Shown one piece after another: positions 1 through 64,000 of a stretch of DNA of 64,000 nucleotides. Source of the stretch: Candidatus Nomurabacteria bacterium (GTDB lineage: Bacteria > Patescibacteriota > Patescibacteriia > UBA1558 > GWA2-36-10); the NCBI GenBank assembly GCA_020632415.1, contig JACKFO010000002.1, positions 322,732 through 386,731 of the forward strand. Direction: 5' to 3'. The number at the start of each line of letters is the position of its first letter. Position 1 is the stretch's first letter. A program made the translations under genes and the position numbers. Under the pieces are notes generated by a model, which worked only from the letters and a program-made list of their open reading frames with translations, had not been told where the DNA came from and did no database searches.

Positions 1-591
1 CTTAACTAAAGATTTATGAATAGAAATATAAAGCTGAACGTTTTTTTCTCTTTCTCTCAAAGTATCACCACTGAACTTGACTCGTGGCTTGACCATCTGA
101 TACATCGTTTCAATCACGCTATCTTCAATGTCCTCTGGATTCAAAAGCATGTCGATTTCACAGGCCATCACACCAATGATCCAATCAAAATATTGTTTTC
201 TTTCTTTGCCTTGATAAAGATCATTGAGCATCACAAACAAATCACCGTAGCGACGAATGATCTGCGCCACTTCCAAAATCATTTTTTCTGGAATAGTATT
301 GTTTGGCAAATATTTGGAACGAATCAAATCCTCGATCAAACCTTTGGCAATATGCGGTTTTAAAGTTTCTAGAATCAAACGACGGCGTAAATTTCTTTCA
401 ATTGCAAAACGTCTCAATAAATGAGCCTCTTTAAAATCAACGCTATTGCGTAATTTTTCATAGACAAAAGTCACTCTTGAAGTAATATCTTCAACTTCAA
501 TCTTGTTTTCATCCTCTAAAATTGTACGACGTCTTTGGTAAATTTTGTCCAATTTCTGATACAAATCAACGATACTTGGGGAAATTTCCAT
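1..591 (-). CDS. hypothetical protein, N-terminal 197 codons only (gene runs off left edge)
   Basis: Open reverse frame from ATG (complement of 589-591; MEISPSIVDLYQKLDKIYQRRR...) to position 1 with no stop. It is missing from the ORF track only because it has no in-window stop. Track ORF 16..363(+) is its antisense shadow. Confidence 0.5.
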   Translation of the reverse strand, partial: MEISPSIVDLYQKLDKIYQRRRTILEDENKIEVEDITSRVTFVYEKLRNSVDFKEAHLLRRFAIERNLRRRLILETLKPHIAKGLIEDLIRSKYLPNNTIPEKMILEVAQIIRRYGDLFVMLNDLYQGKERKQYFDWIIGVMACEIDMLLNPEDIEDSVIETMYQMVKPRVKFSGDTLREREKNVQLYISIHKSLVK

Positions 592-661
592 AAAATTTTA
601 TAATATAAATTCAAAGTTAAAATACCATATTTTTCACTTTTTTTCAATCTAGAGAAAAAAT

Positions 662-699
662 AAAAAAATAACCCCCTGAATTAAACTATCAGAGGGGTT
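662..699 (-). terminator. intrinsic terminator after the CxxC protein gene
   Basis: On minus strand AACCCCTCTGA-loop-TCAGGGGGTT (one bulge) followed by a T-run. Confidence 0.6.
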
Positions 700-715
700 A
701 TTTAAATTAACTGAT

Positions 716-1246
716 TTATTTTTTCTTTTTTGCAGCTACTTTTTTAGGAGCTTTCTTAACAGCAGCTACTTTTTTTGTTGTTTTTTTCTTAGGTGTAGTT
801 TTTTCTTCTACTGGAGTAGTTTTTTCTTTTTTTGATTCTACTTTTTCTACTTTAACTTCAGTCTTTGGTTTTGCTTGTAATAAATTAATAATTTGATCAA
901 GCTTGTGATTTAAACCAGACAAAGCATCAGCTAACTGTTTGTTTCCTTGACCACGATCTGATCCACGAGAATCACGAGCTGGTCTACTATCAGATTTTTT
1001 AAAACAATCATTACAATAAATAGGCTTGCCACTTGTTGGGCGAAAGGGAACTTCGCAAGTCGCACCACAACCATCACAAACAGCATTGTGCATTTCTACT
1101 TGACGATCACGATCTCGGCCACCGCCAAAACCACGATCTCTTGAGCCACCAAAATCTCTTCGGCCACCGCCAAAACCACGATCTCTTGAGCCCCGGTCAC
1201 CTCTATCACCACCTGATCTTCTATTATCTCTTTTAAAATTTCCCAT
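716..1246 (-). CDS. CxxC-x17-CxxC zinc-ribbon protein with RGG/RD-rich N-terminus and Lys-rich C-terminus (RNA-binding-like)
   Basis: CDGC followed by exactly 17 residues then CNDC. Repeated DRGFGGG and SRDRG motifs; KKxxKK tail. Directly downstream of a DEAD-box helicase. Confidence 0.7.
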   Translation of the reverse strand: MGNFKRDNRRSGGDRGDRGSRDRGFGGGRRDFGGSRDRGFGGGRDRDRQVEMHNAVCDGCGATCEVPFRPTSGKPIYCNDCFKKSDSRPARDSRGSDRGQGNKQLADALSGLNHKLDQIINLLQAKPKTEVKVEKVESKKEKTTPVEEKTTPKKKTTKKVAAVKKAPKKVAAKKKK

Positions 1247-1312
1247 AAATTTATTTATCTTATTAGACTTTAATTTTATGCTTTTTTTAAAGAAAAAGCA
1301 ATCAAAAAATAA

Positions 1313-2560
1313 TTAATTAGCTCTTCTGCGACGACTAAAATTTCTATTATCTTCGCGAAAATTTCTACTTGAACGATTTCTATTTGCAACATTAGCAAAT
1401 CCTCTACTTGCTCTAGGAATGATTTTTGCTGCTGGTAATTTTGGCACTGCTTTGACTGGAATGGTTTTTTTAATCAATCTTTCAATTTGTTTAATTGATC
1501 TTTTTTCATCATTGCCAACAAAAGAAATTGCTTTACCAAAAGCGCCAGCCCGACCAGTACGGCCAATACGATGAACATAATCATCTGGATTATCTGGTAA
1601 ATCATAATTAATCACCAAGGAAATATCTTTAACATCAATTCCACGAGCCGCAATGTCAGTTGCCACTAAAACTCGATATTTACCATTTTTAAAACCGCTC
1701 AAAGCTTCTTTTCTTTGATTTAAAGTACGATTAGAATGAATTTCGGTCGCTGAGTGCCCTAAGGCTCTGATTAAAATAGCAATTTTCTTTGCGCCATGTT
1801 TGGTACGAGAAAAAATCAAGACACTACCATTGTAGTCAGTCAATAATTTATCTAGTAATTGTCCGCGCATTTCTTTGGAAATAATAAAAATTTCCTGCTC
1901 TACTTTGGCAGCGGCAGTTCCAGCTGGGGCAACTTCGATACGCCAAGGAGTTTTCATAAACTGATTAGCAATTTCAGCAATTGCTTTAGGCATGGTTGCT
2001 GAAAACATCAAAGTCTGTCTTTCTTTAGGAGCCAATTTTAAAATTTGTTTAATCTGAGGCATGAAACCAATGTCGAGCATTCGATCAGCCTCGTCCAAAA
2101 CAATCATTTTAACTTTTGCTAAATTTAAATTTTTCTGTTGCAAATGGTCAATCAAACGTCCGGGAGTAGAAACAATGATTTGTGGATTACGACGCATTGC
2201 GTTGATTTGTTGCTGAGCAGAAGCTCCGCCGATCAAAACTACGGTTTTTAAACCAAATTTTTGACCAAGCTTATTTAAAACTTCTTCGACTTGCAAAGCA
2301 AGTTCGCGAGTAGGCAATAAAATCAAAGCTTGCGCCTTATTTTGTGATAAAAGCTGAACTATTGGCACGCCAAAGGCCAAAGTTTTTCCAGTACCAGTTT
2401 GAGCAATGCCCACAACATCTTTGCCTTGCAAAGTTGCTGGAATACACTGGTGTTGGATGGGAGTTGGAGCCAAAAATTTGAGCCTAGTTAAAAGCTCCAA
2501 TAAATTGGGGCTAATCCCTAAATTATCAAAATTAGAGGCAATTGTTGTTGTTTTTGTCAT
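1313..2560 (-). CDS. DEAD-box ATP-dependent RNA helicase
   Basis: Motifs AQTGTGKT, PTRELA, DEAD, SAT, HRIGRTGRAG. Start moved to the MTKTTT Met at 2558-2560; the 13-codon track extension is unlikely. Confidence 0.9.
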   Translation of the reverse strand: MTKTTTIASNFDNLGISPNLLELLTRLKFLAPTPIQHQCIPATLQGKDVVGIAQTGTGKTLAFGVPIVQLLSQNKAQALILLPTRELALQVEEVLNKLGQKFGLKTVVLIGGASAQQQINAMRRNPQIIVSTPGRLIDHLQQKNLNLAKVKMIVLDEADRMLDIGFMPQIKQILKLAPKERQTLMFSATMPKAIAEIANQFMKTPWRIEVAPAGTAAAKVEQEIFIISKEMRGQLLDKLLTDYNGSVLIFSRTKHGAKKIAILIRALGHSATEIHSNRTLNQRKEALSGFKNGKYRVLVATDIAARGIDVKDISLVINYDLPDNPDDYVHRIGRTGRAGAFGKAISFVGNDEKRSIKQIERLIKKTIPVKAVPKLPAAKIIPRASRGFANVANRNRSSRNFREDNRNFSRRRRAN

Positions 2561-2753
2561 AAAAAAATAATGTGACCAGTTTCTACTGAGCCACATCATG
2601 ACACAAAAGATTCAAGTCTGTTGACTGAAATAATCAGTCAAATTTATTAGATTATCTACTATATCATAAAAAAATAAATTTGTCAACATTAAAAACAAAA
2701 AAGACCCAGCGTAAGCCGCGTCTTAGTAAAAATTTCTACTAGCTTTATTTATT

Positions 2754-2827
2754 TGGCTCGGGGACAGGGGCTCGAACCCCGATTGCCTGGACCAAAACCA
2801 GGTGTCCTACCATTAGACGATCCCCGA
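2754..2827 (-). tRNA. tRNA-Gln (UUG), CCA encoded
   Basis: Reverse complement TCGGGGATCGTCTAATGGTAGGACACCTGGTTTTGGTCCAGG...GGTTCGAGCCCC..TCCCCGAGCCA. Cloverleaf folds by eye with anticodon loop TTTTGGT. Confidence 0.85.
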
Positions 2828-2843
2828 ATGAAATAACGAAAGT

Positions 2844-2872
2844 ATGATAATATTTTTTCTAAAAAATGTCAA
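2844..2872 (-). promoter_or_regulatory. sigma70-type promoter for tRNA-Gln
   Basis: Minus strand TTGACA (2867-2872), 17-nt spacer, TATCAT (2844-2849). Confidence 0.55.
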
Positions 2873-2926
2873 TACTAAAAAACTCCCCAAGCAAAATACT
2901 TAGGAAGTTTTTTCTTTTAATTTATT

Positions 2927-3883
2927 CTAATCTATCAAATTCTGTTTAGTGGCTGAATTATTTTTGTATAATTCTGGGTCAATTGTTCGTTCAAAACAAG
3001 TTTTTTCTGACTTGTGCTCCCAATTTTGCGAATCAATACTAGGATAATAATAACGAGCCGCTTGACTACCGTTTACAAAATCTTCACTGTTGGTTGTAAA
3101 ATCAGCACAAAGTTCAAATGATAAATCGCCTAATACTTGATACTGATAATCAGCTTTTGTTTCTGGATCATTAGCAACTTGATAACCAGATATGTCATTT
3201 TCCAATTGGCTTAGTTCTGTTGGTAGCACTTCTTTGTTTTGCCAATAATTAATAATCTGACTCTGGAGAAGTTGCAAATCCTGCACTCTTTGTTCATCAA
3301 AACGATGATCACGTTGTTGACTTGGAGCGCCAATCAAGAAGAAACCCCAAACAATACTAGCCACCATAATCACCAACAAAGTTGCAGCAATAGTTACTGG
3401 TAACTTGCTTTTAATATTTTCATTTTTTAAATCCCAAAAATAATATAAAAATAAAGCTGCTGCCACCAATAAAACTACTAAAATCTTTAAGAAAAATTGA
3501 GTGCTTAATTCCCCGTTCAAAAAATTATAAACCAAAATCATCAAGTCAATAATCACTGTCACGGCCGAAACAAATAAAGTCAAATAAACTAGCCATTTTC
3601 TGATTTTGATTTCTCGATGTAAAATGTTTTTTTGGTCATCTTTTTTCAAAAACCAAGAGCTAATTAAATAAGCGGGCAAAGCAATCAGCAAAATAGCCAT
3701 TGAAACCCTAATCCCCTCGCTGACTGAACGATAATAAAAAGTCAAAGGATCGGGAAAAATAACATTAATGTACTGCACATACAAAGTCATAAAAGATACC
3801 ACGCTCAAATAAAGAGTGACAATTGCAAACAAATGTAAAAATACATCTTTTGGTGTGGTTTTGGGGATGTTTGAATTTTCCAT
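2927..3883 (-). CDS. DUF5671-like multi-pass membrane protein
   Basis: N-terminal PKDVFLHLFAIVTLYLSVVSFMTLYVQYINVIFPD pattern and 5-6 hydrophobic helices, then a soluble C-terminal domain. Family call is from memory. Confidence 0.55.
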   Translation of the reverse strand: MENSNIPKTTPKDVFLHLFAIVTLYLSVVSFMTLYVQYINVIFPDPLTFYYRSVSEGIRVSMAILLIALPAYLISSWFLKKDDQKNILHREIKIRKWLVYLTLFVSAVTVIIDLMILVYNFLNGELSTQFFLKILVVLLVAAALFLYYFWDLKNENIKSKLPVTIAATLLVIMVASIVWGFFLIGAPSQQRDHRFDEQRVQDLQLLQSQIINYWQNKEVLPTELSQLENDISGYQVANDPETKADYQYQVLGDLSFELCADFTTNSEDFVNGSQAARYYYPSIDSQNWEHKSEKTCFERTIDPELYKNNSATKQNLID

Positions 3884-3994
3884 AAAATTTTTGATTATTT
3901 TTAAACTACTCTAATTATCCTATTTTTATTAAGAAAAGTCAAAAGGCTCGCCGATTTTTACTCTTTGAGCCTTTTTCCTAAATCATGCATGACT

Positions 3995-4234
3995 TCACTC
4001 TCCCAAGGCTTTTTTGGCCTGTTGATACTGACGAATCAACCAGAGACTGGCCAACACTCCCAAAACAAAACCGCCGCTCAGGAGCATCGCCAATTCAAGA
4101 TCTAGCACATCTTTGGTCATCGACCAAAACACACCACCCAAACAGCTGAGAGTGGCTATAACCGCCACAACGGAAAAGCCAAACCAATTGCTTTTGACCT
4201 GCTCCAGGTCTTTGAGTTCAGATGCACGTGACAT
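3995..4234 (-). CDS. orphan small membrane protein, 79 aa, two predicted TM helices (G+C-elevated cassette A)
   Basis: ATG at 4232-4234 preceded by GGAGGA with about 7-nt spacing; the track start at 4249 is a TTG extension. Local G+C is clearly above the flanks. Confidence 0.5.
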   Translation of the reverse strand: MSRASELKDLEQVKSNWFGFSVVAVIATLSCLGGVFWSMTKDVLDLELAMLLSGGFVLGVLASLWLIRQYQQAKKALGE

Positions 4235-4343
4235 CAGTCTATCCTCCAAATTGAAGAACCGTCATCTTGCTTTAAGTTTGACACAGAGCAAAAAATTTGT
4301 AAAATAAAAAATCCTCTGAGACCTCAAAGGATTTTTTGCTAAA

Positions 4344-5096
4344 TTATTTAACTTTATAATTTAAATTTACCTCAACCACTAAATCATATTCACCGCTTGG
4401 CAGATAAGCTGGCGCTGCCTCAGCAGACAACATTGCGCCGCCTTTGCCATAAACATCATTGGCCGGATAATAATTTTCCCACCAACCAATGGTCTTTCCT
4501 AAACGCACACCAGTGGCTTTAGACATTTCTTTAGCTTTCATTTTAGCATCTGTAATTGCCTTTAATCTAGCTTCTTGTTTTAAATTTTCTAAATCAGCAG
4601 CTTCAAAATTTACACTGTTTACTTGATTAGCTCCGGCCTTGGTAGCCGCAGAAATCAAATTTCCAACAATGTTCTCTTGAGCTGAAAAATTATTAACAGT
4701 TATTATAACTGACTGATTGGCACTATAGCCGGCTAATTTTGAACTTCCTTCAAAATAATCATACTGCGGATAAAGATTGTAATTTCTGGTTTGAATATCT
4801 TTTTCTTCAATACCCTGATCTTTGATCGCCTGCAAAACTTGATTCATTTTTTGATTTAAGTTTTCTAGAGCCAAATTAGCATTAGCCGCTCGATCTACTT
4901 GCACGCCTAAATCAATTTTTGCTGTGTCAGGTAAATACGAAACCTCTCCTCGTCCAGTCACTGAAACTTGATACTGCGGATCATTGATAATTCGGTCTCT
5001 TAACAAAGCAACCACCAAAACAATAGTGATCAAGACCATCATGGTGATTTTTACCCACAAACGATGTGGCTGATAAACTTTTTGTTCGTTTTCCAT
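4344..5096 (-). CDS. SIMPL (DUF541) domain protein with N-terminal membrane anchor
   Basis: VSVTGRGEVSYLPDTAKIDLGVQV and the C-terminal EYDLVVEVNLNYKV pattern are typical of the SIMPL/26-kDa periplasmic immunogenic protein family. Confidence 0.7.
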   Translation of the reverse strand: MENEQKVYQPHRLWVKITMMVLITIVLVVALLRDRIINDPQYQVSVTGRGEVSYLPDTAKIDLGVQVDRAANANLALENLNQKMNQVLQAIKDQGIEEKDIQTRNYNLYPQYDYFEGSSKLAGYSANQSVIITVNNFSAQENIVGNLISAATKAGANQVNSVNFEAADLENLKQEARLKAITDAKMKAKEMSKATGVRLGKTIGWWENYYPANDVYGKGGAMLSAEAAPAYLPSGEYDLVVEVNLNYKVK

Positions 5097-5123
5097 ATAA
5101 TTAATTTATTATTTTTTAATCAT

Positions 5124-6746
<1,623 letters not shown>

Positions 6747-6787
6747 TTAAGATTTTTCAAAACAGAGACATTATAACAAATTTTATT

Positions 6788-6820
6788 TAAAAAAACAAAA
6801 ATGCCTCAACTTGTGAGGCA
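6788..6820 (-). terminator. intrinsic terminator after rplI
   Basis: Minus strand ATGCCTCA-loop-TGAGGCAT followed by a long T-run. Confidence 0.7.
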
Positions 6821-6826
6821 TTTCTT

Positions 6827-7273
6827 CTACTCTTCTAAAATAGTAATAAAAATGTTAATTTTTTCTTTATTTGGTAATTGTAAATTGACTTGATGCTTGC
6901 CCAAGTCTTTCAAGGCAGTAAAATTATCAAACCATTTTTCTTCTACATCTAAATTAAATTTATCTTTTATCTCTCTGATAATATCTGCTTGGTGAATAGC
7001 TTGAAACAAATTTCCTTTTTCTGAAGCTTTGCCTTTAAATTGCAGGCCCTGTTTATTTAAAGTTTTTATTATTTTTTGTTGAGCATTAATTTTTGTTTGC
7101 TCTTGTTTAATAATCTTTTGTTTTCCTTGCTGAATTTTATTGACATTTTGGTTACTAGCCAAAATTGCTTTCTTATTTGGCAACAAAAAATTATTAGCAT
7201 AACCAAAACTAACTTCTTTAATATCCCCTTTTTTACCCAAAGAGCTAATATCTTCCAATAAAACAACTTTCAT
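6827..7273 (-). CDS. rplI: 50S ribosomal protein L9
   Basis: MKVVLLEDISSLGKKGDIKEVSFGYANNFLLP N-terminal domain, 148 aa. Confidence 0.9.
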   Translation of the reverse strand: MKVVLLEDISSLGKKGDIKEVSFGYANNFLLPNKKAILASNQNVNKIQQGKQKIIKQEQTKINAQQKIIKTLNKQGLQFKGKASEKGNLFQAIHQADIIREIKDKFNLDVEEKWFDNFTALKDLGKHQVNLQLPNKEKINIFITILEE

Positions 7274-7276
7274 AAA

Positions 7277-8563
7277 CTATTCTTTAATTATCTCTTTTGC
7301 ACGATCCAATTGTGGGTCTAAGTCATTGTTATAATCTTCAGTAGTGTATTCTATTTTTTCATCAGGCTCAACTCCCACATCGTCAATTGTTCTGCCTTTA
7401 GGAGTAATCCAATTAGCCACCGTTACTTTCAAGGCTGAACCATCTTTAAGCTCAAACAACTGTTGGACAGAACCCTTACCAAAAGTAGTTTGACCAATTA
7501 CCGTACCAAAACCATAGTCCTGTAAAGCGCCAGCCAAAATCTCCGCTGCTGAAGCCGATCCTTCATTAACTAAAATGACCATCTTATATTGACTCAAATC
7601 TAGTTCTTTTGGCGCTTTATAATCTTTACTATCTTTTTGATTTGAAAAAATTTCTCTGACCACCACTTGTCCATCTTGCAACCAAGAGCCGGCAATGTCC
7701 ACTGCTACATCCAAAAATCCACCAGGATTGTTTCTTAGATCCAAAATAATACCATCCGGATTATCTCGTAAAACTTGCTGAGCAATTTTAATAAAACGAC
7801 TGTCCGTGTCACTATTAAAGTGACTAATCTTAATTACTGCAAGATTATCTTCTAATTTATAAGTGACACTAGGAATAGCGATTTTATCACGCTTGATTTT
7901 AATTTCTTTTGGCGTATTTTCATCTTTAGACAAAACAGTCAAAACAAGCTCTGTTCCTTTGTCACCACGAATCAAATTAACCGCTCCGTCAACTGACAAA
8001 CTACTAGCATCTTGTTCATCAATGCCTAAAATCTTGTCCCCTGCTCTCAAGCCAGCAATTTCTGCTGGAGAATCTGGCAAGGGAGCGATAATCACCAAAG
8101 CGCCATTTTTACGACCAATCTCTGCACCGATTCCAAAAAAGCTACCATTTAATTCTTGAGTAAATTCATCAGTAACTTCTGGATTCAAAAAAATAGTATA
8201 AGGGTCATTAACCGCTGCCACCATACCAGAAATTGCTCCGTAGAATAAATCTGATTCTGAAATTTGATTTCGCTTAAAATAATATTGGTGTAAAGTTTCC
8301 CAAGCATCTTTGAATAAAGCTGGATCAATATTTTCTGTTCCAGAAAAAATGCCTAAAATTTCATCAGCAGTAGTTGCAAAAACGTTTTCCTGAGCGGTTT
8401 TATTATTTAAATTACTAGTAAAAACCCCTGCTCCAAAAGCAACTAAAATTAAAAAAAACAAAGCGTAAATTTTAATTACCCTTTTAAACAAATTTTTCTT
8501 CTTTTTCAAAACATCTTCAGTTTGCTCATTGGTAAACTGACTCTTATTTTCAAATTGATACAT
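7277..8563 (-). CDS. S41 family C-terminal processing peptidase with PDZ domain
   Basis: PDZ segment SPAEIAGLRAGDKILGID, catalytic region NEGSASAAEILAGALQD and TFGKGSVQ, N-terminal TM anchor. Confidence 0.85.
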   Translation of the reverse strand: MYQFENKSQFTNEQTEDVLKKKKNLFKRVIKIYALFFLILVAFGAGVFTSNLNNKTAQENVFATTADEILGIFSGTENIDPALFKDAWETLHQYYFKRNQISESDLFYGAISGMVAAVNDPYTIFLNPEVTDEFTQELNGSFFGIGAEIGRKNGALVIIAPLPDSPAEIAGLRAGDKILGIDEQDASSLSVDGAVNLIRGDKGTELVLTVLSKDENTPKEIKIKRDKIAIPSVTYKLEDNLAVIKISHFNSDTDSRFIKIAQQVLRDNPDGIILDLRNNPGGFLDVAVDIAGSWLQDGQVVVREIFSNQKDSKDYKAPKELDLSQYKMVILVNEGSASAAEILAGALQDYGFGTVIGQTTFGKGSVQQLFELKDGSALKVTVANWITPKGRTIDDVGVEPDEKIEYTTEDYNNDLDPQLDRAKEIIKE

Positions 8564-8569
8564 AATTTA

Positions 8570-9865
8570 TTAATCGTTTACTCTTTTTATCTTAGCGCCC
8601 AAAGCTGCTAATCTTTGATCTAAAAATTGATAACCACGATCGACTTGATAGATGTTATCGATCACACTTTCACCACGAGCAGATAAGGCAGCCAAAATTA
8701 AAGTCGCGCCTGCTCTCAAATCAAAACTACTCATTTCTTTACCAAATAAAGGAGAAGGGCCAATAACAATCACTCGGTGTGGATCAGAAACAATAATGTT
8801 AGCTCCCATTTTCTTTAGTTCTGCCACATATTTCATCCGACCATCATACATCCAGTCATGAATTAAGGTTGTGCCATGAGCCTGAGTCATCAAAGCAGTC
8901 ATCGGCTGAATTAAATCAGCAGCAAAACCAGGATAAGGCATGTCATGAATTTTTTCTACTGCTTTCAAATCCACTCTACCGTCAACTTTAATATTTGCCA
9001 ACTGATAATGTTTATTTGGCGATAAATCTAAATAATTAATTTCTATTTTTAAACCAACTTCTTTAAATTTTTCTAACTCCAAAGCCAAAAAATAAGGAGC
9101 AGTATTTAAAATAGTGATTTCAGATCTAGTGCAACCGGCCAAAGAAATAAAAGTTCCCGTCTCAATTGGATCCGGCATAATATGATATTCGCCACCGCCC
9201 AAAGACTTTGCGCCTTTGATCGTTAATTCGTGTGTGCCAATGCCTTGGATCTCTAAACCTAGAGTTTCCAAAAACCAACAAAGATCCTGAACACTTGGAT
9301 CAGAAGCAGCGATTCTTATTTTGATTTCTCCTTGATTGATCGCTGAAGCTAAAATAATATTTTCTGTACCAGTGACAGAAAATTCATCCATCACAATCTC
9401 TGTGTTGGCGGCTCGTTTTTTTTCTAAAATATAATATTTGCCATCAAACTCTACATCTACACCCAAACGAGCAAAAGCTTTAAAGTGGGTATCCATTGAA
9501 CGAGCGCCGATCTGACAACCACCGGGCGCTTTGGTTTTAATTTTACCAAAACGACCAACCATTGCCCCCATCAATAAAATTGAGGAGCGCATCGTACTCA
9601 TCAGGTCCATATCCAACTTTTCTGGATCAAGCTCAGCGGCATCAATAGTTAGACTATGTTTATCCAACCAAACAACTTTAACTCCCAAAGAAGTTAAAAT
9701 TTGAATCATTTTTTTCACATCCTCAATTAAAGGAACGTTGTGTAAAGTGATCTTTTCTTTTGACAAAACAGAAGCTGCTAAAATTGGTGTCGTAGCGTTT
9801 TTAAAACCAGCAACCTCGATTGTTCCTTTGAGCGCATTGCCTCCTTGAATAATAAATTTAGACAT
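8570..9865 (-). CDS. murA: UDP-N-acetylglucosamine 1-carboxyvinyltransferase
   Basis: 431 aa with active-site region PGGCQIGARSMDTH and EPSP-synthase-like fold motifs throughout. Confidence 0.93.
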   Translation of the reverse strand: MSKFIIQGGNALKGTIEVAGFKNATTPILAASVLSKEKITLHNVPLIEDVKKMIQILTSLGVKVVWLDKHSLTIDAAELDPEKLDMDLMSTMRSSILLMGAMVGRFGKIKTKAPGGCQIGARSMDTHFKAFARLGVDVEFDGKYYILEKKRAANTEIVMDEFSVTGTENIILASAINQGEIKIRIAASDPSVQDLCWFLETLGLEIQGIGTHELTIKGAKSLGGGEYHIMPDPIETGTFISLAGCTRSEITILNTAPYFLALELEKFKEVGLKIEINYLDLSPNKHYQLANIKVDGRVDLKAVEKIHDMPYPGFAADLIQPMTALMTQAHGTTLIHDWMYDGRMKYVAELKKMGANIIVSDPHRVIVIGPSPLFGKEMSSFDLRAGATLILAALSARGESVIDNIYQVDRGYQFLDQRLAALGAKIKRVND

Positions 9866-9930
9866 AGTATTATAGCTTATAGCTAGTAATCATTAGCTAT
9901 ATCATACCCTAAATCTTAACATAAAACAAG

Positions 9931-11199
9931 ATGAGCATCATCTTACGACGTTTAACTTACCTCAGTTTTTTCTTGGCCTTCATCATTGTTGCCCCTTTGT
10001 TAATTTTTTATTCTTTGGGCTATCGTTATAATTTTGATAAACATTTGATTGAAAAAAATGGAGCTTTTTTTGTAAAGTCTTATCCAAGAAATTCCAATAT
10101 TTTTATTGATGGCGAAAAAACAAAATTCAAAACCCCCGCTCAAGTTACCAATGTTAAAACTGGTACGCATTTAGTAGAAATAAAAAAAGAAGGTTTTGAT
10201 ACTTGGCAAAAAAATCTAAACATTATTGCCGGAGAAACTACTTTTATTGAAGACGTGACTTTATTTTTAAACGAACAAAAAATCGTTGATTTAGGACCTG
10301 GCTCAGAAGATTACTTAATTAACAAAAATAAAGATAAATACAGCTACCTCCGAGACAATACCCTTTGGCTCGTCAATACTGAAACAGAACAAATTTTTGA
10401 CGTCTATCAATTTCCACAAAAAACTGAATTAATTGACTGGTCAAAAAATGATCAACAAATTTTGATTAAACAAAATAATTATAAAATTTTTGACATTAGT
10501 CAACAAAAAATTACCGACTTAAATATCCTTAACCCAGATAAAATAATTTGGGACAATCAAGATGAAAATATCATTTGGTTTTTACGTAATCAAAAATTAT
10601 ATAAATATAACATTGTCTTGAATAGCACCACTTTAAAAGCTGATGATTTATCAGATTTTGATCTAACCGGAGAATATATAATTTTACAAAACAACCAAGC
10701 AGGCATCAGCAATCTAGCTCAGATTCAAAAAGACTCTACTGACGAAGTCAGGAGTTTGGAAAATCTAAAACTTGGAAAATTAAAAATTATTTTGGCTGAC
10801 AAAGACTATTTAATTTTCATGCTTGGTTCACACCTTTACTTACAAAAACAAGAACAAGAATTGATCGAAATCCCCGCTTCCTTAGTAGAGATCTATGGTA
10901 AATTTTTGTTAATCAACGATGGTTACCAAACAATTCTTTATGATTATAATGATGATTACAAAGAAATAATTGATCGTTCTTCACAAGTTGTCTCTGATTT
11001 AAAATGGCATCCTAATGGCAGCTACTTCATCAACGAAGTAAATGGCAAAAGCACCATCTACGAGTTAGACGGTCGGGATTATCGCAACAACACTCAAGTC
11101 TTAAATGACCCGCTAAAGAAAATGTATCTGTTTAACAAAAAAGGAGATAAATTATTTATTCTAACAGCCGAAAGAAATTTTTATCTTCAAGTTCAATAA
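9931..11199 (+). CDS. PEGA domain protein, N-terminal TM anchor
   Basis: SNIFIDGEKTKFKTPAQVTNVKTGTHLVEIKKEGFDTW matches the PEGA pattern. The remainder is repeat-like beta-rich sequence. Confidence 0.6.
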   Translation: MSIILRRLTYLSFFLAFIIVAPLLIFYSLGYRYNFDKHLIEKNGAFFVKSYPRNSNIFIDGEKTKFKTPAQVTNVKTGTHLVEIKKEGFDTWQKNLNIIAGETTFIEDVTLFLNEQKIVDLGPGSEDYLINKNKDKYSYLRDNTLWLVNTETEQIFDVYQFPQKTELIDWSKNDQQILIKQNNYKIFDISQQKITDLNILNPDKIIWDNQDENIIWFLRNQKLYKYNIVLNSTTLKADDLSDFDLTGEYIILQNNQAGISNLAQIQKDSTDEVRSLENLKLGKLKIILADKDYLIFMLGSHLYLQKQEQELIEIPASLVEIYGKFLLINDGYQTILYDYNDDYKEIIDRSSQVVSDLKWHPNGSYFINEVNGKSTIYELDGRDYRNNTQVLNDPLKKMYLFNKKGDKLFILTAERNFYLQVQ

Positions 11200-11281
11200 A
11201 AAATAAATCAAACAAAATAAAAAATAATAGTACAAAATACTATTATTTTTTGTTGTTTTTAACTTATCCACAGTCCAGCTC

Positions 11282-11311
11282 TTGACGTTCGGTTTTTGTT
11301 CGGTATATAAT
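11282..11311 (+). promoter_or_regulatory. lexA promoter with embedded candidate LexA operator (GTTC-N7-GTTC direct repeat)
   Basis: TTGACG 11282-11287; GTTCGG 11287-11292 and GTTCGG 11298-11303 (GTTC-N7-GTTC); TATAAT 11306-11311. Confidence 0.5.
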
Positions 11312-11345
11312 AAAGATATAATAAAGCTCAATAATTATTAATCTT

Positions 11346-11945
11346 ATGTCAAATCTAACAAAAAAACAAAAAGAAATTTTAGACTTTGTCACTGAATTTA
11401 TTCAAAGCAATGATTATGCTCCTAGCTATCGAGAAATAGCTGACTACTTTGGTCTCTCCTCTACTGCTACAGTCCACGAGCACCTCAAAGCTTTGGAAGA
11501 TAAAGGTCTAATTACCTCCAATCATAACGCGGCGCGTTCTTTAGAGCTTGTTACTCAACGTTTTGGCAAATCAATTGAATTGCCCTTAGTTGGTTTAATC
11601 GCTGCCGGAGAGCCGATTGAGGCGATTCAACAAAATGAATCAATCGATGTGCCTCAAAGCTTTGTTCGCGATGAAAATAGCTATGTTCTAAAAGTCAAAG
11701 GAGAATCAATGATTGAAGAAGGAATTTTGGATGGTGACTATGTAATTGTTGAACGTAATTTTTATCCACGCAATGGTGATGTGGTAGTCGCTCTACTTGA
11801 TAATACTTATGCTACTCTCAAAAAATATTTCCGAGAAGAAAACCGCATTCGTCTTCAGCCAGCCAACCACACCATGAAACCAATCTATGCCAAAAATCCA
11901 GCAATCCAAGGAATAGTCCGAGCAGTATTAAGAAAATTTGTTTAA
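11346..11945 (+). CDS. lexA: LexA repressor (S24 peptidase)
   Basis: N-terminal winged HTH (YREIADYFGLSSTATVHEHLKALEDKG), Ala-Gly cleavage site (IAAGEP), catalytic Ser (VKGESM) and Lys (ATLKKY). Confidence 0.9.
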   Translation: MSNLTKKQKEILDFVTEFIQSNDYAPSYREIADYFGLSSTATVHEHLKALEDKGLITSNHNAARSLELVTQRFGKSIELPLVGLIAAGEPIEAIQQNESIDVPQSFVRDENSYVLKVKGESMIEEGILDGDYVIVERNFYPRNGDVVVALLDNTYATLKKYFREENRIRLQPANHTMKPIYAKNPAIQGIVRAVLRKFV

Positions 11946-11946
11946 T

Positions 11947-12090
11947 ATGTCAAACTTTAGAAAAATAAAAATTTGGTATCGCAATATTCCGATTCTGAAA
12001 AAAAGTATTATCACTAGATATTACCAACGTTTGTTTCCCAAAAATAAACAAAGAATAGTTATTCGTTATCGAAAATTAGGTTTATTATAA
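11947..12090 (+). CDS. possible small highly basic protein, 47 aa, translationally coupled to lexA
   Basis: ATG is 1 nt after the lexA stop. 47 stop-free codons in very A+T-rich DNA (MSNFRKIKIWYRNIPILKKS...). No homology recognised. Confidence 0.3.
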   Translation: MSNFRKIKIWYRNIPILKKSIITRYYQRLFPKNKQRIVIRYRKLGLL

Positions 12091-12672
12091 TCAATTAAAC
12101 AAAGCTTTTATTTTTGCAAGATAAGCCGCAGATAAACCATGTTCTTCAGCGCCACTTAAAACAACTTGATAATATTCTTCGCTCGGCTGAGCAAAAGTTT
12201 GATCATTTTCAACAAGATAAACTTGAGCTAAAATATTTTTCTGATCAAAATTTACTTTGACAATTCGGCGCTGATAAACATTTGGGTAGCCCTCTACCTG
12301 ATCTAAAGCTCTTAAACAAGTATCGCTGATTCTAAACAAAACACCCTCTACTTCTTGACTAGCTTTTTCTTTAATATTGGCATAACCTCGACCATAAAAA
12401 TAAAAATCATAGTCCGCAAGTTTTGCCTGACCTAAATCCAAAAAATTATCCTCCCCACAACGTTGTAACATGCGAGAAGTGCTCATGTTTGACCCATAAG
12501 CAAAATAAAAAATATTTACTTCCGAATCTAATTTCAAGAACTGACTATCGTTATTTTTTGAATCGGAAATAGCTATTTCTTGCTGATTTTCAATCGGAAC
12601 AGTTTTTTGGCTAGCACAAGCAGTCAAAGAGCCTAAAGCCAAAAGCATTAAGAGAATCTTCAATTTTTTCAT
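12091..12672 (-). CDS. gamma-glutamylcyclotransferase (AIG2/GGACT-like) family lipoprotein
   Basis: Lipobox LGSLTAC, then FYFAYGSNMSTSRMLQRC and EGYP motifs typical of the GGCT-like fold. Confidence 0.65.
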   Translation of the reverse strand: MKKLKILLMLLALGSLTACASQKTVPIENQQEIAISDSKNNDSQFLKLDSEVNIFYFAYGSNMSTSRMLQRCGEDNFLDLGQAKLADYDFYFYGRGYANIKEKASQEVEGVLFRISDTCLRALDQVEGYPNVYQRRIVKVNFDQKNILAQVYLVENDQTFAQPSEEYYQVVLSGAEEHGLSAAYLAKIKALFN

Positions 12673-12834
12673 AAAAAATAAGCTTAATTAATAGCTTAAG
12701 TATAACATATCCAAAAATAAAGTGAAAAAAGCCTAAAAAATAAGCTTTTGCTAAGTAGGGTTGACAAAAGCAAAAAAATTAGCTATTATATTGATACTTT
12801 TTAGAATACTTAAGGAAAAAATTAAAAATAGTAT

Positions 12835-13122
12835 ATGGCACATAAGAAAGCAGGCGGCTCCACAAGTTTAGGCCGCGATTCCGTTAGTAAACGTCTAGGC
12901 GTAAAATTATTTGCTGGCCAATTTGCAAAGGCTGGTAATATTTTGGTTCGCCAAAGAGGTAGTAAATTTCATCCTGGATTAAACGTAAAAAAAGGTAGTG
13001 ATGATACTTTATTTGCTGCTATTTCTGGCTTCATCAAATTTAGAAAACTAAAAAAGAGAAAATTTGATGGTTCACTAAAAGAAACTAGATTTATCGACAT
13101 TCTTCCAGAAGATCAAAAATAA
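12835..13122 (+). CDS. rpmA: 50S ribosomal protein L27
   Basis: [29 protein letters not shown]...[13 protein letters not shown]. Confidence 0.95.
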
Positions 13123-13130
13123 CAAATATT

Positions 13131-13164
13131 AAATCCCGCCGCGTTTGACGCGGCGGGATTTTTA
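13131..13164. terminator. bidirectional intrinsic terminator between rpmA and ftsX
   Basis: ATCCCGCCGCG-TTTGA-CGCGGCGGGAT flanked by an A-run and a T-run. Confidence 0.8.
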
Positions 13165-13184
13165 GTTTAAAAAATTTATCTTAA

Positions 13185-14102
13185 CTAAACTTTCAAATAT
13201 TTACGAATAGCAATTGAAGTACTCAAAATATTTAATAAGGCTAGAACTGCAAATTGAGTGCCAAAAATTAAGAAAAAATTGGACTGAAAATACTCTGAAA
13301 TATTAATCACATTGACATCTTGAAAATACATTGTTAATGACGGCTGAATAAAATTAATGATCGGGTAAATAATAGCAATTAATAACACTACTGCCGTAAA
13401 AGCATACAGAACGCCTTCCAAAATAAAAGGCATCTTAACAAACCAATTTCCAGCACCCACTAGCTTCATGATCATGATTTCATTTTTGCGACTATAAATA
13501 CTAATTCTGATTGTATTAAAAATGACAACGATCGAAATCAACAAAAATGCACCGATAATATACCAGCTATATTTATTTAATACTTTTGAGAAATTTTCAA
13601 TTTTTCCTACAAAACTATCAAAATCATTAAAATCACTACTATCTACTAAATCCTGATATTTTTCTTGAGAAATTTTATCTAAAATCGTCGTATACTGAGA
13701 AAGCTCATTGCCTTGCACAGCCAAAGAAAAACTAAAAGGATTTTCATCTTCGTCAAAAATATCCAAAACTTTTTTAGCCTTTTCGTCTAAATTTGATTGT
13801 TCATACAAAACTTTATTTTCCTCTGGAGTAATAATTGTCACTTTTTTTACCTCTGCTTGAGAATCCAAATCTGTTGCCAATAGCTCCACTTCTTCTCGGC
13901 TAGCTCCAGGCTTCAAAGAAACTAAAATATCAACTTTTTTATTAACTCCCTCTAGCGTAGCTTCTTTGATATAATCAATTCCAATCAATAAAGTAGTTGA
14001 AAACAAAGCCATCAACATCATTGTAATTGTCACCAAAGATAACCAAAAATTTCTAAAAAATCCTTGGAAAGCAAACTTGATGACTCTAAAAAAACTGATC
14101 AT
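13185..14102 (-). CDS. ftsX: cell division permease-like protein FtsX
   Basis: 305 aa with TM1, an extracytoplasmic domain, then three C-terminal TM helices. Immediately downstream of ftsE. Confidence 0.8.
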   Translation of the reverse strand: MISFFRVIKFAFQGFFRNFWLSLVTITMMLMALFSTTLLIGIDYIKEATLEGVNKKVDILVSLKPGASREEVELLATDLDSQAEVKKVTIITPEENKVLYEQSNLDEKAKKVLDIFDEDENPFSFSLAVQGNELSQYTTILDKISQEKYQDLVDSSDFNDFDSFVGKIENFSKVLNKYSWYIIGAFLLISIVVIFNTIRISIYSRKNEIMIMKLVGAGNWFVKMPFILEGVLYAFTAVVLLIAIIYPIINFIQPSLTMYFQDVNVINISEYFQSNFFLIFGTQFAVLALLNILSTSIAIRKYLKV

Positions 14103-14122
14103 ATTTTTTATTTTAAACTATT

Positions 14123-14803
14123 TTATAATAAATAACGTCCTTGAGCTTGATCGGAAATCAAAACTCCATTATCCAAAGTAATTACCCTGCCTTTTAAACT
14201 ATTCACCACATCTTTATTATGAGTAACCAAGACAATGGTTGTCCCTAAATTATTAATCTTTTTTAATAAATCAATAATTTCTCGTGTATTAATCGAATCT
14301 AAGTTTCCAGTCGGTTCGTCAGCAACTAATAATTTTGGTTTATGGACCAAAGCTCGCGCAATAGCCACTCTTTGCTGTTCTCCTCCTGACAGCTGATTTG
14401 GATAGCGATCTTCCTTATCTTTTAAACCAACCAAAGCTAGCATCTGTCTAACTGTTTTTTTGATGTCTTTTTTTGCAAAACCACAAGCTTCCATCGCAAA
14501 AGCTACGTTTTCAAAGACAGTTTTTTTGGCAAGTAACTTATAATCTTGGAAGATAACGCCTAATTGACGACGCAAAGTTGGGACTTCTCTTTCTTTGATA
14601 TCGCTAATATCCCAGCCACCAACCAGAAGCTCTCCTTGATCAGCTTTTAACTCAGCAATAATGATTTTGATTAATGTCGATTTTCCTGAGCCACTCTGAC
14701 CAACAATAGAAACAAATTCTCCCGGCTGAATATGAAAACTGATATCATTTAAAGCCTGAATTTTTTTACCGTATTTTTTTGATAAATTAGTTACTTTGAT
14801 CAT
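14123..14803 (-). CDS. ftsE: cell division ATP-binding protein FtsE
   Basis: Walker A GQSGSGKST, ABC signature LSGGEQQRV, Walker B LLVADEPT. Confidence 0.9.
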   Translation of the reverse strand: MIKVTNLSKKYGKKIQALNDISFHIQPGEFVSIVGQSGSGKSTLIKIIIAELKADQGELLVGGWDISDIKEREVPTLRRQLGVIFQDYKLLAKKTVFENVAFAMEACGFAKKDIKKTVRQMLALVGLKDKEDRYPNQLSGGEQQRVAIARALVHKPKLLVADEPTGNLDSINTREIIDLLKKINNLGTTIVLVTHNKDVVNSLKGRVITLDNGVLISDQAQGRYLL

Positions 14804-15764
14804 AAAATTCTACTTTGACATAAATTAAACCAGCTCCTAAAGAGCTCAATTGCTTAAAAGCTTCGGTATCCAAGTCAATGATTCGTCCTGTTTGTAATTC
14901 TGGACCATAATCATTAACTTCGATAATAATTGATTTCCCAGTTTTTAACCTGGTCACTTTTAGTTTTGTGCCCTTGGGATAATCACGAGAAGCAGCGAAA
15001 TTTCCATTTTGATAATTAAAATAGCGATAACGACTTTGGTCATAAAAACTAGCAATTCCATCTTCAGCTTTTGGATCAGCAAAAATTGCTACTACCAAGT
15101 CCTGATCGTTATTTCTAACTTGAGCGCTAATAAATTTTTCCTCAACATCATTGTAGCCAACAAGTGCGGTCCATTTATTATTTGAATAATCATAATAATA
15201 AATATTTTTTGAACGAAAATCTTCTACTTGATAATGAAACTTAAGATTAGCATTTTGAAAGTTAGCTATTTTATAAAACTTCGATATTCTTTCTAAATCT
15301 CCATTTTGAATCGGCGCCATTACTTTGCTAATGATCAAATTCTGATCAGCTTCCACCTCCAAAAAAGAATCTTCTGATCTAAATTCTTGAGAAAAATTTT
15401 GATTATCTCTAACTATTTCAATATTCTCTGAAGTTAAATTTAAAACTTCTTCTGTTTTTGGTTTAACTTGCACTAAAATTTGATGATCAGTGGTTTTTTC
15501 AGCATCTTGCAAAAGCTGATTATTTTGGTCAACTAAAGAATACTTTAAATATTTTTGACTAGGATAAATCTTAAGCAGACCCGTTTTTTCTTCCCAACTT
15601 AAAACCCAATTTTTACTAGCATCATCAATTTCTAAAATATTAACAAAAATTCCATCGGTGACTTGAATTTTTTCTTGATCATTTTGAAAAGGAATCAGCT
15701 TAGCCTCAACTTTGAAAGCTATAAAAAATAAACTAAAACTTAAGATAAATAAATATTTTTTCAT
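14787..15764 (-). CDS. secreted RlpA-like double-psi beta-barrel (DPBB) domain protein
   Basis: Signal peptide. C-terminal GIASFYD...FAASRDYPKGTKLKVTRLKTGKSIIIEVNDYGP...GRIIDLDTEAF. Confidence 0.7.
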   Translation of the reverse strand: MKKYLFILSFSLFFIAFKVEAKLIPFQNDQEKIQVTDGIFVNILEIDDASKNWVLSWEEKTGLLKIYPSQKYLKYSLVDQNNQLLQDAEKTTDHQILVQVKPKTEEVLNLTSENIEIVRDNQNFSQEFRSEDSFLEVEADQNLIISKVMAPIQNGDLERISKFYKIANFQNANLKFHYQVEDFRSKNIYYYDYSNNKWTALVGYNDVEEKFISAQVRNNDQDLVVAIFADPKAEDGIASFYDQSRYRYFNYQNGNFAASRDYPKGTKLKVTRLKTGKSIIIEVNDYGPELQTGRIIDLDTEAFKQLSSLGAGLIYVKVEFYDQSN

Positions 15765-16633
15765 TAATAAAATTTATTAATTTTTGCAATTGTAAAATAC
15801 TGTTCAAAAAACTGATCCATTGTTTTGGCCTGAACTATAATCGATCTTACTTTCCAAGCCTTTTCCCCATTATCGTCATCAACCAAATCATCAACTCGCC
15901 AAATGATATAAGCTTCTGGGACAATAACAATTTTACTAAAATCATTCTTTTCTAGCTCAAGAATTGGCTCATAAATACCAACTAAATCCTCTGTTTTTAA
16001 CCAAACAGCTTCTTCAGCGGCCTGTGGGATATTCGAATAAGTTTCGGCAACGGCAAGAAAATCTTGACCATCTTCTAAGGCAGCATAAGCGTCTTGAGCT
16101 TTTACGATCCCTTCTTTGTCGTTGTAATTTTCTAATAACTGTTGATAAACTTTGATTTCTAAAAGATAAAGTCTAACAATATCGTTTTTAAAATCTTTCA
16201 AAGATGAACCGTAATTATCTTTCGCAAAATCAGTCAATTCTTTCAAATCTTCATCTTGAAAGGTTTCTTGCATGTAAGCCTCTAATTCTTCATCACTAAC
16301 ACTCAAAGAAAAATTCTGAGCCAAATTTTTGATCCATAAATCTCTAATGGTCTTCTGCCAAGCTAAGTCAGTAAGATCAAGCTCTGCCATTGCCTCTGGA
16401 TTGCTTTCTAAATATTTATTTAAAGATTGATAATAGCGAAGATAGTCAGCTAAATAAATCGGATAAGTCTGCTTGTTTTCAACCAACTCCCCTGCTTTTA
16501 AATTATAAACTTTAGCTAAAGATTTTGTAAAAGCAACTGGAAATTTATGAGCATAAATCATTTTGGTACTCACCCAAAAAGCTAGAGCCAAAACTCCAAT
16601 GACAGTTAATATAATTTTTAATTTATTTTTCAT
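15764..16633 (-). CDS. membrane-anchored SurA-N/parvulin-like (PpiC-type) chaperone candidate
   Basis: N-terminal TM, helical region, then ALEDGQDFLAVAETYSN resembling a parvulin domain. Weak call. Confidence 0.45.
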   Translation of the reverse strand: MKNKLKIILTVIGVLALAFWVSTKMIYAHKFPVAFTKSLAKVYNLKAGELVENKQTYPIYLADYLRYYQSLNKYLESNPEAMAELDLTDLAWQKTIRDLWIKNLAQNFSLSVSDEELEAYMQETFQDEDLKELTDFAKDNYGSSLKDFKNDIVRLYLLEIKVYQQLLENYNDKEGIVKAQDAYAALEDGQDFLAVAETYSNIPQAAEEAVWLKTEDLVGIYEPILELEKNDFSKIVIVPEAYIIWRVDDLVDDDNGEKAWKVRSIIVQAKTMDQFFEQYFTIAKINKFY

Positions 16634-16636
16634 ATT

Positions 16637-17020
16637 TTATTTAAAAAAGTAAGCAAACCATTTTTGCCAGTTAGACAAATCACTAGAAGCATCTCCTAAT
16701 TGATCTAGTGTTTTTGCTTGCTCTGACAAATCAATTCTTTTTTCTCCTGGCTTGCTTAAATTAAGCTGAGTTCTAGCTTGTTCTTCGATATATTGATCAC
16801 TTTGCAAATAAGAGATCAGATCTTCTAATTTATCTCGATTTAGCTCTGCCTCTGCTAGTTGCTGATTTAAATGGCTAATTTCTTTATTGATCTGATGACG
16901 ACGTGCTAATTCTTTGCCAACTTTTAAAATTGATAAAATCAAAACTACCAATAAAATGGCAATAAAAATATTTGAACTATAAACGGCACTCCAGAAAGTT
17001 TTTTTTTGTTTTTCTCTCAT
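16637..17020 (-). CDS. septum formation initiator (FtsB/DivIC family)
   Basis: Single TM, then a coiled coil and YIEEQARTQLNLSKPGE motif. In a division gene cluster. Confidence 0.65.
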   Translation of the reverse strand: MREKQKKTFWSAVYSSNIFIAILLVVLILSILKVGKELARRHQINKEISHLNQQLAEAELNRDKLEDLISYLQSDQYIEEQARTQLNLSKPGEKRIDLSEQAKTLDQLGDASSDLSNWQKWFAYFFK

Positions 17021-17143
17021 TCAAAAATAAGAAATTAAGTAAGATAATTATAACATAAATTAAATAGTTTTTCCAAAACAGAAAAATAGGTTTACCAATC
17101 TACCAAAAAAGATTATAATGATAAAGGATAATTTTAAAAAATT

Positions 17144-18064
17144 ATGTCTATCCAACAAATAAAAACAAAAAAATTAACTTGGATTCATCTTAATAAAGCA
17201 ACTCGTAAAGAGATTGAGGAACTAGAAAATGAATATGGTTTTCATCGTCTAGATTTAGAAGACTGCCTAGTCAAAGTCCAAAGGCCACAAATCAGTGAGT
17301 ATCATAATTATATTTTTTTTATTCTTACTTTTCCGGTCTACAATCCTCATACTAGAGAAATAGAATCTAGTGAAGTGGATTTTTTTGTTGGCTCAAAATA
17401 CGTAATTACTCTTACCGATGGTCTAAATCCAACAGTTAATGATTTTTTTCAAGAATTAAAAAATAATGACCAAGACCTGGATCACTACATGTCCGGCTAT
17501 CAGGTAAATTTACTCTACGAAATCTTGCATCGTTTACAAAATCATACCATGCCGATGCTTGACCATGTTTCAGAAGATATTGAAGATGTTGAAAAAAGAA
17601 TTTTTAAAGGCGAAGAACGAAAAGTAGTCAAAGAAATATTACATATCAAGAGAAACATTGTTAACTTGCGAAAAATCATGCAAGCTCACAAAAACATCAT
17701 CAAAAAACTAATGCTGACCAAAAATAAATTCTTCATGCCCGATCAAACCAATATTTATTTTACAAACATCTTAGATCGAACCAAAGATATCTGGGATATC
17801 TTAGAAACTCAAAAAGAAAATATCAATGCCTTTCAAGAAACAAACGAATCTTTGATCTCAAATAAATTAAACGAGATTATGAAAATCTTGACTATTATTT
17901 CTGTGATCATGATCCCGGCCAACTTAGTTGCTTCTGTTTTTGGAATGAACGCCCGTTTTATGCCAATAGTTAATAAACCCGGCGATTTTCAAATTATCGT
18001 TTCCTTGATGCTAGTAATGATGCTCTCTTTTATCTGGTATTTTAGAAAAAAAGAATGGCTCTAG
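17144..18064 (+). CDS. corA: magnesium/cobalt transporter CorA
   Basis: C-terminal two TM helices with the VFGMN signature; 306 aa. Confidence 0.85.
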   Translation: MSIQQIKTKKLTWIHLNKATRKEIEELENEYGFHRLDLEDCLVKVQRPQISEYHNYIFFILTFPVYNPHTREIESSEVDFFVGSKYVITLTDGLNPTVNDFFQELKNNDQDLDHYMSGYQVNLLYEILHRLQNHTMPMLDHVSEDIEDVEKRIFKGEERKVVKEILHIKRNIVNLRKIMQAHKNIIKKLMLTKNKFFMPDQTNIYFTNILDRTKDIWDILETQKENINAFQETNESLISNKLNEIMKILTIISVIMIPANLVASVFGMNARFMPIVNKPGDFQIIVSLMLVMMLSFIWYFRKKEWL

Positions 18065-18092
18065 GCTTTTCAAAAATTAAAATTTATGTTAT

Positions 18093-18121
18093 AAACCCCG
18101 TATTAAACGGGGTTTAATTTT
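18093..18121 (+). terminator. intrinsic terminator after corA
   Basis: AAACCCCG-loop-CGGGGTTT then a T-rich run, ending at the dus start codon. Confidence 0.6.
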
Positions 18122-19093
18122 ATGGATAATTTCTGGCAAAAACTAAATAAACCAATTTTATCAATGACGCCAATGGCTGGAATCACTGATACTGCTTGGC
18201 GCCAAATTTGTAAAATGTGGGGAGCTGATGTTGTTTTTACTGAATTTGTTTCAGCTGACGCTTTAAATTATGATAGTAAAAAAACCCTCAAAATGCTAGA
18301 ATATCATGCTTCTGAACAGCCAGTTGTCGTTCAAATTTTCGGACGACGAATAGATATGTACCCCAAAGCAGCAAAAGTTGTAGAATCTTTGGGTGTCGCT
18401 GGAATTGATATTAATTTTGGTTGTCCGGCAAAAAAAGTAGCTGGACACGGCGGTGGAATCTGCCTTTTAAGAGACTTGGATACTGTCAAAAAAATCGTCT
18501 CCACAACCATTGAATCGGTCAATATTCCAGTCTCCGTAAAAAGTAGAATTGCTTTAAATACTGTCCAAGGCCATCCTGAAAAAGGCAAAACTACTGTCTT
18601 TGACTTGATTGAAACCTTAGCTGATTTGCCAGTAGCTTCGATGATTATTCATGGGCGTACTTACGAAACACCTTTTACTGGTCCAGTTGATTTAGAAAAT
18701 TTAAAAAAAGCCAAACTTGCTTTCAAAACCGGAACATTTTTGATCAATGGTTCGTTCCAAACTATTGAATCTGTTGCTGCTGATTTAAAATATACTCAAG
18801 CCGATGGAATCGCCTTGTCTCGTGCCTTGTATGGACAACCATGGCTTTTTAAACAAATTAGGGATTACTTAGAAACGGGAACTTATCAAGAAATCACTTG
18901 GCCAGAAATCAAAGATACCGCCATTAAACACGCTCATCTTTTGTATCAATCAAAAGGTGAAAAAGGATTTAAAGAAATGCGTAAGCATTTACTATTTTAC
19001 GTCAAAGGCAGACCAGATGCTTCAACTTTAAGAAAAGAATTGGTTCAAGTAGAAAATCCAGAGCAAGTTGAAAAAATATTTAAAAATATTTAA
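18122..19093 (+). CDS. dus: tRNA-dihydrouridine synthase
   Basis: MAGITD, INFGCPAKKV, HGRT motifs; 323 aa. Confidence 0.85.
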   Translation: MDNFWQKLNKPILSMTPMAGITDTAWRQICKMWGADVVFTEFVSADALNYDSKKTLKMLEYHASEQPVVVQIFGRRIDMYPKAAKVVESLGVAGIDINFGCPAKKVAGHGGGICLLRDLDTVKKIVSTTIESVNIPVSVKSRIALNTVQGHPEKGKTTVFDLIETLADLPVASMIIHGRTYETPFTGPVDLENLKKAKLAFKTGTFLINGSFQTIESVAADLKYTQADGIALSRALYGQPWLFKQIRDYLETGTYQEITWPEIKDTAIKHAHLLYQSKGEKGFKEMRKHLLFYVKGRPDASTLRKELVQVENPEQVEKIFKNI

Positions 19094-19124
19094 AAACTCC
19101 GGACATTAAGTCCGGAGTTTTTTA
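19094..19124. terminator. bidirectional terminator between dus and the 851-aa surface protein gene
   Basis: AAACTCCGGA-CATTAAG-TCCGGAGTTT with flanking A and T runs. Confidence 0.75.
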
Positions 19125-19132
19125 TTTAGTTT

Positions 19133-21688
19133 TTAATCAACTAATTGATAAGGCAACAAATCCGCTTCAAAGCGAGAAATGCTACTGCCAGTTGGATAAA
19201 CGGACAAATCCGTTTTAATCACCACGTCTTTCATTCTAAAATAATTAGCGCTAAAGGCTGCTAAATTAGAAAAAGGTCTTTTTCTTCCGTTTTCAATATA
19301 ATAAATCGTGTCATTATCAGGCTCTTTAGCTAAAATTCCGCTTGGCAATAGATTATAAATATCATCTCCTTTTTCATAAGTAGTAGCAAAATAACCAGGA
19401 ATTACATCTTGTACCAAACGAAACCAATTATCGCCATACAAATGTCTAGCCATTTCCTCTGAAGGGATATATCTTAAAAATCCATTTGGTTCAACTGCAT
19501 AAATTTTATTTGAATCCACAGTAGTAACCAATTTTATTCCCGGACGATAAGTTATCACTCCTCCATCTGGATATAAATCTAATTCTGCAACATCAACTTT
19601 TACTACACGATCAAAATTATCATACCAAGTATAGTAGGTTTTTGGATCTGGAAAAGCATATTTCTTACCATCTTGGCCAATATAATAAACAGTTGCGTCT
19701 TTGACTCCAGCTTGAGCAAGTAATAAACCCGAGTCAGCAAACTCTTGAATACCTAAAACTTGTCCCACAGAAACTTGAATTGAATCATTGACAATAGAAC
19801 TAGTTCCTCTTCTATTTTTGAATTGAGCATAAACCGTTCTTGTGCCATTACCAGCAAGCAAAGCCCAAGGAGTGGTAGTACTATAAGCTCGCCAAGCAAC
19901 ATTATCAAAATTAGAAAAATTACTAATTCTCATTTCCAAAGGAGCATAGGCAGAAGTCATGTTATTAGCAAATAGATTCAAAGTTACCACGCTACTATTA
20001 CTAGTTGCTGCGTTATTATTAATCAAAACTTGTGGATTGCGAGGATTGGAGCTAATTCCTCCTCCGCCGCCTCCTCCGCCGCCTCCTCCGCCGCCACCGG
20101 AAATAGCATTAACAGTAATTGTGCTGGTAGCAAAATCAGAATAAGCTAAACCATCAAAAGCACGATAAGTAAACTGATCGGCACCAACAAATCCACTTTC
20201 TGGTGAATAAGTAAATGAACCATCGTCATTTAAGGTCAATTGTCCATGACTAACATTTGTTCCTAGAACACTAGATAGATCGTGTGGACCTTGATCACTA
20301 TCACTGTCATTGGCTAAAACACCATCTCCAGCTGAAATATTTAACTGAACATTTGCATTTGTCTGATAGCTATCATTATTGGCGACTGGATTTTCGTTTA
20401 GATTTTCTCCAACTGCCAAAATTACTTTGGCAAGATTAGAATAAGCTAAACCATCAAAAGCACGGTAAGTAAAAGCATCTTTTCCTTCAAAATCTGTATC
20501 TGGTACGTATTTAAAATTACCATTTACACCCATGATCAAAACTCCATGTTCAACCCAATTTTCAACTTTAACAGTCATAGGCTCTGGACGATTGTCTGGA
20601 TCTTTATCATTGTCCAAAATACTTTCCGGAGAAAGAATGAATGTTTCATTTTTATCTAATTGATAAGCATCACCTTTAGCAATTGGTGAGCGATTAGAAC
20701 CGGTATCTTTAACAACAACCTTAACTGTTGCAATGTCAGAATAATCAAGACCATCAAAGGCTTGATACCTAAAATAAGCATTGCCAACATAACCCTTTTC
20801 TGGCTTATAAATAAAAGACCCATTATTATTTAATTCTAAATGTCCATGAGTCAAATCTTCATTACCCATATCCCACAAACGAGCTGTTAAATGCTGCGGA
20901 CCATCTTGATCTTGGTCATTTGCCAAAACTCCATTTAAACGATCAATAGTTAAAAGATTACCGGAAACAACTGAATATAAATCTCCTTTAGCAATTGGCT
21001 TTTGATTATCAACCGGATCATTTCCGCGGCCAATTTCTATTTTGATGATAATTTCTTCAGTGTCCGTACCATTTACTGCCTTTAATCTTCCAGAGAACTT
21101 ATAGGTTCCTTCTGGCCAATCACCACGTATCTTAAAACTTTTTGTATCATCTAAAGCATCCTTAAAAACCAAACCATTTTGACCATTGGCATAAAGATAA
21201 AATATCGGTGCTCGATCATAAATAATATGATGCATCGGCTCAGTCATGTCACCAAGATAACGTAAAAAAGTACTTGGATAATCAACTATTGCAAAAGGAT
21301 AGTCGCCACGCAATACTTCGACGTTAGTGGAGCTCTCAATAGAATTAATATAATAAATTTCTATTTCTTCTTTGGTATTTAATTGATAACCGTGATCTAA
21401 ATCGCCACGCAATCTTTGCCATTCACGACCATCAAGTGAAGAAGCCAGGGTTAAACTCTCCAAGGTCAATCTTTCATTTTGATAACCAAAGCCACCATAA
21501 GGAGAGGTGTTATTTGGTTTTTTTGATGCTGTGCTCGCTGAATCTTGCTTAGTATTTTGATTGATCAAAACTTTAGCGCTGAGATTAGACACGTCTTCAC
21601 TGATCATCGCCAAAGCTGGCAATGAATAACTAAAGCTACTGCTCAACAAAATACTGGAAATAGTAAAAATACTAATAAATTTTTTCAT
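19133..21688 (-). CDS. large secreted protein with four tandem Ig/cadherin-like repeats and a Gly14 tract
   Basis: Signal peptide. Four repeats of the pattern PIAKGD.Y....N..L.I....VL.ND.D.D...L......V.HG.L.LN.DGSF.Y.P...F.G.D.F.YRAFDGL.YS. GGGGGGGGGGGGGG linker, then a C-terminal domain. Confidence 0.65.
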   Translation of the reverse strand: MKKFISIFTISSILLSSSFSYSLPALAMISEDVSNLSAKVLINQNTKQDSASTASKKPNNTSPYGGFGYQNERLTLESLTLASSLDGREWQRLRGDLDHGYQLNTKEEIEIYYINSIESSTNVEVLRGDYPFAIVDYPSTFLRYLGDMTEPMHHIIYDRAPIFYLYANGQNGLVFKDALDDTKSFKIRGDWPEGTYKFSGRLKAVNGTDTEEIIIKIEIGRGNDPVDNQKPIAKGDLYSVVSGNLLTIDRLNGVLANDQDQDGPQHLTARLWDMGNEDLTHGHLELNNNGSFIYKPEKGYVGNAYFRYQAFDGLDYSDIATVKVVVKDTGSNRSPIAKGDAYQLDKNETFILSPESILDNDKDPDNRPEPMTVKVENWVEHGVLIMGVNGNFKYVPDTDFEGKDAFTYRAFDGLAYSNLAKVILAVGENLNENPVANNDSYQTNANVQLNISAGDGVLANDSDSDQGPHDLSSVLGTNVSHGQLTLNDDGSFTYSPESGFVGADQFTYRAFDGLAYSDFATSTITVNAISGGGGGGGGGGGGGGISSNPRNPQVLINNNAATSNSSVVTLNLFANNMTSAYAPLEMRISNFSNFDNVAWRAYSTTTPWALLAGNGTRTVYAQFKNRRGTSSIVNDSIQVSVGQVLGIQEFADSGLLLAQAGVKDATVYYIGQDGKKYAFPDPKTYYTWYDNFDRVVKVDVAELDLYPDGGVITYRPGIKLVTTVDSNKIYAVEPNGFLRYIPSEEMARHLYGDNWFRLVQDVIPGYFATTYEKGDDIYNLLPSGILAKEPDNDTIYYIENGRKRPFSNLAAFSANYFRMKDVVIKTDLSVYPTGSSISRFEADLLPYQLVD
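20058..20099. repeat. 12-nt tandem repeat CCTCCTCCGCCG x3 (+CCACCG) encoding the poly-Gly tract
   Basis: Three exact 12-nt units read directly at 20058-20093. In frame (4 codons per unit). Confidence 0.9.
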
Positions 21689-21721
21689 ATACTTAAAAAG
21701 TTACAAACTTTATTTACAAAT

Positions 21722-23395
21722 TTAAAAAATAATTAAAAACCCTAACAACAATAGTAATAAAACCGCTGAACCAATTACTTTGTAATTTTGCTTTTTAATG
21801 TGTACAAAGATATTTAAAATCAAAGCAATACTTAATAACAAACCAAAAATCTTATAATAAATCAAAGAAATATTAAACAAAGTTTTTGTACCATCAAGTT
21901 GATTATGTCGCAAAAAGAAATATTGATTCAACAAAGAAGTCTTAACTGGCTTGATTTGATCAAAAGAAAGATCAACTGTATTTTGATTACCAGCAAAATC
22001 AATAATTTGCAAACTTGGTAAAATGATTGGATTAAAAAATTTTTCTGCTTGTTCTTTTGAAAAAGTTGTATAAGCTAGCCAATGTCCAGGATCATTTTGT
22101 TCTAAATCAACAAATACCCCACCGATATTAACCATTGCTGTTTCTACGTCTTCACTCAAATAAGCATCAATTTTAACAATTGCTTCATTTTTTCCTTCTG
22201 GTTGATCAATGATAATTTTTGTCTTTTCCAAATCAACGCTAGGCGCTGTCAAATCTACCTGATAATAATATTTTTCGGAACTAATTTGCTCTTGATCTTT
22301 GAAGGCAAGTAAATAAATCTCGTGCTCGCCTTCAGTTAAAGTAAGTGGCAAAATAAAATTATTCAAATTCTCCGCTTTGTTTTTATCGAGTAAAACTTGA
22401 CCATTGTCATAAACAATTATTTTATTTGAAGCTACGGATTCAATTTCTAAATCAATTTGGCTAAAGTTTGCCAAAAATCCAGTTTCCGGAGAGATGATTT
22501 TTGCTGGCAACAAAGGCTGGTTCAATTCTTGCTCAGCCAAAACCTGTGAATCAGAGATGATTTCTAAATCAGGAATATTTTCTTCTACTACAAAATCAAA
22601 GTTTTCTTCTGGCAAATCTAAAACTTCCGGTTGATTTTCTGCTTCGATAATCTGTGAATTGTTTAAATCATTTGTCTTGATTTCTGGAACAATACTTTCT
22701 GGAACTTTTACTTCAGTCACCTCCTTGATTTCTTCTGTTGTTTCTGTAATCGGCTGAACAACAACTCTTGGTTTGGCAAAAAACTGCGCTGCCAAAGTTG
22801 TGTCTCCACCATTATAAAGTCCATTAGCCATACTGACGCCAATTTCTGAATATAAAGGATCGATCAAGTTAGCATAGTGAGTAGGACTATTTTGCCAAGC
22901 TGCTACTACATCTTCGGCACTAGCAAAACCCATGGCCAGATTTTCACCAGCAACATGATAAGTGTAACCCAGTGCTCTTAGCCAAGAAGAGACTCGCTTG
23001 CCATCAGGACCAACATGCGCAAAATACTGCTCCAAAAGCATATCTTCCACTTTATTGTAAGCTGCTTGATCCAAAATCGCACTTTCGGTCAAGGGATTTA
23101 AATTTAAATTTACTCGAACTTGATTGGTCAAAGTGATGATTTTTTTACTTTCACCAGTCAAAACATCTGGAGTCAACCAAGCGGTAATTGGCAATAAAAC
23201 TACAAAAATAGCCACAATTACCTTCATGGCCACTGCTGAACTGGCATAAAAAAATAAACGACGATACTGCAAAGAATGAGGATGATAATCATTCTCAATG
23301 CTTGGAATAAAAAAATCCTTGACTTTAGTCCGCCAAGACTTATTTCCCTCTTTAAATTGTGGACCTAAATCTTCAAACATAAGTTTATGTTTCAT
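21722..23395 (-). CDS. CAP (SCP/PR1-like) domain protein with N- and C-terminal membrane anchors
   Basis: CAP core YFAHVGPDGKRVSSWL...HVAGENLAMGF...AAWQNSPTHYANLIDP.YSEIGVS. Confidence 0.7.
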   Translation of the reverse strand: MKHKLMFEDLGPQFKEGNKSWRTKVKDFFIPSIENDYHPHSLQYRRLFFYASSAVAMKVIVAIFVVLLPITAWLTPDVLTGESKKIITLTNQVRVNLNLNPLTESAILDQAAYNKVEDMLLEQYFAHVGPDGKRVSSWLRALGYTYHVAGENLAMGFASAEDVVAAWQNSPTHYANLIDPLYSEIGVSMANGLYNGGDTTLAAQFFAKPRVVVQPITETTEEIKEVTEVKVPESIVPEIKTNDLNNSQIIEAENQPEVLDLPEENFDFVVEENIPDLEIISDSQVLAEQELNQPLLPAKIISPETGFLANFSQIDLEIESVASNKIIVYDNGQVLLDKNKAENLNNFILPLTLTEGEHEIYLLAFKDQEQISSEKYYYQVDLTAPSVDLEKTKIIIDQPEGKNEAIVKIDAYLSEDVETAMVNIGGVFVDLEQNDPGHWLAYTTFSKEQAEKFFNPIILPSLQIIDFAGNQNTVDLSFDQIKPVKTSLLNQYFFLRHNQLDGTKTLFNISLIYYKIFGLLLSIALILNIFVHIKKQNYKVIGSAVLLLLLLGFLIIF

Positions 23396-23466
23396 ATTAA
23401 AATAACATATAAACTAAGAAAAGTCAACTCTAGATAGCTTACAAGCTTATTGTAAATAATTTTAAA

Positions 23467-23508
23467 TAAAAAAGAAAGCGGTGATCACGTTAGACGCGAC
23501 CACCGCTT
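23467..23508 (-). terminator. terminator of cassette B1
   Basis: Minus strand AAGCGGTG-17 nt-CACCGCTT followed by TCTTTTTT. Confidence 0.5.
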
Positions 23509-23529
23509 GAGAACATCGAAACCAGAAGA

Positions 23530-24513
23530 TCAGGGACGCCAGTAGTAGCGCACAGCCGCGACTGCCTGCTCGAGACGACTGTCGTAGCCGACCTGGAAGC
23601 TCAAAGAGCCGATCAGCTCCCCAGAATTCTTCCAGCCAAGAAAAGCCTGCCAGGCTTCAGCTTGCTCACCGAAGTCAAATCCTGAGGTCAAGAAGAACTT
23701 CTGCTTTGCTCCCAGACGGAGAAAATCCCAGTTTCCCTTCAAGACGTAGAGATTGTCCGGAGCGATCCATCCGTCCGGATGGAAGCGATAGCTCCAGCCA
23801 CCGGCCAAAGCCAAAGACTGCCAGGGTCGAGTGTAGAGCGAGACGTTATGACCAATCTCTTCTTCCCAGCTCAAGTGAAGATCGAAAATGCTCCAGTAGC
23901 CATTGAGGTGGTAGTTGCCGACCCAAACATCACTATCCAGCATCGGAAAAGCGCTGAACAAACTATCCAGACCTCGTGCTGGCCATGTACGACGAGCGCC
24001 ATAGCCCAAAGCAGCAGAAGCGCCAAAAGGTCGACCTCCCAACTGATCATACCAAGCGACTTGCAAGGCTGCTCCTGAGATACTCCCGGTAAAAGGCAGC
24101 TCAGCGTCATTTGGTCGCAAGAGAGTTGCTTCGTAGGCCTGAGGAAAGCTTTCCAAAGCCAGGTTTCGATACTGTCCAGCGCGCAGACTGAAATTCCCAT
24201 TGGAATTTCGCCAATCGTGCTGAACAAAGGCCTCGCTCAAGAAAGCCTCAGCCTGATCACCGTAAGCAATCTGACCTTCAGCCTTGAACGAAAAAACCTT
24301 GTTTTGACCACTTGAAACCCAAGCTTGTCCTCCTAGAAGGCTGTATGACCAGCGGGCTTGCAAGCTATCTTCGAAGCTGGTATTCAAACCAGCGCCTCCA
24401 TAGAAGTCCAGCTGGAAACGTTCCACCTGATCATCACTGGAAGCAGCAGCAAAAGCTGTGGACTGGGTCCAGAGGATCAACAGACCCAACAGCCAAAAAC
24501 TCAAAGTTTTCAT
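23530..24513 (-). CDS. orphan secreted protein with outer-membrane beta-barrel-like sequence pattern (G+C-rich cassette B1)
   Basis: GGAGGA SD. Signal peptide MKTLSFWLLGLLILWTQSTAFA/AASS. Many short alternating hydrophobic/aromatic strands (FQLDFYGGAG, RWSYSLLGG, FSFKAEGQIAYG, LQVAWYDQ, SLSFQVGYD) and an aromatic C-terminus VRYYWRP. G/C-ending codons. Confidence 0.6.
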   Translation of the reverse strand: MKTLSFWLLGLLILWTQSTAFAAASSDDQVERFQLDFYGGAGLNTSFEDSLQARWSYSLLGGQAWVSSGQNKVFSFKAEGQIAYGDQAEAFLSEAFVQHDWRNSNGNFSLRAGQYRNLALESFPQAYEATLLRPNDAELPFTGSISGAALQVAWYDQLGGRPFGASAALGYGARRTWPARGLDSLFSAFPMLDSDVWVGNYHLNGYWSIFDLHLSWEEEIGHNVSLYTRPWQSLALAGGWSYRFHPDGWIAPDNLYVLKGNWDFLRLGAKQKFFLTSGFDFGEQAEAWQAFLGWKNSGELIGSLSFQVGYDSRLEQAVAAVRYYWRP

Positions 24514-24620
24514 CGCCTTTTCCTCCGCGTTGCTTGATTTTGTTGTTATTTTCTGATTTCGTTTGTGTCAAAGATCGGGAGAACTTCATGTTTAAAAAAA
24601 CATGAAATATCCAACTGTAA

Positions 24621-24649
24621 ACCATACACCAAAATCTATTATTTGTCAA
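24621..24649 (-). promoter_or_regulatory. promoter of cassette B1
   Basis: Minus strand TTGACA (24644-24649), 17 nt, TATGGT (24621-24626). A 5' UTR of about 110 nt contains the palindrome at 24585-24606. Confidence 0.55.
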
Positions 24650-24679
24650 GTCTAGCTTATTTTAGCCCAAAAATAACTC

Positions 24680-24708
24680 TTGACAAATATTTTAAAATAG
24701 TATATAAT
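24680..24708 (+). promoter_or_regulatory. promoter of cassette B2
   Basis: TTGACA 24680-24685, 17-nt spacer, TATAAT 24703-24708. Confidence 0.65.
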
Positions 24709-24753
24709 ACTTTGTTACGTACACTGACAACCAAAACCACACGGAGGAACACC

Positions 24754-25500
24754 ATGAACCGCATTCACAGCTTCTGCCTGCTGATGCTCCTGTGCATCAG
24801 CGCCGCCTTCGCCGACGCCTACGAAGAACCCATCAAGAACACCAACCCCGACACCACGGCCACCACGGCGTCCTGGGAAGCGAACACGCTTCCGATGGAA
24901 CCCTGGCTGATCAAGTGGGACGCCAACGGCCAGCCGGTCAAGACGCATCGTCTGAGCTTCGAAATTTCCGGCAGCGACACCCTGTACTACAAGGGTGACT
25001 GCCTGATCGAAGATCAGCGCGTCCGCTGGTATCCGAAGTCCCTGCAGGACAACCGGATGCACTCGGCCTACTGGACCGCTCGTCGCAGCATGTACGCGGC
25101 ACTGCTCGTCGCCGGCTACCAAGCGCGCGAAGCCGACTCGCTCTGCCGCACGCTACAACCCGTGATCGATGGCCAGAAGGACAGTCGTCCCCTGCTCAAC
25201 CAGATCATGGCCGCCGCCCCGAACATCCACAAGCTGAACATGCTGGAACATGAGCTCCTGGCAATGCAACAGCAGATGGTCACCGTCGACATGCTCAACG
25301 AGTTCGCCGGAGACATCGACGCCGCCCTGTCCGAACACGTCAACTTCGCCGAAACGGTGGATGACTTCCTCAATCAGACACGAGGAAAGAAGTGGGGACG
25401 CGCCAAACGTGCTCACTCCCTCTTCCTGACATCGGCGCCGCCGAGCGAGGAACGATGCCTTCCGTCAACGGAAGAGATGCCCATGCCGAGCAAGTTCTGA
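24754..25500 (+). CDS. orphan secreted protein, 248 aa (G+C-rich cassette B2)
   Basis: GGAGGA 5 nt upstream of ATG 24754. Signal peptide MNRIHSFCLLMLLCISAAFA/DAYEE. Strongly G/C-ending codons. The track start at 24565 runs through the promoter and is rejected. Confidence 0.6.
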   Translation: MNRIHSFCLLMLLCISAAFADAYEEPIKNTNPDTTATTASWEANTLPMEPWLIKWDANGQPVKTHRLSFEISGSDTLYYKGDCLIEDQRVRWYPKSLQDNRMHSAYWTARRSMYAALLVAGYQAREADSLCRTLQPVIDGQKDSRPLLNQIMAAAPNIHKLNMLEHELLAMQQQMVTVDMLNEFAGDIDAALSEHVNFAETVDDFLNQTRGKKWGRAKRAHSLFLTSAPPSEERCLPSTEEMPMPSKF

Positions 25501-25529
25501 CCTCCTCCGTGAAGCGCAATTTCAGCGCA

Positions 25530-25571
25530 AGCCCGCCCCAAACTACAGCAGTAGCAAAGGCGGGCTTTTTC
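25530..25571 (+). terminator. terminator of cassette B2
   Basis: AGCCCGCC-21 nt-GGCGGGCT followed by TTTTT. The large loop lowers confidence. Confidence 0.45.
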
Positions 25572-25575
25572 TTTG

Positions 25576-25609
25576 ATTAAAAAACACCTCGCAGCTTAGC
25601 TGCGAGGTG
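25576..25609 (-). terminator. terminator of the giant-protein operon
   Basis: Minus strand CACCTCGCAGC-loop-GCTGCGAGGTG followed by TTTTTT. Confidence 0.8.
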
Positions 25610-25622
25610 AAATTTTATTTAT

Positions 25623-28600
25623 TTATTTTTTATACAAATTGTCTAAATCTACTTGATTACGAACTTCAATTGTTGGATCACCCAAAGGATCTAATCTAAA
25701 TAATTTACCGGCTTCTTTAACAAAGGTATTTCCTTCAGTATCAGTAAAAGTAGCGCCATCATTCATTTGTGATAATTGATCAAAACCACGGTGTACTTCA
25801 CCAGCTATTTCTGTGCTTGTCTGAGCTGCCTCAGCAACATTCTCGCTAACTGGAACTTGTTCAGGTATCGCCTCAGCTGACACTGGCTCTACCGGCTCTT
25901 CAATTGGCGTCTCAAAACTTTCTGGTTCCATAGCCCCAGCTGTCTCCCTAGCTTTCCTAGCTTGATCCAGACTTTCACTTAAACCAGACGCTTTTGGTTC
26001 TGGAATATTATCTGCTACTGGCGGCAAATTTTCAGACGCAGCTTTTGCCGCTGTTTTTACTGGCTCTGATAAAACTGAATTATCCAACCAAGATTCTAAA
26101 ACTTTTTCTTTCAAAGTCCAAGTATTGCCACTCAAGTCGTCTAACATATATTCTTCTTGACCAAATAAATGTTTTTTTACTAAATGCACAAAAGCATAAA
26201 ATTGACGACCATTTTCATCTTTGACTAAACGCGCCTCCCAAGCTTTACCAGGCAAAGAATCGCTAGTAGCTACTTTATCAAAAGCGGAAGTGTATCTTTC
26301 TACTGTTTCCAAATCATTTAGATCAGAAATCTTTACATTTGGCGCTTGTTCTACATATTTCAAAAATATCGCTGCTTTATTACTATCTGGTGTAAAAGAA
26401 TTTGGATAATAATCCTCCAAAAATTGCCTTTGTACCTCTGGAGAACTTTCAAAAACATGATTAACTAAAGCGTCAATTTCTTGTGGATTATTTTCTACTG
26501 CTCTTAAGAGCTCTTCTGAATAAGGAGTCTTACCAGCTAAAAATCCATCCAAATTAGCGGTAGCTACTTCTGCTGAGCCTGTTGTTTCTGGAACAAAATT
26601 ATGTCCACTATGATCTACCATTTTACTCAAATCATCTACTGTAACATCATGATTGTCTGCAAGACGATAAATTGTTTGACCATTGATTTCTACCTGCTCA
26701 ACTGGCTGATGATCAAAAGACCAATTATGCACTTCTCCATCATGAGACAACCAATCCGTACCATGTGCTCTAACTTCAGCAGCGATTTGGTCAACGCTTT
26801 CCGTACTGATTCTCACTCCATGTTTTGCTGCCTCGGCAATTGCTTCATTATTGGCAACAATATTTTGCATTTGCTCAGCAGTCAAAGCGCCTGATTTTTG
26901 CGCAGCTTCACTAATGTTTTCTGGATTAAATAAATTACCAAAATTTAACTTCGTGCCAAGCTTTAGCTGATCAACATCACCGTCAATACCAAAAGCTTTT
27001 GGATCAGCGACAATTTTATCTTTAAAATAATCAATAAAATAAGTACGCTGAGCTTCATTTAGATTGTTCCAATTTGGCACTCTAGCTCTTAACTGATCTT
27101 CTGTTAGATTCCAAACATTATCTCCTTTACTAACTACGGCTTCAACACTAATTCCTCCTTGATCTGGGATATTCTCTGCCACACCATGTGGTACTGGAGC
27201 GTCTGATTCTAAAGTTGGTCTTAAATAAGCTGTTTCTGGAGCGCCAGGATCAGCAACTTCCTGAGCGTGCTCTGCTGCGCCTTGCACCTGATCTGCGCCA
27301 TCAGCGTGACTTAATTTATCCAAAACTCTTGAACCAGCTATTGCTCCAACTGTCAAACCTAAAACCGCTGAGACGCCATATCGTCTCATAGCCTTCATAC
27401 GTGATTTATCTTGTGCGCTAGATAAAGTCTCTACCGTCTTCTGTTCTGTTTTTAAAGTCTCGCTGACAATATCAATTTTAACAGAATTAATTCTTTCATT
27501 ACCATTAACTATAGGCTCTCCTATAATTTCATCGAGAGCGATTTTATCTTGGAATTCCGACTTTAATCTTCGAAAATACTCTTCTTGAATCAAGTTCACA
27601 AAAGCTGCTTGCTCATCACCAAAACGACCAGCCTCAGCTAAACCAACTCTTTTATCTAAACTCAAAATTCTTAATCGCGCTAATTCTTTAGCTAATTCCT
27701 CTGTTGGATATTGCTCTTGATTTCCTAACACCTCTCTCCATTCAACGATATCTTCGTCTGTAATTTTTCCTGCTTCTGATTTTTTGCTTTTGAATCCAAG
27801 ATTTTTCATCTTGTCAATCAAACCTTTTTGTCCGCCCCATTCACTTCTTTTATCAATTGTTGCTTCAGCAAACATAAAAGTGCCCGTAGAAGACATCACG
27901 CCACGTGCTGTCAAAATACCAGCAACAACTCCAGTTGTACCACCGCTAAACAACAAACTAGCGCCAAACAAACCAACACCTAAACCTAATCTAATTTTTC
28001 CGGTTTTACGCCAAAATTCTTTAAATTTTCCAATAAAATTTTTATCCAAACCACTGGCTTCAGCGTCAATCGCCACTTCTTCGGCTTGTAACAAAGAAAT
28101 GTATTCGCTGGCCAATATGTTTTTAAGCTGTTCTATCGTAATCTTACCCTCAGTAAAATCTTGTAATAATTCTCCTTTTTTATTTTCCAAACTATCATGA
28201 ACATGCTTGTCTTTGGCCTCTTGGTAAGCTTGAGCTATTTTTTCAAATTTGCTTTTACCTCCACGAACAACCTGGCCTCTTTTATATAAAGCTTTTACAA
28301 AGGCTGAACGCAACTCATCTAAATTACCAGGAACAACATCTTCATAAGACTCATTTTCAATCTCCTCTGAAATTCCTCCGTCAATCACCTCCTCAACGCC
28401 TTCTTCAGTGCGATGGCTTTCTTCTGAATCTTCTTCAGTGGCGCCTTCTGCTGCTTTTTCAATTTCTTGACTAAAACGAGCAATAATATCATCCAACTTA
28501 TCTTCTAATTCCTCTCTTGGCAAACTTCTGTCTAAACTACTGATTTCATCAAGAAACTTAGCTTGAATTTCTGGATGTTTTTGACCGTCTTCATAATGAT

Positions 28601-30722
28601 TAATATATTCTTCATAGTCTTCAAATAATTTAACCATTTCATCATTTACCGGCTGTTTTTCTTGATCATTATCTCGTAATAATTCTAATTTCTGATCCAA
28701 AGCCTGATTAATCTCTCCAATTCTTTGATTTAGTTCTGCGATAGTTAAATTTTGATCAAGGGCTTTTATTTCGGCAATTTTAGCCGCAACTAAACCCGCT
28801 GCTTGTTCAGCTTTATTTCCATAATCATCAGCTCTCAATTCAGCAAATGTCTGATCTAATTCTTTAGCTGCTTTAGTAATTAATTTGGTTTGTTCATTAT
28901 TAGATTCAACTTGAGTTTCTACTTGTTCGGCTCCCTCTGCCACTTGACCATCTGCAGAATCCGATGCCGCTGTAGTGGCAGCTTCTCTATTTCTGTGATC
29001 TAAAGCTTCCTGAATAGTATAAACTTTTTCATTTGTTGTATTTGTATCCATTCCACGATCATTAAAAACAAAATCTGGATATGCAGTGGCAATCTTTTGT
29101 TCTAATTCGCTTAACTCTTCTCCCTCGATAATTTTGATCATTACTCTTCTAACCGCATTAATTAGTTCAACTTGAATCACATAATCTGACATGCTTTCGA
29201 TCGGATCACCAAACTTCCAACCACCCGGATTAGTTAATTGATCATTGACAATTTTAGCAAATAATCTTTCATCATAAGCAAATCTCATGCGATCATAAAC
29301 CCCTGCGGTTGGTACCGAATCTGGAGCTTCTTCTTCCGCTGCTTCAGGAGCATCATCGATATTTGAATCTACTTCTTTAGGTTCTAATTTAGCAACTAAA
29401 TCTGGAGACAAAAGCTTCCAAATAACAAATGGCTCTTGGCCTTCAATTTTGACTTCAAATTTTACTTTTTTCCAACCCTTATATGCGTCTTTGATTTCTG
29501 CTGAAGTGATCAAAGCTGCTGGGCGTACTTCATTGCGCAAACCCAACTGTAACTCTCCAGAAAGCTCGGTTAATTCATTACCCATTAATTGATTTACAGC
29601 GTCTACTATACCATCAAGATGCTCTTTGGCATCAAACTCAACCTGACCATCACCCATGATCATCAAATCGACTACTTTTGCTGCAAAGTCTTTTGGCATT
29701 AAAAAACTTTCCATCCCAGGTAGACCCTTAACAAAAGCTGAATCTACTTTAACTAATTCGTCAGTACCAAATTCTTCCATCGCACCTTCTTTTTCTGGAT
29801 CAAAATTTTCTATGCCTTGAAATTTAAACTCTGTTGGTATATTTATAATCACCTCCATCATTGCTCCGCTGCGCTCACCCAAACCTCTTTCAAATTCTTC
29901 AAGAGAAAAATCTAGCCTCCTTAAATCCTCTGGAACTTCGACAACAGGACTAACAGGCTTTTGACCAACGATTTTTGATGCTTCTTGATCAACAGGATTA
30001 GTACCAGTAACAGCACTATCTGGACGCAAGGCTGCTAAAAACTTCGGAAATTTATCAACCACATCTTCTATTTCTGCTGCTTTCAATCTTTTTAAACCAG
30101 ACAAATTACTTGCTAGCTTATCTTGTGCTTTTTTAAGAATTTCCTCATCAACACCCGAAGCTCTAAATTTTCTAAAATCACCACGCAAAATAGGCTCTGC
30201 TGCTTTTTCAATCGCAGCAAGAAATTCACGGCCGATATTTTGCATTTTTTCTTCAACGGCAGCTGAATCATCAAAAAAATGAGGATCATTAATTTGCTTC
30301 AATAAATCCTCTCTCTTGCTTTCAGCTAATAAATTGCTGTCTTTAATAGCCCTTTCTAATCTATCAAGCTCCTCTGCTAAGCGCTCCTGATCTGCATCAA
30401 AATCAGCTTCTTTTCCAAATACAGCATGTGCTAAATTATCAACTAATTCTTTAGTGGATTTGCCCGCTTGCTCTGCTTCAAGCCGCAAGCTAGGATCTTT
30501 AACTTCTGCTTTAAACTCATCAACATTTTGATCAACTTTTTGCTCAGTTTCTTGCGCAACTTGCAAAACTTGATCTGGTCGAGCTTCTGTCTCTGCTCCT
30601 GCTGTTAAATTTTCTTGACGATCTTGAGCTAAAAGCGCATCAATTCTTTCTGGATCAATTGCGCCAGGAATATTCTCTCCATTCCTTTTTTCTCTTAAAT
30701 GCCTGGATTGTTTATCACCCAT
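25623..30722 (-). CDS. giant orphan protein, 1699 aa, acidic coiled-coil-rich with central hydrophobic segments
   Basis: Single uninterrupted frame in backbone-type A+T-rich DNA. Hydrophobic stretches LGLGVGLFGASLLFSGGTTGVVAGIL and YGVSAVLGLTVGAIAG. No family recognised with confidence. Confidence 0.8.
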   Translation of the reverse strand: MGDKQSRHLREKRNGENIPGAIDPERIDALLAQDRQENLTAGAETEARPDQVLQVAQETEQKVDQNVDEFKAEVKDPSLRLEAEQAGKSTKELVDNLAHAVFGKEADFDADQERLAEELDRLERAIKDSNLLAESKREDLLKQINDPHFFDDSAAVEEKMQNIGREFLAAIEKAAEPILRGDFRKFRASGVDEEILKKAQDKLASNLSGLKRLKAAEIEDVVDKFPKFLAALRPDSAVTGTNPVDQEASKIVGQKPVSPVVEVPEDLRRLDFSLEEFERGLGERSGAMMEVIINIPTEFKFQGIENFDPEKEGAMEEFGTDELVKVDSAFVKGLPGMESFLMPKDFAAKVVDLMIMGDGQVEFDAKEHLDGIVDAVNQLMGNELTELSGELQLGLRNEVRPAALITSAEIKDAYKGWKKVKFEVKIEGQEPFVIWKLLSPDLVAKLEPKEVDSNIDDAPEAAEEEAPDSVPTAGVYDRMRFAYDERLFAKIVNDQLTNPGGWKFGDPIESMSDYVIQVELINAVRRVMIKIIEGEELSELEQKIATAYPDFVFNDRGMDTNTTNEKVYTIQEALDHRNREAATTAASDSADGQVAEGAEQVETQVESNNEQTKLITKAAKELDQTFAELRADDYGNKAEQAAGLVAAKIAEIKALDQNLTIAELNQRIGEINQALDQKLELLRDNDQEKQPVNDEMVKLFEDYEEYINHYEDGQKHPEIQAKFLDEISSLDRSLPREELEDKLDDIIARFSQEIEKAAEGATEEDSEESHRTEEGVEEVIDGGISEEIENESYEDVVPGNLDELRSAFVKALYKRGQVVRGGKSKFEKIAQAYQEAKDKHVHDSLENKKGELLQDFTEGKITIEQLKNILASEYISLLQAEEVAIDAEASGLDKNFIGKFKEFWRKTGKIRLGLGVGLFGASLLFSGGTTGVVAGILTARGVMSSTGTFMFAEATIDKRSEWGGQKGLIDKMKNLGFKSKKSEAGKITDEDIVEWREVLGNQEQYPTEELAKELARLRILSLDKRVGLAEAGRFGDEQAAFVNLIQEEYFRRLKSEFQDKIALDEIIGEPIVNGNERINSVKIDIVSETLKTEQKTVETLSSAQDKSRMKAMRRYGVSAVLGLTVGAIAGSRVLDKLSHADGADQVQGAAEHAQEVADPGAPETAYLRPTLESDAPVPHGVAENIPDQGGISVEAVVSKGDNVWNLTEDQLRARVPNWNNLNEAQRTYFIDYFKDKIVADPKAFGIDGDVDQLKLGTKLNFGNLFNPENISEAAQKSGALTAEQMQNIVANNEAIAEAAKHGVRISTESVDQIAAEVRAHGTDWLSHDGEVHNWSFDHQPVEQVEINGQTIYRLADNHDVTVDDLSKMVDHSGHNFVPETTGSAEVATANLDGFLAGKTPYSEELLRAVENNPQEIDALVNHVFESSPEVQRQFLEDYYPNSFTPDSNKAAIFLKYVEQAPNVKISDLNDLETVERYTSAFDKVATSDSLPGKAWEARLVKDENGRQFYAFVHLVKKHLFGQEEYMLDDLSGNTWTLKEKVLESWLDNSVLSEPVKTAAKAASENLPPVADNIPEPKASGLSESLDQARKARETAGAMEPESFETPIEEPVEPVSAEAIPEQVPVSENVAEAAQTSTEIAGEVHRGFDQLSQMNDGATFTDTEGNTFVKEAGKLFRLDPLGDPTIEVRNQVDLDNLYKK

Positions 30723-30723
30723 A

Positions 30724-30891
30724 TTATAATTGTTTATGAATTTTATCTAAAACCTTGTCTATTTCTTTTTGTTCAATAGACTTAATTTCCGCGCGAACCT
30801 TTTCGTTTGCGCGGTCTTTTAATTTATCTAATTCCTGCAAAAAATCTTGATAAATTTCTCTGATTTTTTTGATTTTTTCGTTGTTGGTCAT
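30724..30891 (-). CDS. small coiled-coil protein, 55 aa, translationally coupled to the giant gene
   Basis: ATG at 30889-30891 (MTNNEKIKKIREIYQDFLQELDKLKDRANEK...). Its stop at 30724-30726 lies 1 nt before the giant-gene ATG at 30720-30722. Below the track size cut-off. Confidence 0.45.
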   Translation of the reverse strand: MTNNEKIKKIREIYQDFLQELDKLKDRANEKVRAEIKSIEQKEIDKVLDKIHKQL

Positions 30892-30901
30892 AGCTTAAAA
30901 A

Positions 30902-31201
30902 CTAGGCATTAAAAACCTTGTCTTTCATGTTTAGCATTTCTTGCTTTAAATCATCAATGATTTGTTTGTGTAAGTCAGCAAAATTCGGCACTTTGCTTTT
31001 TATAAATTCATCAATGCCCTCGCCTTTTTCTAACACTTTGTCAAATTCAAGCTTATCTTCTTCAGACATTGCACCCAATAAAGCTCTGTTAAAACGACTT
31101 TCAATGACGTCAATGATTTGCTCACGCAAAGCTTGTTTTTTTTCTTCTGCTAAATCATTTAAGCCAAACTCTGTTAAAATATCAAATTGTTCTTCTGCCA
31201 T
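30902..31201 (-). CDS. small acidic helical protein, 99 aa (resembles a small conserved CPR family)
   Basis: MAEEQFDILTEFGLNDLAEEKKQALREQIIDVIESRF... First gene of the three-gene unit ending in the giant protein. Confidence 0.65.
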   Translation of the reverse strand: MAEEQFDILTEFGLNDLAEEKKQALREQIIDVIESRFNRALLGAMSEEDKLEFDKVLEKGEGIDEFIKSKVPNFADLHKQIIDDLKQEMLNMKDKVFNA

Positions 31202-31274
31202 AATTTTATTTGTTCCACTACTAGTGGCTAGTTAATTTTATTGACTTAATTATACAATAAATCAACAATTTAGC

Positions 31275-31320
31275 AAAATAAAAAGCCCACCACTATTCCC
31301 GAAGGATTTCGTGGTGGGCT
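31275..31320 (-). terminator. terminator of cassette C
   Basis: Minus strand AGCCCACCAC-17 nt-GTGGTGGGCT followed by TTTTTATTTT. Confidence 0.65.
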
Positions 31321-31338
31321 TGAGAAAACAAGACCGAA

Positions 31339-32688
31339 CTAGTCGACGTTCACTGTGCCAACAGCGCCACCGCCTCTGACCTTGATATTGGAGTTTTTCT
31401 TCTCAGCCAAATCTCCAATCTCTTGCAGACAACGCAGACGCTGTTCATAGGTTGCTGTTTCGGGGTTCAGGCCTAAAGCCGCCAAAGCAGCATCAATCTC
31501 TGCTGTGAAAGCCTCGCCATCTGCCTTGCGAAGACGAATCTTACGCTTGGATTCAGACTCAGCGGCGGCCTCAGCATTTTGAGCTTTTTCGATCTCTGGA
31601 TCTCTAGTGGGATCACCAAAGTCCAAAGTATCGAAAGCATGCCCAACGGCCTCCAGCAACTTGCCATTAAGTTCGGTTTGCTTCGAATGATCAAAGGTTA
31701 CGTCCAAACCCTTGACCTGATCGAAACTCATAGAGCTCATGACACTTATCACATCATTGACAATTACTGTGCCAGCTACCTCAACCGAAGTCGACTGATC
31801 CTCAGACGACATCCGCAGAAAACGAGAAGGATGCTGACAAGTAATCACGCCAACTCGAAGATCAATATTGGCAGTAGAGTTGTCTCCTAGCGGCACAAAA
31901 CCAGTCTTGTATTTGCGTTCTATGGCCTCATAACGCAACAGAGTGACGCTATAGAGAAACATCCAAACTGGAATTCCTACTCGGCCCAGATACCAAGGCA
32001 AGATTGGCGCATTTATGTCACTATCACGATGATTGCCGTGATTAGATCCATAAAAATACCAATCGCCAAATTTCTTCCTGATCGGACCTCTCGGAATCAG
32101 AAATGGCCTATTCATGAACTTCGGAACCCAGCGCTCGGTCACTTCCGGCACCATGATCGAACCAATACTCCAGAAAATTGGTAAAGCCAAGAGAAAGACT
32201 GGCTGCCAGATACCAACCATAGCGCAGGTGAAAAAGCCGACAGCAGAAATTACTCCGAACCCGTAAGGTCTGGCCGGAGGCGGAGCTGGTTTTTGACCCT
32301 TGACTACATCACGCTTATCAATGAAAAAGCTGCCGGTCCAAGCTCGGCGGAAAGCGATCACGCCGAAGCCTAGCAAAACAAGGCTGGCGATCAGCTTCCA
32401 CCAAGGGAATTCTCCGTTGAAATTAAGCCAGGAGAAAAGCTGCCAGTTCCACGGCTTCAGCAACAAAGCTGCGTACCAAAGAACAAGTCCAAGCTGCAAA
32501 GCGATCCGAGTCCTCTTATCCTTAGATGTTTTAGGCTTCTTATCCTTGTCCAGATCAACGAGCCAGCTATTCAAGCTCCAGTAGATACTGAGCGGCAAGG
32601 CAAAGAAGATCAGGAAAATAGCGATGCCGTGAACAAATTGTGGGTCTTTCCATCCCACACGGCTGATGATTTTCTCCAAGGCTTCCAT
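31339..32688 (-). CDS. orphan polytopic membrane protein with soluble C-terminal domain, 449 aa (G+C-elevated cassette C)
   Basis: AAGGAG SD 7 nt from the ATG. About 6-7 Trp/Phe-rich hydrophobic helices in the first 250 aa, a PAPPPARP linker, and a charged Ala/Glu-rich C-terminus. G+C is visibly above the flanks. Confidence 0.65.
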   Translation of the reverse strand: MEALEKIISRVGWKDPQFVHGIAIFLIFFALPLSIYWSLNSWLVDLDKDKKPKTSKDKRTRIALQLGLVLWYAALLLKPWNWQLFSWLNFNGEFPWWKLIASLVLLGFGVIAFRRAWTGSFFIDKRDVVKGQKPAPPPARPYGFGVISAVGFFTCAMVGIWQPVFLLALPIFWSIGSIMVPEVTERWVPKFMNRPFLIPRGPIRKKFGDWYFYGSNHGNHRDSDINAPILPWYLGRVGIPVWMFLYSVTLLRYEAIERKYKTGFVPLGDNSTANIDLRVGVITCQHPSRFLRMSSEDQSTSVEVAGTVIVNDVISVMSSMSFDQVKGLDVTFDHSKQTELNGKLLEAVGHAFDTLDFGDPTRDPEIEKAQNAEAAAESESKRKIRLRKADGEAFTAEIDAALAALGLNPETATYEQRLRCLQEIGDLAEKKNSNIKVRGGGAVGTVNVD

Positions 32689-32786
32689 GGTCGTTCTCCT
32701 TCATTTCGTTTTTTATTCAATCTTGTTTTCGTTGTCGATGAACAGTCGAACAATCGAGCTTGAAAGCTCAAATTATTCAATATAGA

Positions 32787-32815
32787 ATTATATCACATTT
32801 TTACATTTTTGTCAA
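32787..32815 (-). promoter_or_regulatory. promoter of cassette C
   Basis: Minus strand TTGACA (32810-32815), 17 nt, TGaTATAAT extended -10 (32787-32792). 5' UTR of about 100 nt. Confidence 0.65.
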
Positions 32816-32873
32816 ACATAAAAGCCCCTATTCACAAAGATTAGAGGCTTTTTGGCTAATACTAGAGAAAATT

Positions 32874-33515
32874 TTATTTTCGCTCTTTTTTAAATAAGAA
32901 ATAAGAATAAATAACTGGAATCAACAATAAAACAATCAAAAGCACAAAAGCAGGGCTCATCAAACCCTCTGGCAAATAGCTGATAAAAATAAACATTGCG
33001 CCAGCAATTATAAACATGTACTTAGCTAATTCGTGAGTTTTTTGCCAAACACTATCACTGGACAAAGTCCATGGAGTTCGAATGCCGATAAACCAATTGG
33101 ATTTAAACTTCGGCATTAAAAAGCCAAAGATAATAAACATTACTCCAATCAATGAACTGACAACTGTGCCAATTGGTAAATTCCAACCTAAATTAGCTAA
33201 ACTAGTAACTACAAATAAAATTGCAAAAAATAATAAAAAAACAAATTGCATAATTTTATAAGCCGAGCCAAATTGAGCATAGTTCATTTTCTTGGGATCG
33301 AGGCGTGGTAAAAATTGAAACAAAAGATAAACAGCTAAAGTTAATAAAGGAAGAAAGATGACTTGAAAATTTTTGCTACTCCAGCCATCAACTTCGCCGG
33401 CAAAATTCCAGTGACTTGCTACCTTGGCTGGTAAAAGTGGGTAAAAATAAATCGCTAAAACAATTACCACCATGACCAAAATTGGATTTAAATAATCTAG
33501 TGTTTTTAATTTCAT
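32874..33515 (-). CDS. DUF1648/SdpI-family membrane protein
   Basis: Start moved to MKLKTLDYLNP (33513-33515) to remove the overlap with mutM. LPAKVASHWNFAGEVDGWSSK is the DUF1648 motif, followed by SdpI-like TM helices. Confidence 0.65.
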   Translation of the reverse strand: MKLKTLDYLNPILVMVVIVLAIYFYPLLPAKVASHWNFAGEVDGWSSKNFQVIFLPLLTLAVYLLFQFLPRLDPKKMNYAQFGSAYKIMQFVFLLFFAILFVVTSLANLGWNLPIGTVVSSLIGVMFIIFGFLMPKFKSNWFIGIRTPWTLSSDSVWQKTHELAKYMFIIAGAMFIFISYLPEGLMSPAFVLLIVLLLIPVIYSYFLFKKERK

Positions 33516-33529
33516 ATTTTTAAATTTAA

Positions 33530-34387
33530 TTATTTCTGACAATTTGGGCAAAAAGTAGTACCCCGACCTCCTAATTTTACCTTTTTTAAAGTTTCTCCAC
33601 AAGCAAGACACTTCTCTCCTCCACGTCCATAAACTTTCAGATAATCAACAAAATTTCCTGATCTACCTGAAGCATCTCGATAATCACTAAAAGTTGTGCC
33701 TCGTTTTAAAATTGCTTTCTGAATAATTTTTTCCGTAGCTTGATAAAGTTTTTTTAATTCTACTTCTGATAAAGTATCAATTTTTCTATCCGGTAAAATT
33801 TTTGCTGCGTGACAAATTTCATCCACATAAATATTCCCAAGTCCTGAAATAATTTGTTGATTTAACAAAAATGGTTTTAAGATACTTTTTTTATTAACAA
33901 ATACTTTTTTAAAATTACTAAAAGTAAAATTAGCTTGCAGAGGCTCAATGCCAAAACGCTCTAAAATTTTCTCCAGCTCCATAGCATTGACTAACTGCAT
34001 ATAGCCAAAACGACGCAAGTCATTAAAAAATAACTGAGAATTATCCGCAAAATCTAAAATAATATGCGAATGTTTATTTGGCAAAGCAGAAACATCAGGC
34101 CAATCATGTCCGCCGGCAATGACCTGATCAGACATTTGGTAGATTAATTGACCAGTCATTCGCAAATGACTTAACAAAAAATTTTGCTGATCAGCAAGAT
34201 GAAAAACCAAAAGCTTGCCTTGTCGTCCGATGTCAACAAAGTGCTGACCAGACAAAGTGTCAATAAAATAAGACTTTTTATTTTTAACAGATTTGCTTTG
34301 TTTAACTTGGATCTTCTGGATTTTCTTTCCCAAAATCTTAGTTTTTAAATCTTGTCTAATTGTCTCTACTTCTGGAAGTTCTGGCAT
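33530..34387 (-). CDS. mutM: formamidopyrimidine-DNA glycosylase
   Basis: MPELPEVETIRQDL N-terminus, H2TH region, C-terminal zinc finger CLACG...CPNCQ. Confidence 0.9.
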   Translation of the reverse strand: MPELPEVETIRQDLKTKILGKKIQKIQVKQSKSVKNKKSYFIDTLSGQHFVDIGRQGKLLVFHLADQQNFLLSHLRMTGQLIYQMSDQVIAGGHDWPDVSALPNKHSHIILDFADNSQLFFNDLRRFGYMQLVNAMELEKILERFGIEPLQANFTFSNFKKVFVNKKSILKPFLLNQQIISGLGNIYVDEICHAAKILPDRKIDTLSEVELKKLYQATEKIIQKAILKRGTTFSDYRDASGRSGNFVDYLKVYGRGGEKCLACGETLKKVKLGGRGTTFCPNCQK

Positions 34388-34388
34388 T

Positions 34389-34844
34389 TTATTTTTTTGA
34401 CAAAACTATTTTACCCAATTCTACAACAAATTCAGCGATACTATAATAAAAACCAAAAAGACCTAAATACAACAAAACTACAGTGAGGTATAAATCAAAA
34501 TTCATCGAAAGATTACCGCCTGTTCCTGCTAATGAAAAACCATGAGCAATTAGCATGAAAATACTAGACAAAATCAACGTGAAAGAAATTCTTGGTAAAA
34601 TTTTCTCTTGCCCTGCTATTAAATATTTTTCTCTAATAGATAAAATAAAGGTTCCAACAACAAAAGCAAAAGAAATCAGATACCACAGTTGCATAACAAA
34701 ACTTTCTCCAATTGAAATTTTTAAGACATCATTAGCACCTGAAAAAATCAGAATAGCAAGTAAAATCTTAAACCAAGATTTAAGAATGTAAGCTAATATT
34801 TTTTCTAATTTATCTAAAATCTTCATCGCTGTATTTCGAAACAT
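34389..34844 (-). CDS. hypothetical membrane protein, 151 aa
   Basis: Four hydrophobic helices. Backbone composition. No family recognised. Confidence 0.5.
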   Translation of the reverse strand: MFRNTAMKILDKLEKILAYILKSWFKILLAILIFSGANDVLKISIGESFVMQLWYLISFAFVVGTFILSIREKYLIAGQEKILPRISFTLILSSIFMLIAHGFSLAGTGGNLSMNFDLYLTVVLLYLGLFGFYYSIAEFVVELGKIVLSKK

Positions 34845-34944
34845 TTTTTAGTAAAATAGCATATTTTTAATACTTTTACTACTCAATAGTATATTGCTTT
34901 GATGGTTTTTGTCAAACAAAAAAACAGCCTTTCGGCTGAAAAAG

Positions 34945-35019
<75 letters not shown>

Positions 35020-35029
35020 TTGAAATAAA

Positions 35030-35281
35030 TTATAATAAATTTTTAAGTAACTTTTCTTTTTGAGCTTTGGTCCAAGTTTTAATTTCCGCTTCTCTTTGCA
35101 TTGCTTCAGAAATAGTCTTGAACTCTTCTGAGTAAATAATTTTTACTGGTCTTCTGGCCTTTGTATATTTAGCTCCTTCTCCTACATTGTGTTTTGCTTC
35201 TCTGTCTTTTAAATTAACAGTATACCCAGTATACAAAGAGTTATCTTTACATCTTGCTAAATAAACATGATATTTCTTCAT
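35030..35281 (-). CDS. GIY-YIG nuclease superfamily protein (UPF0213-like), 83 aa
   Basis: MKKYHVYLARCKDNSLYTGYTVNLKDREAKHN...YTKARRPVKIIYSEEF.TISEAMQREAEIK. The track N-terminal extension overlaps tRNA-Tyr and is rejected. Confidence 0.8.
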   Translation of the reverse strand: MKKYHVYLARCKDNSLYTGYTVNLKDREAKHNVGEGAKYTKARRPVKIIYSEEFKTISEAMQREAEIKTWTKAQKEKLLKNLL

Positions 35282-35298
35282 CGCTTTTCTTACTAAAA

Positions 35299-35384
35299 TG
35301 GTGGGCCGGGTAGGATTCGAACCTACGAAGGCGAAAGCCAGCAGATTTACAGTCTGCCCCGGTTGACCGCTTCGGTACCGACCC
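35299..35384 (-). tRNA. tRNA-Tyr (GUA) with long variable arm, CCA encoded
   Basis: Reverse complement GGGTCGGTACCGAAGCGGTCAACCGGGGCAGACTGTAAATCTGC + variable arm + GGTTCGAATCC...CCGGCCCACCA. Confidence 0.85.
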
Positions 35385-35460
35385 ATGAAAAAAAATAAAA
35401 ACCCGTGTTATCCCAAGTAGTTGAGAAAGGGGTGCAAGGGGAAATTCCCCTTGATAAAAA

Positions 35461-36348
35461 TTAAACTAATTCGTCTATTTCTTCGATAAAATGTGCAATT
35501 TTTTGATTATCTGGATTGACTTCCTGTAATTTTGCCAAATATCTATTTGCCAATTCTTTATCTTGGATAATTATACTAATATTTATCAAAAAGTCAAGAA
35601 TCTTTGGATTATTTGGTGAAAGCAATAATGCTCTTTGAGCAGTTTCTAGAGCCTGTTCTTGATCATCGAGATCTAGATAAACTTCTGCGAGTGACAAAAA
35701 ATTTAAGTGATTATCATCAGATAAAGAAATAGACTGCAAATACTCTTCCTCTGCCTGTTTTAAATTACCTCTAACTTTGGAAATTTCTGCTAAAGAAGTA
35801 AAAACGCCAGCGTCAGCATTGTGAGTCAATTTCAAAAGATATTTCAAAGTTTCTTTGGCTTGTTCGTATTCTTTTTTTTCACGATAAACATTGGCTAGCA
35901 ATTTATAAACATCAACGCTATAAGGATCAACTGACAAAGCATCAATCAAAACTTCTTCTGCTTTAGAGTACTCTTCGTTGTTAAACAAAATCTTAGCTTC
36001 AGTCAAAAGCTCATCAACAGTTTGTGATTTACTCAAGGTAGAAGAAAATTGCTCCTGACTACGACGACGCAAATCTCTTTCTAATTCTTTTAGCTTGCCA
36101 TAATTATTTTTGAACCAATCAAAAACTCTATCCCGTGCCGGCAAAGAAACATGACGCCAAAAAGAAAAAACTTTTCCCAAATCTCTTTTTAATCTAGTTT
36201 TTAAAATATCATCTTTCTTTTGCTTATTCTGAATATGTGGCAAACTCTCAACATTGATGTTAGATAAATGAGGTAATTTTTGATACAACAACCAAGCCAA
36301 ATAAGCAAGGCTCAATAAAATTATTAAAATTAGAAAAATATTTAACAT
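35461..36348 (-). CDS. TPR repeat protein with N-terminal TM anchor
   Basis: Several 34-residue TPR-like units (YSKAEEVLIDALSVDPYSVDVYKLLANVY, YEQAKETLKYLLKL...). Confidence 0.7.
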   Translation of the reverse strand: MLNIFLILIILLSLAYLAWLLYQKLPHLSNINVESLPHIQNKQKKDDILKTRLKRDLGKVFSFWRHVSLPARDRVFDWFKNNYGKLKELERDLRRRSQEQFSSTLSKSQTVDELLTEAKILFNNEEYSKAEEVLIDALSVDPYSVDVYKLLANVYREKKEYEQAKETLKYLLKLTHNADAGVFTSLAEISKVRGNLKQAEEEYLQSISLSDDNHLNFLSLAEVYLDLDDQEQALETAQRALLLSPNNPKILDFLINISIIIQDKELANRYLAKLQEVNPDNQKIAHFIEEIDELV

Positions 36349-36366
36349 ACCCAGTTAGAAATTTAT

Positions 36367-37236
36367 TTAAGCTTTGTTGCTGCTGCCAAAAATTTTGATC
36401 ATTTTTTCTACCTCTTTTTGCATCGCATCAATACTTGGTTGCATAATCTTCCGTGGGTCAATTTTGTCCATCTTAGCATTTACTGTCTTTTGCAAAGAAT
36501 TTTTGAAAGCAATGCGTAAATTAGTATCAATATTTATCACGGAAATGCCATTTTTAATGGCTGTTTTAAAGGTTTGTGAAGACAAACCGCTACCACCATG
36601 CAAAACCAGAGGTACCTTAACCGAAGCGGCTATTTTTTGCAAGCGTGCCTGGTCTACTTTTTCCACACCTTTGAAATGTCCATGAATCGTACCGACAGAA
36701 ACAGCCAAAGTATCTACGCCTGTTTTCTGGATAAATTCCGCAGCTTTTCCTGGATCAGTCATCAAATCTTCCATTTTGATTTCGCCCATTTCTAGTTTTA
36801 ACAAACCCTCTGCTCCTAAAATAGTTCCTAATTCTGCTTGCGCCCAAATTTTTTTAGCATGAGCGACTCGAGCGATTTTTTGAGACAAACTAATATTCTT
36901 TTGCCACTTCTCTAAGCTAGCGTCAATGTGAACGGAATTATAACCAATCTTAATGCACTCTTGAATTAATTTTAAGTCTTTACCGTGATCCAAATGAATT
37001 GCAATCGGTACTTTCTTGCCAACAGTATTAGCTAAAGTAGTCATGATCGCAAATAATGTTTCTAAATTGGAGTAGCGAATCGCTGACTCAGAAGTCTGAA
37101 TAATCACCGGGGATTTCTGAGCTACTGCTGCACGGACAATTGCTAAAGTTATTTCTAAATTGGAAGTATTAAAAGCGCCAACAGCATATTTTTGCTTTTT
37201 GGCTTTATTAATAATTTGAGAAATTGGAACAATCAT
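36367..37236 (-). CDS. fba: class II fructose-bisphosphate aldolase
   Basis: KYAVGAFNTSNLE, HLDHG, LVLHGGSG motifs; 289 aa. Confidence 0.9.
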   Translation of the reverse strand: MIVPISQIINKAKKQKYAVGAFNTSNLEITLAIVRAAVAQKSPVIIQTSESAIRYSNLETLFAIMTTLANTVGKKVPIAIHLDHGKDLKLIQECIKIGYNSVHIDASLEKWQKNISLSQKIARVAHAKKIWAQAELGTILGAEGLLKLEMGEIKMEDLMTDPGKAAEFIQKTGVDTLAVSVGTIHGHFKGVEKVDQARLQKIAASVKVPLVLHGGSGLSSQTFKTAIKNGISVINIDTNLRIAFKNSLQKTVNAKMDKIDPRKIMQPSIDAMQKEVEKMIKIFGSSNKA

Positions 37237-38003
37237 AAGACTGATTTTTTAATTAATTCAATAAAAGTACCTGCTTCTAAACTTGCGCCACCAACCAAAG
37301 CGCCATCGATTTCTTTTGTTTTGACAAAAGACTCAATGTTCTCTGGGGTAACTGAGCCACCATACAAAATTTTGACCAAAGGCAAATCCGCGCCTTCCAA
37401 AACATCGATTAAGCTTTGTTTGATGATCAAAGCTGTATGTCGTGCTTCTTCTGGCTGTGTTGCTTGTCCAGAACCGATCGCCCAAACTGGCTCATAAGCA
37501 ATAATCAAATTCTGTTCGGGTTTGATATCCACACCTTTTAGGGCAGTTTGTACTTGCTGCATAATCACTAAATCTTTGCGCCCTTCTTTTCTTTCGTCAA
37601 AAGTCTCGCCAACGCAAAGCACGGGCGTTAAATCATTTTTTAAAGCAGTAATAATCTTTTTGTTAACCTCAACATAATCTTCATGAGCAAACTGGCGTCT
37701 TTCTGAGTGCGCCAAAATTAAATAATGACAAGAAAAATATTTCAAATTTACTGGAGAAATTTGACTAGTAAAAGAGCCAAAATCTTCTGACCAAGCATCT
37801 TGTGCTCCTAGTTTGACGCCAGTGTTTTTTAAAATTTGAGAAACTAAGGGTAAACTCAAAAAATCTGGCGCAATACCAATGTCTACACTTTTAGCTAATT
37901 TCCCGGTAACAAGTTTTTTTAATTGTTTGGCTTGCTTAACAGATTCTTCAACTGTTAATTTCATTTTCCAATTACCAATTACAATTTTTTTCTCCATATT
38001 CAT
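37233..38003 (-). CDS. tpiA: triosephosphate isomerase
   Basis: VIGNWKMK, LAHSERR, AYEPVWAIGSG, GGASL motifs. Confidence 0.92.
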   Translation of the reverse strand: MNMEKKIVIGNWKMKLTVEESVKQAKQLKKLVTGKLAKSVDIGIAPDFLSLPLVSQILKNTGVKLGAQDAWSEDFGSFTSQISPVNLKYFSCHYLILAHSERRQFAHEDYVEVNKKIITALKNDLTPVLCVGETFDERKEGRKDLVIMQQVQTALKGVDIKPEQNLIIAYEPVWAIGSGQATQPEEARHTALIIKQSLIDVLEGADLPLVKILYGGSVTPENIESFVKTKEIDGALVGGASLEAGTFIELIKKSVL

Positions 38004-38491
38004 TATAAATTAAAAAAAGAAAATAGACCGAGAGAAATCAAAGTCACTAAAATACCAGCTAAAATCACCCCAGCAGTAATATAAAAAATTGATTCTTTTT
38101 TGGAAATATCAAACAACCAAGCGGCTATCGATCCGGTCCAAGCGCCAGTTCCTGGCAAAGGAATGGCTACAAAAAACATTAAAGCTATTTTACCCCAAGT
38201 AGCGTAGCCAGAATCAAATCTTCTTCTGGTCTTGGCAAAAAGCCAAGAAAAAAATCGATCAGCTGACTTAAAGTTTTTTCTTAAAACTTGGGAAATAGGT
38301 CCAATAAAATAAATAATCAAAATAGCTGGAATAATATCCCCCAAAATTGACCATAAAAAAGCTGACCAAATTGGTAAATTCAAAACTTGTAAAGCAAAAG
38401 GAATAGAAAACCTCAATTCCGTCACTGGCAACATTGCCAAAATCAAAGTCAATAATTCTGGGCTTAAAGGCAAATTATATAAAAAATCCAT
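38003..38491 (-). CDS. small multidrug-export-like (COG2426) membrane protein
   Basis: LPVTELRFSIPFAL N-terminal motif and four TM helices. Family call is from memory. Confidence 0.5.
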   Translation of the reverse strand: MDFLYNLPLSPELLTLILAMLPVTELRFSIPFALQVLNLPIWSAFLWSILGDIIPAILIIYFIGPISQVLRKNFKSADRFFSWLFAKTRRRFDSGYATWGKIALMFFVAIPLPGTGAWTGSIAAWLFDISKKESIFYITAGVILAGILVTLISLGLFSFFNL

Positions 38492-38523
38492 ATCGTTCTA
38501 ATTATAAGCTAAAACCGGCTTAT

Positions 38524-39426
38524 TTACCAGTTAAAATTATTTAAAGTCCAAGCTAATAAAATTTTTAAATCTTGAAAACGATCTTCATGTGTTTTGGATC
38601 CCAAAACTACACCAATGATTTTATGACCATCTTTTGAACGGGCTTCTGAAACCAAGCAATAACCAGCGGAATTAATGAATCCTGTTTTACCAGCAATAAT
38701 ATCCAAATAACTATCTAACAATTTATTTGTCGAAAATATTTTATGCGCTCTGCCGCTAAAATCATTAAAATTATAAATTCTTTTTTCTGTTGCTGCTTGA
38801 ATATCTTTATTTTCTAAAGCAATTTTTGCTAATTGTAAAATTTCTAAAGCAGTAGAATGATTTTGATCAGTCAAACCAGTCAGGTCTTCAAAATGTGTAT
38901 TTTTTAATCCCAAAGATTCTGCTTTTTGATTCATCAGTTTAATAAAATCATTTTTGGCAATTCCCGTGCTCCGCACCAAAGCATTAATCGCGTTATTATC
39001 TGAGGCAATCAAGCCAGCATAAAACAAATCTTTAACTGTCACTGTTTCGCCACGCAAAATATTTGGCGCTGCTCCACCGACCTCATCAGAAATCTGCATA
39101 GTCACTGATTTGTTCCAACCAGGATTGTGCTCTAGAAAAACCAAAGTTGTCATTAGTTTGGTAATGCTAGCCAGCGATCTAACTTCTTCAGCATTTTTTT
39201 GCCACAAAATTGCTCCACTTGCCAGATCCAAGATTGCTGCTGATTCAGCGGTAATTTTTACTCCCCAGGAATCAAAATTATTTTTCTGCGGCGCCTTACT
39301 AGAGCTACTCAGTTCTTGCTTTGTAAGATTGACATTTTGTTCTTGCAAACTTAAAACCGGCGCAAAATTCAAAGGCGCCGCAATTAAATTTAAACTCAAA
39401 AAAATTGTCGCCAAAACTTCCCACAT
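38524..39426 (-). CDS. D-alanyl-D-alanine carboxypeptidase (S11, PBP5-like)
   Basis: SxxK (SITK), SxN (SDN) and KTG (GKTGF) motifs in the correct order; signal/anchor at the N-terminus. Confidence 0.8.
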   Translation of the reverse strand: MWEVLATIFLSLNLIAAPLNFAPVLSLQEQNVNLTKQELSSSSKAPQKNNFDSWGVKITAESAAILDLASGAILWQKNAEEVRSLASITKLMTTLVFLEHNPGWNKSVTMQISDEVGGAAPNILRGETVTVKDLFYAGLIASDNNAINALVRSTGIAKNDFIKLMNQKAESLGLKNTHFEDLTGLTDQNHSTALEILQLAKIALENKDIQAATEKRIYNFNDFSGRAHKIFSTNKLLDSYLDIIAGKTGFINSAGYCLVSEARSKDGHKIIGVVLGSKTHEDRFQDLKILLAWTLNNFNW

Positions 39427-40103
39427 TAAGCAATCTCCTCTTTCTTAATTTTCTTAAATTTACCAACTGGTAAATTTTTAATGTTTAATTTTCCTTCACT
39501 TAAGCGAATCAAAGTTAACACTTGTAAACCACAAACTTTGAGCATTCTTCTGATTTGTCTTTTCCAGCCTTGATGTAAAACAATTTCTAATTCAAATTTA
39601 TTTTTTATTTTTACTTGATCAGCTTTGGCTATTCCTTCTTCTAGTTTAATACCTTTTTTCAATTTCTTAACTATCTCTTCATCCAAAATCTTATCAACAC
39701 GCACTAAATATGTTTTAGAAACTTTAAATTTAGGATGAGTAAGCTGATAAGTTAAATCTCCGTCATTAGTTAACAATAATAAACCCTGGCTATCCTTATC
39801 CAAACGCCCAACTGGGTAAACTGCCGGCTGTTTTGGTACTAGTTGCAAAACATTTTTTGAATTGTGCGGATCACTAACTGAACAAATATAAGCTACCGGC
39901 TTATTTAACAAATAATAAACTTTCTCAACATCGCCAACTATTTTATTATCAAATTTCACTTCGTCTTCCTCACTTACTTTAGTAGCAAGTTCGGTAATTA
40001 TTTTATTATTTACTTTTATTTTGCCTGACAAAATTAGCTCCTCCGCCTTACGGCGAGAAGCAATTCCGTGATTTGCTAAAAATTTTGCTAAGCGTTCAGC
40101 CAT
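39426..40103 (-). CDS. pseudouridine synthase, RsuA/RluB family
   Basis: N-terminal S4 domain (LAKFLANHGIASRRKAEELI) and catalytic GRLDKDSQGLLLLTNDG. Confidence 0.85.
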   Translation of the reverse strand: MAERLAKFLANHGIASRRKAEELILSGKIKVNNKIITELATKVSEEDEVKFDNKIVGDVEKVYYLLNKPVAYICSVSDPHNSKNVLQLVPKQPAVYPVGRLDKDSQGLLLLTNDGDLTYQLTHPKFKVSKTYLVRVDKILDEEIVKKLKKGIKLEEGIAKADQVKIKNKFELEIVLHQGWKRQIRRMLKVCGLQVLTLIRLSEGKLNIKNLPVGKFKKIKKEEIA

Positions 40104-40750
40104 TATTCTTGCTCTTTATTTTCTACGAGATTTTCTACTTCTGCGCTTTGCTCAAGTTCTTGGTTTTTTGCCGCTGCCGCGGGGGCTGCTTCATCGGAGT
40201 TTTGACTTGCTTCTAATAATTTTTCTAAATTCTCATTGCTATTCAAACTAGCAAATTCTGGCAAAGCCTCTACAGAATCAATGCCTAAATGCCGTAAAAA
40301 ATCTAAAGTTACTGAATATTTTGCTGCTAAATCATTTTTCTCTTCTCGTGATTCAATCAATCCCCGAATCATCAGATTGCGTAAAATCACGCTACAATTT
40401 ACTCCTCTGATTTGCTCTAGCTCTTCTTTGGAAATGGGCTGGCGATAAGCAATAATCGTCAAAGTCTCTAAAGAAGGTTTGCTTAACTCTCCGCTACTTT
40501 CATCTTCAAAAAACTCTCGTAAAAAATCTGCATACTCTGGATTTGTCACAAACTGTATTTTTTCATTGTTGATTGCCAAATGAATGCCACTTTCTGCTTT
40601 GTTATATTTTTCTTGTAATTCAAAAATCACCTGATCAAGCTCTTCTTTGCTACTTTCAAACAAAGTAAGTAATTCTTTTTTAGCAATTGGTTTACCGAGT
40701 GCTAATAACAAACTTTCTAAAGCAGCAATTTTTATTTTTTGTTCTGACAT
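40103..40750 (-). CDS. scpB: segregation and condensation protein B
   Basis: ALESLLLALGKPI, SLETLTIIAYRQPISKEELEQIRGV motifs. Follows scpA. Confidence 0.85.
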   Translation of the reverse strand: MSEQKIKIAALESLLLALGKPIAKKELLTLFESSKEELDQVIFELQEKYNKAESGIHLAINNEKIQFVTNPEYADFLREFFEDESSGELSKPSLETLTIIAYRQPISKEELEQIRGVNCSVILRNLMIRGLIESREEKNDLAAKYSVTLDFLRHLGIDSVEALPEFASLNSNENLEKLLEASQNSDEAAPAAAAKNQELEQSAEVENLVENKEQE

Positions 40751-40761
40751 ATTTTAAAGTC

Positions 40762-41502
40762 TTAAAATTCTATTTCTTGATTTTTGTCTCGCCTCGATTC
40801 GGCGAAGCCGGTCAAAATATTCACTTCGCCAAAAAGAGCATCTTGATTAACAACAATTTCTCGTTGTTTAACTAATTCTAACATCGCTAAAAAACTGACA
40901 ATGATCTCTGTTTTGTCTTTTTTGTCTTTTAACAAATTACCAAAGGTTAATCTTGAACTATTTTTAATTAATTCTTTGATGTGTGAAATTTTTTCACCAA
41001 TTGAAATTGCTTTGGCAATCACTACTTTTGGTAAATCAACAATTCGTTTAATTTTATTTAAGGCAATTTCAAAAAAATCTTTCAAAATTTCTAAAGAAAC
41101 ATTGCTTGGCGGATTAAATCCCTCAGCTTTTTCTAACTTATAAGGATTTTGGCGAGTATAAGTTTGGCGATTCAAAGACCAAAGGGCATCTATCTTTTTA
41201 CTAGCCTCATAATACTGTCGATAAATCTTCAATTGTTTTTCCAAATTCTGAGCATCTTCGTCAGCTTCCAACTCTAGATTTGGTAATAAATATTTTGATT
41301 TCAGATAAATTAATTTGGAGGCAATTAGCAAAAAATCTGCCACTTCTTCACTGGCAATGTCTTCACTGTTATCTATATAATCCAAGTACTGATCAGTAAC
41401 AAGGCTCAAAGAAATTTCAGTGATTTGTAATTTTTGTTTTTCGATTAGTTGCAAAAGAAGATCAAGTGGACCTTCAAATTGCTCCAAAGAAATTTTGTGC
41501 AT
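40762..41502 (-). CDS. scpA: segregation and condensation protein A
   Basis: LEQFEGPLDLLLQLIEKQKLQITEISL N-terminal kleisin motif. Confidence 0.85.
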   Translation of the reverse strand: MHKISLEQFEGPLDLLLQLIEKQKLQITEISLSLVTDQYLDYIDNSEDIASEEVADFLLIASKLIYLKSKYLLPNLELEADEDAQNLEKQLKIYRQYYEASKKIDALWSLNRQTYTRQNPYKLEKAEGFNPPSNVSLEILKDFFEIALNKIKRIVDLPKVVIAKAISIGEKISHIKELIKNSSRLTFGNLLKDKKDKTEIIVSFLAMLELVKQREIVVNQDALFGEVNILTGFAESRRDKNQEIEF

Positions 41503-41510
41503 TATTTATT

Positions 41511-42905
41511 TTATTTTTTCAAACTCAAATGCAATTCATCTAGCTGCGCTTTTGAAACATCGCTTGGTGAATCCATCAAAGGATCACGATTATCTGAAGT
41601 CTTTGGGAAAGCCATGACTTCGCGGATGCTGTCTTCGCCAGCTAAAATCATCAACAAACGATCCAGGCCAATAGCAATGCCGCCGTGTGGTGGCACACCA
41701 TATTTAAAAGCTTCTAATAAATGACCAAATTGAGATTGTACTTCTTCTTCACTATGGCCCAAAGCCTTGAAAACTTTGGCTAAAATCTCAGCACTGTGCG
41801 TTCTAATACTACCGCCAGCAATCTCAGAGCCATTTAAAACTAAATCGTATTGTTTGGCTTTGATCTCACCTAAATCTCCGGCTTCTACTTTAGCCAAATC
41901 AGCCTGATCAAAAGCGGTAAATGGATGATGAACAGCGCCCCATCTTTCGTCACCTTCTTTGTATTCAAACATTGGAAAATCAACTACCCAAGCAAAAGCC
42001 AGTTCATCTTTGTCTTCTTTATTTTTACGCAAATCTGGTTTATCACTTTGATATTTTTCCATCGCCTCTTTATAAGTCAAACGAGGAAATGGAACGCTCA
42101 TGATCTTTTTATCTGGAGCAACAACTTCCACCATTTTGATCATGATGGCTTCTAACATATTGATAATCTCCTCCTGATCAACAAAACTTCGCTCTACATC
42201 AATCTGCGTAAATTCAGCCTGTCTGTCACCACGTTGATCTTCATCTCTAAAACAGCGAACAACTTGAAAATATTTTTCTAAGCCGGCGACCATCAACATT
42301 TGTTTGTATTGCTGTGGACTTTGTGGTAAAGCATAAAATTTACCAGGATAATTTCTCGATGGCACCAAAAAGTCTCTTGCGCCTTCCGGAGTACTCTTGG
42401 AAAGATATGGAGTCTCAATTTCTTTGAAATCCAAAGCGTAAAATTGCTCACGAAAATTTTTAATCACTTGATGACGCAAGTTCATATTTTTGGCCATTCG
42501 TTCGTGACGCAAATCTAAATAGCGATATTTTAATCTAAGTTCTTCATTGGCTTGTCTTTCTTCGTTGACAATTTCAAATGGTGGTGTTTCAGACTCAGAA
42601 AGGATTTCTAATTCTTTGGCTAAAATTTCAATTTTACCAGTAAGTTGATCTTCGCGTTGTTGTTTTACTCCGCGCTCTTGGATCACGCCTTTGATGGAAA
42701 CGACAAATTCACTGCGTACATCGTCCAAAATATCCGCGCCTTGCGTCATTTCATCTGGCACACAAACGACTTGGATAATACCAGTAGAATCTCTTAAGTC
42801 GATAAAGCCTAATTTACCCATCCGACGATAAACATGCACCCAGCCTTTGAGAATAACTTCAGCGCCGGCTTTGAGGTCAACTGTTTCTTTAATGTAATTT
42901 TTCAT
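41511..42905 (-). CDS. aspS: aspartate--tRNA ligase, bacterial-type core but lacking the GAD insertion domain (464 aa)
   Basis: QSPQQYKQMLMVAGLEKYFQVVRCFRDEDQRGDRQAEFTQIDVE, SDKPDLR followed almost directly by WVVDFPMFE, and GGIAIGLDRL. Confidence 0.9.
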   Translation of the reverse strand: MKNYIKETVDLKAGAEVILKGWVHVYRRMGKLGFIDLRDSTGIIQVVCVPDEMTQGADILDDVRSEFVVSIKGVIQERGVKQQREDQLTGKIEILAKELEILSESETPPFEIVNEERQANEELRLKYRYLDLRHERMAKNMNLRHQVIKNFREQFYALDFKEIETPYLSKSTPEGARDFLVPSRNYPGKFYALPQSPQQYKQMLMVAGLEKYFQVVRCFRDEDQRGDRQAEFTQIDVERSFVDQEEIINMLEAIMIKMVEVVAPDKKIMSVPFPRLTYKEAMEKYQSDKPDLRKNKEDKDELAFAWVVDFPMFEYKEGDERWGAVHHPFTAFDQADLAKVEAGDLGEIKAKQYDLVLNGSEIAGGSIRTHSAEILAKVFKALGHSEEEVQSQFGHLLEAFKYGVPPHGGIAIGLDRLLMILAGEDSIREVMAFPKTSDNRDPLMDSPSDVSKAQLDELHLSLKK

Positions 42906-42922
42906 AATATTTTATTTATAAA

Positions 42923-42998
42923 TGGAGCCGAGAACAGGAGTCGAACCTGCGACCCACGGTTTACGATACCGTTGCTCTACCAACTGAGCTATCTCGGC
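42923..42998 (-). tRNA. tRNA-Thr (CGU), CCA encoded
   Basis: Reverse complement GCCGAGATAGCTCAGTTGGTAGAGCAACGGTATCGTAAACCGT...GGTTCGACTCC...TCTCGGCTCCA. Confidence 0.85.
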
Positions 42999-43022
42999 AA
43001 AAACTCGCTTAAAGCGAGTAAA

Positions 43023-43235
43023 TTATTCACCTAAATATTTTTCAATCTGACTTTTAAGCAGCCCTAAACCTTCTTTCCCTTCAGGAGAAAGCTCTACACC
43101 CTTTGCTCTTAATTCATTTAGATTAGCCATCATTCTAGTAGCATCACCAATCCTTTGATTTGCTATTTCATTAGCCAAATCCTGTTCTTCACTTCTTTCT
43201 GGATTAAGATGGTCACCTTGTCTTTCAAAGCCCAT
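43023..43235 (-). CDS. hypothetical small protein, 70 aa
   Basis: Intact frame between asnS and tRNA-Thr, charged and helical. No family recognised. Confidence 0.4.
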   Translation of the reverse strand: MGFERQGDHLNPERSEEQDLANEIANQRIGDATRMMANLNELRAKGVELSPEGKEGLGLLKSQIEKYLGE

Positions 43236-43261
43236 AAATTTATTTGTTAATATTTTATTAA

Positions 43262-44551
43262 TTAAGGATTTAAACGACTAATTGTTCTTGGAAAAGGAAT
43301 CGTCTCTCTAATATGAGGAATACCGCAAACCCAAGCGACAATGCGCTCCAAGCCAAAACCAAAACCACCATGAGGCACCGAGCCATATTTACGCAAATCC
43401 AAATACCAAGAAAATGCATCTTCTGGCAAGCGATGCTCTTTGATTCTCTTTAATAGTTCTTGGTAATCATCTTCTCTTTGAGAACCACCAATAATCTCTC
43501 CATAACCCTCAGGAGCTAACAAGTCCGCACATAAAGCCTTTGATTCATCTTCAGCGTCTCGCTTCATATAAAAAGCTTTGATCTTGCTTGGATAATGGGT
43601 GACAAACAAAGGATTGTCATACTGTTTGGTCAAAATTGTTTCGTCATCAGCGCCTAAATCTTCACCATCTTTGATATCAGAACCAAGCTCTTGCAATTTT
43701 TTCACAGCTTCAACATGAGTAATTTTATAAAATGGCTTAGTAATGTTTTCTAAGGCTTTAATATCTCTTTCTAAAATTTCTAACTCTGCTTTATTTTTTT
43801 CTAAAACTGCCGAAACCATAAAACGAATTAAATCTTCTTGGACTTTCAAATTTTCTGCCAAGTCAACAAAAGCCATTTCTGCATCCATCATCCAGAACTC
43901 CGTCAAATGACGACGAGTTTTAGATTTTTCTGCTCTGAAAACTGGACCAAAATCAAAGACGCGTCCATGAGCAGCAATTGCTGCTTCTAAATAAAGCTGT
44001 CCGCTTTGTGATAAGTAAGCCTTGGTATCAAAATAATCCAATTCAAAAAGCTCAGTTGTGCCTTCACAAGCATTTGGTGTCAAAATAGGAGAATCAATTT
44101 TGATAAAATTATGTTCTCTGAAAAAATCATAAGTAGCGGAAATTAAAGTGTTGCGTACACGCATGATTGCCCACTGATGACTGGAACGCAACCATAGATG
44201 ACGATTGTCCATTAAAAAATCTACACCATGTTCTTTTTTGGCAATCGGATATTCCTCGGCAATTTGATAAAACTCAAAGTCTGAAACTTGAATTTCATAC
44301 TCTTCTTTCTTTGGATGTTTAGAAACTTTGCCGATTATTTTAACCGAACTTTCTAAACTGACTTTTTGTAGCTCTTGCCACTTTGTTTCGTCTAATTCTG
44401 TTGAACTCAAAATAGCTTGCGCAAAGCCACTTCCGTCTCGCAACTGCCAAAAGGCAATTTTTCCAGATGAACGAAAATTAGCCACCCAAGCCTTGATTTC
44501 TACTTCTTGATCGACGAATTTCGCTAAATCTTTGATTAAAACTGTTTCCAT
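43262..44551 (-). CDS. asnS: asparagine--tRNA ligase
   Basis: FGPVFRAEKSKTRRHLTEFWMMDAEMAF (class II motif 2, AsnRS-type), GGSQRE, HGGFGFGLERIVAW; 429 aa. Confidence 0.92.
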   Translation of the reverse strand: METVLIKDLAKFVDQEVEIKAWVANFRSSGKIAFWQLRDGSGFAQAILSSTELDETKWQELQKVSLESSVKIIGKVSKHPKKEEYEIQVSDFEFYQIAEEYPIAKKEHGVDFLMDNRHLWLRSSHQWAIMRVRNTLISATYDFFREHNFIKIDSPILTPNACEGTTELFELDYFDTKAYLSQSGQLYLEAAIAAHGRVFDFGPVFRAEKSKTRRHLTEFWMMDAEMAFVDLAENLKVQEDLIRFMVSAVLEKNKAELEILERDIKALENITKPFYKITHVEAVKKLQELGSDIKDGEDLGADDETILTKQYDNPLFVTHYPSKIKAFYMKRDAEDESKALCADLLAPEGYGEIIGGSQREDDYQELLKRIKEHRLPEDAFSWYLDLRKYGSVPHGGFGFGLERIVAWVCGIPHIRETIPFPRTISRLNP

Positions 44552-44611
44552 AATTTTTATAACAATTGTTTAAATAATACCTAAATTTAAAGAAAAAAAC
44601 AAGGGAAAATA

Positions 44612-44686
44612 TGGCTGCCAGGACAGGATTCGAACCTGTAACATCTGCATTAACAGTGCAGCGTTCTACCATTGAACTACCTGGCA
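44612..44686 (-). tRNA. tRNA-Asn (GUU), CCA encoded
   Basis: Reverse complement TGCCAGGTAGTTCAATGGTAGAACGCTGCACTGTTAATGCAG...GGTTCGAATCC..CCTGGCAGCCA. Confidence 0.85.
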
Positions 44687-44695
44687 AAAAATATC

Positions 44696-44846
44696 AAAAA
44701 ACCGGTCCTTTTGGGACCGGTTTGGAAATTTGAATTAAACACCAAAAATTACCGGTCCAAGAATCGGTTATTATCATTATTATTTGAGTTGTTGTATTTT
44801 TGGTAACCCATATTTATACTTAACTATAAAACTACAATTTTGTCAA
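44696..44846 (-). promoter_or_regulatory. candidate leader-peptide transcription attenuator upstream of tRNA-Asn and asnS
   Basis: On the minus strand: TTGACA (44841-44846); a 20-codon ORF with 7 Asn codons; GGACCGGT (44751-44758) overlapping its stop; ACCGGTCC (44714-44721); GGACCGGT (44701-44708) plus a T-run. The middle element can pair with either neighbour. Confidence 0.5.
44749..44811 (-). CDS. candidate Asn-rich leader peptide MGYQKYNNSNNNDNNRFLDR
   Basis: ATG at 44809-44811, stop at 44749-44751. Codons 7, 8, 10, 11, 12, 14 and 15 are Asn. No SD; possibly leaderless. Confidence 0.4.
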   Translation of the reverse strand: MGYQKYNNSNNNDNNRFLDR

Positions 44847-44852
44847 ATATCC

Positions 44853-44957
44853 CTACCCTTTCTTTAAAAACATGTCCTTAAAACTAAACTCAACTTCATT
44901 TCTTTTAACGTTTGCAAACTCACTTGCTAAATTGACAATAGGTATAATTTTCTTCAT
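44853..44957 (-). CDS. possible leaderless small ORF, 34 aa
   Basis: Minus strand TTGCCA (44988-44993), 17 nt, TAAAAT (44965-44970), 7 nt, then ATG (44955-44957). MKKIIPIVNLASEFANVKRNEVEFSFKDMFLKKG. Confidence 0.3.
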   Translation of the reverse strand: MKKIIPIVNLASEFANVKRNEVEFSFKDMFLKKG

Positions 44958-45001
44958 ATTTTACATTTTACTAGATAAACGACTAATTGGCAAAAGTAAA
45001 T

Positions 45002-45028
45002 AAAAAAAGGTCGACCCGAGGATCGACC
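45002..45028 (-). terminator. terminator of cassette D
   Basis: Minus strand GGTCGA-TCCTCGGG-TCGACC followed by TTTTTTT. Confidence 0.65.
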
Positions 45029-45047
45029 GTGGAAACAATTCAGAAGT

Positions 45048-45119
45048 CAAGATTACACCCCGCCGCGAATAAACCCATAAATCCTATATGGATAACCGTT
45101 AGCAAGATTACACCCCGCC
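45048..45119. repeat. 17-nt perfect direct repeat CAAGATTACACCCCGCC (45048-45064 and 45103-45119)
   Basis: Read directly. One copy contains the stop codon of the cassette D ORF. The other lies 55 nt inside the ORF in a different frame. Confidence 0.9.
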
Positions 45120-45439
45120 AAAATATGCACAAGTACAAGAGCGGGATCATTAAGTAATTTCTGCAAAAAACGCTCAAAATATTCCGGCGTATTTTGATTC
45201 AAACCATCACTTTTCATATCCCTCTCAATCTGATCAAACCTATCATGATGCCACTGAAATAGACGATCAGAATAAACGTACTCCGCATCATCAACACAAT
45301 CCATTCCGAAAGAAAATTTCACTTCAACACCTGAGCTCAAAAAAATAGTCTGTGGCTTCTTGAAACGACGATCAGTGTAATGAGGTTCAAGGCAACCGCT
45401 TTGAAACAATGCCTTTTTGTCGGTGATGCTCAAACTCAT
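45053..45439 (-). CDS. orphan cytoplasmic protein, 128 aa (cassette D, moderately G+C-elevated)
   Basis: GAGGAGG SD 5 nt from ATG 45437-45439 (MSLSITDKKALFQSG...). The track N-terminal extension runs through the promoter and is rejected. Confidence 0.55.
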   Translation of the reverse strand: MSLSITDKKALFQSGCLEPHYTDRRFKKPQTIFLSSGVEVKFSFGMDCVDDAEYVYSDRLFQWHHDRFDQIERDMKSDGLNQNTPEYFERFLQKLLNDPALVLVHILAGCNLANGYPYRIYGFIRGGV

Positions 45440-45500
45440 CTCTACCTCCTCAAAAAATCTTGTGCATTTTTTCTTTTGCTGTGTTAAGAACGAATATATT

Positions 45501-45529
45501 ATAATAACACAAGAATATAAATATGTCAA
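45501..45529 (-). promoter_or_regulatory. promoter of cassette D
   Basis: Minus strand TTGACA (45524-45529), 17 nt, TATTAT (45501-45506). Confidence 0.55.
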
Positions 45530-45534
45530 GAATA

Positions 45535-45563
45535 ACAAAAAACAACCCCCGGTTTGGGGGCTG
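45535..45563 (-). terminator. terminator after the 746-aa surface protein gene
   Basis: Minus strand CAGCCCCC-AAACC-GGGGGTTG followed by TTTTTT. Confidence 0.6.
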
Positions 45564-45576
45564 TTTAAAAGTTTAT

Positions 45577-47817
45577 TTATTCACTAATTTCTATTTTTTC
45601 TTCAATTGCCTTGATTTCTACCGGTTTAACTTCAGCAGGTTTTTCAACTTTGACTTCCACTTTTGCCTCTGGCTTTAATTCTAATGGCTCTACTTTTACC
45701 GACTCTTTTTCTACTTTTTTAACTTCTTTAATCAACTTAACCGGACTTACTGAACCACCACCAAAACTAGGCTTGATCAAATTGATCTGCAAGGCATAAA
45801 AAGCTTGTTCGCCATTTTCAGCAGTCACTTTGACTACCAAAGTATCCTGATTAACAAATTGATATTTAGCTTCTGAAATCATCGGCTTGAGTTGCTCTTG
45901 ATTTTCTGGATAAACTTGCTTATCTGCGCGGTAAACCAACAATTCAACTTGAGCTTGCTGATCTGTGGTTGCAACTTTTACTTGAGATAAATCATAATTA
46001 CCAAATAATTTTACTTGTGCTGGTTTACTTAAGTCCAATTCTTTTCCTAAATACAAGCCGGCTAATTTTACAAAATCATTATTGGCAATTGTCAATGAAG
46101 TCAAAGTATTATCAGCGCTATAGACAATCGCTTGATAAGTCACTGTTACTTTATAAAGTTTTTGCTCACCGTTTTCTGCTGTCACTCTAATCACGATAAC
46201 ATCATTTGGCAAAAGGGGTTCTCTGCCTACTATATCTAAACCAAGATCATATTTCCAAGTAGTCCAAACTCCATCACGATAAATCAAAACTTCCACGTCA
46301 GCATTTTCCCGATCATTAGCAAAGGCTTGTACGCCTTTGAAATTATCAAAATCTTCTACTTCCAAAATAGCTCCTGTACTAGTAGCACTTTCTACCTCTA
46401 CACCTGGTAGATCCAAAACGTTTTGATTGCCAACTGCAAAATATTGCAAGGTATTATCACTACCTAATTCACTACTTTGTTCAACTAGAGTATCTCCTTG
46501 TAATAAATTTAATCGGTATAAATATTTATTACCACTAATGTCTTCTAACCACAAAATCATTACTTCGCCAGCATGTAAATCCATTTCCGCTAATAACTCA
46601 TCAGTACCCGGGTAAAGCAAGCTCCAAGGCACCCAATAATCATTCCAAGTATACAAAACAGCCTTTTCTAAATTTTCAATGTTATCTAATTCAATAGTAA
46701 TTCCTTGGGCTGTTTCAAAATCAAGAATTTCTAAATTAGCTCCAAAGTCAATCATGTTCATACTTGGGTACTGCATTTTCAAACCAGGCAAACCCAGCAC
46801 ACTTTGTCCATTTACTTCAAAATCGATCAAATAATCAGAAGATAATCTTGGCTCGTCTACATATATTTTTACCTTGTACCAGCTATTAGTTTGACCATCT
46901 TCAGCAGTAATGCCTAAAGCCAAAACATCATTAGCTTCAAAAGATAAAGAATCTAAAACTTCTTCAGATCCTGGATATAAAATATCATAAGGAATCCAAT
47001 AACCTCTAAAAATATAAAGAATTCCTCTGCTGATTTTATCACTATTTGTAGTAATCTGAGTACCAATAAAATTATCTATATCATCAACCATTAAAGCAAC
47101 TCCTGGAAGAGAACTAAGCCAACCCTGGCTAGTTGCTGGCTCTGAACCTGGCAAACCAATGATCTCCTGACCGCCAACAACCCAACTTAATAAAGTAGAA
47201 TCAGTACTAGTAGTGTATTGATTTCCTTCTGGGTCAACACTTTCGTTGCCGCCATTTCCTCCGCCATTGGAAGAGCCCCCAGAATTAGATCCTCCACCTC
47301 CGCCAGAAATAAATCCTTGATTATTATTTTGATTATCAGTATTTTCATCTACTGGTAAATTTTCATTATCAAGATCAACTAAACATTGCCCGACGTCAAA
47401 ACCAGTAGCCGCAGCAACAATCACATCGGCACAGGGATCGTATTCTTCTTCAACAAGTGGGATTTCTTCTACGACCGGCTCTTGAATTGCTAAATCTTTT
47501 CCGGAAAGATCGTAATCTTTTTCTTTAGTATCTGTATAAGGAGCTGTACCAAACAAACCATAAGTGTCTGCTGGCACTCCTGAAACTTGCCATTCTGGAC
47601 CAAATTCTTGATCACCCAAAACTTGCTGAATTGGTTCAAGATTCTGTTCAATGACCGTTGTGTCTCCCAAAGCCAAAGGATCGGTTTCGGTTTTTCCAAA
47701 GCTAATTACGCTTTGAATAGAGGCGTAAGCACCTAGCACAAATAAAAGAAACAAAAGAAGATACTTGCGCTGCTTCTTTTTTTCCTGATAAATGCTTTCA
47801 TTAAAATCTTCCTGCAT
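45577..47817 (-). CDS. membrane-anchored surface protein with repeated cadherin-like beta-sandwich domains, Gly/Ser/Asn tract and KVE-repeat tail (746 aa)
   Basis: N-terminal anchor KKQRKYLLLFLLFVLGAYASIQ. Repeated domain ends VIRVTAENGEQKLYKVTVTY, VVKVTAENGEQAFYALQINL, LGITAEDGQTNSWYKVKIYV. GGGGGSNSGGSSNGGGNGGN tract. Confidence 0.65.
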   Translation of the reverse strand: MQEDFNESIYQEKKKQRKYLLLFLLFVLGAYASIQSVISFGKTETDPLALGDTTVIEQNLEPIQQVLGDQEFGPEWQVSGVPADTYGLFGTAPYTDTKEKDYDLSGKDLAIQEPVVEEIPLVEEEYDPCADVIVAAATGFDVGQCLVDLDNENLPVDENTDNQNNNQGFISGGGGGSNSGGSSNGGGNGGNESVDPEGNQYTTSTDSTLLSWVVGGQEIIGLPGSEPATSQGWLSSLPGVALMVDDIDNFIGTQITTNSDKISRGILYIFRGYWIPYDILYPGSEEVLDSLSFEANDVLALGITAEDGQTNSWYKVKIYVDEPRLSSDYLIDFEVNGQSVLGLPGLKMQYPSMNMIDFGANLEILDFETAQGITIELDNIENLEKAVLYTWNDYWVPWSLLYPGTDELLAEMDLHAGEVMILWLEDISGNKYLYRLNLLQGDTLVEQSSELGSDNTLQYFAVGNQNVLDLPGVEVESATSTGAILEVEDFDNFKGVQAFANDRENADVEVLIYRDGVWTTWKYDLGLDIVGREPLLPNDVIVIRVTAENGEQKLYKVTVTYQAIVYSADNTLTSLTIANNDFVKLAGLYLGKELDLSKPAQVKLFGNYDLSQVKVATTDQQAQVELLVYRADKQVYPENQEQLKPMISEAKYQFVNQDTLVVKVTAENGEQAFYALQINLIKPSFGGGSVSPVKLIKEVKKVEKESVKVEPLELKPEAKVEVKVEKPAEVKPVEIKAIEEKIEISE

Positions 47818-47881
47818 ATATTTTAAGATAATTTATTTTATAATCTGACAATTTTCCATCTTTACTATACCATAATTCACG

Positions 47882-47911
47882 AAAAAATAAAAACCCCTGC
47901 GCGTCAGGGAT
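47882..47911 (-). terminator. terminator after the 559-aa surface protein gene
   Basis: Minus strand CCCTG-ACGCG-CAGGG followed by GTTTTTATTTTTT. Confidence 0.5.
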
Positions 47912-47929
47912 TTTTATCTAGTATATATT

Positions 47930-49609
47930 TTATCTATTTTCTAAAACTGGAATGTTTTCCGGTTTAATTTCTTCCACTGACTTTTGAGCGTCTTGCTCGA
48001 TCATTTGCGGTTTTTCTTCAATTTCTACTAATTCTTCACTATCTTGAAATTCAATTACTTCTATCTCTACTGGTTTAATTTCTTCCTTGATCTGAATTGG
48101 TGAAATACGGGCTGTGCCGCCACCAGAACGAATTGGCTTGATAATTTGTTCTTTTTTAGTAATTTCTTCTTTGCCTACTATCAAAACTTCAACATCTTCT
48201 TTGCTTAATTCAGTTACTGGAACTTTTGGTAAAATAGTAACTTTATACAAAGTTTCAGTTAAACCATTTTCAGAAACCACCCTGACGACAATCACATCGT
48301 TTAAAGTAAATTCTTTTTTGCTTAACTCATCAATGTCTTTGTTTTCCCATAATTGCCATTTTTTGTCTCTTAACAAAGAAACTCCCAAATAACTAGCATC
48401 TGGATCATTAGCTTCTACAAATAAGCTATTTAAATCGATGGAATCAACACAAGCATGATCTGACCATTCATGACAATTTTCTTCGCTGATTACTGGTACA
48501 AATAAACTCGCGCCTTCATCTTCCATTTTGGCAACTTTGACATTGTCTAATTTTAAAATATCATTTTGACCGATGCTAAATTTCTGCAAACTTGCATCAT
48601 TAACTTGATTGCCGATGATATTTAATTTATAAAAAGCTTGAGTTGTGCCATCTTCGGCAACTACCGTTACCTGGATAACATCACCGGGCAAAATATTTTC
48701 TTTATGTAAAGATAAAATCTTTTCGTTTTCCCAAATAAAAGTTGGTGCTGGGTAAACCAAAATTGCACTTGGACGGACAATTTCTACTTTAATATAACTA
48801 ATGTTTTGATCTTCTGGCTCTAAAAATAAACCAAGAAAATTTTTGTTTGGATCTAAACAAGTTTGACTAGAAACTTCTGTTTCTGAACAAAAATAATCAT
48901 CAATTAACAAATTTGCTCCTGTTTCAGTAAAATCTTTGACTGTTAAATTAGCAAAAGGCAAAACATCAACGAAATCAACTTTAAAAATGTTTAAGTTAGC
49001 ATTATCAGACAAAACGATTTCCGATCCGCCTCCGCCACCATTACCGCCTCCGCCATAAATAGGTCTAGTGGAAGTAGGGGTTGAAGTAGCCTCTTCATCT
49101 TGCAATAAATCTTGTAAATCTTCCCACATCAACAAACACTGATTAACAACGTCATCATTAATATCTTCTGGATTTAAAGCAGCCATCACAATATCAGCCT
49201 CAATACAATCGTCTAAAGTTAAATCTGTCAAAAGATCTTCAGTTGAAGTAGATAAGTCTTCTGCTGGAGCAACAGGAACTTTTGGTGGAGCTACAAAATT
49301 TGGTCTTTGACCACCAATTCCACCGACAAAGTCATCGGTACTAGTGCTTGACTCATCGGCCACTTCTTCTACCAAAAGCTGTTCAGATGCAACTTCTTGA
49401 TTATTATCGCTAATTTCTGGTGCTTCATCACGACCAAAAACGATAATACTTTGAATTAAGGCATAAACACCTAAAGCAAACAAAAACCAAAAAAAGAATT
49501 TCTTTTTCTTCTTTTCTTCTGGCTGAGGATTTTGATCCAAATTTTCAGTTGGCGTTTGAGCAACTTGATTGTCTGGTGATTGATCTAAATTATTTTGATT
49601 TTCTTCCAT
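47930..49609 (-). CDS. paralogous membrane-anchored surface protein with cadherin-like beta-sandwich domains (559 aa)
   Basis: Same architecture as the downstream gene: anchor KKKKKFFFWFLFALGVYALIQ, GGGGNGGGGGS tract, domain ends VIQVTVVAEDGTTQAFYKLNII and VVRVVSENGLTETLYKVTIL. Confidence 0.65.
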   Translation of the reverse strand: MEENQNNLDQSPDNQVAQTPTENLDQNPQPEEKKKKKFFFWFLFALGVYALIQSIIVFGRDEAPEISDNNQEVASEQLLVEEVADESSTSTDDFVGGIGGQRPNFVAPPKVPVAPAEDLSTSTEDLLTDLTLDDCIEADIVMAALNPEDINDDVVNQCLLMWEDLQDLLQDEEATSTPTSTRPIYGGGGNGGGGGSEIVLSDNANLNIFKVDFVDVLPFANLTVKDFTETGANLLIDDYFCSETEVSSQTCLDPNKNFLGLFLEPEDQNISYIKVEIVRPSAILVYPAPTFIWENEKILSLHKENILPGDVIQVTVVAEDGTTQAFYKLNIIGNQVNDASLQKFSIGQNDILKLDNVKVAKMEDEGASLFVPVISEENCHEWSDHACVDSIDLNSLFVEANDPDASYLGVSLLRDKKWQLWENKDIDELSKKEFTLNDVIVVRVVSENGLTETLYKVTILPKVPVTELSKEDVEVLIVGKEEITKKEQIIKPIRSGGGTARISPIQIKEEIKPVEIEVIEFQDSEELVEIEEKPQMIEQDAQKSVEEIKPENIPVLENR

Positions 49610-49733
49610 ATTTTTATATAAATTATTGACGTTTCATTATAACATATTTAAATTTTAAGGCAAATCATCTCTGATATGATACCAAAAAATTACATAATTC
49701 AACTTTTGCGGATAATAACATATTTTATATATT

Positions 49734-49775
49734 CTGTCAATATGTATTGACAGAAAAGTAAATATATGATATAAA
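49734..49775 (+). promoter_or_regulatory. promoter of cassette E with 20-bp perfect palindrome over the -35 box
   Basis: CTGTCAATA-TG-TATTGACAG at 49734-49753. TTGACA 49747-49752, 17 nt, TGaTATAAA (-10 at 49770-49775). The palindrome also creates a TTGACA on the opposite strand. Confidence 0.6.
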
Positions 49776-49893
49776 AATACATTAATTACGTTCCTTACAA
49801 AGGAGATTGTTATAGTGTCTAGATTAACTAGATCATAGTTAGTTTGCACACTGTAACAGTCTTTCAACAATCCTCAAACAGGAGAACAAAGCC

Positions 49894-49962
49894 ATGTTCA
49901 AAAAGTGGTTTCCTAATCAAAGCAACCAGAGAGAGTCGACGTCTTCAACGCGAGTTGAGTAA
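49894..49962 (+). CDS. possible upstream micro-ORF, 22 aa (MFKKWFPNQSNQRESTSSTRVE)
   Basis: AGGAG 9 nt upstream of the ATG. It ends 17 nt before the main cassette E ORF. Confidence 0.3.
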   Translation: MFKKWFPNQSNQRESTSSTRVE

Positions 49963-49979
49963 GCCTTAAGGAGGGAACA

Positions 49980-50429
49980 ATGAGTCCCAAGACCAAATTT
50001 TACTGCTGGCTGGCGGCGATGACCGTCATCACTCTGACGACTCTTTTTGTTGTCAACGCAGTGAGTGGTAATCCCACATTAGCCATATCCGCCGCATTCG
50101 GCGCGTTCGCTATCACCGTAATAGTCGCGCTCGCTGTCGCCACATCATCTGTCGTGCTCGCCGGACTCATCGCACTCCTGATCGCCAGCGGAGGCGGAGT
50201 GGTCGCGTGCGCTGTCGCACTCCTGATCACCGCCAGAGCCGGAGTGGTCGCGAACGTCGACGCATTCGCCGGACTCGCCGCCGCATCCTTAGCATTCGCC
50301 ATATCCGTCGTAATTATCTTCATCCTTTCTGCTTATAAGAGCACTCTTTCCAAGAGGCATATCCTTCTTTCAATGACGGTGGTATCCATTGTCATCGCCA
50401 CCCCGATGCTCTACCTCGCACTGCAGTAG
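49980..50429 (+). CDS. orphan Ala/Val/Ile-rich polytopic membrane protein, 149 aa (G+C-rich cassette E)
   Basis: AAGGAGGG SD. Almost entirely hydrophobic sequence with an internal duplicated segment. The antisense ORF 50000..50323 is an artefact of high G+C. Confidence 0.55.
   Translation: MSPKTKFYCWLAAMTVITLTTLFVVNAVSGNPTLAISAAFGAFAITVIVALAVATSSVVLAGLIALLIASGGGVVACAVALLITARAGVVANVDAFAGLAAASLAFAISVVIIFILSAYKSTLSKRHILLSMTVVSIVIATPMLYLALQ
50170..50252. repeat. internal tandem duplication (about 45-nt period) inside the cassette E ORF
   Basis: TCGCACTCCTGATC at 50170 and 50215; GGAGTGGTCGCG at 50196 and 50241. Gives peptide IALLIASGGGVVAC / ALLITARAGVVAN. Confidence 0.8.
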
Positions 50430-50463
50430 AACATTGAAACATTGACTGTTTGAAGACCAAAGT

Positions 50464-50499
50464 CCCTCACGTGCACTATGACGTGAGGGCTTTTATTTT
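50464..50499 (+). terminator. terminator of cassette E, T-run overlapping the stop codon of the convergent SDR gene
   Basis: CCCTCACGT-8 nt-ACGTGAGGG followed by CTTTTATTTT. Confidence 0.75.
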
Positions 50500-51203
50500 C
50501 TTTCTAAATGTTGGAACGGATCAACCACTGCTCCGCTTTTGTATTTTTGCTGTTGACTAATTGTTTCGCCAATAATTTGAGCTGTCTCCTCTGGCTGATA
50601 CAAAGCCTGACGTCCTTGTTTAAAAGCTTTTTTAAACAAAGCAGTATTAGTTGCTCCTGGAGTAACTGTCAAAACTTTGACAGTTTTCAAATCTTTGGCC
50701 AAAGATTGACCAAAACCAACCACACCAAATTTTGAAGCACAATACACGGAAAATTCTTTTTTACCTTCCAAGCCAGCGCCAGAGGAAATATTCACAATCA
50801 ATCCTCTGCTCTTTTTTAAATTTGGCAAAAAATATTTTGACATCAAGATTGTTGCCTGCAAATTAACAACTAAGGTTTTGACAATTGCCTGATCTTGATA
50901 AGTTTCTAAAAGACCTGCCAGTGGCACGCCGGCGTTATTTAACAAAACATCAATTCTCTGATTCTTGAGTTTAGTGGCGATTTTTTTTATTTGTTGAACT
51001 TTTTCTAAATCAATGACAAAAGTCTGAATTGTTATCTTTTCTTTTTCGGCTAAAGTTTTGGCTTTTTTTTGCCAAGTTCCTCTTTTTTTATCCAATAGAA
51101 TCAAATCAAAATTATTTTTGGCCAGCCAACAAGCCGTAGCCCAACCAATCCCTTGAGCCGCTCCGGTGATCAAAACTGTTTTGGAAGCTTTTGAAAAAAT
51201 CAT
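50493..51203 (-). CDS. SDR family oxidoreductase
   Basis: VLITGAAQGIGWA cofactor motif, NNAG, and the catalytic S...YCASK pattern. Confidence 0.85.
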   Translation of the reverse strand: MIFSKASKTVLITGAAQGIGWATACWLAKNNFDLILLDKKRGTWQKKAKTLAEKEKITIQTFVIDLEKVQQIKKIATKLKNQRIDVLLNNAGVPLAGLLETYQDQAIVKTLVVNLQATILMSKYFLPNLKKSRGLIVNISSGAGLEGKKEFSVYCASKFGVVGFGQSLAKDLKTVKVLTVTPGATNTALFKKAFKQGRQALYQPEETAQIIGETISQQQKYKSGAVVDPFQHLERK

Positions 51204-53881
51204 AAGTTTTTAACTTTAACTTTTTTATAATAAAAAATAAAAATAGTTTTAATGATTTCAATTGCTAAAATTACTCCCACTAAAAAGACCAAAATTACTC
51301 GCCACTCAGACCAAGTCAAAGGTACGGTGTGCAAAGCTTGATTTAAAAACGGTAGATAAATTGCTGCTAATTGTAAAAATAAACCAAAAACTACAGCTAA
51401 ATTTAAATATTGATTTTGAAAAGGATGGGAAGTAAAAATACTGTGTTTTAAACTACGAATACTAAAAACATAAAATAAAGTATCAAGGCCCAAGGCTGTA
51501 AAGACCACAGTACGAGCTAAGTCTTCGTCACCATGTCGCCAAAACCACCAAAAAATCCACAAACTAGATAAAGCGGTAATCAAACTAATAATAAAAATCA
51601 AAAATTTTCCTTCAAAATCAAGCAAAGTTTTTTTGTTTAATTTAGACTTGGCATTCATCGCCTCTTCATCTTCTGGTTCCATAGTCAAAGCCAAATTTGG
51701 CAAACCATCGCTGACCAAGTTGATCCACAAAATCTGCGCTGTGGCAATCGGCAAAGGCCAACCCAAAAGCATCGCTAAAAAAATTATAATAATCTCTGAA
51801 AAACTATCAGACAATAAATATAAAATAACTTTGCGAACATTATCAAAAATAACTCGTCCTTGCCTGATTGCTGTAACGATAGTTTTAAAATTATTGTCCA
51901 ACAAAACTAGATCTGCTACTTCTTTGGCAACATCCGAGCCAGAAGAAACTGCTACGCCGATGTCGGCTGCTTTCAAAGCCGGTGCATCATTGACGCCATC
52001 GCCAGTCATCGAAACGATCTCTCCTTTTTTTTGCCAAGCTTTAACAATTCTTAATTTATCAGCCGGAGTTACCCGAGCATAGACTTGCACTTCATCGATC
52101 TTTTTTTCTAGCTCAAGATCGCTCATTTTTAATAAATCTTCACCGCCCAAAATATTTTTCTGCTCTATTTTTAAACCCAAATCTTCGGCAATTTTACTGG
52201 CTGTAAATTTATTGTCTCCAGTGATAATAATTGTCTTAATCCCGGCTTTTAAAGCAATTTCAATCGTCTCTTTAGTATCTTGACGCAAAGGATCAGAAAG
52301 ACCCCAAAGGCCAACAAAAATCAAATCATGCGGATTTGTCTGACAAATTTTGATATCTTTTTCTTTCCGAGGAATTAATTTATAAGCTCCAGCTAATACT
52401 CGCAAACCTTCGGAACTTAAATCTTGCCAAACCTTCAAAAAATGATCGCGCTTTGCTTTGTTTAGTTTAACTACTTTATTCTGATTTAAATAAAAGTCTG
52501 AAAATTGAAAAACTTTTTCTGGTGCACCTTTGAAAAAAATAATGTCATGTTGATGGTCATAGCTATGTCTAGTGACCATGTACTTGTATTTTGAATCAAA
52601 AGGAATTTCTTCTTTTCTTCTAAAACGATGTTCTAAATCTTTAATTTTTGCCAGCTGTGAACCAAATAATAACAAGGCTTTTTCTGTTGGGCTGCCCAAG
52701 ACCAACCAATCATCGATCGCATCATTAGGATTTTGCACAGCGGCATCATTACACATCATAGCAATTTGCATCAAACGCTCAATTTCTTTATCTTGTTTTT
52801 GATCTTTCCAAGAGCTGTCGCTTAAGCTAAATAAATGCTGACTAGTAAAAATCTTAGTCACTCGCATCTCTCCTTCAGTCAAAGTACCGGTTTTATCGGT
52901 ACAAATCAAAGTCGTTGAACCCAAAGTTTCTGCTGAAACAAGCTTCCTAACCAAACCGTTGTTTTTCAAAATTCGCTGCATGCCAATCGTCAAAATCATT
53001 GTCACGCCGATCACCAAACCTTCAGGGATTGCTGAAACCGCTAAAGCTACGGCGACAGTAAACATCTCTACTATTGGCTGTCCTTCAACTAAACCTAAAA
53101 AGAAAACAAGCAAAGCAATGACAACAATGATTTTGGTAATATTTTTAGCAAATTGATCAAGATTTTTTTGTAAAGGAGTTTTCTCATCTTCTGTTTCTTT
53201 GAGCAAACTAGTAATTTGACCTATTTCTGTTGCCAAGCCAGTATTTGTCACTATTACTCGCGCGCGACCTTCCACAACCAAAGTGCCCATAAAAACAGAA
53301 TTACTACGTTCAGCTAAAACCGTTCCTTTTTCTAAAACTTTTAGATTTTTTTCCTGCGGCCAAGACTCTCCAGTCAAAGTTGCCTCATTGACTCTAAAAT
53401 TATTTATCTCTAACAATCTTCCATCAGCCGGAACTCTGTCTCCGGCTTGTAAAACAATCAGATCACCAGGAACCAAAAATCTGCTTTCAATTTTTTGTTC
53501 CTGTCCGTCACGAATCACTACACTTTCTTGTTTAACTACTTTGTTTAGTTTTTGTAGCGACTGATTAGCTTTTTTCTCCTGCCAAAAACCAATCACCACA
53601 TTCAAAAGTACTGCCGCAAAAATAACATAAGCGTCTACAAACTCTCCAAAAACAAAGCTAATCAAAGCTGCAATTATCAAAACATAAACCAAAGCACTTT
53701 TGAATTGCGACCAAAACAAACGCCAAGCAGAAAATTTTTCTGCTTGCGCTAAAACATTAAGGTCATGACTATCTTGGCGCTTTTCTGCTTCTTTTTGTTT
53801 AAGGCCAAATTTTGTAGCTTCTAAATTCTGAAAAATTTTATCTAAAGCCAAATGATGCCAAACGATTTTTGTTTTGTGCAT
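51200..53881 (-). CDS. cation-transporting P-type ATPase (Ca2+-ATPase-like, type II)
   Basis: TGES, ICTDKTGTLT, MTGDGVNDAPALK motifs and 10 TM-type topology. Start moved to MHKTKIV (53879-53881). Confidence 0.88.
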   Translation of the reverse strand: MHKTKIVWHHLALDKIFQNLEATKFGLKQKEAEKRQDSHDLNVLAQAEKFSAWRLFWSQFKSALVYVLIIAALISFVFGEFVDAYVIFAAVLLNVVIGFWQEKKANQSLQKLNKVVKQESVVIRDGQEQKIESRFLVPGDLIVLQAGDRVPADGRLLEINNFRVNEATLTGESWPQEKNLKVLEKGTVLAERSNSVFMGTLVVEGRARVIVTNTGLATEIGQITSLLKETEDEKTPLQKNLDQFAKNITKIIVVIALLVFFLGLVEGQPIVEMFTVAVALAVSAIPEGLVIGVTMILTIGMQRILKNNGLVRKLVSAETLGSTTLICTDKTGTLTEGEMRVTKIFTSQHLFSLSDSSWKDQKQDKEIERLMQIAMMCNDAAVQNPNDAIDDWLVLGSPTEKALLLFGSQLAKIKDLEHRFRRKEEIPFDSKYKYMVTRHSYDHQHDIIFFKGAPEKVFQFSDFYLNQNKVVKLNKAKRDHFLKVWQDLSSEGLRVLAGAYKLIPRKEKDIKICQTNPHDLIFVGLWGLSDPLRQDTKETIEIALKAGIKTIIITGDNKFTASKIAEDLGLKIEQKNILGGEDLLKMSDLELEKKIDEVQVYARVTPADKLRIVKAWQKKGEIVSMTGDGVNDAPALKAADIGVAVSSGSDVAKEVADLVLLDNNFKTIVTAIRQGRVIFDNVRKVILYLLSDSFSEIIIIFLAMLLGWPLPIATAQILWINLVSDGLPNLALTMEPEDEEAMNAKSKLNKKTLLDFEGKFLIFIISLITALSSLWIFWWFWRHGDEDLARTVVFTALGLDTLFYVFSIRSLKHSIFTSHPFQNQYLNLAVVFGLFLQLAAIYLPFLNQALHTVPLTWSEWRVILVFLVGVILAIEIIKTIFIFYYKKVKVKNL

Positions 53882-53922
53882 GTTTATATTATACCATAAA
53901 ATGCAGTAATTCATATCTACTA

Positions 53923-53951
53923 TTGACAAATAAATACTTTTATGATAATAT
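53923..53951 (+). promoter_or_regulatory. promoter of cassette F
   Basis: TTGACA 53923-53928, 17 nt, TGaTAATAT (-10 at 53946-53951). Confidence 0.5.
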
Positions 53952-54015
53952 TCAAAATCTAAAATTGTCCTTTTCGCTTTTCAATAACCAATCACCTCAA
54001 GCAACCGGAGCAAAA

Positions 54016-54558
54016 ATGCAAGCCTTTCATGAGTGGTTCGTCCACGAACTCGAGCAACGGCAGAACACGATCGACAATCCCTGTCCGATCGAAGTCGAAG
54101 TCAATGAATCGGGTACGGTACTCGGTACCCTACCCGACAACCTGAAGCCCCTCTTCTTCCTGATGCTCGACCTGATCGATGAGCGCAACGAGTCCGCCAC
54201 CGCGCTCCACGACTGGATCGTGGAACACCCCGGATTCCACCCGGCACACCCCGAAGATGCCAAGCCGGAACTGATCGGGGAATTCCAGGAGAAGAAGATC
54301 AATCACCGAGTCGCCTGCGACAAGCTGAAGACGATCACGTCCTACTTCTGGAGCAGCATCCACCACATCTTCCCCGACAGCCACAACCACAACAAGATGG
54401 AGGTCTGCAAGGACTGGCAGATCGTCTGCGGAGATGATGAAGGTGACATCAAGATCGATATCATCGGCATCGGCGGCATTCCCTCCGACTTCGTCGGTGG
54501 CTCCACCGTCGATCCCTTCGGCGACCTCCTCGGCAGCTTCTTCCGTCGAGGACACTGA
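54016..54558 (+). CDS. orphan acidic His-rich cytoplasmic protein, 180 aa (G+C-rich cassette F)
   Basis: GGAG 5 nt upstream of ATG 54016 (MQAFHEWFVHELEQ...). G/C-ending codons. Three antisense track ORFs here are artefacts of high G+C. Confidence 0.55.
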   Translation: MQAFHEWFVHELEQRQNTIDNPCPIEVEVNESGTVLGTLPDNLKPLFFLMLDLIDERNESATALHDWIVEHPGFHPAHPEDAKPELIGEFQEKKINHRVACDKLKTITSYFWSSIHHIFPDSHNHNKMEVCKDWQIVCGDDEGDIKIDIIGIGGIPSDFVGGSTVDPFGDLLGSFFRRGH

Positions 54559-54590
54559 CGCCTCAACGCAGCAGAAATGATTGGCCACAG

Positions 54591-54627
54591 CCCCAAGTGC
54601 ATCACGCGCTTGGGGTTATTTTTTTAA
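54591..54627 (+). terminator. terminator of cassette F
   Basis: CCCCAAG-11 nt-CTTGGGG followed by TTATTTTTTT. Confidence 0.7.
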
Positions 54628-54691
54628 AACAAAATATAATACATTGATTTTTTTCTTAAAAATAAGTAAGATTAGCTTATAAATTTTAATT

Positions 54692-56515
54692 ATGTCTACT
54701 TTAGAACAAATAAAATTAGTTTTACAGAAAAATATTTCTGAAATCCTAAATCAACAGCTAGAATTGGATCAAATAGGACTTGATCTTCCGCCAAATGAAA
54801 TGTTTGGTGATTATGCTTTTTCTTGTTTTGAATTAGCAAAAATTCTAAAAATCAACCCTCAAGAAGTCGCTGAAAAATTAAACAACAAGTTTATTGCTGA
54901 TCAAACTATTCTAGCCACCAAAAATGCCGGGCCATATTTAAATTTAGAACTAAATCCACAATTTTTAGCCAAAGAAACACTCCAGGAAATCAGTCAAACA
55001 AAAAACTTTGGCCAAAACACTTTTGGTCATGGTAAAAAAGTCTTGATTGAATTTTCCGGACCAAACACCAACAAACCTCAACATTTGGGTCATGTCCGTA
55101 ACGATATTTTAGGACAAGCAATGGTCAATCTTTATCGTGCTTGTGGTTTTGAAGTAATTGCTTGCAATATTATCAATGATCGTGGAATTCATATTGTCAA
55201 AAGCATGTTGGCTTACCAAAAATGGGGCGACAATCAAACTCCAGAAAGTAGTAAAATTAAAGGTGATCATTTTGTAGGTAATTTTTATGTCAAATTTGAG
55301 CAAGCTTTAAAAGCTGAACGAGATGATTATTATCAAAAAAATAAAATCGATCTGACCAAACTAAAAGCCCAAGAACAACGTCAAGCAGAAGATGCTTTCT
55401 TACAACAATCGCCACTAATGCAAGAAGCTCACGAAATGCTAAAAAAATGGGAAGCCGAAGATCCAGAAACACGAAATCTTTGGTCAAAAATGAATTCTTG
55501 GGTTTATCAAGGTTTTGAGGAAACCTATCAAGCTCTTGGCATTAAATTTGACCAAGTTTATTATGAAAGCCAAACTTATCTTTTGGGCAAAGAAATTATC
55601 AAACTTGGTTTAGAAAAAAAAGTTTTCTTTCAAAAAGAAGATAATTCAATTTGGATTGATTTAAGCTCAGAAAACTTAGATCAAAAATTGGTTTTACGTG
55701 CTGATGGCACTTCTGTTTATATTACTCAAGATTTAGGCATGGCAAAACAACGCCATGATCAATACAAGTTTGATCAAATGATCTATGTCGTGGCCAATGA
55801 GCAAAATTATCATTTTCAAGTACTATTTGCGACTCTCAAAGCGATTGGTTTTCCTTGGGCAGAAAATTTACACCATTTAAGCTACGGAATGGTCAATCTT
55901 CCTGATGGTAAAATGAAATCTCGTGAAGGCAAAGTTGTTGATGCTGATGATCTTATTTTGGAAATGAAAAATAAAGCCAGCGAAGTAATGGCAAAAGCTA
56001 CTAAACAAGTAGCAAGCTCTGTTGAACAAAAAATAAAAAGTTCCGAACAAGTTGGTTTGGGCGCTCTCAAATTTTTCTGTCTTTCAACTAGCCCACAAAA
56101 AGATATCACTTTTAATCCAACAGAAAGCATTTCTTTTGATGGTTATACTGGACCGTTTATTCAATACACGCACGCTAGAATTAATAATATTTTAACTAAA
56201 GCTGAAAAAATCCCACAATTTGCAGATTTAAATTTTAATCTAGAAATCTCCGCTGAAGAAAAAAAATTATTAAAAATTTTACTCAATTTTCCAGATAGCA
56301 TCAAAAATAGCGCTCTTGATCACAACCCAGCGACCCTTACTCAATACCTATTTGACTTAGCTAAAACTTTTAACAATTTCTACCAACAACATTCGGTTTT
56401 ACAAGCCGAGAGTCCTGATTTACAACAATTCAGATTATTTTTGGCAAATGCTACCAAACAAATCTTAAGCTCTGGCTTAGAACTCTTAGGCATCGAAGCC
56501 CCAGAGACAATGTAA
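54692..56515 (+). CDS. argS: arginine--tRNA ligase
   Basis: PNTNKPQHLGHVRN (HIGH region), GKMKSREG (KMSK-like), C-terminal anticodon-binding domain; 607 aa. Confidence 0.92.
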   Translation: MSTLEQIKLVLQKNISEILNQQLELDQIGLDLPPNEMFGDYAFSCFELAKILKINPQEVAEKLNNKFIADQTILATKNAGPYLNLELNPQFLAKETLQEISQTKNFGQNTFGHGKKVLIEFSGPNTNKPQHLGHVRNDILGQAMVNLYRACGFEVIACNIINDRGIHIVKSMLAYQKWGDNQTPESSKIKGDHFVGNFYVKFEQALKAERDDYYQKNKIDLTKLKAQEQRQAEDAFLQQSPLMQEAHEMLKKWEAEDPETRNLWSKMNSWVYQGFEETYQALGIKFDQVYYESQTYLLGKEIIKLGLEKKVFFQKEDNSIWIDLSSENLDQKLVLRADGTSVYITQDLGMAKQRHDQYKFDQMIYVVANEQNYHFQVLFATLKAIGFPWAENLHHLSYGMVNLPDGKMKSREGKVVDADDLILEMKNKASEVMAKATKQVASSVEQKIKSSEQVGLGALKFFCLSTSPQKDITFNPTESISFDGYTGPFIQYTHARINNILTKAEKIPQFADLNFNLEISAEEKKLLKILLNFPDSIKNSALDHNPATLTQYLFDLAKTFNNFYQQHSVLQAESPDLQQFRLFLANATKQILSSGLELLGIEAPETM

Positions 56516-56522
56516 CTTTTTC

Positions 56523-56555
56523 ACCAAGGGGAACAAATTTCCCCTTGGCATCCCC
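56523..56555 (+). terminator. hairpin after argS (CCAAGGGGAA-CAAAT-TTCCCCTTGG)
   Basis: 10-bp GC-rich stem. The T-run is separated from the stem by CATCCCC, so efficiency is uncertain. Confidence 0.5.
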
Positions 56556-56560
56556 TTTTT

Positions 56561-56589
56561 ATTGACAAGAAAAGAGAAATACCTTATAA
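56561..56589 (+). promoter_or_regulatory. promoter for tRNA-Lys
   Basis: TTGACA 56561-56566, 17 nt, TATAAT 56584-56589. The tRNA starts 21 nt later. Confidence 0.7.
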
Positions 56590-56610
56590 TCAAGTTCGTA
56601 ATTTTATAAT

Positions 56611-56687
56611 GCGCCTATAGCTCAGCCTGGTAGAGCAGTTGCCTTTTAAGCAAACGGTCGAGGGTTCGAATCCCCCTGGGCGCACCA
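56611..56687 (+). tRNA. tRNA-Lys (UUU), CCA encoded
   Basis: GCGCCTATAGCTCAGCCTGGTAGAGCAGTTGCCTTTTAAGCAAA...GGTTCGAATCC...TGGGCGCACCA. One mismatch each in the anticodon and T stems. Confidence 0.8.
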
Positions 56688-56703
56688 CTCACTTAAAATT
56701 AAT

Positions 56704-56728
56704 CAAGGTGCTCTGACCTTGTTTTTTT
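56704..56728 (+). terminator. terminator after tRNA-Lys
   Basis: CAAGGT-GCTCTG-ACCTTG followed by TTTTTTT. Confidence 0.7.
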
Positions 56729-56729
56729 A

Positions 56730-56757
56730 TTGACAAAATAAATAAGTAGTATAAACT
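56730..56757 (+). promoter_or_regulatory. promoter of micro-cassette G1
   Basis: TTGACA 56730-56735. Best -10 is TAAACT at 56752-56757 (16-nt spacer). Weaker than the other cassette promoters. Confidence 0.4.
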
Positions 56758-56811
56758 TAATAAGTAAAATAAGTCCTTCCACCCGTCCATCTTAAACCAA
56801 GGAGGTATGCC

Positions 56812-56898
56812 ATGCATGCCAACCACGCCCCGCCCACGATGAGCACCGATCTCGTTTCGCCCCTGCGCCGTCAGCTCAAGAGCACCGAAATCGTCTAG
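56812..56898 (+). CDS. micro-ORF G1, 28 aa (MHANHAPPTMSTDLVSPLRRQLKSTEIV)
   Basis: AAGGAGG 6 nt upstream. G+C-rich. Shares KSTEIV and the flanking DNA with G2. May instead be a small RNA. Confidence 0.4.
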   Translation: MHANHAPPTMSTDLVSPLRRQLKSTEIV

Positions 56899-56935
56899 AG
56901 CCACCAAGGCAGACGAGGCTATTGAGCTTCACCTA

Positions 56936-56966
56936 CGGCTCGCGCCACGCGCGAGCCGCTTTTTTT
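56936..56966 (+). terminator. terminator of G1
   Basis: CGGCTCGCGC-CAC-GCGCGAGCCG followed by CTTTTTTT. 39-nt block nearly identical to the G2 terminator. Confidence 0.85.
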
Positions 56967-56975
56967 ATCCAAAGT

Positions 56976-57004
56976 TTGACAAAATTAGAAATATATCATA
57001 AAAT
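56976..57004 (+). promoter_or_regulatory. promoter of micro-cassette G2
   Basis: TTGACA 56976-56981, 17 nt, TAAAAT 56999-57004. Confidence 0.55.
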
Positions 57005-57102
57005 AAAAACTCAAGGAGTGTGAGTATTCTCAAGACTGACTTGGGAATCTCCCTCAACAACCATCAACCGTGGCTGTCCGCAAGGACGAAAGGAGCCGGT
57101 CT

Positions 57103-57201
57103 ATGAAGACCCCCTGCACCGCCATCATCACCCAGAAGAGCACGGAGATCGTGCAGACCACCGAGAAGAACGGCCAGCTCAAGGCCATCGAGCAGATCTA
57201 G
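57103..57201 (+). CDS. micro-ORF G2, 32 aa (MKTPCTAIITQKSTEIVQTTEKNGQLKAIEQI)
   Basis: AAAGGAG 6-7 nt upstream. G+C-rich with G/C-ending codons. 5' UTR of about 95 nt. Confidence 0.45.
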   Translation: MKTPCTAIITQKSTEIVQTTEKNGQLKAIEQI

Positions 57202-57247
57202 CTCCAGCGGGAGTAAATCACTCGAAGCCAAGAAGCTGAAACACCCA

Positions 57248-57278
57248 CGGCTCGCGCCACGCGCGAGCCGCTTTTTTT
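57248..57278 (+). terminator. terminator of G2
   Basis: Same CGGCTCGCGC-CAC-GCGCGAGCCG + T-run as G1 (one mismatch over 39 nt including flanks). Confidence 0.85.
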
Positions 57279-57366
57279 ATTGCATAAATTGTGTTTAAAC
57301 TGTCAATAAAATTGCCTTGAAAAAAGCTAAAAAATAAGGTAAGCTAACTCTACTAAAACAGGCTTT

Positions 57367-58782
57367 ATGGACAAAATGCCCCCACAAAATCTAGAAGCAG
57401 AAAGCTCATTATTGGGTGCTTTGTTGATCGACAAAGAAGCAATTATCAAGGTTGCAGACGTAATTAATGCTCGTGATTTTTATAGCAACAAACACGGCAT
57501 GATTTATGAAACCATTTTAGACCTATTAGAACAACATGAGCCAGTTGACATTGTTTCGGTTTCCAATCGTTTAAATGAAAAAAAACAACTAGAAACTATC
57601 GGCGGAAAAACTTATATTGCCGAACTTACTGCTGCGGTTCCAAATTCTTCACACGTCAAATCTTACGCTAATATCATTCGCAAAAAATCTATTTTGCGTC
57701 AGCTAGAATCTGCTGCTGCTGAAATTTCAGAAATTTCTTTTTCGGAAGTTGATGACGTTGATAAAACTTTGGATAAAGCTGAACAAAAACTTTTTGCTAT
57801 CTCTCAAAATTCACTCAAACAAAATTTTGTTCAAGTCAAAAATATTTTGACCGACACTTTTAATCGTATCGATGAATTACATAAATCTGGTGGTGCCGGT
57901 GTCCGCGGCGTTCCTTCTGGCTACCCAGACATTGATCGACTTTTATCTGGCTTCCAAAAATCAGACTTAATAATTTTAGCTGCTCGACCTTCGGTCGGTA
58001 AAACAACTTTTGCTCTTGATTTGGTCAGAAATATTGCGATCAAATCCAAAGTACCAGTCGGCATGTTTTCTTTGGAAATGTCCAAAGAACAGCTAGTAGA
58101 CAAATTACTTGCCGCTGAAGCTGGCGTTGATCTCTGGCGAATGCGTACTGGAAAACTTTCTGACAAAGAGGAAAACGATGATTTTCCGCGCATTGGACGA
58201 GCAATGGGAGTCTTATCTGAAGCACCAATTTTTATTGATGATTCCGCTAATTCAAATATCTTAGAAATTCGAACCAAGGCTAGACGTCTAAAAATGGAAC
58301 ATGGTTTAGGTTTTTTGGTGATTGACTATTTACAATTAATGGAAGGGCGAGACAGAGAAAATCGAGTTAATGAAATCTCTGAAATTTCTCGAGCTTTAAA
58401 ACAATTAGCCAAAGAGATTGACGTACCAGTACTTGCTTTGTCTCAATTATCTCGTGCTGTGGAAAACCGAAGTCCTGCTATTCCAAAACTAGCTGATTTA
58501 AGAGAATCAGGCTCAATTGAACAAGACGCTGACATTGTCATGTTTATCTATCGTAAATCAAAAGATAAGAGTCGTGACTGTCCAGAAGATGAAAAAAATT
58601 TGGCAGAAATTCACGTTGAAAAACATCGTAACGGACCAACTGGCATTGTCAATTTATTCTTTGATGAAAACAAGGTTACTTTCCGTAGCGTCGAAAGGGC
58701 CCAAAATGTCGGTACTCCGCCACCAGAAGAAATTGGCCCACCAATACAAACCAATGGCTGGCAAGATGCTCCTAATCAATAA
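57367..58782 (+). CDS. dnaB: replicative DNA helicase
   Basis: PPQNLEAESSLLGALLID N-terminus, Walker A ARPSVGKTTFAL, LVIDYLQLM, SQLSR motifs. Confidence 0.93.
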   Translation: MDKMPPQNLEAESSLLGALLIDKEAIIKVADVINARDFYSNKHGMIYETILDLLEQHEPVDIVSVSNRLNEKKQLETIGGKTYIAELTAAVPNSSHVKSYANIIRKKSILRQLESAAAEISEISFSEVDDVDKTLDKAEQKLFAISQNSLKQNFVQVKNILTDTFNRIDELHKSGGAGVRGVPSGYPDIDRLLSGFQKSDLIILAARPSVGKTTFALDLVRNIAIKSKVPVGMFSLEMSKEQLVDKLLAAEAGVDLWRMRTGKLSDKEENDDFPRIGRAMGVLSEAPIFIDDSANSNILEIRTKARRLKMEHGLGFLVIDYLQLMEGRDRENRVNEISEISRALKQLAKEIDVPVLALSQLSRAVENRSPAIPKLADLRESGSIEQDADIVMFIYRKSKDKSRDCPEDEKNLAEIHVEKHRNGPTGIVNLFFDENKVTFRSVERAQNVGTPPPEEIGPPIQTNGWQDAPNQ

Positions 58783-58812
58783 ACATTAATTAGCAAAATA
58801 ATAAATAAAATT

Positions 58813-59103
58813 ATGTTCAATAAATTAAAACAATTCAACGACTTAAGAAAACAAGCTAACGATCTAAAAAGCATGTTAGCCAAAGAAAGTGTTGAAGTAG
58901 AAAATAAAGGCGTCAAGATTATCATGGATGGTAATCAAGAAATAAAAACTTTTGAAATAAAACCTGAAATGCTAAAAGCTGAACACAAAGCTGATTTGGA
59001 AAAACAAATTAAAGAAGCTTTCGCTGAAAGCATCAAAAAAGTCCAGCGTAAGATGGCCATGAAAATGCAACAATCTGGCAATTTTAATTTACCAGGAATG
59101 TAA
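58813..59103 (+). CDS. ybaB: YbaB/EbfC family nucleoid-associated protein
   Basis: 96 aa. Conserved position directly upstream of recR. Typical helical N-terminus and KVQRKMAMKMQ tail. Confidence 0.8.
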   Translation: MFNKLKQFNDLRKQANDLKSMLAKESVEVENKGVKIIMDGNQEIKTFEIKPEMLKAEHKADLEKQIKEAFAESIKKVQRKMAMKMQQSGNFNLPGM

Positions 59104-59117
59104 ATAACAAAAAAACA

Positions 59118-59714
59118 ATGGCTCATTTGCCAAACTTTATCCAAAAACTAATCGATGAGTTCGATAAACTTCCGGGAATTGGTCCTAAAACCGCTTCCCG
59201 TTTAGTTTTTGATTTGTTGCACCGGAAAGAAGATATCAAAATTTTAGCAGACAACCTCAATGCTGCTTATCAACAAATTCATTTGTGCCCCAAATGTTTT
59301 AATCTCTCCGACGATGGTTTATGTAAAATATGTCGCAATCCAGAAAGAAATACCAAGCTAATTGCTGTTGTTGCTCACAACCAAGATGTTGAAGCTGTTG
59401 AAAAAACCAGCAAATTTACTGGCACCTATCATTTACTCAATGGCCTACTTAGTCCACTAGAAGGAATCACTCCTGATCGTCTAAAAATCAATGAACTGGA
59501 AAAAAGAATCAGCGAAGAAGAAGTAGCAGAAGTAATTTTGATTTTAGATCAAAGTATGGAAGGAGAGGCAACGGCTATTTATTTGAGCAAGCTTCTCAAA
59601 AAATATCCTCTAAAAATCAGCCAACTGGCTCGCGGCATTCCAATGGGAGCCAACATTGAATATACTGATGAAGTTACGCTCTCCTCGGCCTTGGAAAACA
59701 GAAAAGAATTATAA
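59118..59714 (+). CDS. recR: recombination protein RecR
   Basis: LPGIGPKTASRL HhH motif, C4 zinc finger CPKC...CKIC, Toprim domain. Confidence 0.92.
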   Translation: MAHLPNFIQKLIDEFDKLPGIGPKTASRLVFDLLHRKEDIKILADNLNAAYQQIHLCPKCFNLSDDGLCKICRNPERNTKLIAVVAHNQDVEAVEKTSKFTGTYHLLNGLLSPLEGITPDRLKINELEKRISEEEVAEVILILDQSMEGEATAIYLSKLLKKYPLKISQLARGIPMGANIEYTDEVTLSSALENRKEL

Positions 59715-59743
59715 CAAAAAACCACTCTTGCGAGTGGTTTTTA
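59715..59743. terminator. bidirectional terminator between recR and rplU
   Basis: AACCACTC-TTGC-GAGTGGTT flanked by an A-run and a T-run. Confidence 0.75.
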
Positions 59744-59756
59744 AATTGAATTTAAA

Positions 59757-60074
59757 CTAAGCGCTAATCTTTTCAATCTTAATTTCTGCTTTATGTTGAC
59801 GATGGCCAACGGTTTTCTTATAACGAGTTTTAGCTTTATACTTAACGACCGTTACTTTACGATCTTTAAAATTCTTGACCAAAGTAGCTTCTACTTTAGC
59901 GCCTTTAATAATTGGATCGCCTAAAGTAACATTATCTTTATCATCAGCGATTAACAAAACATCATCAAAAACTACTTTTTCACCATCTTGTTTGGTTGGT
60001 AATTTTTCAATGCTTAAAACATCACCTTGTTTTACTTGATATTGTTTCCCGCCGGTTTTAATTACTGCTAACAT
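59757..60074 (-). CDS. rplU: 50S ribosomal protein L21
   Basis: MLAVIKTGGKQYQVKQGDVL start at 60072-60074. The track extension of 14 codons is rejected. Confidence 0.9.
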   Translation of the reverse strand: MLAVIKTGGKQYQVKQGDVLSIEKLPTKQDGEKVVFDDVLLIADDKDNVTLGDPIIKGAKVEATLVKNFKDRKVTVVKYKAKTRYKKTVGHRQHKAEIKIEKISA

Positions 60075-60182
60075 ATTTTTTATAATTTTTCTAAAAAAGT
60101 ACTCATAGATTAGCAAAAAATCATTATATTGTCAACCTCAGGTATAAAAATATCCCAATTGCCCTGCATAAAATCAAATGGG

Positions 60183-60211
60183 TTGACAAAATATATATTA
60201 TATGATATAAT
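60183..60211 (+). promoter_or_regulatory. promoter of cassette H
   Basis: TTGACA 60183-60188, 17 nt, TGaTATAAT (-10 at 60206-60211). Confidence 0.65.
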
Positions 60212-60260
60212 ACCAAAGAATTGGACATTTTCACAACAAAAGCAGCAGTTGGAGGAAATC

Positions 60261-60737
60261 ATGAATTGGCGAAAAATTGCACTTCTGTGCCTACTTCTTG
60301 CTTTGCCGATGTGGATGCTGATCCGTTCTATGCTGCCTTCGCAGTCAGTTATGGAACAGCTCCAGGAGATCGCCGATCGAACTCCCATTCACTTCGCTTT
60401 GTTGGTCGATGGACAGAGAATCGAGTATTTCGGCTTTGCCATCGATACCAGCACAGCAGCGGATACGAGTTTCGTCGAAAATCTCTACTTCTACGATCAA
60501 GTCGTGATCTGCAACATTCCAGGAGAGAACCAGTACCTCGAAGTACTCAAGGACACCCTGGATACGATCGACCCTCTGGGCACAGTCAAAGATCACGCTC
60601 CATTGGTCGGAGGCGACTACATCATCGAAGCCTACGATGCTTGGACGGATTCCCTCAAGTTCAGAGCGCGAATTCGCGCCGAACACATTGACGGAGAACC
60701 GTACATCTTCGATGATCAGAACCTTGTCAACAACTGA
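60261..60737 (+). CDS. orphan secreted or membrane-anchored protein, 158 aa (G+C-rich cassette H)
   Basis: GGAGGA SD 6 nt from ATG 60261. N-terminal hydrophobic segment MNWRKIALLCLLLALPMWML. G/C-ending codons. Overlapping track ORFs 60221..60691(+) and 60345..60746(-) are rejected. Confidence 0.55.
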   Translation: MNWRKIALLCLLLALPMWMLIRSMLPSQSVMEQLQEIADRTPIHFALLVDGQRIEYFGFAIDTSTAADTSFVENLYFYDQVVICNIPGENQYLEVLKDTLDTIDPLGTVKDHAPLVGGDYIIEAYDAWTDSLKFRARIRAEHIDGEPYIFDDQNLVNN

Positions 60738-60758
60738 CGCCCCCAATCCCCCCGGATC

Positions 60759-60810
60759 GATCCCGGCACAACACAGCAGCAGCTGTCGCGTGTCGGGATC
60801 ATTTTTATTT
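60759..60810 (+). terminator. terminator of cassette H abutting the sufU stop codon
   Basis: GATCCCGGCAC-20 nt-GTGTCGGGATC (one G-U pair) followed by ATTTTTATTT. Confidence 0.6.
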
Positions 60811-61207
60811 ACATCAAATCATCCCAAGTTCGCAAGGGATTTTTTTGTTCGGCTAAAATAATATTTTGCACTGTGATCAGGCCCAACAAAACACATTTAT
60901 AGCGCCGCTCACCAACTGGTAACCCCAACATATCCAGTAAGCTCTGATAATTAATAGCTAAAACTTCTGTAATATTTTGACCAATCAACTTTTCACTTAA
61001 AATTGACATTGCCGCGACCGAAATCGCACAACCATTAGCTTCAAATTTTAAGTCCTCTATCTGATCATCTTTAATTCTCAGATCAACGGCAAGTTGGTCG
61101 CCACAAGAGCGATTCATTTGTTTGCCAGAAATTTTTGGCTCAGCAAGACGACCGTGATTGCGTGGCTGTTTATAATGTTCGATAATATTTTGAGCGTAAA
61201 GATCCAT
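60809..61207 (-). CDS. sufU: SUF-system Fe-S cluster scaffold (SufU/NifU-like)
   Basis: LYAQNIIEHYKQPRNHG, CGDQLAVDL, ANGCAIS and KC motifs (three Cys ligands). Confidence 0.88.
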   Translation of the reverse strand: MDLYAQNIIEHYKQPRNHGRLAEPKISGKQMNRSCGDQLAVDLRIKDDQIEDLKFEANGCAISVAAMSILSEKLIGQNITEVLAINYQSLLDMLGLPVGERRYKCVLLGLITVQNIILAEQKNPLRTWDDLM

Positions 61208-61212
61208 ATGCG

Positions 61213-62430
61213 TTAAATAAATTTCTGATTAATTTTTTCTAATTCCCTAATAAAAATATCAATTTCTTCTTTAGTGTTATAAAAAGCAAGACTTGCTCTC
61301 ACAGTCGCGGGCACTTGCAAAAAATCATGTAAAGGTTGTGTGCAGTGCTGACCAGCTCGAAGAATAATTCCTGCCTCTCCTAATAAATCACCAACATCAT
61401 GAGCATGTACATTTTTTAAATTAAAAGCAAGGCTGGACAAATGATTTTCTACTATTTGTGGACCATAAATTTCCACGAAATCTAAATTTTGTAATTGTTG
61501 CAATAAATATTCTGTCAGTTCTTTTTCAATTTTTGCAATCTGATCCAAACCAAAATCATTGACAAAATCTATCGTCGCCCCATAAGCCACTACATCAGCA
61601 ATATTTGGCGTACCAGCCTCAAACTTATGTGGTAATTCATTAAGTGTAAAGTGATCTAAAAATACATCGGCAATCATATCACCGCCACCCAAAAATTCTG
61701 GCATTTCTTTTAACAATTCTTCACCGGCATATAAAACGCCAACGCCAGTTGGACCAAACATTTTATGAGCTGAAAAAGCTACGAAATTTGCACCTAAATT
61801 TTGGACATCAATTTTCTGATGAGCGATAACTTGCGCCGCGTCTAACAAAACTTTAATTCCTTTGCTTTGCGCTAGCTTGATTAGATCACTGATCTCATGA
61901 ACATTGCCCAAAGTATTTGAAGCCATTTGCAGGCTCAAAAATTTCACACCTGCTTGAGAAATTAATTCTTTGGCCTGTTTTAAGTCTAAATTTCCTTCTG
62001 GATCCAAAGTAATAAAAACTAATTCAATGCCAATTTCTTTTTTTAATTGTAACCAAGGTACGATATTTGAATGATGCTCAAGTATCGACAAAACTACCTT
62101 ATCACCTGCTTTTAAAAAATGCTGGCCATAAGTTTTGGCTACCAAATTAATACTCTCGGTAGTATTACGAGTAAAAACTATTTCCTTTTTATTTTTAGCG
62201 TTGATAAATTTTGCTACTTTTTCTCTAGTTGCCTCATGCATTTCAGTAGCTCTATCAGCTAAAGGATTTAAACCGCGATGAATATTAGAATTGTGCTTCT
62301 GATAAAAATCAACTAAAGCATCGATCATCACCTGTGGTTTTTGGGTAGTTGCAGCATTATCAAAATAAACCAGAGGCCGATCATTAATCTTGGTTTCTAA
62401 AATCGGAAACAGACTACGAATTTTGTTCAT
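61213..62430 (-). CDS. sufS: cysteine desulfurase, SufS subfamily
   Basis: PLP lysine FSAHKMFGPTG, catalytic RAGQHCTQP; 405 aa. Confidence 0.92.
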   Translation of the reverse strand: MNKIRSLFPILETKINDRPLVYFDNAATTQKPQVMIDALVDFYQKHNSNIHRGLNPLADRATEMHEATREKVAKFINAKNKKEIVFTRNTTESINLVAKTYGQHFLKAGDKVVLSILEHHSNIVPWLQLKKEIGIELVFITLDPEGNLDLKQAKELISQAGVKFLSLQMASNTLGNVHEISDLIKLAQSKGIKVLLDAAQVIAHQKIDVQNLGANFVAFSAHKMFGPTGVGVLYAGEELLKEMPEFLGGGDMIADVFLDHFTLNELPHKFEAGTPNIADVVAYGATIDFVNDFGLDQIAKIEKELTEYLLQQLQNLDFVEIYGPQIVENHLSSLAFNLKNVHAHDVGDLLGEAGIILRAGQHCTQPLHDFLQVPATVRASLAFYNTKEEIDIFIRELEKINQKFI

Positions 62431-63238
62431 AAAATTTTATTTTATTCAATAAATTATCTAATCTATTCTTAATTTCCGGATGATTAATTTTTACAGTTAA
62501 TTTATCTAGCAAACTTTGCCAGATTAATTTTTTGATCTGAGCTTCTGTCAAAGCACGATTTTGTAAATAAAAACTTTGTTCTGGACTTAAATGACTAATT
62601 TTTGCGGCATGCGAGGCTTTGACTTGATTTGGCTCAACGGACAAACCAGGCGTTAAATTAACTTTAGCCTCTTTTGACCAAATAAAAGCTTCCATTTCCA
62701 AACGGGCTTCTGTATTAATCGCTGCTTTTTTAATCAATAAATCACTAAAATAATTAATCCTGGCTCGATCATCAGCCAAAGTTATGATTTTAATACTTCC
62801 TTCGCCAGCCGGATAAAGAAAATTATTATTTTCTTGCAAACTAAAATGCAAATCATTATTCAAATAAACAAAAACTTGATGCTCTAAATGACTATGACTA
62901 TCTAAATACTGATTTAAACTAAGCTCAGCTGGACTTTGTAAATAAAAATAATAATTATGTAAAACACTATTAATTCCTAATTTGATAACTCTTGCTTCAG
63001 AAAAAAGACTGCCTTGTTGATTTAAAACAAAAACATAGTCTACCAAAACATTATCTTTGATAATAATTTCTGTTTTAAGTTTTTGCTTAAGCTGACTTTC
63101 TTGATCAATCAATTCAAAAACTAAACAGTCTTCACTTAAAACAATTTGTTCTTGCTGTTTTCTGCTACTCTGATCAATGATAATTATTTTTTTATTCAAC
63201 ATATAATTATCCAACGCTCCCTTCCATTTCCAGTTCAA
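62414..63238 (-). CDS. sufD: Fe-S cluster assembly protein SufD (short form)
   Basis: Position between sufB and sufS. C-terminal ISHLSPEQSFYLQNRALTEAQIKKLI motif. Confidence 0.75.
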   Translation of the reverse strand: MNWKWKGALDNYMLNKKIIIIDQSSRKQQEQIVLSEDCLVFELIDQESQLKQKLKTEIIIKDNVLVDYVFVLNQQGSLFSEARVIKLGINSVLHNYYFYLQSPAELSLNQYLDSHSHLEHQVFVYLNNDLHFSLQENNNFLYPAGEGSIKIITLADDRARINYFSDLLIKKAAINTEARLEMEAFIWSKEAKVNLTPGLSVEPNQVKASHAAKISHLSPEQSFYLQNRALTEAQIKKLIWQSLLDKLTVKINHPEIKNRLDNLLNKIKFYEQNS

Positions 63239-64000
63239 TCATTCGATTCATTTCTACTGCGTATTCTAGTGGCAATTCTCGAGTAATTGGCTCAATAAAA
63301 CCATTGACAATCATCTTAGCTGCCTCTTCTTCAGAAAGCCCGCGTGAACGTAAATAAAAAATATCTGTTTCTGAAATTTTTCCAGCCCTTGCTTCGTGAG
63401 CAATGGTTGCCGTTGGATTATCAATCTTCATTTGCGGTATAGTTTCTGTTTTTGAATCATCATCAAGAAGCAAAGCATCGCAATTAACCGTTGCTTTGAT
63501 ATTATCTGCTTTGCCTTTAACTTCTAACAAACCGCGGTAAATAGATTTTCCACCGCCACGGCTAATACTTTTCATCACTATATTTGAACTGGTTTCTGAT
63601 GCTAGGTGAATTACTTTTGCGCCAGTGTCTTGAATTTGCCCAGAGTTAGCAAAGGCCAAGCCCAAATGATCAGCCGAAGCTCCTCGGCCAAGTAAAACAG
63701 AACAAGGATAAAGCATGGTCACATTGGAGCCAAAATTTCCGCCAACCCATTCCATGTGAGCATTTTCAGAAACCATTGCTCGTTTGGTATTCAAATTATA
63801 AGCATCTTTACTCCAACTTTCGACACTACTATAACGAAATCGTGCATTATCTTTGACGTAAATTTCTACACAACCAGCATGTAAAGAATCAACACCATAA
63901 CGTGGCGCCGAACAACCCTCGATATAATGTCCTTGAGCATCACTTTCGATGATAATTAAAGTATGTTCAAATTGTCCCATACCTTTGGCATTCATTCGAA
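63207..64000 (-). CDS. sufB: Fe-S cluster assembly protein SufB, C-terminal part (gene continues beyond right edge)
   Basis: GQFEHTLIIIE..., FYLRSRGLSEEEAAKMIVNGF. The frame stays open to position 64000, so the track Met at 63995 is not the true start. Confidence 0.88.
   Translation of the reverse strand, partial: RMNAKGMGQFEHTLIIIESDAQGHYIEGCSAPRYGVDSLHAGCVEIYVKDNARFRYSSVESWSKDAYNLNTKRAMVSENAHMEWVGGNFGSNVTMLYPCSVLLGRGASADHLGLAFANSGQIQDTGAKVIHLASETSSNIVMKSISRGGGKSIYRGLLEVKGKADNIKATVNCDALLLDDDSKTETIPQMKIDNPTATIAHEARAGKISETDIFYLRSRGLSEEEAAKMIVNGFIEPITRELPLEYAVEMNRMIELEMEGSVG

Follow-up and report, generated by a model that had tools for sequence, protein, structure and literature searches.

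Strong Shine-Dalgarno sites distinguish GC-rich gene cassettes from the backbone genes around them in a Parcubacteria-type genome

Why would most genes of one bacterium lack Shine-Dalgarno (SD) sites when a scattered minority all have strong ones? The question arises from a 64,000-nucleotide stretch of DNA (the window) within an 842-kb contig of a metagenome-assembled genome, which NCBI names "Candidatus Nomurabacteria bacterium" (locus tags H6761_). The source organism is a Parcubacteria-type bacterium of the CPR (Patescibacteria) with a tiny genome. About eight self-contained units, or cassettes, lie among the backbone genes and make up 11% of the window. The identities of the backbone genes are supported by gene calls on the related loci L081, L085, and L166. 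The features are:

1-64000: backbone; about 48 housekeeping genes and 6 tRNAs, with ATG starts in a G-depleted, A/U-rich context and no SD (one exception is described below). The genes include pyrG, bL9, murA-like, PEGA, lexA, bL27, ftsX/E, corA, dus, CAP, and a 1699-aa giant gene; and mutM, fba, tpiA, scpA/B, aspS, asnS, argS, dnaB, ybaB, recR, bL21, and suf.
3941-4304, minus strand: cassette A; ORF 3995-4234 (79 aa, two hydrophobic helices), SD GGAGG at 4243-4247, hairpin 3941-3976.
23476-24649, minus strand: cassette B1; promoter 24649-24621, leader of about 100 nt, SD GGAGG at 24522-24526, ORF 23530-24513 (327 aa; a signal peptide, then an all-beta protein), terminator 23508-23476.
24680-25575, plus strand: cassette B2, divergent from B1; promoter 24680-24708 (12/12), SD GGAGG at 24743-24747, ORF 24754-25500 (248 aa, signal peptide, GC3 0.81), terminator around 25529-25575.
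31278-32815, minus strand: cassette C; promoter 32815-32787 (12/12, extended -10), leader of about 92 nt, SD AGGAG at 32696-32700, ORF 31339-32688 (449 aa, multi-TM, weak SPFH/Band_7 match), terminator 31322-31278.
45009-45529, minus strand: cassette D; promoter 45529-45501 (11/12), SD GAGGAGG at 45445-45451, ORF 45053-45439 (128 aa, GC only 0.40), terminator 45028-45009.
49747-50498, plus strand: cassette E; promoter 49747-49775, 5'-proximal AAGGAG at 49800-49805, micro-ORF 49894-49962 with SD AGGAG at 49880-49884, main ORF 49980-50429 (149 aa, multi-TM) with SD AAGGAGG at 49968-49974, terminator 50464-50498.
53923-54626, plus strand: cassette F; promoter 53923-53951, SD GGAG at 54007-54010, ORF 54016-54558 (180 aa, acidic, GC3 0.79), terminator 54589-54626.
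56730-57279, plus strand: cassettes G1 and G2. G1 has promoter 56730-56757, SD AAGGAGG at 56799-56805, ORF 56812-56898 (28 aa), and terminator 56936-56967. G2 has promoter 56976-57004, SD AAGGAG at 57090-57095, ORF 57103-57201 (32 aa, GC3 1.0), and terminator 57248-57279.
60183-60809, plus strand: cassette H; promoter 60183-60211 (12/12, extended -10), SD GGAGG at 60251-60255, ORF 60261-60737 (158 aa, N-terminal anchor), terminator 60759-60809.

The first-pass annotation of this DNA claimed that cassette ORFs all have strong SD sites and that backbone genes almost never do. The first claim held in every case: GGAGG, AGGAG, AAGGAGG, or GGAG precedes the ATG at a spacing of 5-9 nt in 11/11 cassette ORFs (A, B1, B2, C, D, the E micro-ORF, E, F, G1, G2, and H). 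The second stands apart from one of the 48 backbone genes in the window. This is a DacA-like gene (38524-39426); its motif falls within the gene upstream and is missing in the 7 orthologs that we checked. SD strength was scored as duplex energy with ACCUCCUUU for 10 cassette starts and 48 backbone starts; cassette D (SD GAGGAGG) was added afterwards and lies outside this test. Median energies were -9.3 kcal/mol for the cassette ORFs and +0.5 for the backbone starts, and at a threshold of -6 kcal/mol, 9/10 cassette starts passed versus 1/48 in the backbone (Fisher p = 9e-9; Mann-Whitney p = 1e-6).

The 5.2 kb of cassette coding sequence contain GGAG just 33 times, so GC-richness alone cannot put it into the correct 8-nt window 11 times. 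Cassette D combines a GC content of 0.40 with a strong SD, so GC-driven structure is not the sole reason for these sites. Correcting the start codons does not change the picture: if any in-frame start within the first 40 codons is allowed, backbone genes have SD sites at the decoy rate. The dichotomy also extends to related genomes. In an SD scan of 137 related loci, SD sites were found for about 5% of backbone genes, as compared to 2-3% of decoys, and for 20-37% of ORFs that exceed the GC content of their own locus by more than 6-9 points. The dichotomy between cassettes and backbone is real and far above chance.

The claim that the cassettes form a distinct class is borne out by other features as well. 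They share a plan: a near-consensus TTGACA-N17-TATAAT promoter, a leader of 40-110 nt, an SD, an ATG, a GC-rich ORF, and a GC-rich intrinsic terminator. Cassette A has a weak promoter (TTTACA-N18-CAAACT). Within the parts of the window that our promoter and terminator scans covered, the cassette promoters rank with the best sigma-70 matches (12/12 for B2, C, and H), and the cassette terminators are among the top-ranked. (In the same parts, the tRNA-Lys promoter is also among the best sigma-70 matches.) GC3 is 0.61 for cassettes versus 0.26 for the backbone, and cassette GC is 0.47-0.61 (0.49 for A; D, at 0.40, lies below this range) versus 0.36. Cassette ORFs mostly stop with TGA or TAG (9/11), whereas backbone genes mostly stop with TAA (37/47). 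Over the interval -30 to +30, cassettes have a predicted folding energy of -9.0 kcal/mol and the backbone one of -4.3 kcal/mol. The cassette promoters are AT-rich and look native. The products are orphan proteins, most of which are predicted to be secreted or membrane-bound; no cassette matched a Pfam family above the curated cut-off, and the only weak match was C to Band_7. NCBI's gene calls match B1 and F. NCBI's call for C is N-terminally truncated, and A was left uncalled in one Logan assembly.

The explanation that we prefer, with slightly better than even confidence, is that two modes of initiation coexist in one cell: native genes are SD-free, and the SD-led cassettes are long-resident and probably foreign. 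Native genes would be translated without SD pairing, from leaders that would be short, weakly structured, about 90% A/U, and G-depleted, with a start context that is A-rich from -11 to -3, has U at -1, and has few AUGs nearby. The cassettes would be insulated accessory units, each with a sigma-70-type promoter, a GGAGG-type SD, GC3-rich codons, and a strong terminator. They may ultimately derive from SD-using, GC-richer sources and may have occupied fixed slots between genes from before the divergence of related species, with coding parts that would diverge or be swapped very fast. Recruitment of the 30S subunit to their more structured, GC-rich mRNAs may depend on SD/anti-SD pairing, in which case the ribosome would still have a usable anti-SD. 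Counting against this explanation are the lack of a cassette donor or viral relative in our searches, the native-looking AT-rich promoters, the persistence of high GC3 at near-saturating divergence, the uneven retention of GC content, and the fact that backbone genes do not clearly avoid SD-like motifs internally.

Alternatively, the cassettes could be recent horizontal transfers from GC-rich, SD-using donors, and the dichotomy would be a transient footprint before they adapt. We consider this unlikely. It would fit the atypical GC content, codon usage, and stop codons, as well as the orphan proteins. It would also fit that D and E have no homolog in the closest relative (L086, a JGI contig) and that L003 has an empty G slot. 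In L008, a distant relative, the combination of high GC and SD marks purH, purB, purC, and purE; these are bona fide transferred genes, and by analogy they might parallel a foreign origin of the cassettes.

However, cassettes B1, B2, C, and F, and the G and H slots, recur at syntenic positions in related species whose four-fold sites are near-saturated, with the SD kept and the GC content usually high. B1 has orthologs in L081, L083, and L084, and B2 in L083 and L084; these adjoin the CAP, cadherin-like, Dus, and CorA genes. The ortholog of C, in L082, lies between mutM/SdpI and DUF5663. Homologs of F are found in L002 (same slot) and in L086 (different slot), and the H slot is conserved in L001 and L002, which are lake MAGs. 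The backbone DNA is 68-78% identical to that of L001 and L002, and the gaps in the alignment coincide precisely with the slots of F, G, and H. The cassette ORFs themselves appear to have diverged very fast or been replaced. The promoters and leaders of H, B1, and C are homologous between species. Also, we found no donor lineage for any cassette in 5.8 billion proteins: there are 1-6 homologs among billions of proteins, and only in syntenic CPR contexts. Since B1, B2, C, F, and the G and H slots are syntenic, with SD and mostly GC kept, the "different evolutionary origin" that the first-pass annotation proposed can hardly mean recent transfer.

The GC content of long-resident cassettes needs an explanation of its own. 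Horizontally acquired genomic islets reportedly undergo amelioration (the Lawrence-Ochman model). B1 has GC3 of 0.53-0.58 in three lineages despite near-saturated four-fold sites, and B2 keeps GC3 of 0.72-0.81 at 42% amino-acid identity. Retention is not uniform: the L002 ortholog of F has GC3 of 0.44, versus 0.79 in the window. High GC3 through near-saturating divergence is contrary to neutral amelioration, so one has to invoke some force that is as yet unexplained, be it selection, biased conversion, or repeated replacement.

Does the ribosome still read these SD sites? We found no 16S rRNA in the window or in the 166 loci that we fetched, and the window also lacks genes for bS21, bS18, and bS6, the proteins that would sequester an anti-SD in a Bacteroidia-like regime. 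It is possible, but we think improbable, that the anti-SD is lost or permanently hidden, and that the cassette SDs are inert relics or are used by a special ribosome subpopulation or condition. Only 48% of Parcubacteria were reported to have an anti-SD motif (PMC9297842), native genes have zero conserved SDs, and SD-like motifs inside backbone genes show no clear avoidance. There is also a precedent in Bacteroidia, where the anti-SD is sequestered and the SD-bearing rpsU is translated by ribosomes that lack bS21 (PMC7797042, PMC9976891). On the other hand, all 11 ORFs have canonical SD spacing, and orthologous leaders, though diverged elsewhere, keep the SD core at a conserved spacing, which implies that in these organisms the motif is under purifying selection and argues, from sequence conservation, that the anti-SD is functional in this lineage.

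A more speculative proposal, to which we give little credence, is that the cassettes are an SD-gated regulon: a separate translation channel beside housekeeping mRNAs that ignore the anti-SD, with selection for the channel keeping their composition distinct through speciation. By analogy to the bS21-less ribosomes of Flavobacteria, the channel might stay closed unless the anti-SD is exposed. It is plausible that the fast-evolving, mostly secreted or membrane-bound products are host-interaction factors of an episymbiont, and in an extreme variant, the signals and codon usage of the cassettes might be tuned for expression in a GC-richer host cell.

Returning to the two coexisting modes, how might the backbone genes start without SD? 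In the window, in 629 anchored starts from relatives, and across about 2 Mb of related genomes, the sequence upstream of backbone starts is G-depleted and A/U-rich, with A enriched from -11 to -3 and U at -1. ATG occurs 53 times at -15 to -3 versus 104-119 for permuted trinucleotides, a depletion that is partly due to our start-choice procedure. The first-pass annotation took -10-like hexamers near some starts as a hint of leaderless mRNAs, and its example is exact:

44853-44993, minus strand: candidate leaderless unit; TTGCCA-N17-TAAAAT (44993-44965), N7, and the ATG (ending at 44955) of a 35-aa low-GC ORF (44957-44853).

As a general rule for the backbone, the hint is not supported. That backbone genes are mainly leaderless, and lack SD for want of a 5' UTR, is very unlikely. 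A few candidates have a hexamer resembling -10 at 5-9 nt before the ATG (44993-44955, 38003-38491, 51200-53882, 13185-14102, and 61213-62430). Among backbone starts, 5/49 have one, but about 6 are expected from the density of hits in such AT-rich DNA. Where a good -10 is visible, it is mostly 22-35 nt upstream, which implies short A/U-rich leaders. Furthermore, many of the genes are internal to operons, and the position-specific context (A-rich, U at -1) reaches upstream of the ATG. That the dichotomy is an artefact of chimeric assembly, contamination, mis-called starts, or chance GGAG is hardly credible: the genome is metagenome-assembled and GGAG is commoner in GC-rich DNA, but other, independent assemblies contain the same units (Logan contigs L085 and L166, the two lake MAGs, and the JGI contig), NCBI's calls for B1 and F agree with ours, and the background density of GGAG is far too low.

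The SD-free backbone resembles that of Bacteroidia such as Flavobacterium johnsoniae (PMC6847099, PMC7797042, PMC9976891), whose native genes lack SD, whose start regions have little structure and much A, whose AUGs are depleted near the start (perhaps here too, where the AUG count is partly a start-choice effect), and in which a small minority of genes has a strong SD. The phylum differs, as does the context (A at -3 in Bacteroidia; U at -1 and A from -11 to -3 here), and the SD-bearing minority, rpsU in Bacteroidia, is here an entire class of accessory units rich in GC. Parcubacteria without a 16S anti-SD (Tsurumaki et al. 2022, PMC9297842) belong to the same broad group and fit with an SD-free backbone; that study examined rRNA rather than mRNAs, and the conserved cassette SDs argue for a working anti-SD in the present lineage.

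The cassettes themselves recall several kinds of mobile genes. Like phage morons (PMC3594210), they are single accessory genes between backbone genes, each of which has a promoter and a factor-independent terminator of its own and differs in base composition from its surroundings (GC3 0.61 vs. 0.26), and morons are often related to the surface or to host interaction. We rejected phage-borne morons as an identity: the cassettes lie in a cellular chromosome, flanked by housekeeping genes rather than in a prophage, and in slots that are conserved across species; PHROG and PADLOC gave no cassette hits, and our searches of viral contigs turned up no relative. Ameliorating islets similarly have GC content, codon usage, and ribosome-binding signals that are atypical of the host, but cassette orthologs keep high GC3 at near-saturated synonymous divergence, their promoters look native, and they are single genes rather than multi-gene islands, without integrase, repeats, or tRNA targeting. 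Integron gene cassettes share the word "cassette" and are also small, mostly single-gene, compositionally odd, fast-turnover accessory elements. They are generally promoterless, whereas each unit here has its own TTGACA-N17-TATAAT-like promoter. We rejected this identity too: the units are dispersed rather than arrayed and have no attC-like repeats, there is no integrase among the annotated genes of the window, and no boundary repeats are shared except for the G1/G2 terminators, which are 39-nt copies with 97% identity.

If the dichotomy holds genome-wide, then about a tenth of a CPR genome would be a second gene class with its own rules for transcription, initiation, and codon usage, with conserved position and hypervariable content, and the puzzle would be what force keeps GC3 at 0.5-0.8 in single genes of a 36% GC genome over saturating divergence. 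SD together with GC3 would be a sequence-only marker for accessory, probably host-interaction, genes in uncultured Patescibacteria. Start-codon models that are trained on one class would mis-call the other. And whether the ribosomes of Parcubacteria use the anti-SD, a question that the literature leaves open, becomes testable.

We found that the cassettes (SD-led accessory units A to H) have strong Shine-Dalgarno (SD) sites and that the backbone (about 48 housekeeping genes and the tRNAs) has nearly none, which confirms the main claim of the first-pass annotation. All eleven cassette ORFs lie in islands of 0.47-0.61 GC that stand above the backbone, and each begins with an ATG that has GGAGG, AGGAG, AAGGAGG, or GGAG upstream at a spacing of 5-9 nt (all coordinates were rechecked). 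The median energy of the duplex with the core of the anti-SD, which is the partner of the SD at the 3' end of 16S rRNA, was -9.3 kcal/mol for the cassettes and +0.5 kcal/mol for 48 backbone starts. At an energy threshold of -6, SDs were found for 9 of 10 cassette starts and 1 of 48 backbone starts (Fisher p = 9e-9). We consider the dichotomy to be confirmed because these counts hold up under three controls. First, chance or GC composition cannot be the source of the cassettes' SDs, as GGAG is too rare in their coding sequence (33 per 5.2 kb) to account for the positioning. Second, if alternative starts are allowed, the rate of SDs in the backbone is that of decoys, so no backbone genes are rescued. 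Third, the sole backbone match, for a DacA-like gene, was rejected: its motif falls within the gene ahead of it, and seven orthologues do not have it.

Features of the window (by position)
716-1246, zinc-finger protein gene; contains a 45-nt tandem repeat at 1115-1204 (copies 87% identical)
3995-4234, ORF of cassette A
6827-7273, gene for ribosomal protein bL9
11346-11945, gene for the LexA repressor
31339-32688, ORF of cassette C, from the SD-led start
38524-39426, DacA-like backbone gene
44749-44957, minus strand, a pair of tiny low-GC ORFs (35 and 20 aa) between cassette D and tRNA-Asn
49800-49805, extra AAGGAG in the leader of cassette E
49894-49962, 22-codon upstream ORF of cassette E
50170-50259, 45-nt tandem duplication (80% identity) inside the membrane-protein ORF of E
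54016-54558, ORF of cassette F
56611-56687, tRNA-Lys, beside dnaB
56930-56968 and 57242-57280, 39-nt terminator modules of G1 and G2
57013-57018, extra AAGGAG in the leader of G2

The window has a GC content of 36% and carries six tRNAs and no rRNA; its genes lie mostly on the minus strand. Pfam bears out the backbone names that had been read from the sequence: CTP synthase, bL9, a MurA-type enzyme, PEGA, LexA, bL27, FtsX, TPR, FBA, TIM, ScpA/B, AspS, AsnS, ArgS, a P-type ATPase, and an SDR. To these, the genes called on public contigs that overlap the window add CAP, a cadherin-like protein, Dus, CorA, FtsE, MutM, DnaB, YbaB, RecR, bL21, and Suf genes. The relatives of DnaB and AsnS are all from Parcubacteria-type MAGs of the Patescibacteria/CPR (those with names are Falkow-, Magasanik-, Moran-, and Uhrbacteria), and the nearest are lake MAGs with 86-87% amino-acid identity. 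The presence of bL9 is in keeping with Parcubacteria and less so with Microgenomates or Saccharibacteria (PMC9297842). For two of the cassettes' proteins, NCBI has identical entries from "Candidatus Nomurabacteria bacterium" (H6761_01720 and H6761_01745), on a contig of 842,326 bp.

The association of SDs with high GC extends across the clade. Across 137 loci from relatives (2.1 Mb), SDs were present at about 5% of the genes whose GC is within 3 points of that of their own locus, as compared to 2-3% for decoys; for genes that were more than 6-9 points GC-richer than their locus, the rate was 20-37%, despite dilution by spurious ORFs. A strict automatic detector picked out no fewer than 19 additional whole units in 19 other loci, and this is a lower bound, as the detector missed about half of the known cassettes in the window. 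The density of detected cassette-type units appears to be highest in this genus. A more distant CPR relative (locus L008, 4368-9375) contains a GC-rich and SD-led block that encodes PurC, PurE, PurH, and PurB. The block appears to be a transferred module for purine biosynthesis, so in this clade, high GC with SDs also marks apparently foreign genes.

Each cassette comprises an AT-rich promoter (a match to TTGACA-N16-18-TATAAT), a leader of 40-110 nt, the SD and ATG, a GC-rich ORF, and a GC-rich hairpin that is followed by a T-run. In the parts of the window that were scanned, the only 12/12 promoter matches were those of B2, C, H, and tRNA-Lys (D and G2 score 11/12), and the cassettes' terminators were among the top-ranked terminator matches. 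Measured from promoter to terminator, the cassettes add up to about 7.2 kb, which is 11% of the window. Their coding sequences also have a different composition, and the highest individual GC3 values are 1.0 for G2 and 0.79-0.82 for B2, F, and G1.

Coding composition of cassettes and backbone
GC at codon positions 1/2/3: cassettes 0.55/0.41/0.61; backbone 0.47/0.33/0.26
A at third position: cassettes 0.14; backbone 0.33
Stop codons: cassettes TGA or TAG in 9/11; backbone TAA in 37/47

No known RNA families were found in the cassettes' leaders, even at E <= 1. The terminator modules of G1 and G2 are 97% identical, although the rest of these units cannot be aligned. Their peptides (28 and 32 aa) have a KSTEIV motif in common. 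The upstream ORF of E has its own SD and ends 17 nt ahead of the main ORF; it could be a leader-peptide type of control. The extra AAGGAG motifs in the leaders of G2 and E are near the predicted 5' end and far from the starts. They are reminiscent of the 5' SD-like mRNA stabiliser elements that occur in Gram-positive bacteria, and if they are functional, they would be further evidence for binding by the 30S subunit and its anti-SD.

The first-pass annotation proposed that the cassettes have a different evolutionary origin or a distinct translational regime. The cassettes do form a class that differs in GC3, stop codons, and SDs, but recent arrival, as a "recent island" of insertions, is contradicted by the synteny of B1, B2, C, F, and H. 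A phage origin is not supported, as four scans of viral contigs were all negative. Backbone DNA is 68-78% identical to that of related loci L001 and L002, and the alignment breaks exactly at the slots (intergenic positions) of F, G, and H, which in the relatives are filled by units that are built alike. At the H slot, the SD, the promoter, and part of the leader can be aligned among three species; no significant similarity was seen among their three proteins. Among 5.8 billion proteins, B1 has only four homologues and C has one. The homologues with a readable contig context (P0002 and P0003 in the case of B1, P0007 in that of C) lie in the same gene neighbourhoods as in the window, have 0.47-0.54 GC, and keep their SDs, with SD-less low-GC genes on their flanks. 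In relatives, too, B2 is found divergently oriented beside B1. The -35, -10, and GGAGG blocks are conserved in orthologous leaders, and the remainder has diverged.

The cassettes also turn over. L086, the closest relative by AsnS, lacks homologues of D and E, and L003 has nothing in its G slot. In L086, the E slot is occupied by a distant homologue of F (3687-4163; 26% identity, with a shared C-terminal WQIV...IGxGG motif), so cassette families move or duplicate between slots. The tRNA-Lys is inverted in L001 (136-236) and L003 (9339-9420) relative to the window and L002, so the region around the G slot rearranges. At the cassettes, we did not find boundary repeats, attC-like sites, or DGR-type repeat pairs; G1 and G2 share the terminator only. 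The cassettes share their anatomy with phage morons (PMC3594210), but they lie at fixed positions in the chromosome and are unrelated to phages. They differ from integron cassettes in having no attC, no integrase, and a promoter for each unit.

Across lineages, the 4-fold sites of B1 are near saturation (identity of 0.31-0.34 versus 0.28 expected), yet GC3 is still 0.53-0.58, and for B2, whose proteins are 42% identical, it is 0.72-0.81. In the L002 orthologue of F, GC3 is just 0.44. GC-driven structure as the sole cause of the SDs is ruled out by this orthologue (GC 0.42) and by D (GC 0.40), which retain strong SDs. High GC3 might be maintained by selection on mRNA stability or structure, by repeated replacement from an external pool via the conserved flanks, or by biased gene conversion at recombination-prone loci.

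Backbone genes start in a different way. In the window, positions -15 to -1 are about 92% A/T, with 60-68% A at -8 to -5 and 72% T at -1. We saw a matching profile at 629 starts from low-GC related loci, each of which is fixed by a stop codon a short way upstream. Close to these starts, G drops to 3-9%; A makes up about 50% of positions -11 to -3, and 74% of the starts have T at -1. At -15 to -3, ATG trinucleotides are depleted to about half, although the selection rule imposes part of this depletion. The mean folding energy of backbone genes from -30 to +30 is -4.3 kcal/mol, versus -8.5 inside the same genes; the cassettes' initiation regions fold more strongly (-9.0 kcal/mol). Backbone initiation thus resembles the SD-independent type of Bacteroidia (PMC6847099) more than leaderless translation, but the preferred start context differs. 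Leaderless mRNAs had been suggested for the backbone from -10-like hexamers near the ATG. As a trend this does not hold: 5 of 49 genes have such a hexamer at a distance of 5-9 nt from the ATG, which is about the chance rate, and where a good -10 is visible, it is mostly 22-35 nt upstream. The example that was given (44993-44955) is exact, and its 35-aa ORF is a reasonable leaderless candidate, with a promoter-like -10 about 7 nt ahead of the ATG and no SD. The neighbouring 20-aa ORF is also a candidate leaderless small protein.

The cassettes' products are orphans. None of the proteins matched a Pfam family above the curated cut-off (the sole match was a weak one of C to Band_7), and there were no matches to PHROG or PADLOC. 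Signal peptides or transmembrane helices are present in 6 of 10 products. A profile search gave only 6 relatives. The AlphaFold model of B1 (a signal peptide and then all-beta) has a pLDDT of 43, which is too low-confidence for a fold search. Public annotation mishandles these genes: the NCBI protein for C has 345 aa instead of the 449 aa from the SD-led start, which is supported by a 454-aa orthologue, and no gene was called for A on the Logan contig (L166).

Is the anti-SD present in this organism? The CCTCCT motif is found in only 48% of Parcubacteria, and the lineages without it overlap the group without uL1 (Tsurumaki et al., PMC9297842). This rRNA-level study is all that we found in the literature on SD usage, anti-SDs, or leaderless translation in Patescibacteria. 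Conserved 16S motifs were absent from the 165 loci that we searched, and extension outward from both ends of the window yielded only short Logan contigs. In a test for avoidance of SD-like motifs within genes, GGAGG had z = -1.0 and AGGAG had z = +1.2.

The simplest account that fits all of the evidence has two modes: native mRNAs of this lineage would be translated without SD pairing, and a distinct class of insulated accessory units would use it. Given their codon and stop usage, and by analogy to the block in L008, the cassettes probably entered from SD-using, GC-richer sources. They would have settled in fixed slots before the related species split and would be driven by native-type promoters. 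Their SDs appear to be under purifying selection, which implies that the anti-SD is usable. The weight of the two-mode finding hinges on the genome-wide picture and on the 3' end of the 16S rRNA. If the anti-SD is missing, or is sequestered as in Bacteroidia (PMC7797042, PMC9976891), then the cassettes' SDs would have to be read conditionally or by something external.

Follow-up and report, generated by a model that had tools for sequence, protein, structure and literature searches.

What does a protein of 1699 amino acids, encoded together with two small proteins, do in a bacterium of the Patescibacteria, whose genomes are tiny? Its gene lies in the window that we analysed (the whole stretch of DNA, 64 kb long, on a contig of 842 kb), and the original prediction described it as a giant orphan that ends a three-gene operon and as a candidate host-attachment or envelope-spanning machine. 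To keep a conserved gene of 5 kb, together with two partners dedicated to it, is a large investment for such a genome, and the gene probably matters for the biology of the envelope.

A conserved lineage-specific three-gene operon

The three ORFs (99, 55 and 1699 aa) have exactly the coordinates first given for them (Table 1), and they form one unit, as had been proposed: they share a promoter and a terminator, they are separated by 10 nt (99-aa and 55-aa genes) and by 1 nt (55-aa gene and giant), and the two small genes accompany the giant, in unchanged order, at all related loci. A single base lies between the TAA stop of the 55-aa gene and the ATG of the giant. The TTGCTA-16-TATAAT promoter is present, although it sits about 17 nt further upstream than had been indicated. 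The predicted terminator was found as well, with an 11-bp stem (25609-25585 on the minus strand) that contains 8 G-C pairs, and a T-run.

Table 1. Features of the operon and of the giant protein, with their positions in the window
Feature	Residues	Position	Strand	Remarks
Sigma-70-like promoter		31249..31276	-	TTGCTA-16-TATAAT; follows closely on the terminator of the 449-aa gene that lies upstream
DUF5663-family gene	99 aa	30902..31201	-	First of three; acidic protein
55-aa gene	55 aa	30724..30891	-	Second of three; charged protein
Giant gene	1699 aa	25623..30722	-	Third of three; NCBI H6761_01730, annotated hypothetical, Candidatus Nomurabacteria bacterium
Acidic N-terminal region	1-264	29931..30722	-	Poorly conserved, predicted cytoplasmic
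FliY-type CheC-like domain	265-455	29358..29930	-	Optional cassette
Remnant of second CheC active-site motif	370-401	29520..29615	-	D370-x3-D374-x2-N377-x23-P401
Very acidic region	456-905	28008..29357	-	Lineage-variable
Conserved block	606-683	28674-28907		Within the 456-905 region
Glycine-rich hydrophobic hairpin	908-952	27867..28001	-	K/R-rich flanks on both sides
Predicted transmembrane helix	1114-1134	27321..27383	-	KSRMKAMRRY before, acidic stretch after
C-terminal region	1141-1699	25626..27302	-	Predicted extracytoplasmic; conserved core of the giant family
Best-conserved family-specific domain	1385-1549	26076..26570	-	VFES..Q.FL.D...F....NKA..FL ... LPG..W..RL
Small C-terminal beta-rich domain	1640-1699	25626..25805	-	Modelled at pLDDT ~80
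Intrinsic operon terminator		25577..25609	-	Hairpin foldable on either strand
Second hairpin		~25529-25567		Terminates the convergent plus-strand gene

The gene trio, in constant order and with tight spacing, was found at at least ten other loci of Patescibacteria. The longer order Fpg-SdpI-p449-DUF5663-55aa-giant is seen in L001, L002, L005, L006/L010, L007/L012, L008, L011, L013, L014 and the P0125 locus, and L015 carries a distant version of the trio (113 aa, 62 aa and a giant of 1393 aa). The giants form about five clusters at 50% identity; their ORFs are intact (1156-1843 aa) in at least seven independent assemblies, while the gene is split at the P0125 locus (269 + 1070 aa). When the giant codons of L002 and L005 were compared, 892 positions were identical, 239 differed by synonymous changes only and 423 by non-synonymous ones, and this excess of synonymous-only differences points to constraint on the giant. 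No Pfam model covers the giant family as a whole, and a word-indexed homology search with the C-terminal alignment of the giants returned one protein. Since the trio is conserved at at least ten syntenic loci, the giant is neither a pseudogene nor the orphan that it was taken to be, and represents a rare lineage-specific family. In summary, the trio constitutes a conserved lineage-specific three-gene operon.

The 99-aa protein matches the Pfam profile PF18908 (DUF5663) with 26.7 bits (cut-off 23.7, E 8.4e-6) over profile positions 1-83 of 84, which makes it by score a member of this family, to which no function has been assigned; no paper mentioning DUF5663 was found among those searched. An ORF of this type, of about 100 aa, occupies the equivalent position in all related loci, and the counterparts in L001, L014 and the P0125 locus also score above the gathering cut-off, while that of L005 scores at it. 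The 55-aa protein has exactly this length in seven aligned loci (59 aa in L014 and 62 aa in L015) and is 54-65% identical across close loci, and in the six related loci checked 1-11 nt separate its gene from that of the giant downstream. Judged by eye, both small proteins look helical. Sequence searches of the PDB with p449, p99 and p327 gave no matches.

The operon was also checked against PADLOC and PHROGs models and for presence in phages and plasmids; there were no matches, and an anti-phage defence system and a phage or plasmid origin were rejected.

Regions of the giant protein and its CheC-like domain

The giant has a net charge of -138 (331 D+E versus 193 K+R) and no cysteines, it lacks a signal peptide, as had been claimed, and a search for internal repeats found none. 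The two glycine-rich hydrophobic stretches noticed earlier near its middle correspond to aa 908-952 and aa 1114-1134. By the positive-inside rule, the former is predicted to enter the membrane either as a pair of helices or as a re-entrant loop, its two ends remaining in the cytoplasm, whereas the basic residues before aa 1114-1134 and the acidic stretch after it suggest that the C-terminal region lies outside. CheC-family domains are cytoplasmic. From the hydrophobic peaks (weak, Kyte-Doolittle 1.4-1.56), the flanking charges and the cytoplasmic nature of the CheC-like domain described below, we predict a cytoplasmic part of about 900 acidic residues, then the glycine-rich hairpin and a single transmembrane helix, and finally an outside part of about 560 residues. 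The description of the giant as envelope-spanning would fit this N-in/C-out topology. That of a host-attachment machine is not supported, as about two thirds of the protein are predicted to be cytoplasmic and the outside part is without adhesin-type repeats.

For the predicted outside region (aa 1141-1699), there was no recognisable fold match and no profile match. The domain at aa 1385-1549 is present in the seven giants aligned over their C-terminal regions, with a diverged VFNS in P0125, and the small domain at aa 1640-1699 in five of the seven, L006 and L008 ending before it. A KGD(N/T)VW motif resembles LysM, and the structure model has a beta-alpha-alpha-beta stretch there. However, the proposed LysM-type assignment was not borne out: LysM profiles matched neither the giant nor its C-terminal piece (E up to 10) nor the C-terminal regions of L002, L006, L008 and P0125, and there was no convincing fold match.

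The sole recognisable part of the giant is aa 265-455, which is a member of the CheC-like superfamily (CheC/CheX/FliY/FliM middle domain), of the FliY type. A resemblance to CheC/CheX/FliM folds, first put forward as a weak pattern match, is thus seen both in sequence and in structure. The domain matches FliY of T. maritima (PDB 4hyn) with E 2.7e-8 in phmmer and 1.5e-11 in a profile search, and its AF2 model (pLDDT 94.3, pTM 0.89) has 4hyn as the best Foldseek match in the PDB (E 1.6e-13, TM 0.74). The top 38 structures all belong to CheC, FliY, FliM or CheX, the CheC and CheX phosphatases and the FliM middle domain being matched at E 1e-10 to 1e-6. An exhaustive HMM search with the domain gave 115 matches, among them FliY proteins with E values as low as 1e-65. 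Unlike CheC and CheX themselves, the domain stays below the Pfam cut-offs (CheX, 15.4 bits against 27; the CheC model was not reached either) and has no chemotaxis context. Among the papers searched, none combined a CheC-like domain with CPR bacteria.

The closest small relatives, about 50% identical, consist of a CheC-like domain and FliMN_C (E ~1e-24 in P0005, P0008 and P0011-13), and their genes lie between fliM and fliO, in flagellar operons of high GC content; L003 and L009 served as true FliY loci for comparison. In a neighbour-joining tree, the domains of the giants group with FliY from a 70%-GC flagellar operon. Unlike FliY, the giant has no FliN domain (no match to PF01052, FliMN_C) and no fliM-fliY-fliO or other flagellar cluster, and its CheC-like domain is a dispensable part of a membrane protein of 1699 aa. 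Patescibacteria are generally without flagella, and the host is presumably non-flagellated. A module of the flagellar C-ring/CheY-phosphatase type outside a flagellar or chemotaxis context hence offers a concrete and testable example of a flagellar component apparently recruited elsewhere.

In active members of the superfamily, the Glu and Asn of the consensus D/S-x3-E-x2-N-x22-P insert into the active site of the receiver (PMC3035606). The segment HLDGIVDAVNQ...RP of the giant (aa 368-401, encoded at 29520-29621) holds what is left of the second such motif. Asp374 takes the place of a Glu whose conservation within the subfamily is at least 90%, and D374 and N377 lie on one helix of the AF2 model (aa 365-391), so that the one retained site resembles that of CheX. 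The first active site is degenerate, both in the giant (E-R-G-L) and across the whole subfamily. The canonical D-x3-E-x2-N is retained in P0002 and P0007; in P0009/L002 both catalytic residues are lost, as in FliM, their positions being taken by H and S.

The CheC-like domain is present in the giants of the window, L001, L002 and L007 and absent from those of L005, L006 and L008, and between L002 and L005 it is taken out by a clean in-frame indel. It is therefore an optional cassette within the giant family, and its absence from close relatives, together with the loss of the catalytic residues in P0009/L002, implies that its role is not essential to the family. Such clean gain and loss between close genomes provides a natural experiment for finding partners by phylogenetic profiling. 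Among the 43 ORFs of the window scanned against Pfam, there were no receiver-domain, chemotaxis, flagellar or pilus genes; Patescibacteria in general have very few genes of these types (PMC7137472).

Possible roles of the giant protein

We tentatively propose, with a probability of roughly 0.4, that the giant spans the envelope as a scaffold whose cytoplasmic heads can be exchanged, the head here being an exapted flagellar-switch module that docks a cytoplasmic partner. The data show how the operon is built, that its three genes are conserved and co-occur, and what the CheC-like domain is, where it came from and which relatives have it; topology, scaffold function, docking partner and the tasks of the two small proteins are the parts that we infer. 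The first 900 or so acidic residues would lie in the cytoplasm, with the hairpin and the single transmembrane helix as the anchor, and the conserved core would be placed outside the membrane, conjecturally against the wall or the surface. The cytoplasmic part would be modular and would vary among relatives, its CheC-like domain having been captured here from flagellar FliY. This domain would dock a cytoplasmic partner, for which a CheY-like receiver protein is the best guess, and a weak phosphatase activity may persist because the acidic Asp374 and Asn377 are kept. The 99-aa and 55-aa proteins, co-translated with the giant, would probably bind its cytoplasmic region as adaptors or chaperones.

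In its general layout only, such a protein would be comparable to the polar hubs FimV and HubP, which likewise combine a very large, strongly acidic region in the cytoplasm with an anchor in the membrane and a domain beyond it; in these hubs, signalling proteins, CheY-like ones among them, are recruited in this way. The giant is not a member of their family: it has no sequence, NCBIfam or Pfam match to them, its predicted orientation is inverted (N-terminus inside), and LysM was not confirmed in it. A more specific version of the scaffold proposal is speculative and rather unlikely, namely that a clade of Patescibacteria captured the FliY CheC-like module from a GC-rich flagellated bacterium and built it into a giant hub, where the module would recognise, and perhaps dephosphorylate, a CheY-like regulator and so couple a minimal phosphorelay to a fixed site of the envelope (pilus, attachment or division). 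If true, this CheY-coupled hub would be a new type of membrane-anchored signalling platform of the CheC family and a clear case of exaptation of a flagellar part in CPR bacteria.

Alternatively, the giant could be a membrane-anchored, active CheC-type phosphatase whose main job is to dephosphorylate a CheY-like regulator, for instance of type IV pili, at a fixed membrane site. The fold and the closest relatives are those of FliY phosphatase-type domains, D374 and N377 provide an acidic residue and an Asn at i/i+3 on the correct helix, with the canonical motif in P0002 and P0007, and the mechanism has been described (PMC3035606). We nevertheless consider this doubtful, given that Glu is changed to Asp here, that P0009 has neither of the two residues, that the first site has degenerated throughout the subfamily, that L005, L006 and L008 have lost the domain but kept the other parts of the operon, that no receiver gene lies nearby among the scanned ORFs of the 64-kb window and that the catalytic domain makes up only 11% of the giant. 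With its 190 residues, its confident model and a defined candidate active site, the CheC-like domain offers a starting point for experiments. A tether for cell division or the cytoskeleton, in which a membrane-anchored coiled-coil protein analogous to organisers of the EzrA/DivIVA type would join the divisome to the wall, could explain the long, acidic, helical-looking cytoplasmic region followed by a membrane anchor, as well as the position of the L015 trio immediately downstream of ftsZ and the DivIC and FtsE/FtsX-type genes within a few kb in the P0125 and L006 genomes. But the adjacency to ftsZ is confined to one distant locus, the window and its close relatives having Fpg, SdpI, CAP, Big/cadherin surface proteins, Dus and CorA as neighbours, and the giant is not similar to any known division protein, so a tether is also improbable.

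The CAP and Big/cadherin genes alongside, the conserved core of about 560 aa predicted to be outside and the LysM-like stretch would suit a surface adhesin or host-attachment protein that attaches by its C-terminal region to a host cell or to the wall of its own cell; given the predominantly cytoplasmic prediction and the LysM results above, we regard this as quite unlikely. That the gene is decaying or non-functional, either a chance long ORF or a pseudogene, is barely credible and already largely refuted: the want of a characterised family, the split gene at the P0125 locus and the highly variable cytoplasmic region would agree with it, whereas the intact ORFs in independent assemblies, the conserved partners and spacing, the synonymous-only excess and the operon's own promoter and terminator argue against it. 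The scaffold with exchangeable cytoplasmic heads is the reading that we prefer.

G+C-rich flanking DNA

The original prediction placed the operon between two G+C-rich cassettes. The flanks are indeed G+C-rich, at 0.48-0.55 compared to 0.33-0.38 for the operon and the backbone, but the reading as cassettes is not supported, as they consist of conserved syntenic genes common to the relatives and not of insertions peculiar to this genome. Recent horizontal cassettes beside the operon were rejected, since synteny and high GC content of these genes extend to all relatives. A search of the GC-rich flanks for structured RNA with Rfam found none, the only hits being six tRNAs elsewhere in the window. 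In all relatives, the GC3 of the flanking genes stays high, amid CPR genomes of low GC.

The operon and its family

The three genes of the operon have exactly the coordinates and lengths that had been predicted, with 10 nt between the 99-aa and 55-aa genes and a single base between the stop codon of the latter and the ATG of the giant (1699 aa). The strong terminator foreseen at the end of the operon was found as a hairpin followed by a T-run, while the promoter-like site is present but about 17 nt further upstream than had been indicated. Two back-to-back hairpins occupy 25529-25609, between convergent genes. The giant is annotated as H6761_01730, 'hypothetical protein' (NCBI, Candidatus Nomurabacteria bacterium, 842-kb contig), and elsewhere the window holds ordinary housekeeping genes (CTP synthase, ArgRS, DnaB, RecR, LexA, Fpg, TIM, aldolase and tRNAs).

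Features of the giant's operon and of the G+C-rich regions in the window
Feature	Position	Strand	Remark
First gene, 99 aa	30902-31201	-	DUF5663-type
Second gene, 55 aa	30724-30891	-	
Third gene, giant, 1699 aa	25623-30722	-	
Glycine-rich hydrophobic stretches of the giant	aa 908-952; aa 1114-1134		
Promoter-like TTGCTA-16-TATAAT	31276-31249	-	directly past the upstream gene's terminator
Operon terminator	25609-25585		strong hairpin, then T-run; folds on either strand; ends the giant's operon
Second hairpin	~25529-25567		GCCCGCCCC...GGCGGGC, then T-run; ends the + strand gene
p449	31339-32688	-	
Promoter-like site of p449	32815-32787		12/12 match
p311	24565-25500	+	
TTGACA-17-TATAAT ahead of the alternative ATG of p311	24680-24708		perfect
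p327	23530-24513	-	
Short G+C-rich island	49980-50429	+	
Short G+C-rich island	54000-54560		

A word-indexed search returned just three partial relatives of the giant, and an exhaustive profile search together with locus scans yielded further giants of 1156-1843 aa. Its description as an orphan was thus too strong, as giants occur in multiple related loci, and the family is rare but real. Its members include P0007 (locus L001), P0009 (L002), P0002, P0003, P0004 and P0006; other loci belong to Patescibacteria Gw_Eff_bin_26 (L005) and Parcubacteria GW2011_GWA2_36_10 (L007/L012/L013) or lie on a contig labelled Gammaproteobacteria and syntenic with the window (L006/L010), in addition to L008, L011, L014 and P0125. 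The L006 contig (CAZXZY010000001.1) is titled 'uncultured Gammaproteobacteria bacterium', yet it has 35% G+C and shares with the window its gene order and 62% (Fpg) and 71% (99-aa protein) identity, and is probably a mis-assigned Patescibacteria contig. At the P0125 locus (JGI 3300072015, 168-kb contig), gene calling gives two ORFs for the giant, 269 and 1070 aa long and 3 nt apart, which could reflect a sequencing frameshift, a true split or a stop codon.

A small ORF related to the 55-aa gene lies 5′ of the giant in every locus with enough sequence. Its length is exactly 55 aa in all seven loci that were aligned, and L014 has 59 aa; identity among close loci is 54-65%, and the distance to the giant is 1-11 nt in the loci checked for spacing. 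Ahead of this ORF comes in turn another of DUF5663 type, about 100 aa long. The wider conserved order is Fpg-SdpI-p449-DUF5663-55aa-giant-(p311)-p327-CAP-Big. The family and its partners are conserved, and L002 and L005 have 892 identical codon positions, 239 with synonymous differences only and 423 with non-synonymous ones. Two outcomes that would have spoken against the original prediction, a pseudogene or unconserved partners, are therefore not seen; that the giant is non-functional DNA is extremely improbable. A distant version of the module lies directly downstream of ftsZ (L015:6329-12357) and comprises a 113-aa ORF, a 62-aa ORF resembling the 55-aa one (38% identity) and an acidic giant of 1393 aa that weakly matches the 'DP..FGY.GD' block.

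A CheC-like domain of FliY type

A Pfam scan of the whole giant gave no match. However, residues ~316-446 match the CheC-like middle domain of T. maritima FliY (PDB 4hyn) with an E-value of 3.8e-7 (2.7e-8 for the isolated segment, 1.5e-11 for the family profile), and NCBIfam FliY models match the same stretch. For aa 265-455, an AF2 model based on 31 sequences reached a pLDDT of 94.3, and its 38 significant PDB matches are all FliY, CheC, FliM-middle or CheX. By structure, the giant belongs to the CheC-like superfamily, with an uncertain catalytic status.

An HMM of aa 265-455, searched exhaustively, found 115 proteins, the best non-giant matches being proteins of 317-353 aa in which the CheC-like domain is followed by FliMN_C (P0005, P0008 and P0011-13, E 1e-65 to 1e-26). 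Three of these proteins could be placed on contigs, and each is encoded with fliM on one side and fliO on the other, within a flagellar operon; the two for which DNA was available have 66-70% G+C. Whereas FliY carries a FliN (FliMN_C) domain and sits in a flagellar operon, the giant has neither and hence is not a FliY. Genes for flagella and chemotaxis are generally missing from Patescibacteria as a group (PMC7137472). An NJ tree places the giants' domains together with the FliY P0005 in a single clade inside the flagellar FliYs, which is compatible with a FliY module having been captured by the Patescibacteria lineage. The literature searched contained no mention of DUF5663, nor of a CheC-like domain together with CPR; both the architecture and the lineage in which the CheC-like domain occurs here are without precedent.

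Enzymes of the CheC/CheX/FliY kind act by placing two residues, an Asn and an acidic one, in the active site of the receiver (PMC3035606). The second site of the window giant reads D370-x3-D374-x2-N377-x23-P401, with an Asp in place of a Glu whose conservation across the subfamily is at least 90%. The canonical pair of Glu and Asn survives in P0002 and P0007, the two catalytic positions are occupied by His and Ser in P0009, and the first active site is degenerate across the whole subfamily. By HMM, the domain is present in the window, L001, L002 and L007, and none was detected in L005, L006 or L008. Between L002:532-5934 and L005:6398-11287, which are otherwise close and whose 55-aa proteins differ at one residue, a clean in-frame indel of ~200 residues removes exactly the CheC-like domain. 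The domain is an optional cassette, and so the core function of the family does not need it. In the domain retained by L002, both catalytic residues are already lost. Judged from these sequences, its role in the window is more likely to be binding than essential catalysis, and an active, anchored phosphatase, for which the residues kept in P0002 and P0007 would speak, appears unlikely.

Architecture and possible role of the giant

As predicted, the giant lacks a signal peptide and contains two glycine-rich hydrophobic stretches; it is also free of cysteine and has 331 D+E vs 193 K+R. The charges flanking the hydrophobic segments predict an N-terminus inside, a hairpin and a C-terminus outside. 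Sequence conservation among the giants is concentrated in aa 606-683, in the hydrophobic region, in aa 1181-1549 (most of all 1385-1549) and in aa 1617-1699. The proposed LysM resemblance found no support, with no LysM profile match in any family member tested, and defence, phage and plasmid collections gave no match. Beyond the CheC-like domain, some ~1500 residues of the giant fall into no described family.

The best-supported reading, to which we tentatively give a probability of about 0.4, is that the giant would be an envelope-spanning scaffold with a modular cytoplasmic 'head', which in the window genome would include an exapted FliY/CheC-like module. This module would probably dock a partner, the likeliest candidate being a CheY-like receiver, and the two small proteins, DUF5663 and 55-aa, would be obligate partners. 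A tether for division or the cytoskeleton is as doubtful as the phosphatase, and a surface adhesin, which would draw on the C-terminus predicted outside, is somewhat less probable still. The remaining probability falls to something not yet imagined.

G+C-rich flanks and islands

The flanks are G+C-rich, as had been noted (0.48-0.55 vs 0.33-0.38 for the operon and backbone). The flanking genes p449, p311 and p327 have a GC of 0.47-0.57 and a GC3 of 0.51-0.78, against a GC3 of 0.19-0.34 in their neighbours. They are G+C-rich in every related genome having them (L001, L002, L005, L007 and L008), and despite this shared richness, the orthologues are just 23-50% identical; a high GC3 is thus maintained in low-GC CPR genomes. 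By eye, p311 and p327 have hydrophobic, signal-peptide-like N-termini. The GTG start listed for p311 is probably wrong: an alternative ATG at 24754 (MNRIHSFCLL..., hydrophobic and signal-peptide-like), preceded by a perfect promoter-like sequence, gives 248 aa, matching the 249-aa orthologue of L001.

Upstream of the operon, p449 is a membrane protein with a weak SPFH/Band-7 match (E 0.006, below cut-off) and with its own promoter-like site and terminator. Most relatives keep it beside the operon, and hence it may be functionally linked to it. In L006/L010 and at the P0125 locus, Dus and CorA directly follow the giant, and p311, p327, CAP and Big/cadherin (window 19133-25500) are absent; this segment is a surface-protein island, present or absent among relatives.

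The window also holds two further short G+C-rich islands (0.54-0.56). An Rfam scan matched neither, and a 229-aa ORF spanning the second had no Pfam match. One island has a 149-aa, Ala/Val-rich hydrophobic ORF, and the other has an ORF of ~180 aa from MQAFHEWF..., overlapped by antisense ORFs.

Follow-up and report, generated by a model that had tools for sequence, protein, structure and literature searches.

Genes and signals at the locus

The window analyzed here is the whole 64 kb stretch of DNA within which the gene that we term X is located. X is an open reading frame of 449 codons plus stop, situated between an SdpI/DUF1648 membrane protein gene upstream and an operon for DUF5663, a 55-aa ORF and a giant protein downstream (Table 1). 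The NCBI coding sequence for the same frame (H6761_01745) spans only 31339-32376 (345 aa) and begins at the TTG of codon 105; this start is almost certainly too far downstream and the annotated product too short, and the public annotation of X is missing 104 codons and a family name.

Table 1. Coordinates of X, its expression signals, its protein sections and its neighbors within the window
Feature	Position	Strand	Basis or remark
X coding sequence	31339..32688	(-)	divergent SPFH-family membrane protein
Sigma-70-type promoter TTGACA-N17-TATAAT, extended -10 (TGn)	32787..32815	(-)	score 12/12
Leader stem-loop	32746..32780	(-)	dG -14.5 kcal/mol, z = -2.75
Shine-Dalgarno AAGGAG	32696..32701	(-)	7 nt before ATG at 32688; read from sequence
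N-module, residues 1-98	32395..32688	(-)	hydropathy, loop charges
Residues 99-180: TM3, juxtamembrane motif, Pro-rich linker, hydrophobic helical hairpin	32149..32394	(-)	alignment, pLDDT 78-93
SPFH1 + SPFH2 (predicted), residues 181-362	31603..32148	(-)	start = ERWVPKF strand after membrane anchor
Coiled-coil CC1 (364-404, Ala/Glu-rich) + CC2 (414-432)	31393..31602	(-)	DSSP on AF2 model, pLDDT 71-78
C-terminal tail 433-449, IKVRGGGAVGTVNVD, plus stop	31339..31392	(-)	family alignment; pLDDT <50 in monomer model
Intrinsic terminator	31275..31321	(-)	hairpin 31321-31283 then U-run; dG -27.3 kcal/mol, z = -4.5
SdpI/DUF1648 membrane protein gene (context, upstream of X)	32874..33515	(-)	Pfam E = 1.3e-19 and 1.7e-16
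Downstream operon (context)	25623..31201	(-)	DUF5663 + 55-aa ORF + giant protein
DUF5663	30902-31201	(-)	first in operon downstream of X
55-aa ORF	30724-30891	(-)	downstream operon
1699-aa giant protein	25623-30722	(-)	downstream operon

The promoter is as perfect as the first-pass annotation had claimed, with the TG of its extended -10 at -15/-14; the exact extended pattern has 2 matches in the 64 kb window, where shuffled sequence gives an expectation of 0.00, and both TTGACA and TGnTATAAT are kept in 8/8 orthologous X loci. The leader, previously put at about 100 nt, is ~92 nt long; its stem-loop begins approximately at the predicted transcription start and is followed by an A-rich unstructured stretch. 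A single leader hairpin with a 10-17 bp stem, differing in sequence, occupies the same position in 7/8 loci, and the L008 leader folds as three short hairpins. The z-scores per locus ranged from -0.5 to -4.3, several of them weak, as obtained from single-sequence folds. RNAalifold returned no consensus structure for the leaders because their alignment is poor and the hairpins are not alignable in sequence, and the only Rfam matches of the window were tRNAs, with none in the X leader. The AAGGAG Shine-Dalgarno stands where it had been described, and the other loci have a purine-rich Shine-Dalgarno at the equivalent position.

The strong terminator, which was likewise noted earlier and separates X from the giant-protein operon directly downstream, consists of an 11-bp G+C-rich stem with an inner UUCG mini-hairpin and a U-run. 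It was missed by a simple terminator scanner because its loop is long; a hairpin plus T-run follows the X stop codon in 8/8 loci. These signals support the view of X as a self-contained transcription unit, with a consensus promoter in front and a terminator behind. Its product is probably abundant, since the extended -10 promoter matches consensus, the 5' hairpin resembles a stabilizer, and both the Shine-Dalgarno and the terminator are strong.

Assignment of X to the SPFH family

X belongs to the SPFH family. The first-pass annotation had recognized no family and distrusted its own SPFH hint; Foldseek, BFVD, Pfam Band_7 and the family profile agree that the hint was correct. The fold evidence is a predicted AF2 model from a shallow 14-sequence alignment, with pLDDT of 75.8 overall, 75-93 in the core and 54-70 in the N-module. 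When this model was compared to the PDB with Foldseek, ranks 1-42 were all SPFH proteins, with stomatin first (1.2e-8), and the 22 best BFVD matches (E <= 1.4e-3) were all SPFH/Band 7-type or unnamed.

In sequence comparisons, Pfam Band_7 matched 5/14 members of the X family with a best E of 1.6e-8, so that at least one member lies above the gathering score. Against the gathering value of 23.6 for PF01145, the bit scores were 17.0 for X of the window (E = 0.006), 23.4 for P0002, 22.8 for P0011 and 18.7 for P0012; searches of Pfam, NCBIfam, PADLOC and PHROGs with the single X protein yielded only this sub-threshold Band_7 match plus noise. The X family profile run against the PDB placed HflK, stomatin, QmcA, HflC and prohibitin on top, at marginal E-values of 0.002 to 1; it paired the ERWVP strand of X with the ERGVV strand of HflK just past the TM, and it also picked up a canonical Band_7 protein in L082 (Pfam 8.5e-38). 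It is extremely unlikely that X is instead a new kind of polytopic protein, transporter-like and with a coiled-coil tail, whose structural match is an artefact of low-depth AlphaFold modeling, as might be argued from an earlier AF2 model built from 3 sequences (pLDDT 38, uninterpretable) and from the weak Band_7 E-values of the window protein.

The defining SPFH architecture includes two helices, CC1 being long and CC2 shorter, and a C-terminal region (PMC12624060), all of them predicted in X; the CC1/CC2 section aligns with the CC1 region of HflK, stomatin and prohibitin. Two further hallmarks are the tandem SPFH1 and SPFH2 alpha/beta domains, which appear in the model, and a membrane anchor directly before SPFH1, which is present as the hairpin 144-180. 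The three further TM helices upstream of this anchor are atypical for SPFH proteins.

Architecture and predicted topology

X contains the PAPPPARP (134-141), NIDLRVGVITCQ...VEVAGTVIVNDV and C-terminal GGGAVGTVNVD sequences that were listed in the earlier annotation, and Trp makes up 3.6% of its residues compared to 0.9% in the flanking proteins. Hydropathy and loop charges support the earlier view that it is a polytopic membrane protein. The soluble tail comprises ~270 aa (residues 181-449) instead of the roughly 190 aa first proposed.

The N-module is predicted to run from a short external N-tail through TM1 (~20-44), a Lys-rich cytoplasmic loop (45-61) and TM2 (62-77) to an aromatic external loop (78-98). 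Residues 99-180 are the best-conserved section of the X family and include the cytoplasmic juxtamembrane motif S-F-F-x-D124-x-R126, conserved across the family, and the hydrophobic hairpin, in which W161 is invariant and a Pro is usual at the turn. D124, W161 and G349 are invariant in the family alignment; R126, G176, P240 and W242 are nearly so. The hydrophobic stretch 228-251 is modeled as SPFH1 beta-strands and not as a TM helix. The C-tail is of a strand, Gly-rich turn, strand type that is kept family-wide, and by analogy with the structures in PMC12624060 it may take part in an oligomer cap.

Loops 1 and 3 each have a net positive charge in 15/16 alleles (loop 3 is neutral in the other one); loop 2 and the N-tail are either neutral or acidic. 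Net positive charge flanks the hairpin on both sides in nearly all alleles, and its turn is short (2-9 residues) and mostly uncharged. The predicted topology is N-out, C-in, an orientation taken from the positive-inside rule only, with three TM helices and a stomatin-like hairpin followed by cytoplasmic SPFH1-SPFH2-CC1-CC2-tail.

Small-genome symbionts typically carry their hypervariable genes on the surface, and the neighboring giant protein, like the GC-rich Y and Z proteins, belongs to the envelope or is secreted. The domes of HflK/C and prohibitin face the periplasm or intermembrane space (PMC12624060). These points would suit an extracytoplasmic HflK/C-like orientation in which 144-180 crosses the membrane once, the SPFH dome is outward, and the allelic diversity described below stems from direct contact of X with phages or with the episymbiont's host cell. 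We consider this rather unlikely: in the model, the 37-residue segment forms two helices with a break at W161-Q-P, and this, together with the positive flanks and short turn, favors a hairpin or two passes, with the SPFH domains on the side of the Arg/Lys-rich loop 3.

Relatives and the conserved slot

A word-indexed homology search gave only 2-4 relatives of X; the family was revealed by an exhaustive HMMER search of 1.84 billion proteins, which found only 15 cluster representatives. Since no stretch of the X family is conserved enough for a locus search, X loci were collected by using SdpI as a conserved anchor. All placeable relatives occupy the same slot, MutM-SdpI-X-DUF5663-55aa-giant gene; those placed between SdpI and DUF5663 are P0002, P0012, P0017, P0020, P0005, P0008 and P0004, plus the L008, L023 and L024 copies. 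X, DUF5663 and the 55-aa ORF occur together in every sufficiently long locus and in 0 of ~90 other SdpI loci.

X is thus a fixed part of a conserved locus in a narrow Nomurabacteria/Parcubacteria clade, and it was found in the slot in every relative examined. Its linkage to the giant-protein operon may represent a functional tie, or it could be plain clade-level synteny. Literature searches on SPFH in Patescibacteria and on DUF5663 returned nothing relevant. In another lineage, a canonical Band_7 gene adjoins SdpI.

Allele diversity and exchange of modules

Between loci, the identity of the flanking proteins ranges over 44-100% (59-100% for TIM, FBA and TPR; 44-98% for MutM and SdpI), whereas that of X is only 20-31%. 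The DNA of L002 and L005 is 97-100% identical up to X codon 92, unalignable from there to the terminator loop, and then 100% identical; each of these two X alleles was found in independent assemblies. In the comparison of the window with L001, the segment for residues 1-98 is unalignable (33-52% DNA identity, pN 0.50) and the remainder is 65-95% identical. The two modules also differ in identity within other pairs: 86% for the N-module and 16% for the C-module in P0012/P0017, 64% and 17% in P0007/P0014, and the converse, 32% and 78%, in window/P0002. The N- and C-modules of X recombine independently.

Within one allele lineage X is under purifying selection, as the C-module of the window compared to L001 has a dN/dS of 0.105 at a dS of 1.23, and the flanking genes have dN/dS of 0.07-0.14. 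The diversity between alleles may be due to balancing or diversifying selection.

Two known sources of variation were rejected. All alleles were used as tBLASTn queries and no silent or partial copies of X were detected elsewhere in the 64 kb window, which excludes a pilS-like archive within it. A diversity-generating retroelement (DGR) or integron was discarded, as the divergence is gene-wide with borders at the promoter and terminator, and the surroundings of the locus showed no reverse transcriptase, integrase or attC-like feature. The locus resembles mosaic loci (flagellin central domains, pilin, O-antigen/capsule, polymorphic toxin C-terminal swapping) in that conserved flanks serve as recombination anchors and deeply diverged alleles are swapped among near-identical genomes, with sharp breakpoints and independent modules. 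It differs from them in that the product is a predicted cytoplasmic scaffold, not a surface antigen or toxin; the variants are all homologous SPFH modules, with no silent cassettes or immunity genes found in the window; and the ORF is GC-enriched. Foreign or flexible islands of bacteria are typically AT-enriched.

GC enrichment of the X reading frame

The elevated G+C of the reading frame, estimated at about half in the first-pass annotation, was borne out: X has a GC of 0.485 (48.5%) and a GC3 of 0.516, compared to 0.345 (34.5%; sd 0.031) and 0.265 (sd 0.040) for 47 backbone ORFs (z = 4.5 and 6.2, respectively). In the 100-nt stretches that border the ORF, GC is 0.34 and 0.35. Codon usage is shifted (AAG 71% vs. 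16%; CTG 27% vs. 3%), as is amino-acid composition, toward Gly, Ala, Arg and Pro. X lies 10-17 GC points above its flanking genes in 8/8 loci, including L008, where the backbone is 46% GC and X 56%, and both modules are GC-rich in 9/9 alleles. The window and L001 show no imbalance in their synonymous W/S differences (48 vs. 50), although ~39% of synonymous third positions are changed. The GC enrichment of X is stationary, confined to the ORF and common to every allele, and therefore is not the fading signature of an import.

The first-pass annotation had called X a cassette and an orphan, which would make it a foreign gene inserted at this place. Its observation of a distinct composition stands, and the homologues in relatives are not backbone-like either; the reading as an insertion does not hold, as X is in the same syntenic slot and GC-elevated in every relative examined. 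A recent horizontal import beside the giant-protein operon, with a high GC not yet ameliorated from that of a GC-richer donor, would account for the outlying codon usage (GC3 z = 6.2), for X having its own promoter and terminator and for the lack of an assigned Pfam or NCBIfam family. We judge it very unlikely, since the slot is identical in every relative, with flanking proteins that are 44-86% identical between lineages; promoter and terminator are of native type, rich in AT and kept in 8/8 loci; GC3 is stationary despite a dS of ~1.2; the GC offset persists in a backbone of 46% GC; and neither an integrase, repeat or attC-like border nor a viral-contig match was found. X likewise does not behave as a mobile gene cassette or genomic island: there is no presence/absence polymorphism among the relatives examined, the borders are native and there is no compositional decay.

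Repeated import is a more serious alternative, in which a resident allele is replaced, via the promoter and terminator flanks, from an unsampled GC-richer pool (phages, plasmids or GC-richer Parcubacteria) and the ORF-limited GC mirrors that pool. The edges of allelic replacement are sharp at the ORF borders, allele relationships are incongruent with the flanks, X is 56% GC in the GC-richer L008 genome, and the GC of X is 47-50% in 6/8 tabulated loci (L023 also 50%) whatever the flank GC of 29-39%. However, the placeable members among the 15 representatives (from 1.84 billion proteins) are all in AT-rich genomes of the clade; viral-contig scans with X and P0020 as queries gave no match, the sensitivity of such scans being limited; the window/L001 allele lineage gathered its dS of ~1.2 in situ without loss of GC3; and the GC of X in L103 (42%) and L008 (56%) tracks the backbone. 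On balance such a pool is an improbable source of the enrichment.

Two causes of the enrichment were rejected as sole explanations. High expression alone does not explain it, as AT-rich ORFs also stand behind near-consensus promoters (2658-2686 and 49712-49740); nor does hypervariability alone, as the giant protein and DUF5663 are equally divergent yet AT-rich. The other GC-rich ORFs of the window are not paralogues of X.

Interpretation

SPFH proteins are universal membrane organizers whose bacterial roles are mostly unclear, and to our knowledge no SPFH protein of the Candidate Phyla Radiation has been characterized. The explanation that we favor, and hold to be likely, is that X is a scaffold of the SPFH type (stomatin/prohibitin/flotillin/HflK-C), lineage-specific and highly divergent, with alleles swapped in a fixed slot and a stationary GC. 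By analogy with all SPFH proteins solved so far, X would most likely assemble as a homo-oligomeric ring or dome enclosing a membrane patch. SPFH subunit number regresses on CC1 length (PMC12624060), and from that regression the CC1 of ~41 aa would extrapolate to roughly 16-18 subunits. The extra polytopic N-module may form a membrane-embedded wall or draw clients to it. Many ancient allele lineages (20-31% identity) would pass between genomes via homologous recombination; the exchanges would take place within the TM2-TM3 loop as well as the conserved flanks, which would let the N- and C-modules assort independently.

A more speculative extension, which we regard as unlikely, would make X the diversifying, specificity-determining scaffold of a clade-specific envelope module, together with DUF5663, the 55-aa protein, the giant protein and the secreted GC-rich Y/Z. 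Alleles of the cytoplasmic SPFH cage would be kept by balancing or negative frequency-dependent selection arising from phage/host conflict and reshuffled as two modules, and a gene-restricted force would hold the ORFs ~12 GC points above the genome. Such a force might be selection, acting on translational accuracy or on the stability of the mRNA for a cage-forming protein, or it might be GC-biased conversion coupled to recombination. If true, X would be the first SPFH scaffold to serve as a hypervariable determinant, and it would offer a clean natural system on local GC upkeep in reduced genomes.

A role in conflict proper was also considered, in which X would be the membrane part of a system directed against phages or competitors, perhaps acting with SdpI or the giant-protein operon, and an arms race would have produced its diversity. 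SdpI of B. subtilis is a toxin-immunity protein. An SdpI-family protein adjoins X, the Band_7 gene of the other lineage is also next to SdpI, and a role of this kind would be in keeping with the extreme diversity of alleles, the purifying selection within lineages, the swapping of modules and the atypical composition. We find it distinctly unlikely: PADLOC (PADLOC-DB 2.0) and PHROGs gave no match beyond noise for X or its neighbors (PADLOC-DB 2.0 had none for X, and its sole match was a noise-level BrxF in the giant protein, E = 0.012); X has no recognizable effector domain (nuclease, protease or pore); a literature search on SPFH in anti-phage defence found no SPFH-based system; and X is universal in the clade, unlike patchy defence islands.

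Whatever the role of X, the locus shows that a strongly GC-enriched ORF in an AT-rich genome need not be a recent import. The conserved, stationary and ORF-confined GC of X thus calls for caution with composition-based calls of horizontal transfer, and the locus is a tractable case in which to separate selection from biased gene conversion. What is new with the X family is the fused polytopic N-terminal module and a conservation centered on the juxtamembrane region, together with an evolution that is unusual for a scaffold, in which 20-30%-identical alleles are traded in a fixed slot among near-identical genomes.

Comparison with other SPFH proteins

Compared to stomatin and the prokaryotic stomatins (P. 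horikoshii PH1511; the human stomatin 16-mer), X adds three TM helices, the FFxDxR motif and a Pro-rich cytoplasmic loop before the hairpin. Identity to stomatins is 11-16%, under the Pfam threshold, and the conservation peak of X is membrane-proximal instead of in SPFH2/CC1. The adjacent nfeD of the stomatin/NfeD or QmcA/YbbJ operon type is lacking: no NfeD-like fold or family was found at X loci, where the neighbors are SdpI/DUF1648 upstream and DUF5663 downstream in all. In QmcA-YbbJ (SPFH-NfeD), NfeD is a separate protein, whereas the polytopic part of X is fused N-terminally and X has neither an OB-fold domain nor a structural match to NfeD. X also lacks the long flotillin-type CC1 of FloA/FloT.

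HflK/HflC of E. coli, an FtsH-regulating 24-mer cage, is a hetero-oligomer encoded by two genes; each of the two proteins has one TM, and the dome is periplasmic. In contrast, one gene encodes X, which has four or five membrane segments and a predicted cytoplasmic location; no FtsH partner adjoins it, and the window holds no second member of the X family, unlike the HflK/HflC gene pairing. HflK is nonetheless the best sequence-profile match of X in the PDB (E = 0.0018), with an alignment that starts at the post-TM ER(G/W)VV strand and extends across SPFH2 and CC1, and an Ala/Glu-rich CC1 is common to X and HflK/HflC.

Expression signals and annotation of X

X, the SPFH-type membrane protein gene under study, carries every expression signal that the first-pass annotation had named: promoter, leader of about 92 nt, Shine-Dalgarno sequence and terminator. 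The promoter was the sole perfect site within the 10 kb scanned, and its full 29-nt pattern had two occurrences in the 64 kb window, where shuffled sequence gave an expectation of 0.00. Promoter hexamers and the terminator 3' of the stop codon were kept in 8 of 8 loci. The public NCBI annotation of this Candidatus Nomurabacteria genome (H6761_01745; 345 aa, 31339-32376, minus strand) places the start at codon 105, an internal TTG, and thereby omits TM1-TM3. The longer ORF, with its predicted start at the ATG at 32688, is supported by the Shine-Dalgarno sequence, coding-type GC3 in codons 1-100, the conserved promoter position and full-length homologues. The leader hairpin begins about at the predicted transcription start. 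Hairpins lie at equivalent positions in seven related loci (L001, L002, L008, L023, L103, L105 and L107), unrelated in sequence between lineages and with individual z-scores of -0.5 to -4.3; the structure is possibly a 5' mRNA stabiliser.

Coordinates of features in the window, in related loci and in the AlphaFold2 (AF2) model of X
Feature	Position	Strand	Remarks
X coding sequence	31339-32688	-	449 aa
X promoter	32815-32787	-	TTGACA-N17-TATAAT, TG extended -10; score 12/12
X leader hairpin	32746-32780	-	
X Shine-Dalgarno	32701-32696	-	AAGGAG, 7 nt 5' of ATG
X terminator hairpin, then U-run	31321-31283	-	dG -27.3 kcal/mol, z = -4.5
TM1, TM2, TM3 of X	residues 16-48, 55-88, 96-118		AF2 helices
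Loop of X	after TM3		S-F-F-x-D-x-R and PAPPPARP
Hairpin of X	residues 143-161, 163-176		AF2 helices; break at W161-Q-P
SPFH1/2 of X	residues 185-362		strands and helices
Distal helices of X	residues 364-404, then 414-432		first of 41 residues
Tail of X	past residue 432		low confidence
DUF5663	30902-31201	-	
DUF5663, L002	9575-9892		
DUF5663, L005	7084-7401		
55-aa ORF	30724-30891	-	MTNNEKIKKIREIYQDF...; between DUF5663 and giant gene
Giant protein	25623-30722	-	1699 aa
Y	23530-24513	-	divergent from Z; 3' of giant gene
Z	24754-25500	+	
Y promoter	24680-24708		perfect TTGACA-N17-TATAAT
Y/Z pair, L005	12612-14830		
Y/Z pair, L107	8625-10735		
Small GC-rich envelope ORFs	49747-50429, 60183-60737	+	consensus extended -10 promoters
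GIY-YIG ORF	35030-35386	-	118 aa; 5' end overlaps tRNA gene
tRNA gene	35302-35384	-	
Tandem duplication, L105	9726-15564		DUF5663, 55-aa ORF, N-terminal part of giant gene
Stomatin-like Band_7	L075 927-1907, L082 2647-3603, L089 1-186, L090 6987-7958		canonical

X is a divergent SPFH protein

The single sequence of X matched Band_7 with 17 bits, under the 23.6 cut-off, and a word-indexed search returned two relatives. When 1.84 billion representatives were scanned exhaustively with HMMER, just 15 relatives emerged, mostly full-length (460-520 aa), which aligned end to end in a single common architecture with D124, W161 and G349 invariant and R126, G176, P240 and W242 near-invariant. Once the family alignment was supplied, the pLDDT of the AlphaFold2 model rose from 38 to 75.8 (core 75-93). 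Foldseek ranks 1-42 against the PDB were all stomatin, prohibitin, HflK/C, erlin, QmcA and flotillin (best E = 1.2e-8), followed by the SPFH-like shoulder of the vault protein; the 22 best BFVD matches (E <= 1.4e-3) were viral proteins, all either Band-7-type or unnamed. Pfam Band_7 was matched by 5 of 14 family members (best E = 1.6e-8), and the best PDB matches of the family profile were HflK, stomatin, QmcA, HflC and prohibitin, the ERWVP strand of the family aligning with the HflK ERGVV strand directly past the membrane anchor. In an unrelated locus, the profile also picked up a Band_7 protein of canonical type. Because fold searches and sequence profiles agree, we assign X to SPFH as a clade-restricted family variant with a fused polytopic N-module (residues 1-98); the faint SPFH resemblance that the first-pass annotation had mentioned and distrusted was correct. 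The protein itself is thereby less mysterious; what is surprising, and directly testable, is its allele swapping and its stationary, ORF-limited GC enrichment.

The published SPFH architecture runs anchor, SPFH1, SPFH2, CC1, CC2, CT (PMC12624060), and the elements of X follow the same order. Residues 228-251, which by eye look like a TM helix, are part of SPFH1. Loops 1 and 3 each had a net positive charge in 15 of 16 alleles, and the N-tail and loop 2 were neutral or acidic; the hairpin turn (2-9 residues, mostly uncharged) had positive flanks on either side. By the positive-inside rule, these loop charges predict an N-out, C-in topology with a cytoplasmic SPFH unit, as in stomatin.

Like all solved SPFH proteins (PMC12624060), X probably assembles on the membrane as a homo-oligomeric ring or dome. 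Subunit number in SPFH proteins regresses on CC1 length (PMC12624060), and the 41-residue CC1 of X would by extrapolation give about 17 subunits. Each subunit would then contribute its hairpin and its three additional TM helices to a dense membrane-embedded wall. The juxtamembrane D-x-R (D124, R126) and the Pro-rich loop may be points of contact with clients or lipids. X fits an abundant structural protein, given its consensus promoter, 5' hairpin, A-rich leader, strong Shine-Dalgarno sequence and strong terminator.

X occupies a fixed slot

In each relative with a readable contig, X occupied the same slot, in the order ScpAB, PsiU synthase, S11 peptidase, TIM, FBA, TPR, GIY-YIG, MutM, SdpI, [X], DUF5663, 55-aa ORF, giant protein. 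The check covered the loci of family members P0002 (L001), P0012 (L002-4) and P0017 (L005-7), the Parcubacteria genome L008, L023 and L024, and P0020, P0005, P0008 and P0004; X, DUF5663 and the 55-aa ORF were found together in every one of these that was long enough, and none of the three occurred in about 90 SdpI loci of other lineages. The earlier reading of X as a cassette fails here: its observations were confirmed and its interpretation held in part, but a foreign cassette is largely refuted by the fixed slot and by the stationary GC3 described below. Invariant linkage suggests a possible functional tie between X and either SdpI or the DUF5663/55-aa/giant operon.

A second lineage has a canonical Band_7 gene (Pfam E = 8.5e-38) directly upstream of an SdpI homologue, so SPFH-SdpI adjacency recurs outside the Patescibacteria clade, which adds weak support for such a tie. 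The four canonical loci are probably related to one another.

GC enrichment is confined to the ORF and stationary

The elevated G+C first noticed by eye was borne out: X has GC 0.485 and GC3 0.516, against 0.345 (sd 0.031) and 0.265 (sd 0.040) for 47 backbone ORFs (z = 4.5 and 6.2). Codon choice differed strongly from the backbone (AAG 71% vs 16%, CTG 27% vs 3%, TTC 54% vs 9%, TTA 5% vs 42%). Protein composition was shifted as well, with a Gly+Ala+Arg+Pro fraction of 0.23-0.28 vs 0.16-0.21 and Arg up relative to Lys. The 100 nt on either side of the ORF were backbone-like (0.34 and 0.35). X exceeded its flanking genes by 10-17 points in 8 of 8 loci (L103, 0.42 vs about 0.31; the GC-richer L008, 0.56 vs 0.41-0.45), and the enrichment extended to both modules in all nine alleles.

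The window and L001 differed at about 39% of the synonymous third positions in identical codons, and the synonymous W/S changes were balanced (48 vs 50). The GC3 of X is therefore stationary, not decaying, which counts against the fading signature of a donor and favours a persistent force limited to the ORF. Promoter strength by itself does not account for the enrichment, as strong promoters here also drive AT-rich genes, and neither does divergence by itself, the giant and DUF5663 genes being equally divergent and AT-rich. GC-biased conversion would have to end within 130-180 nt of either end of the ORF. The window has at least four further ORFs, for envelope or secreted proteins, that pair high GC with a consensus promoter. 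Y and Z, beyond the giant gene, are two of these and are syntenic and GC-rich in relatives too; the combination thus marks a class of genes in this clade rather than X alone.

Probably old alleles, exchanged by module

Across eight loci, pairwise identity was 59-100% for TIM, FBA and TPR, 44-98% for MutM and SdpI, and 20-31% for X, two closest pairs excepted. In the clearest case, L002 and L005 have flanking genes 97-100% identical, and their DNA is 97-100% identical up to X codon 92, then unalignable for about 1.17 kb, with 100% identity resuming at the terminator right arm and continuing past it. Both alleles appeared in more than one independent assembly, so the break is not a chimera. The window and L001 showed the opposite pattern: the first ~100 codons were unalignable (33-52% DNA identity, pN 0.50) and the remainder 65-95% identical. 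N- and C-module identities of 86% and 16% (P0012/P0017), 64% and 17% (P0007/P0014) and 32% and 78% (window/P0002) confirm that the modules assort independently, and all three junctions fall within or close to the external TM2-TM3 loop.

Within one allele lineage evolution is ordinary: the C-module of the window and L001 had dN/dS 0.105 (dS 1.23), and MutM, SdpI and DUF5663 had 0.07-0.14. This rejects continuous hypermutation, and together with the mosaicism it means that the diversity of X is best read as old allele lineages swapped by homologous recombination. The window held no silent copies. Balancing or diversifying selection from phage/host conflict is a plausible reason for this diversity, but PADLOC-DB 2.0 gave no defence signature for X or its neighbours. 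The evolutionary regime of X, mosaic and GC-enriched, is unusual.

Neighbouring genes

DUF5663, AT-rich unlike X, also has deep allele classes, the window type and the L002/L005 type being about 20% identical where MutM of those genomes is 61-88%. The 55-aa ORF abuts the giant gene start codon and was present in all related loci (27-100% identity). The giant protein has two internal hydrophobic segments and, at residues 317-389, a weak match to NCBIfam models of FliY/FliM-type flagellar switch proteins (E = 2.9e-7, far under cut-off); it was only about 32% identical to its L005 orthologue across 385 aa. The duplication in L105 gives a 326-aa giant gene copy followed by one of 1289 aa, and this locus has MutM as a 75-aa fragment and an extra GIY-YIG gene.

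Signal peptides are present in Y (GC 0.61, GC3 0.81) and in Z (GC 0.52), and neither protein matched a Pfam family; the pair was 31-52% identical in L005 and L107, and the aromatic-rich C-terminus of Z is reminiscent of beta-barrel proteins. The first small envelope ORF encodes a 149-aa polytopic protein (GC3 0.65, promoter with 1 mismatch) and the second a protein of 158 aa with a signal or TM segment at its N-terminus (GC3 0.60, perfect promoter). In this genome, envelope genes that are both GC-rich and strongly promoted seem to form a class. The real start of the GIY-YIG ORF is probably downstream of the tRNA gene, since its orthologues are 80-83 aa.
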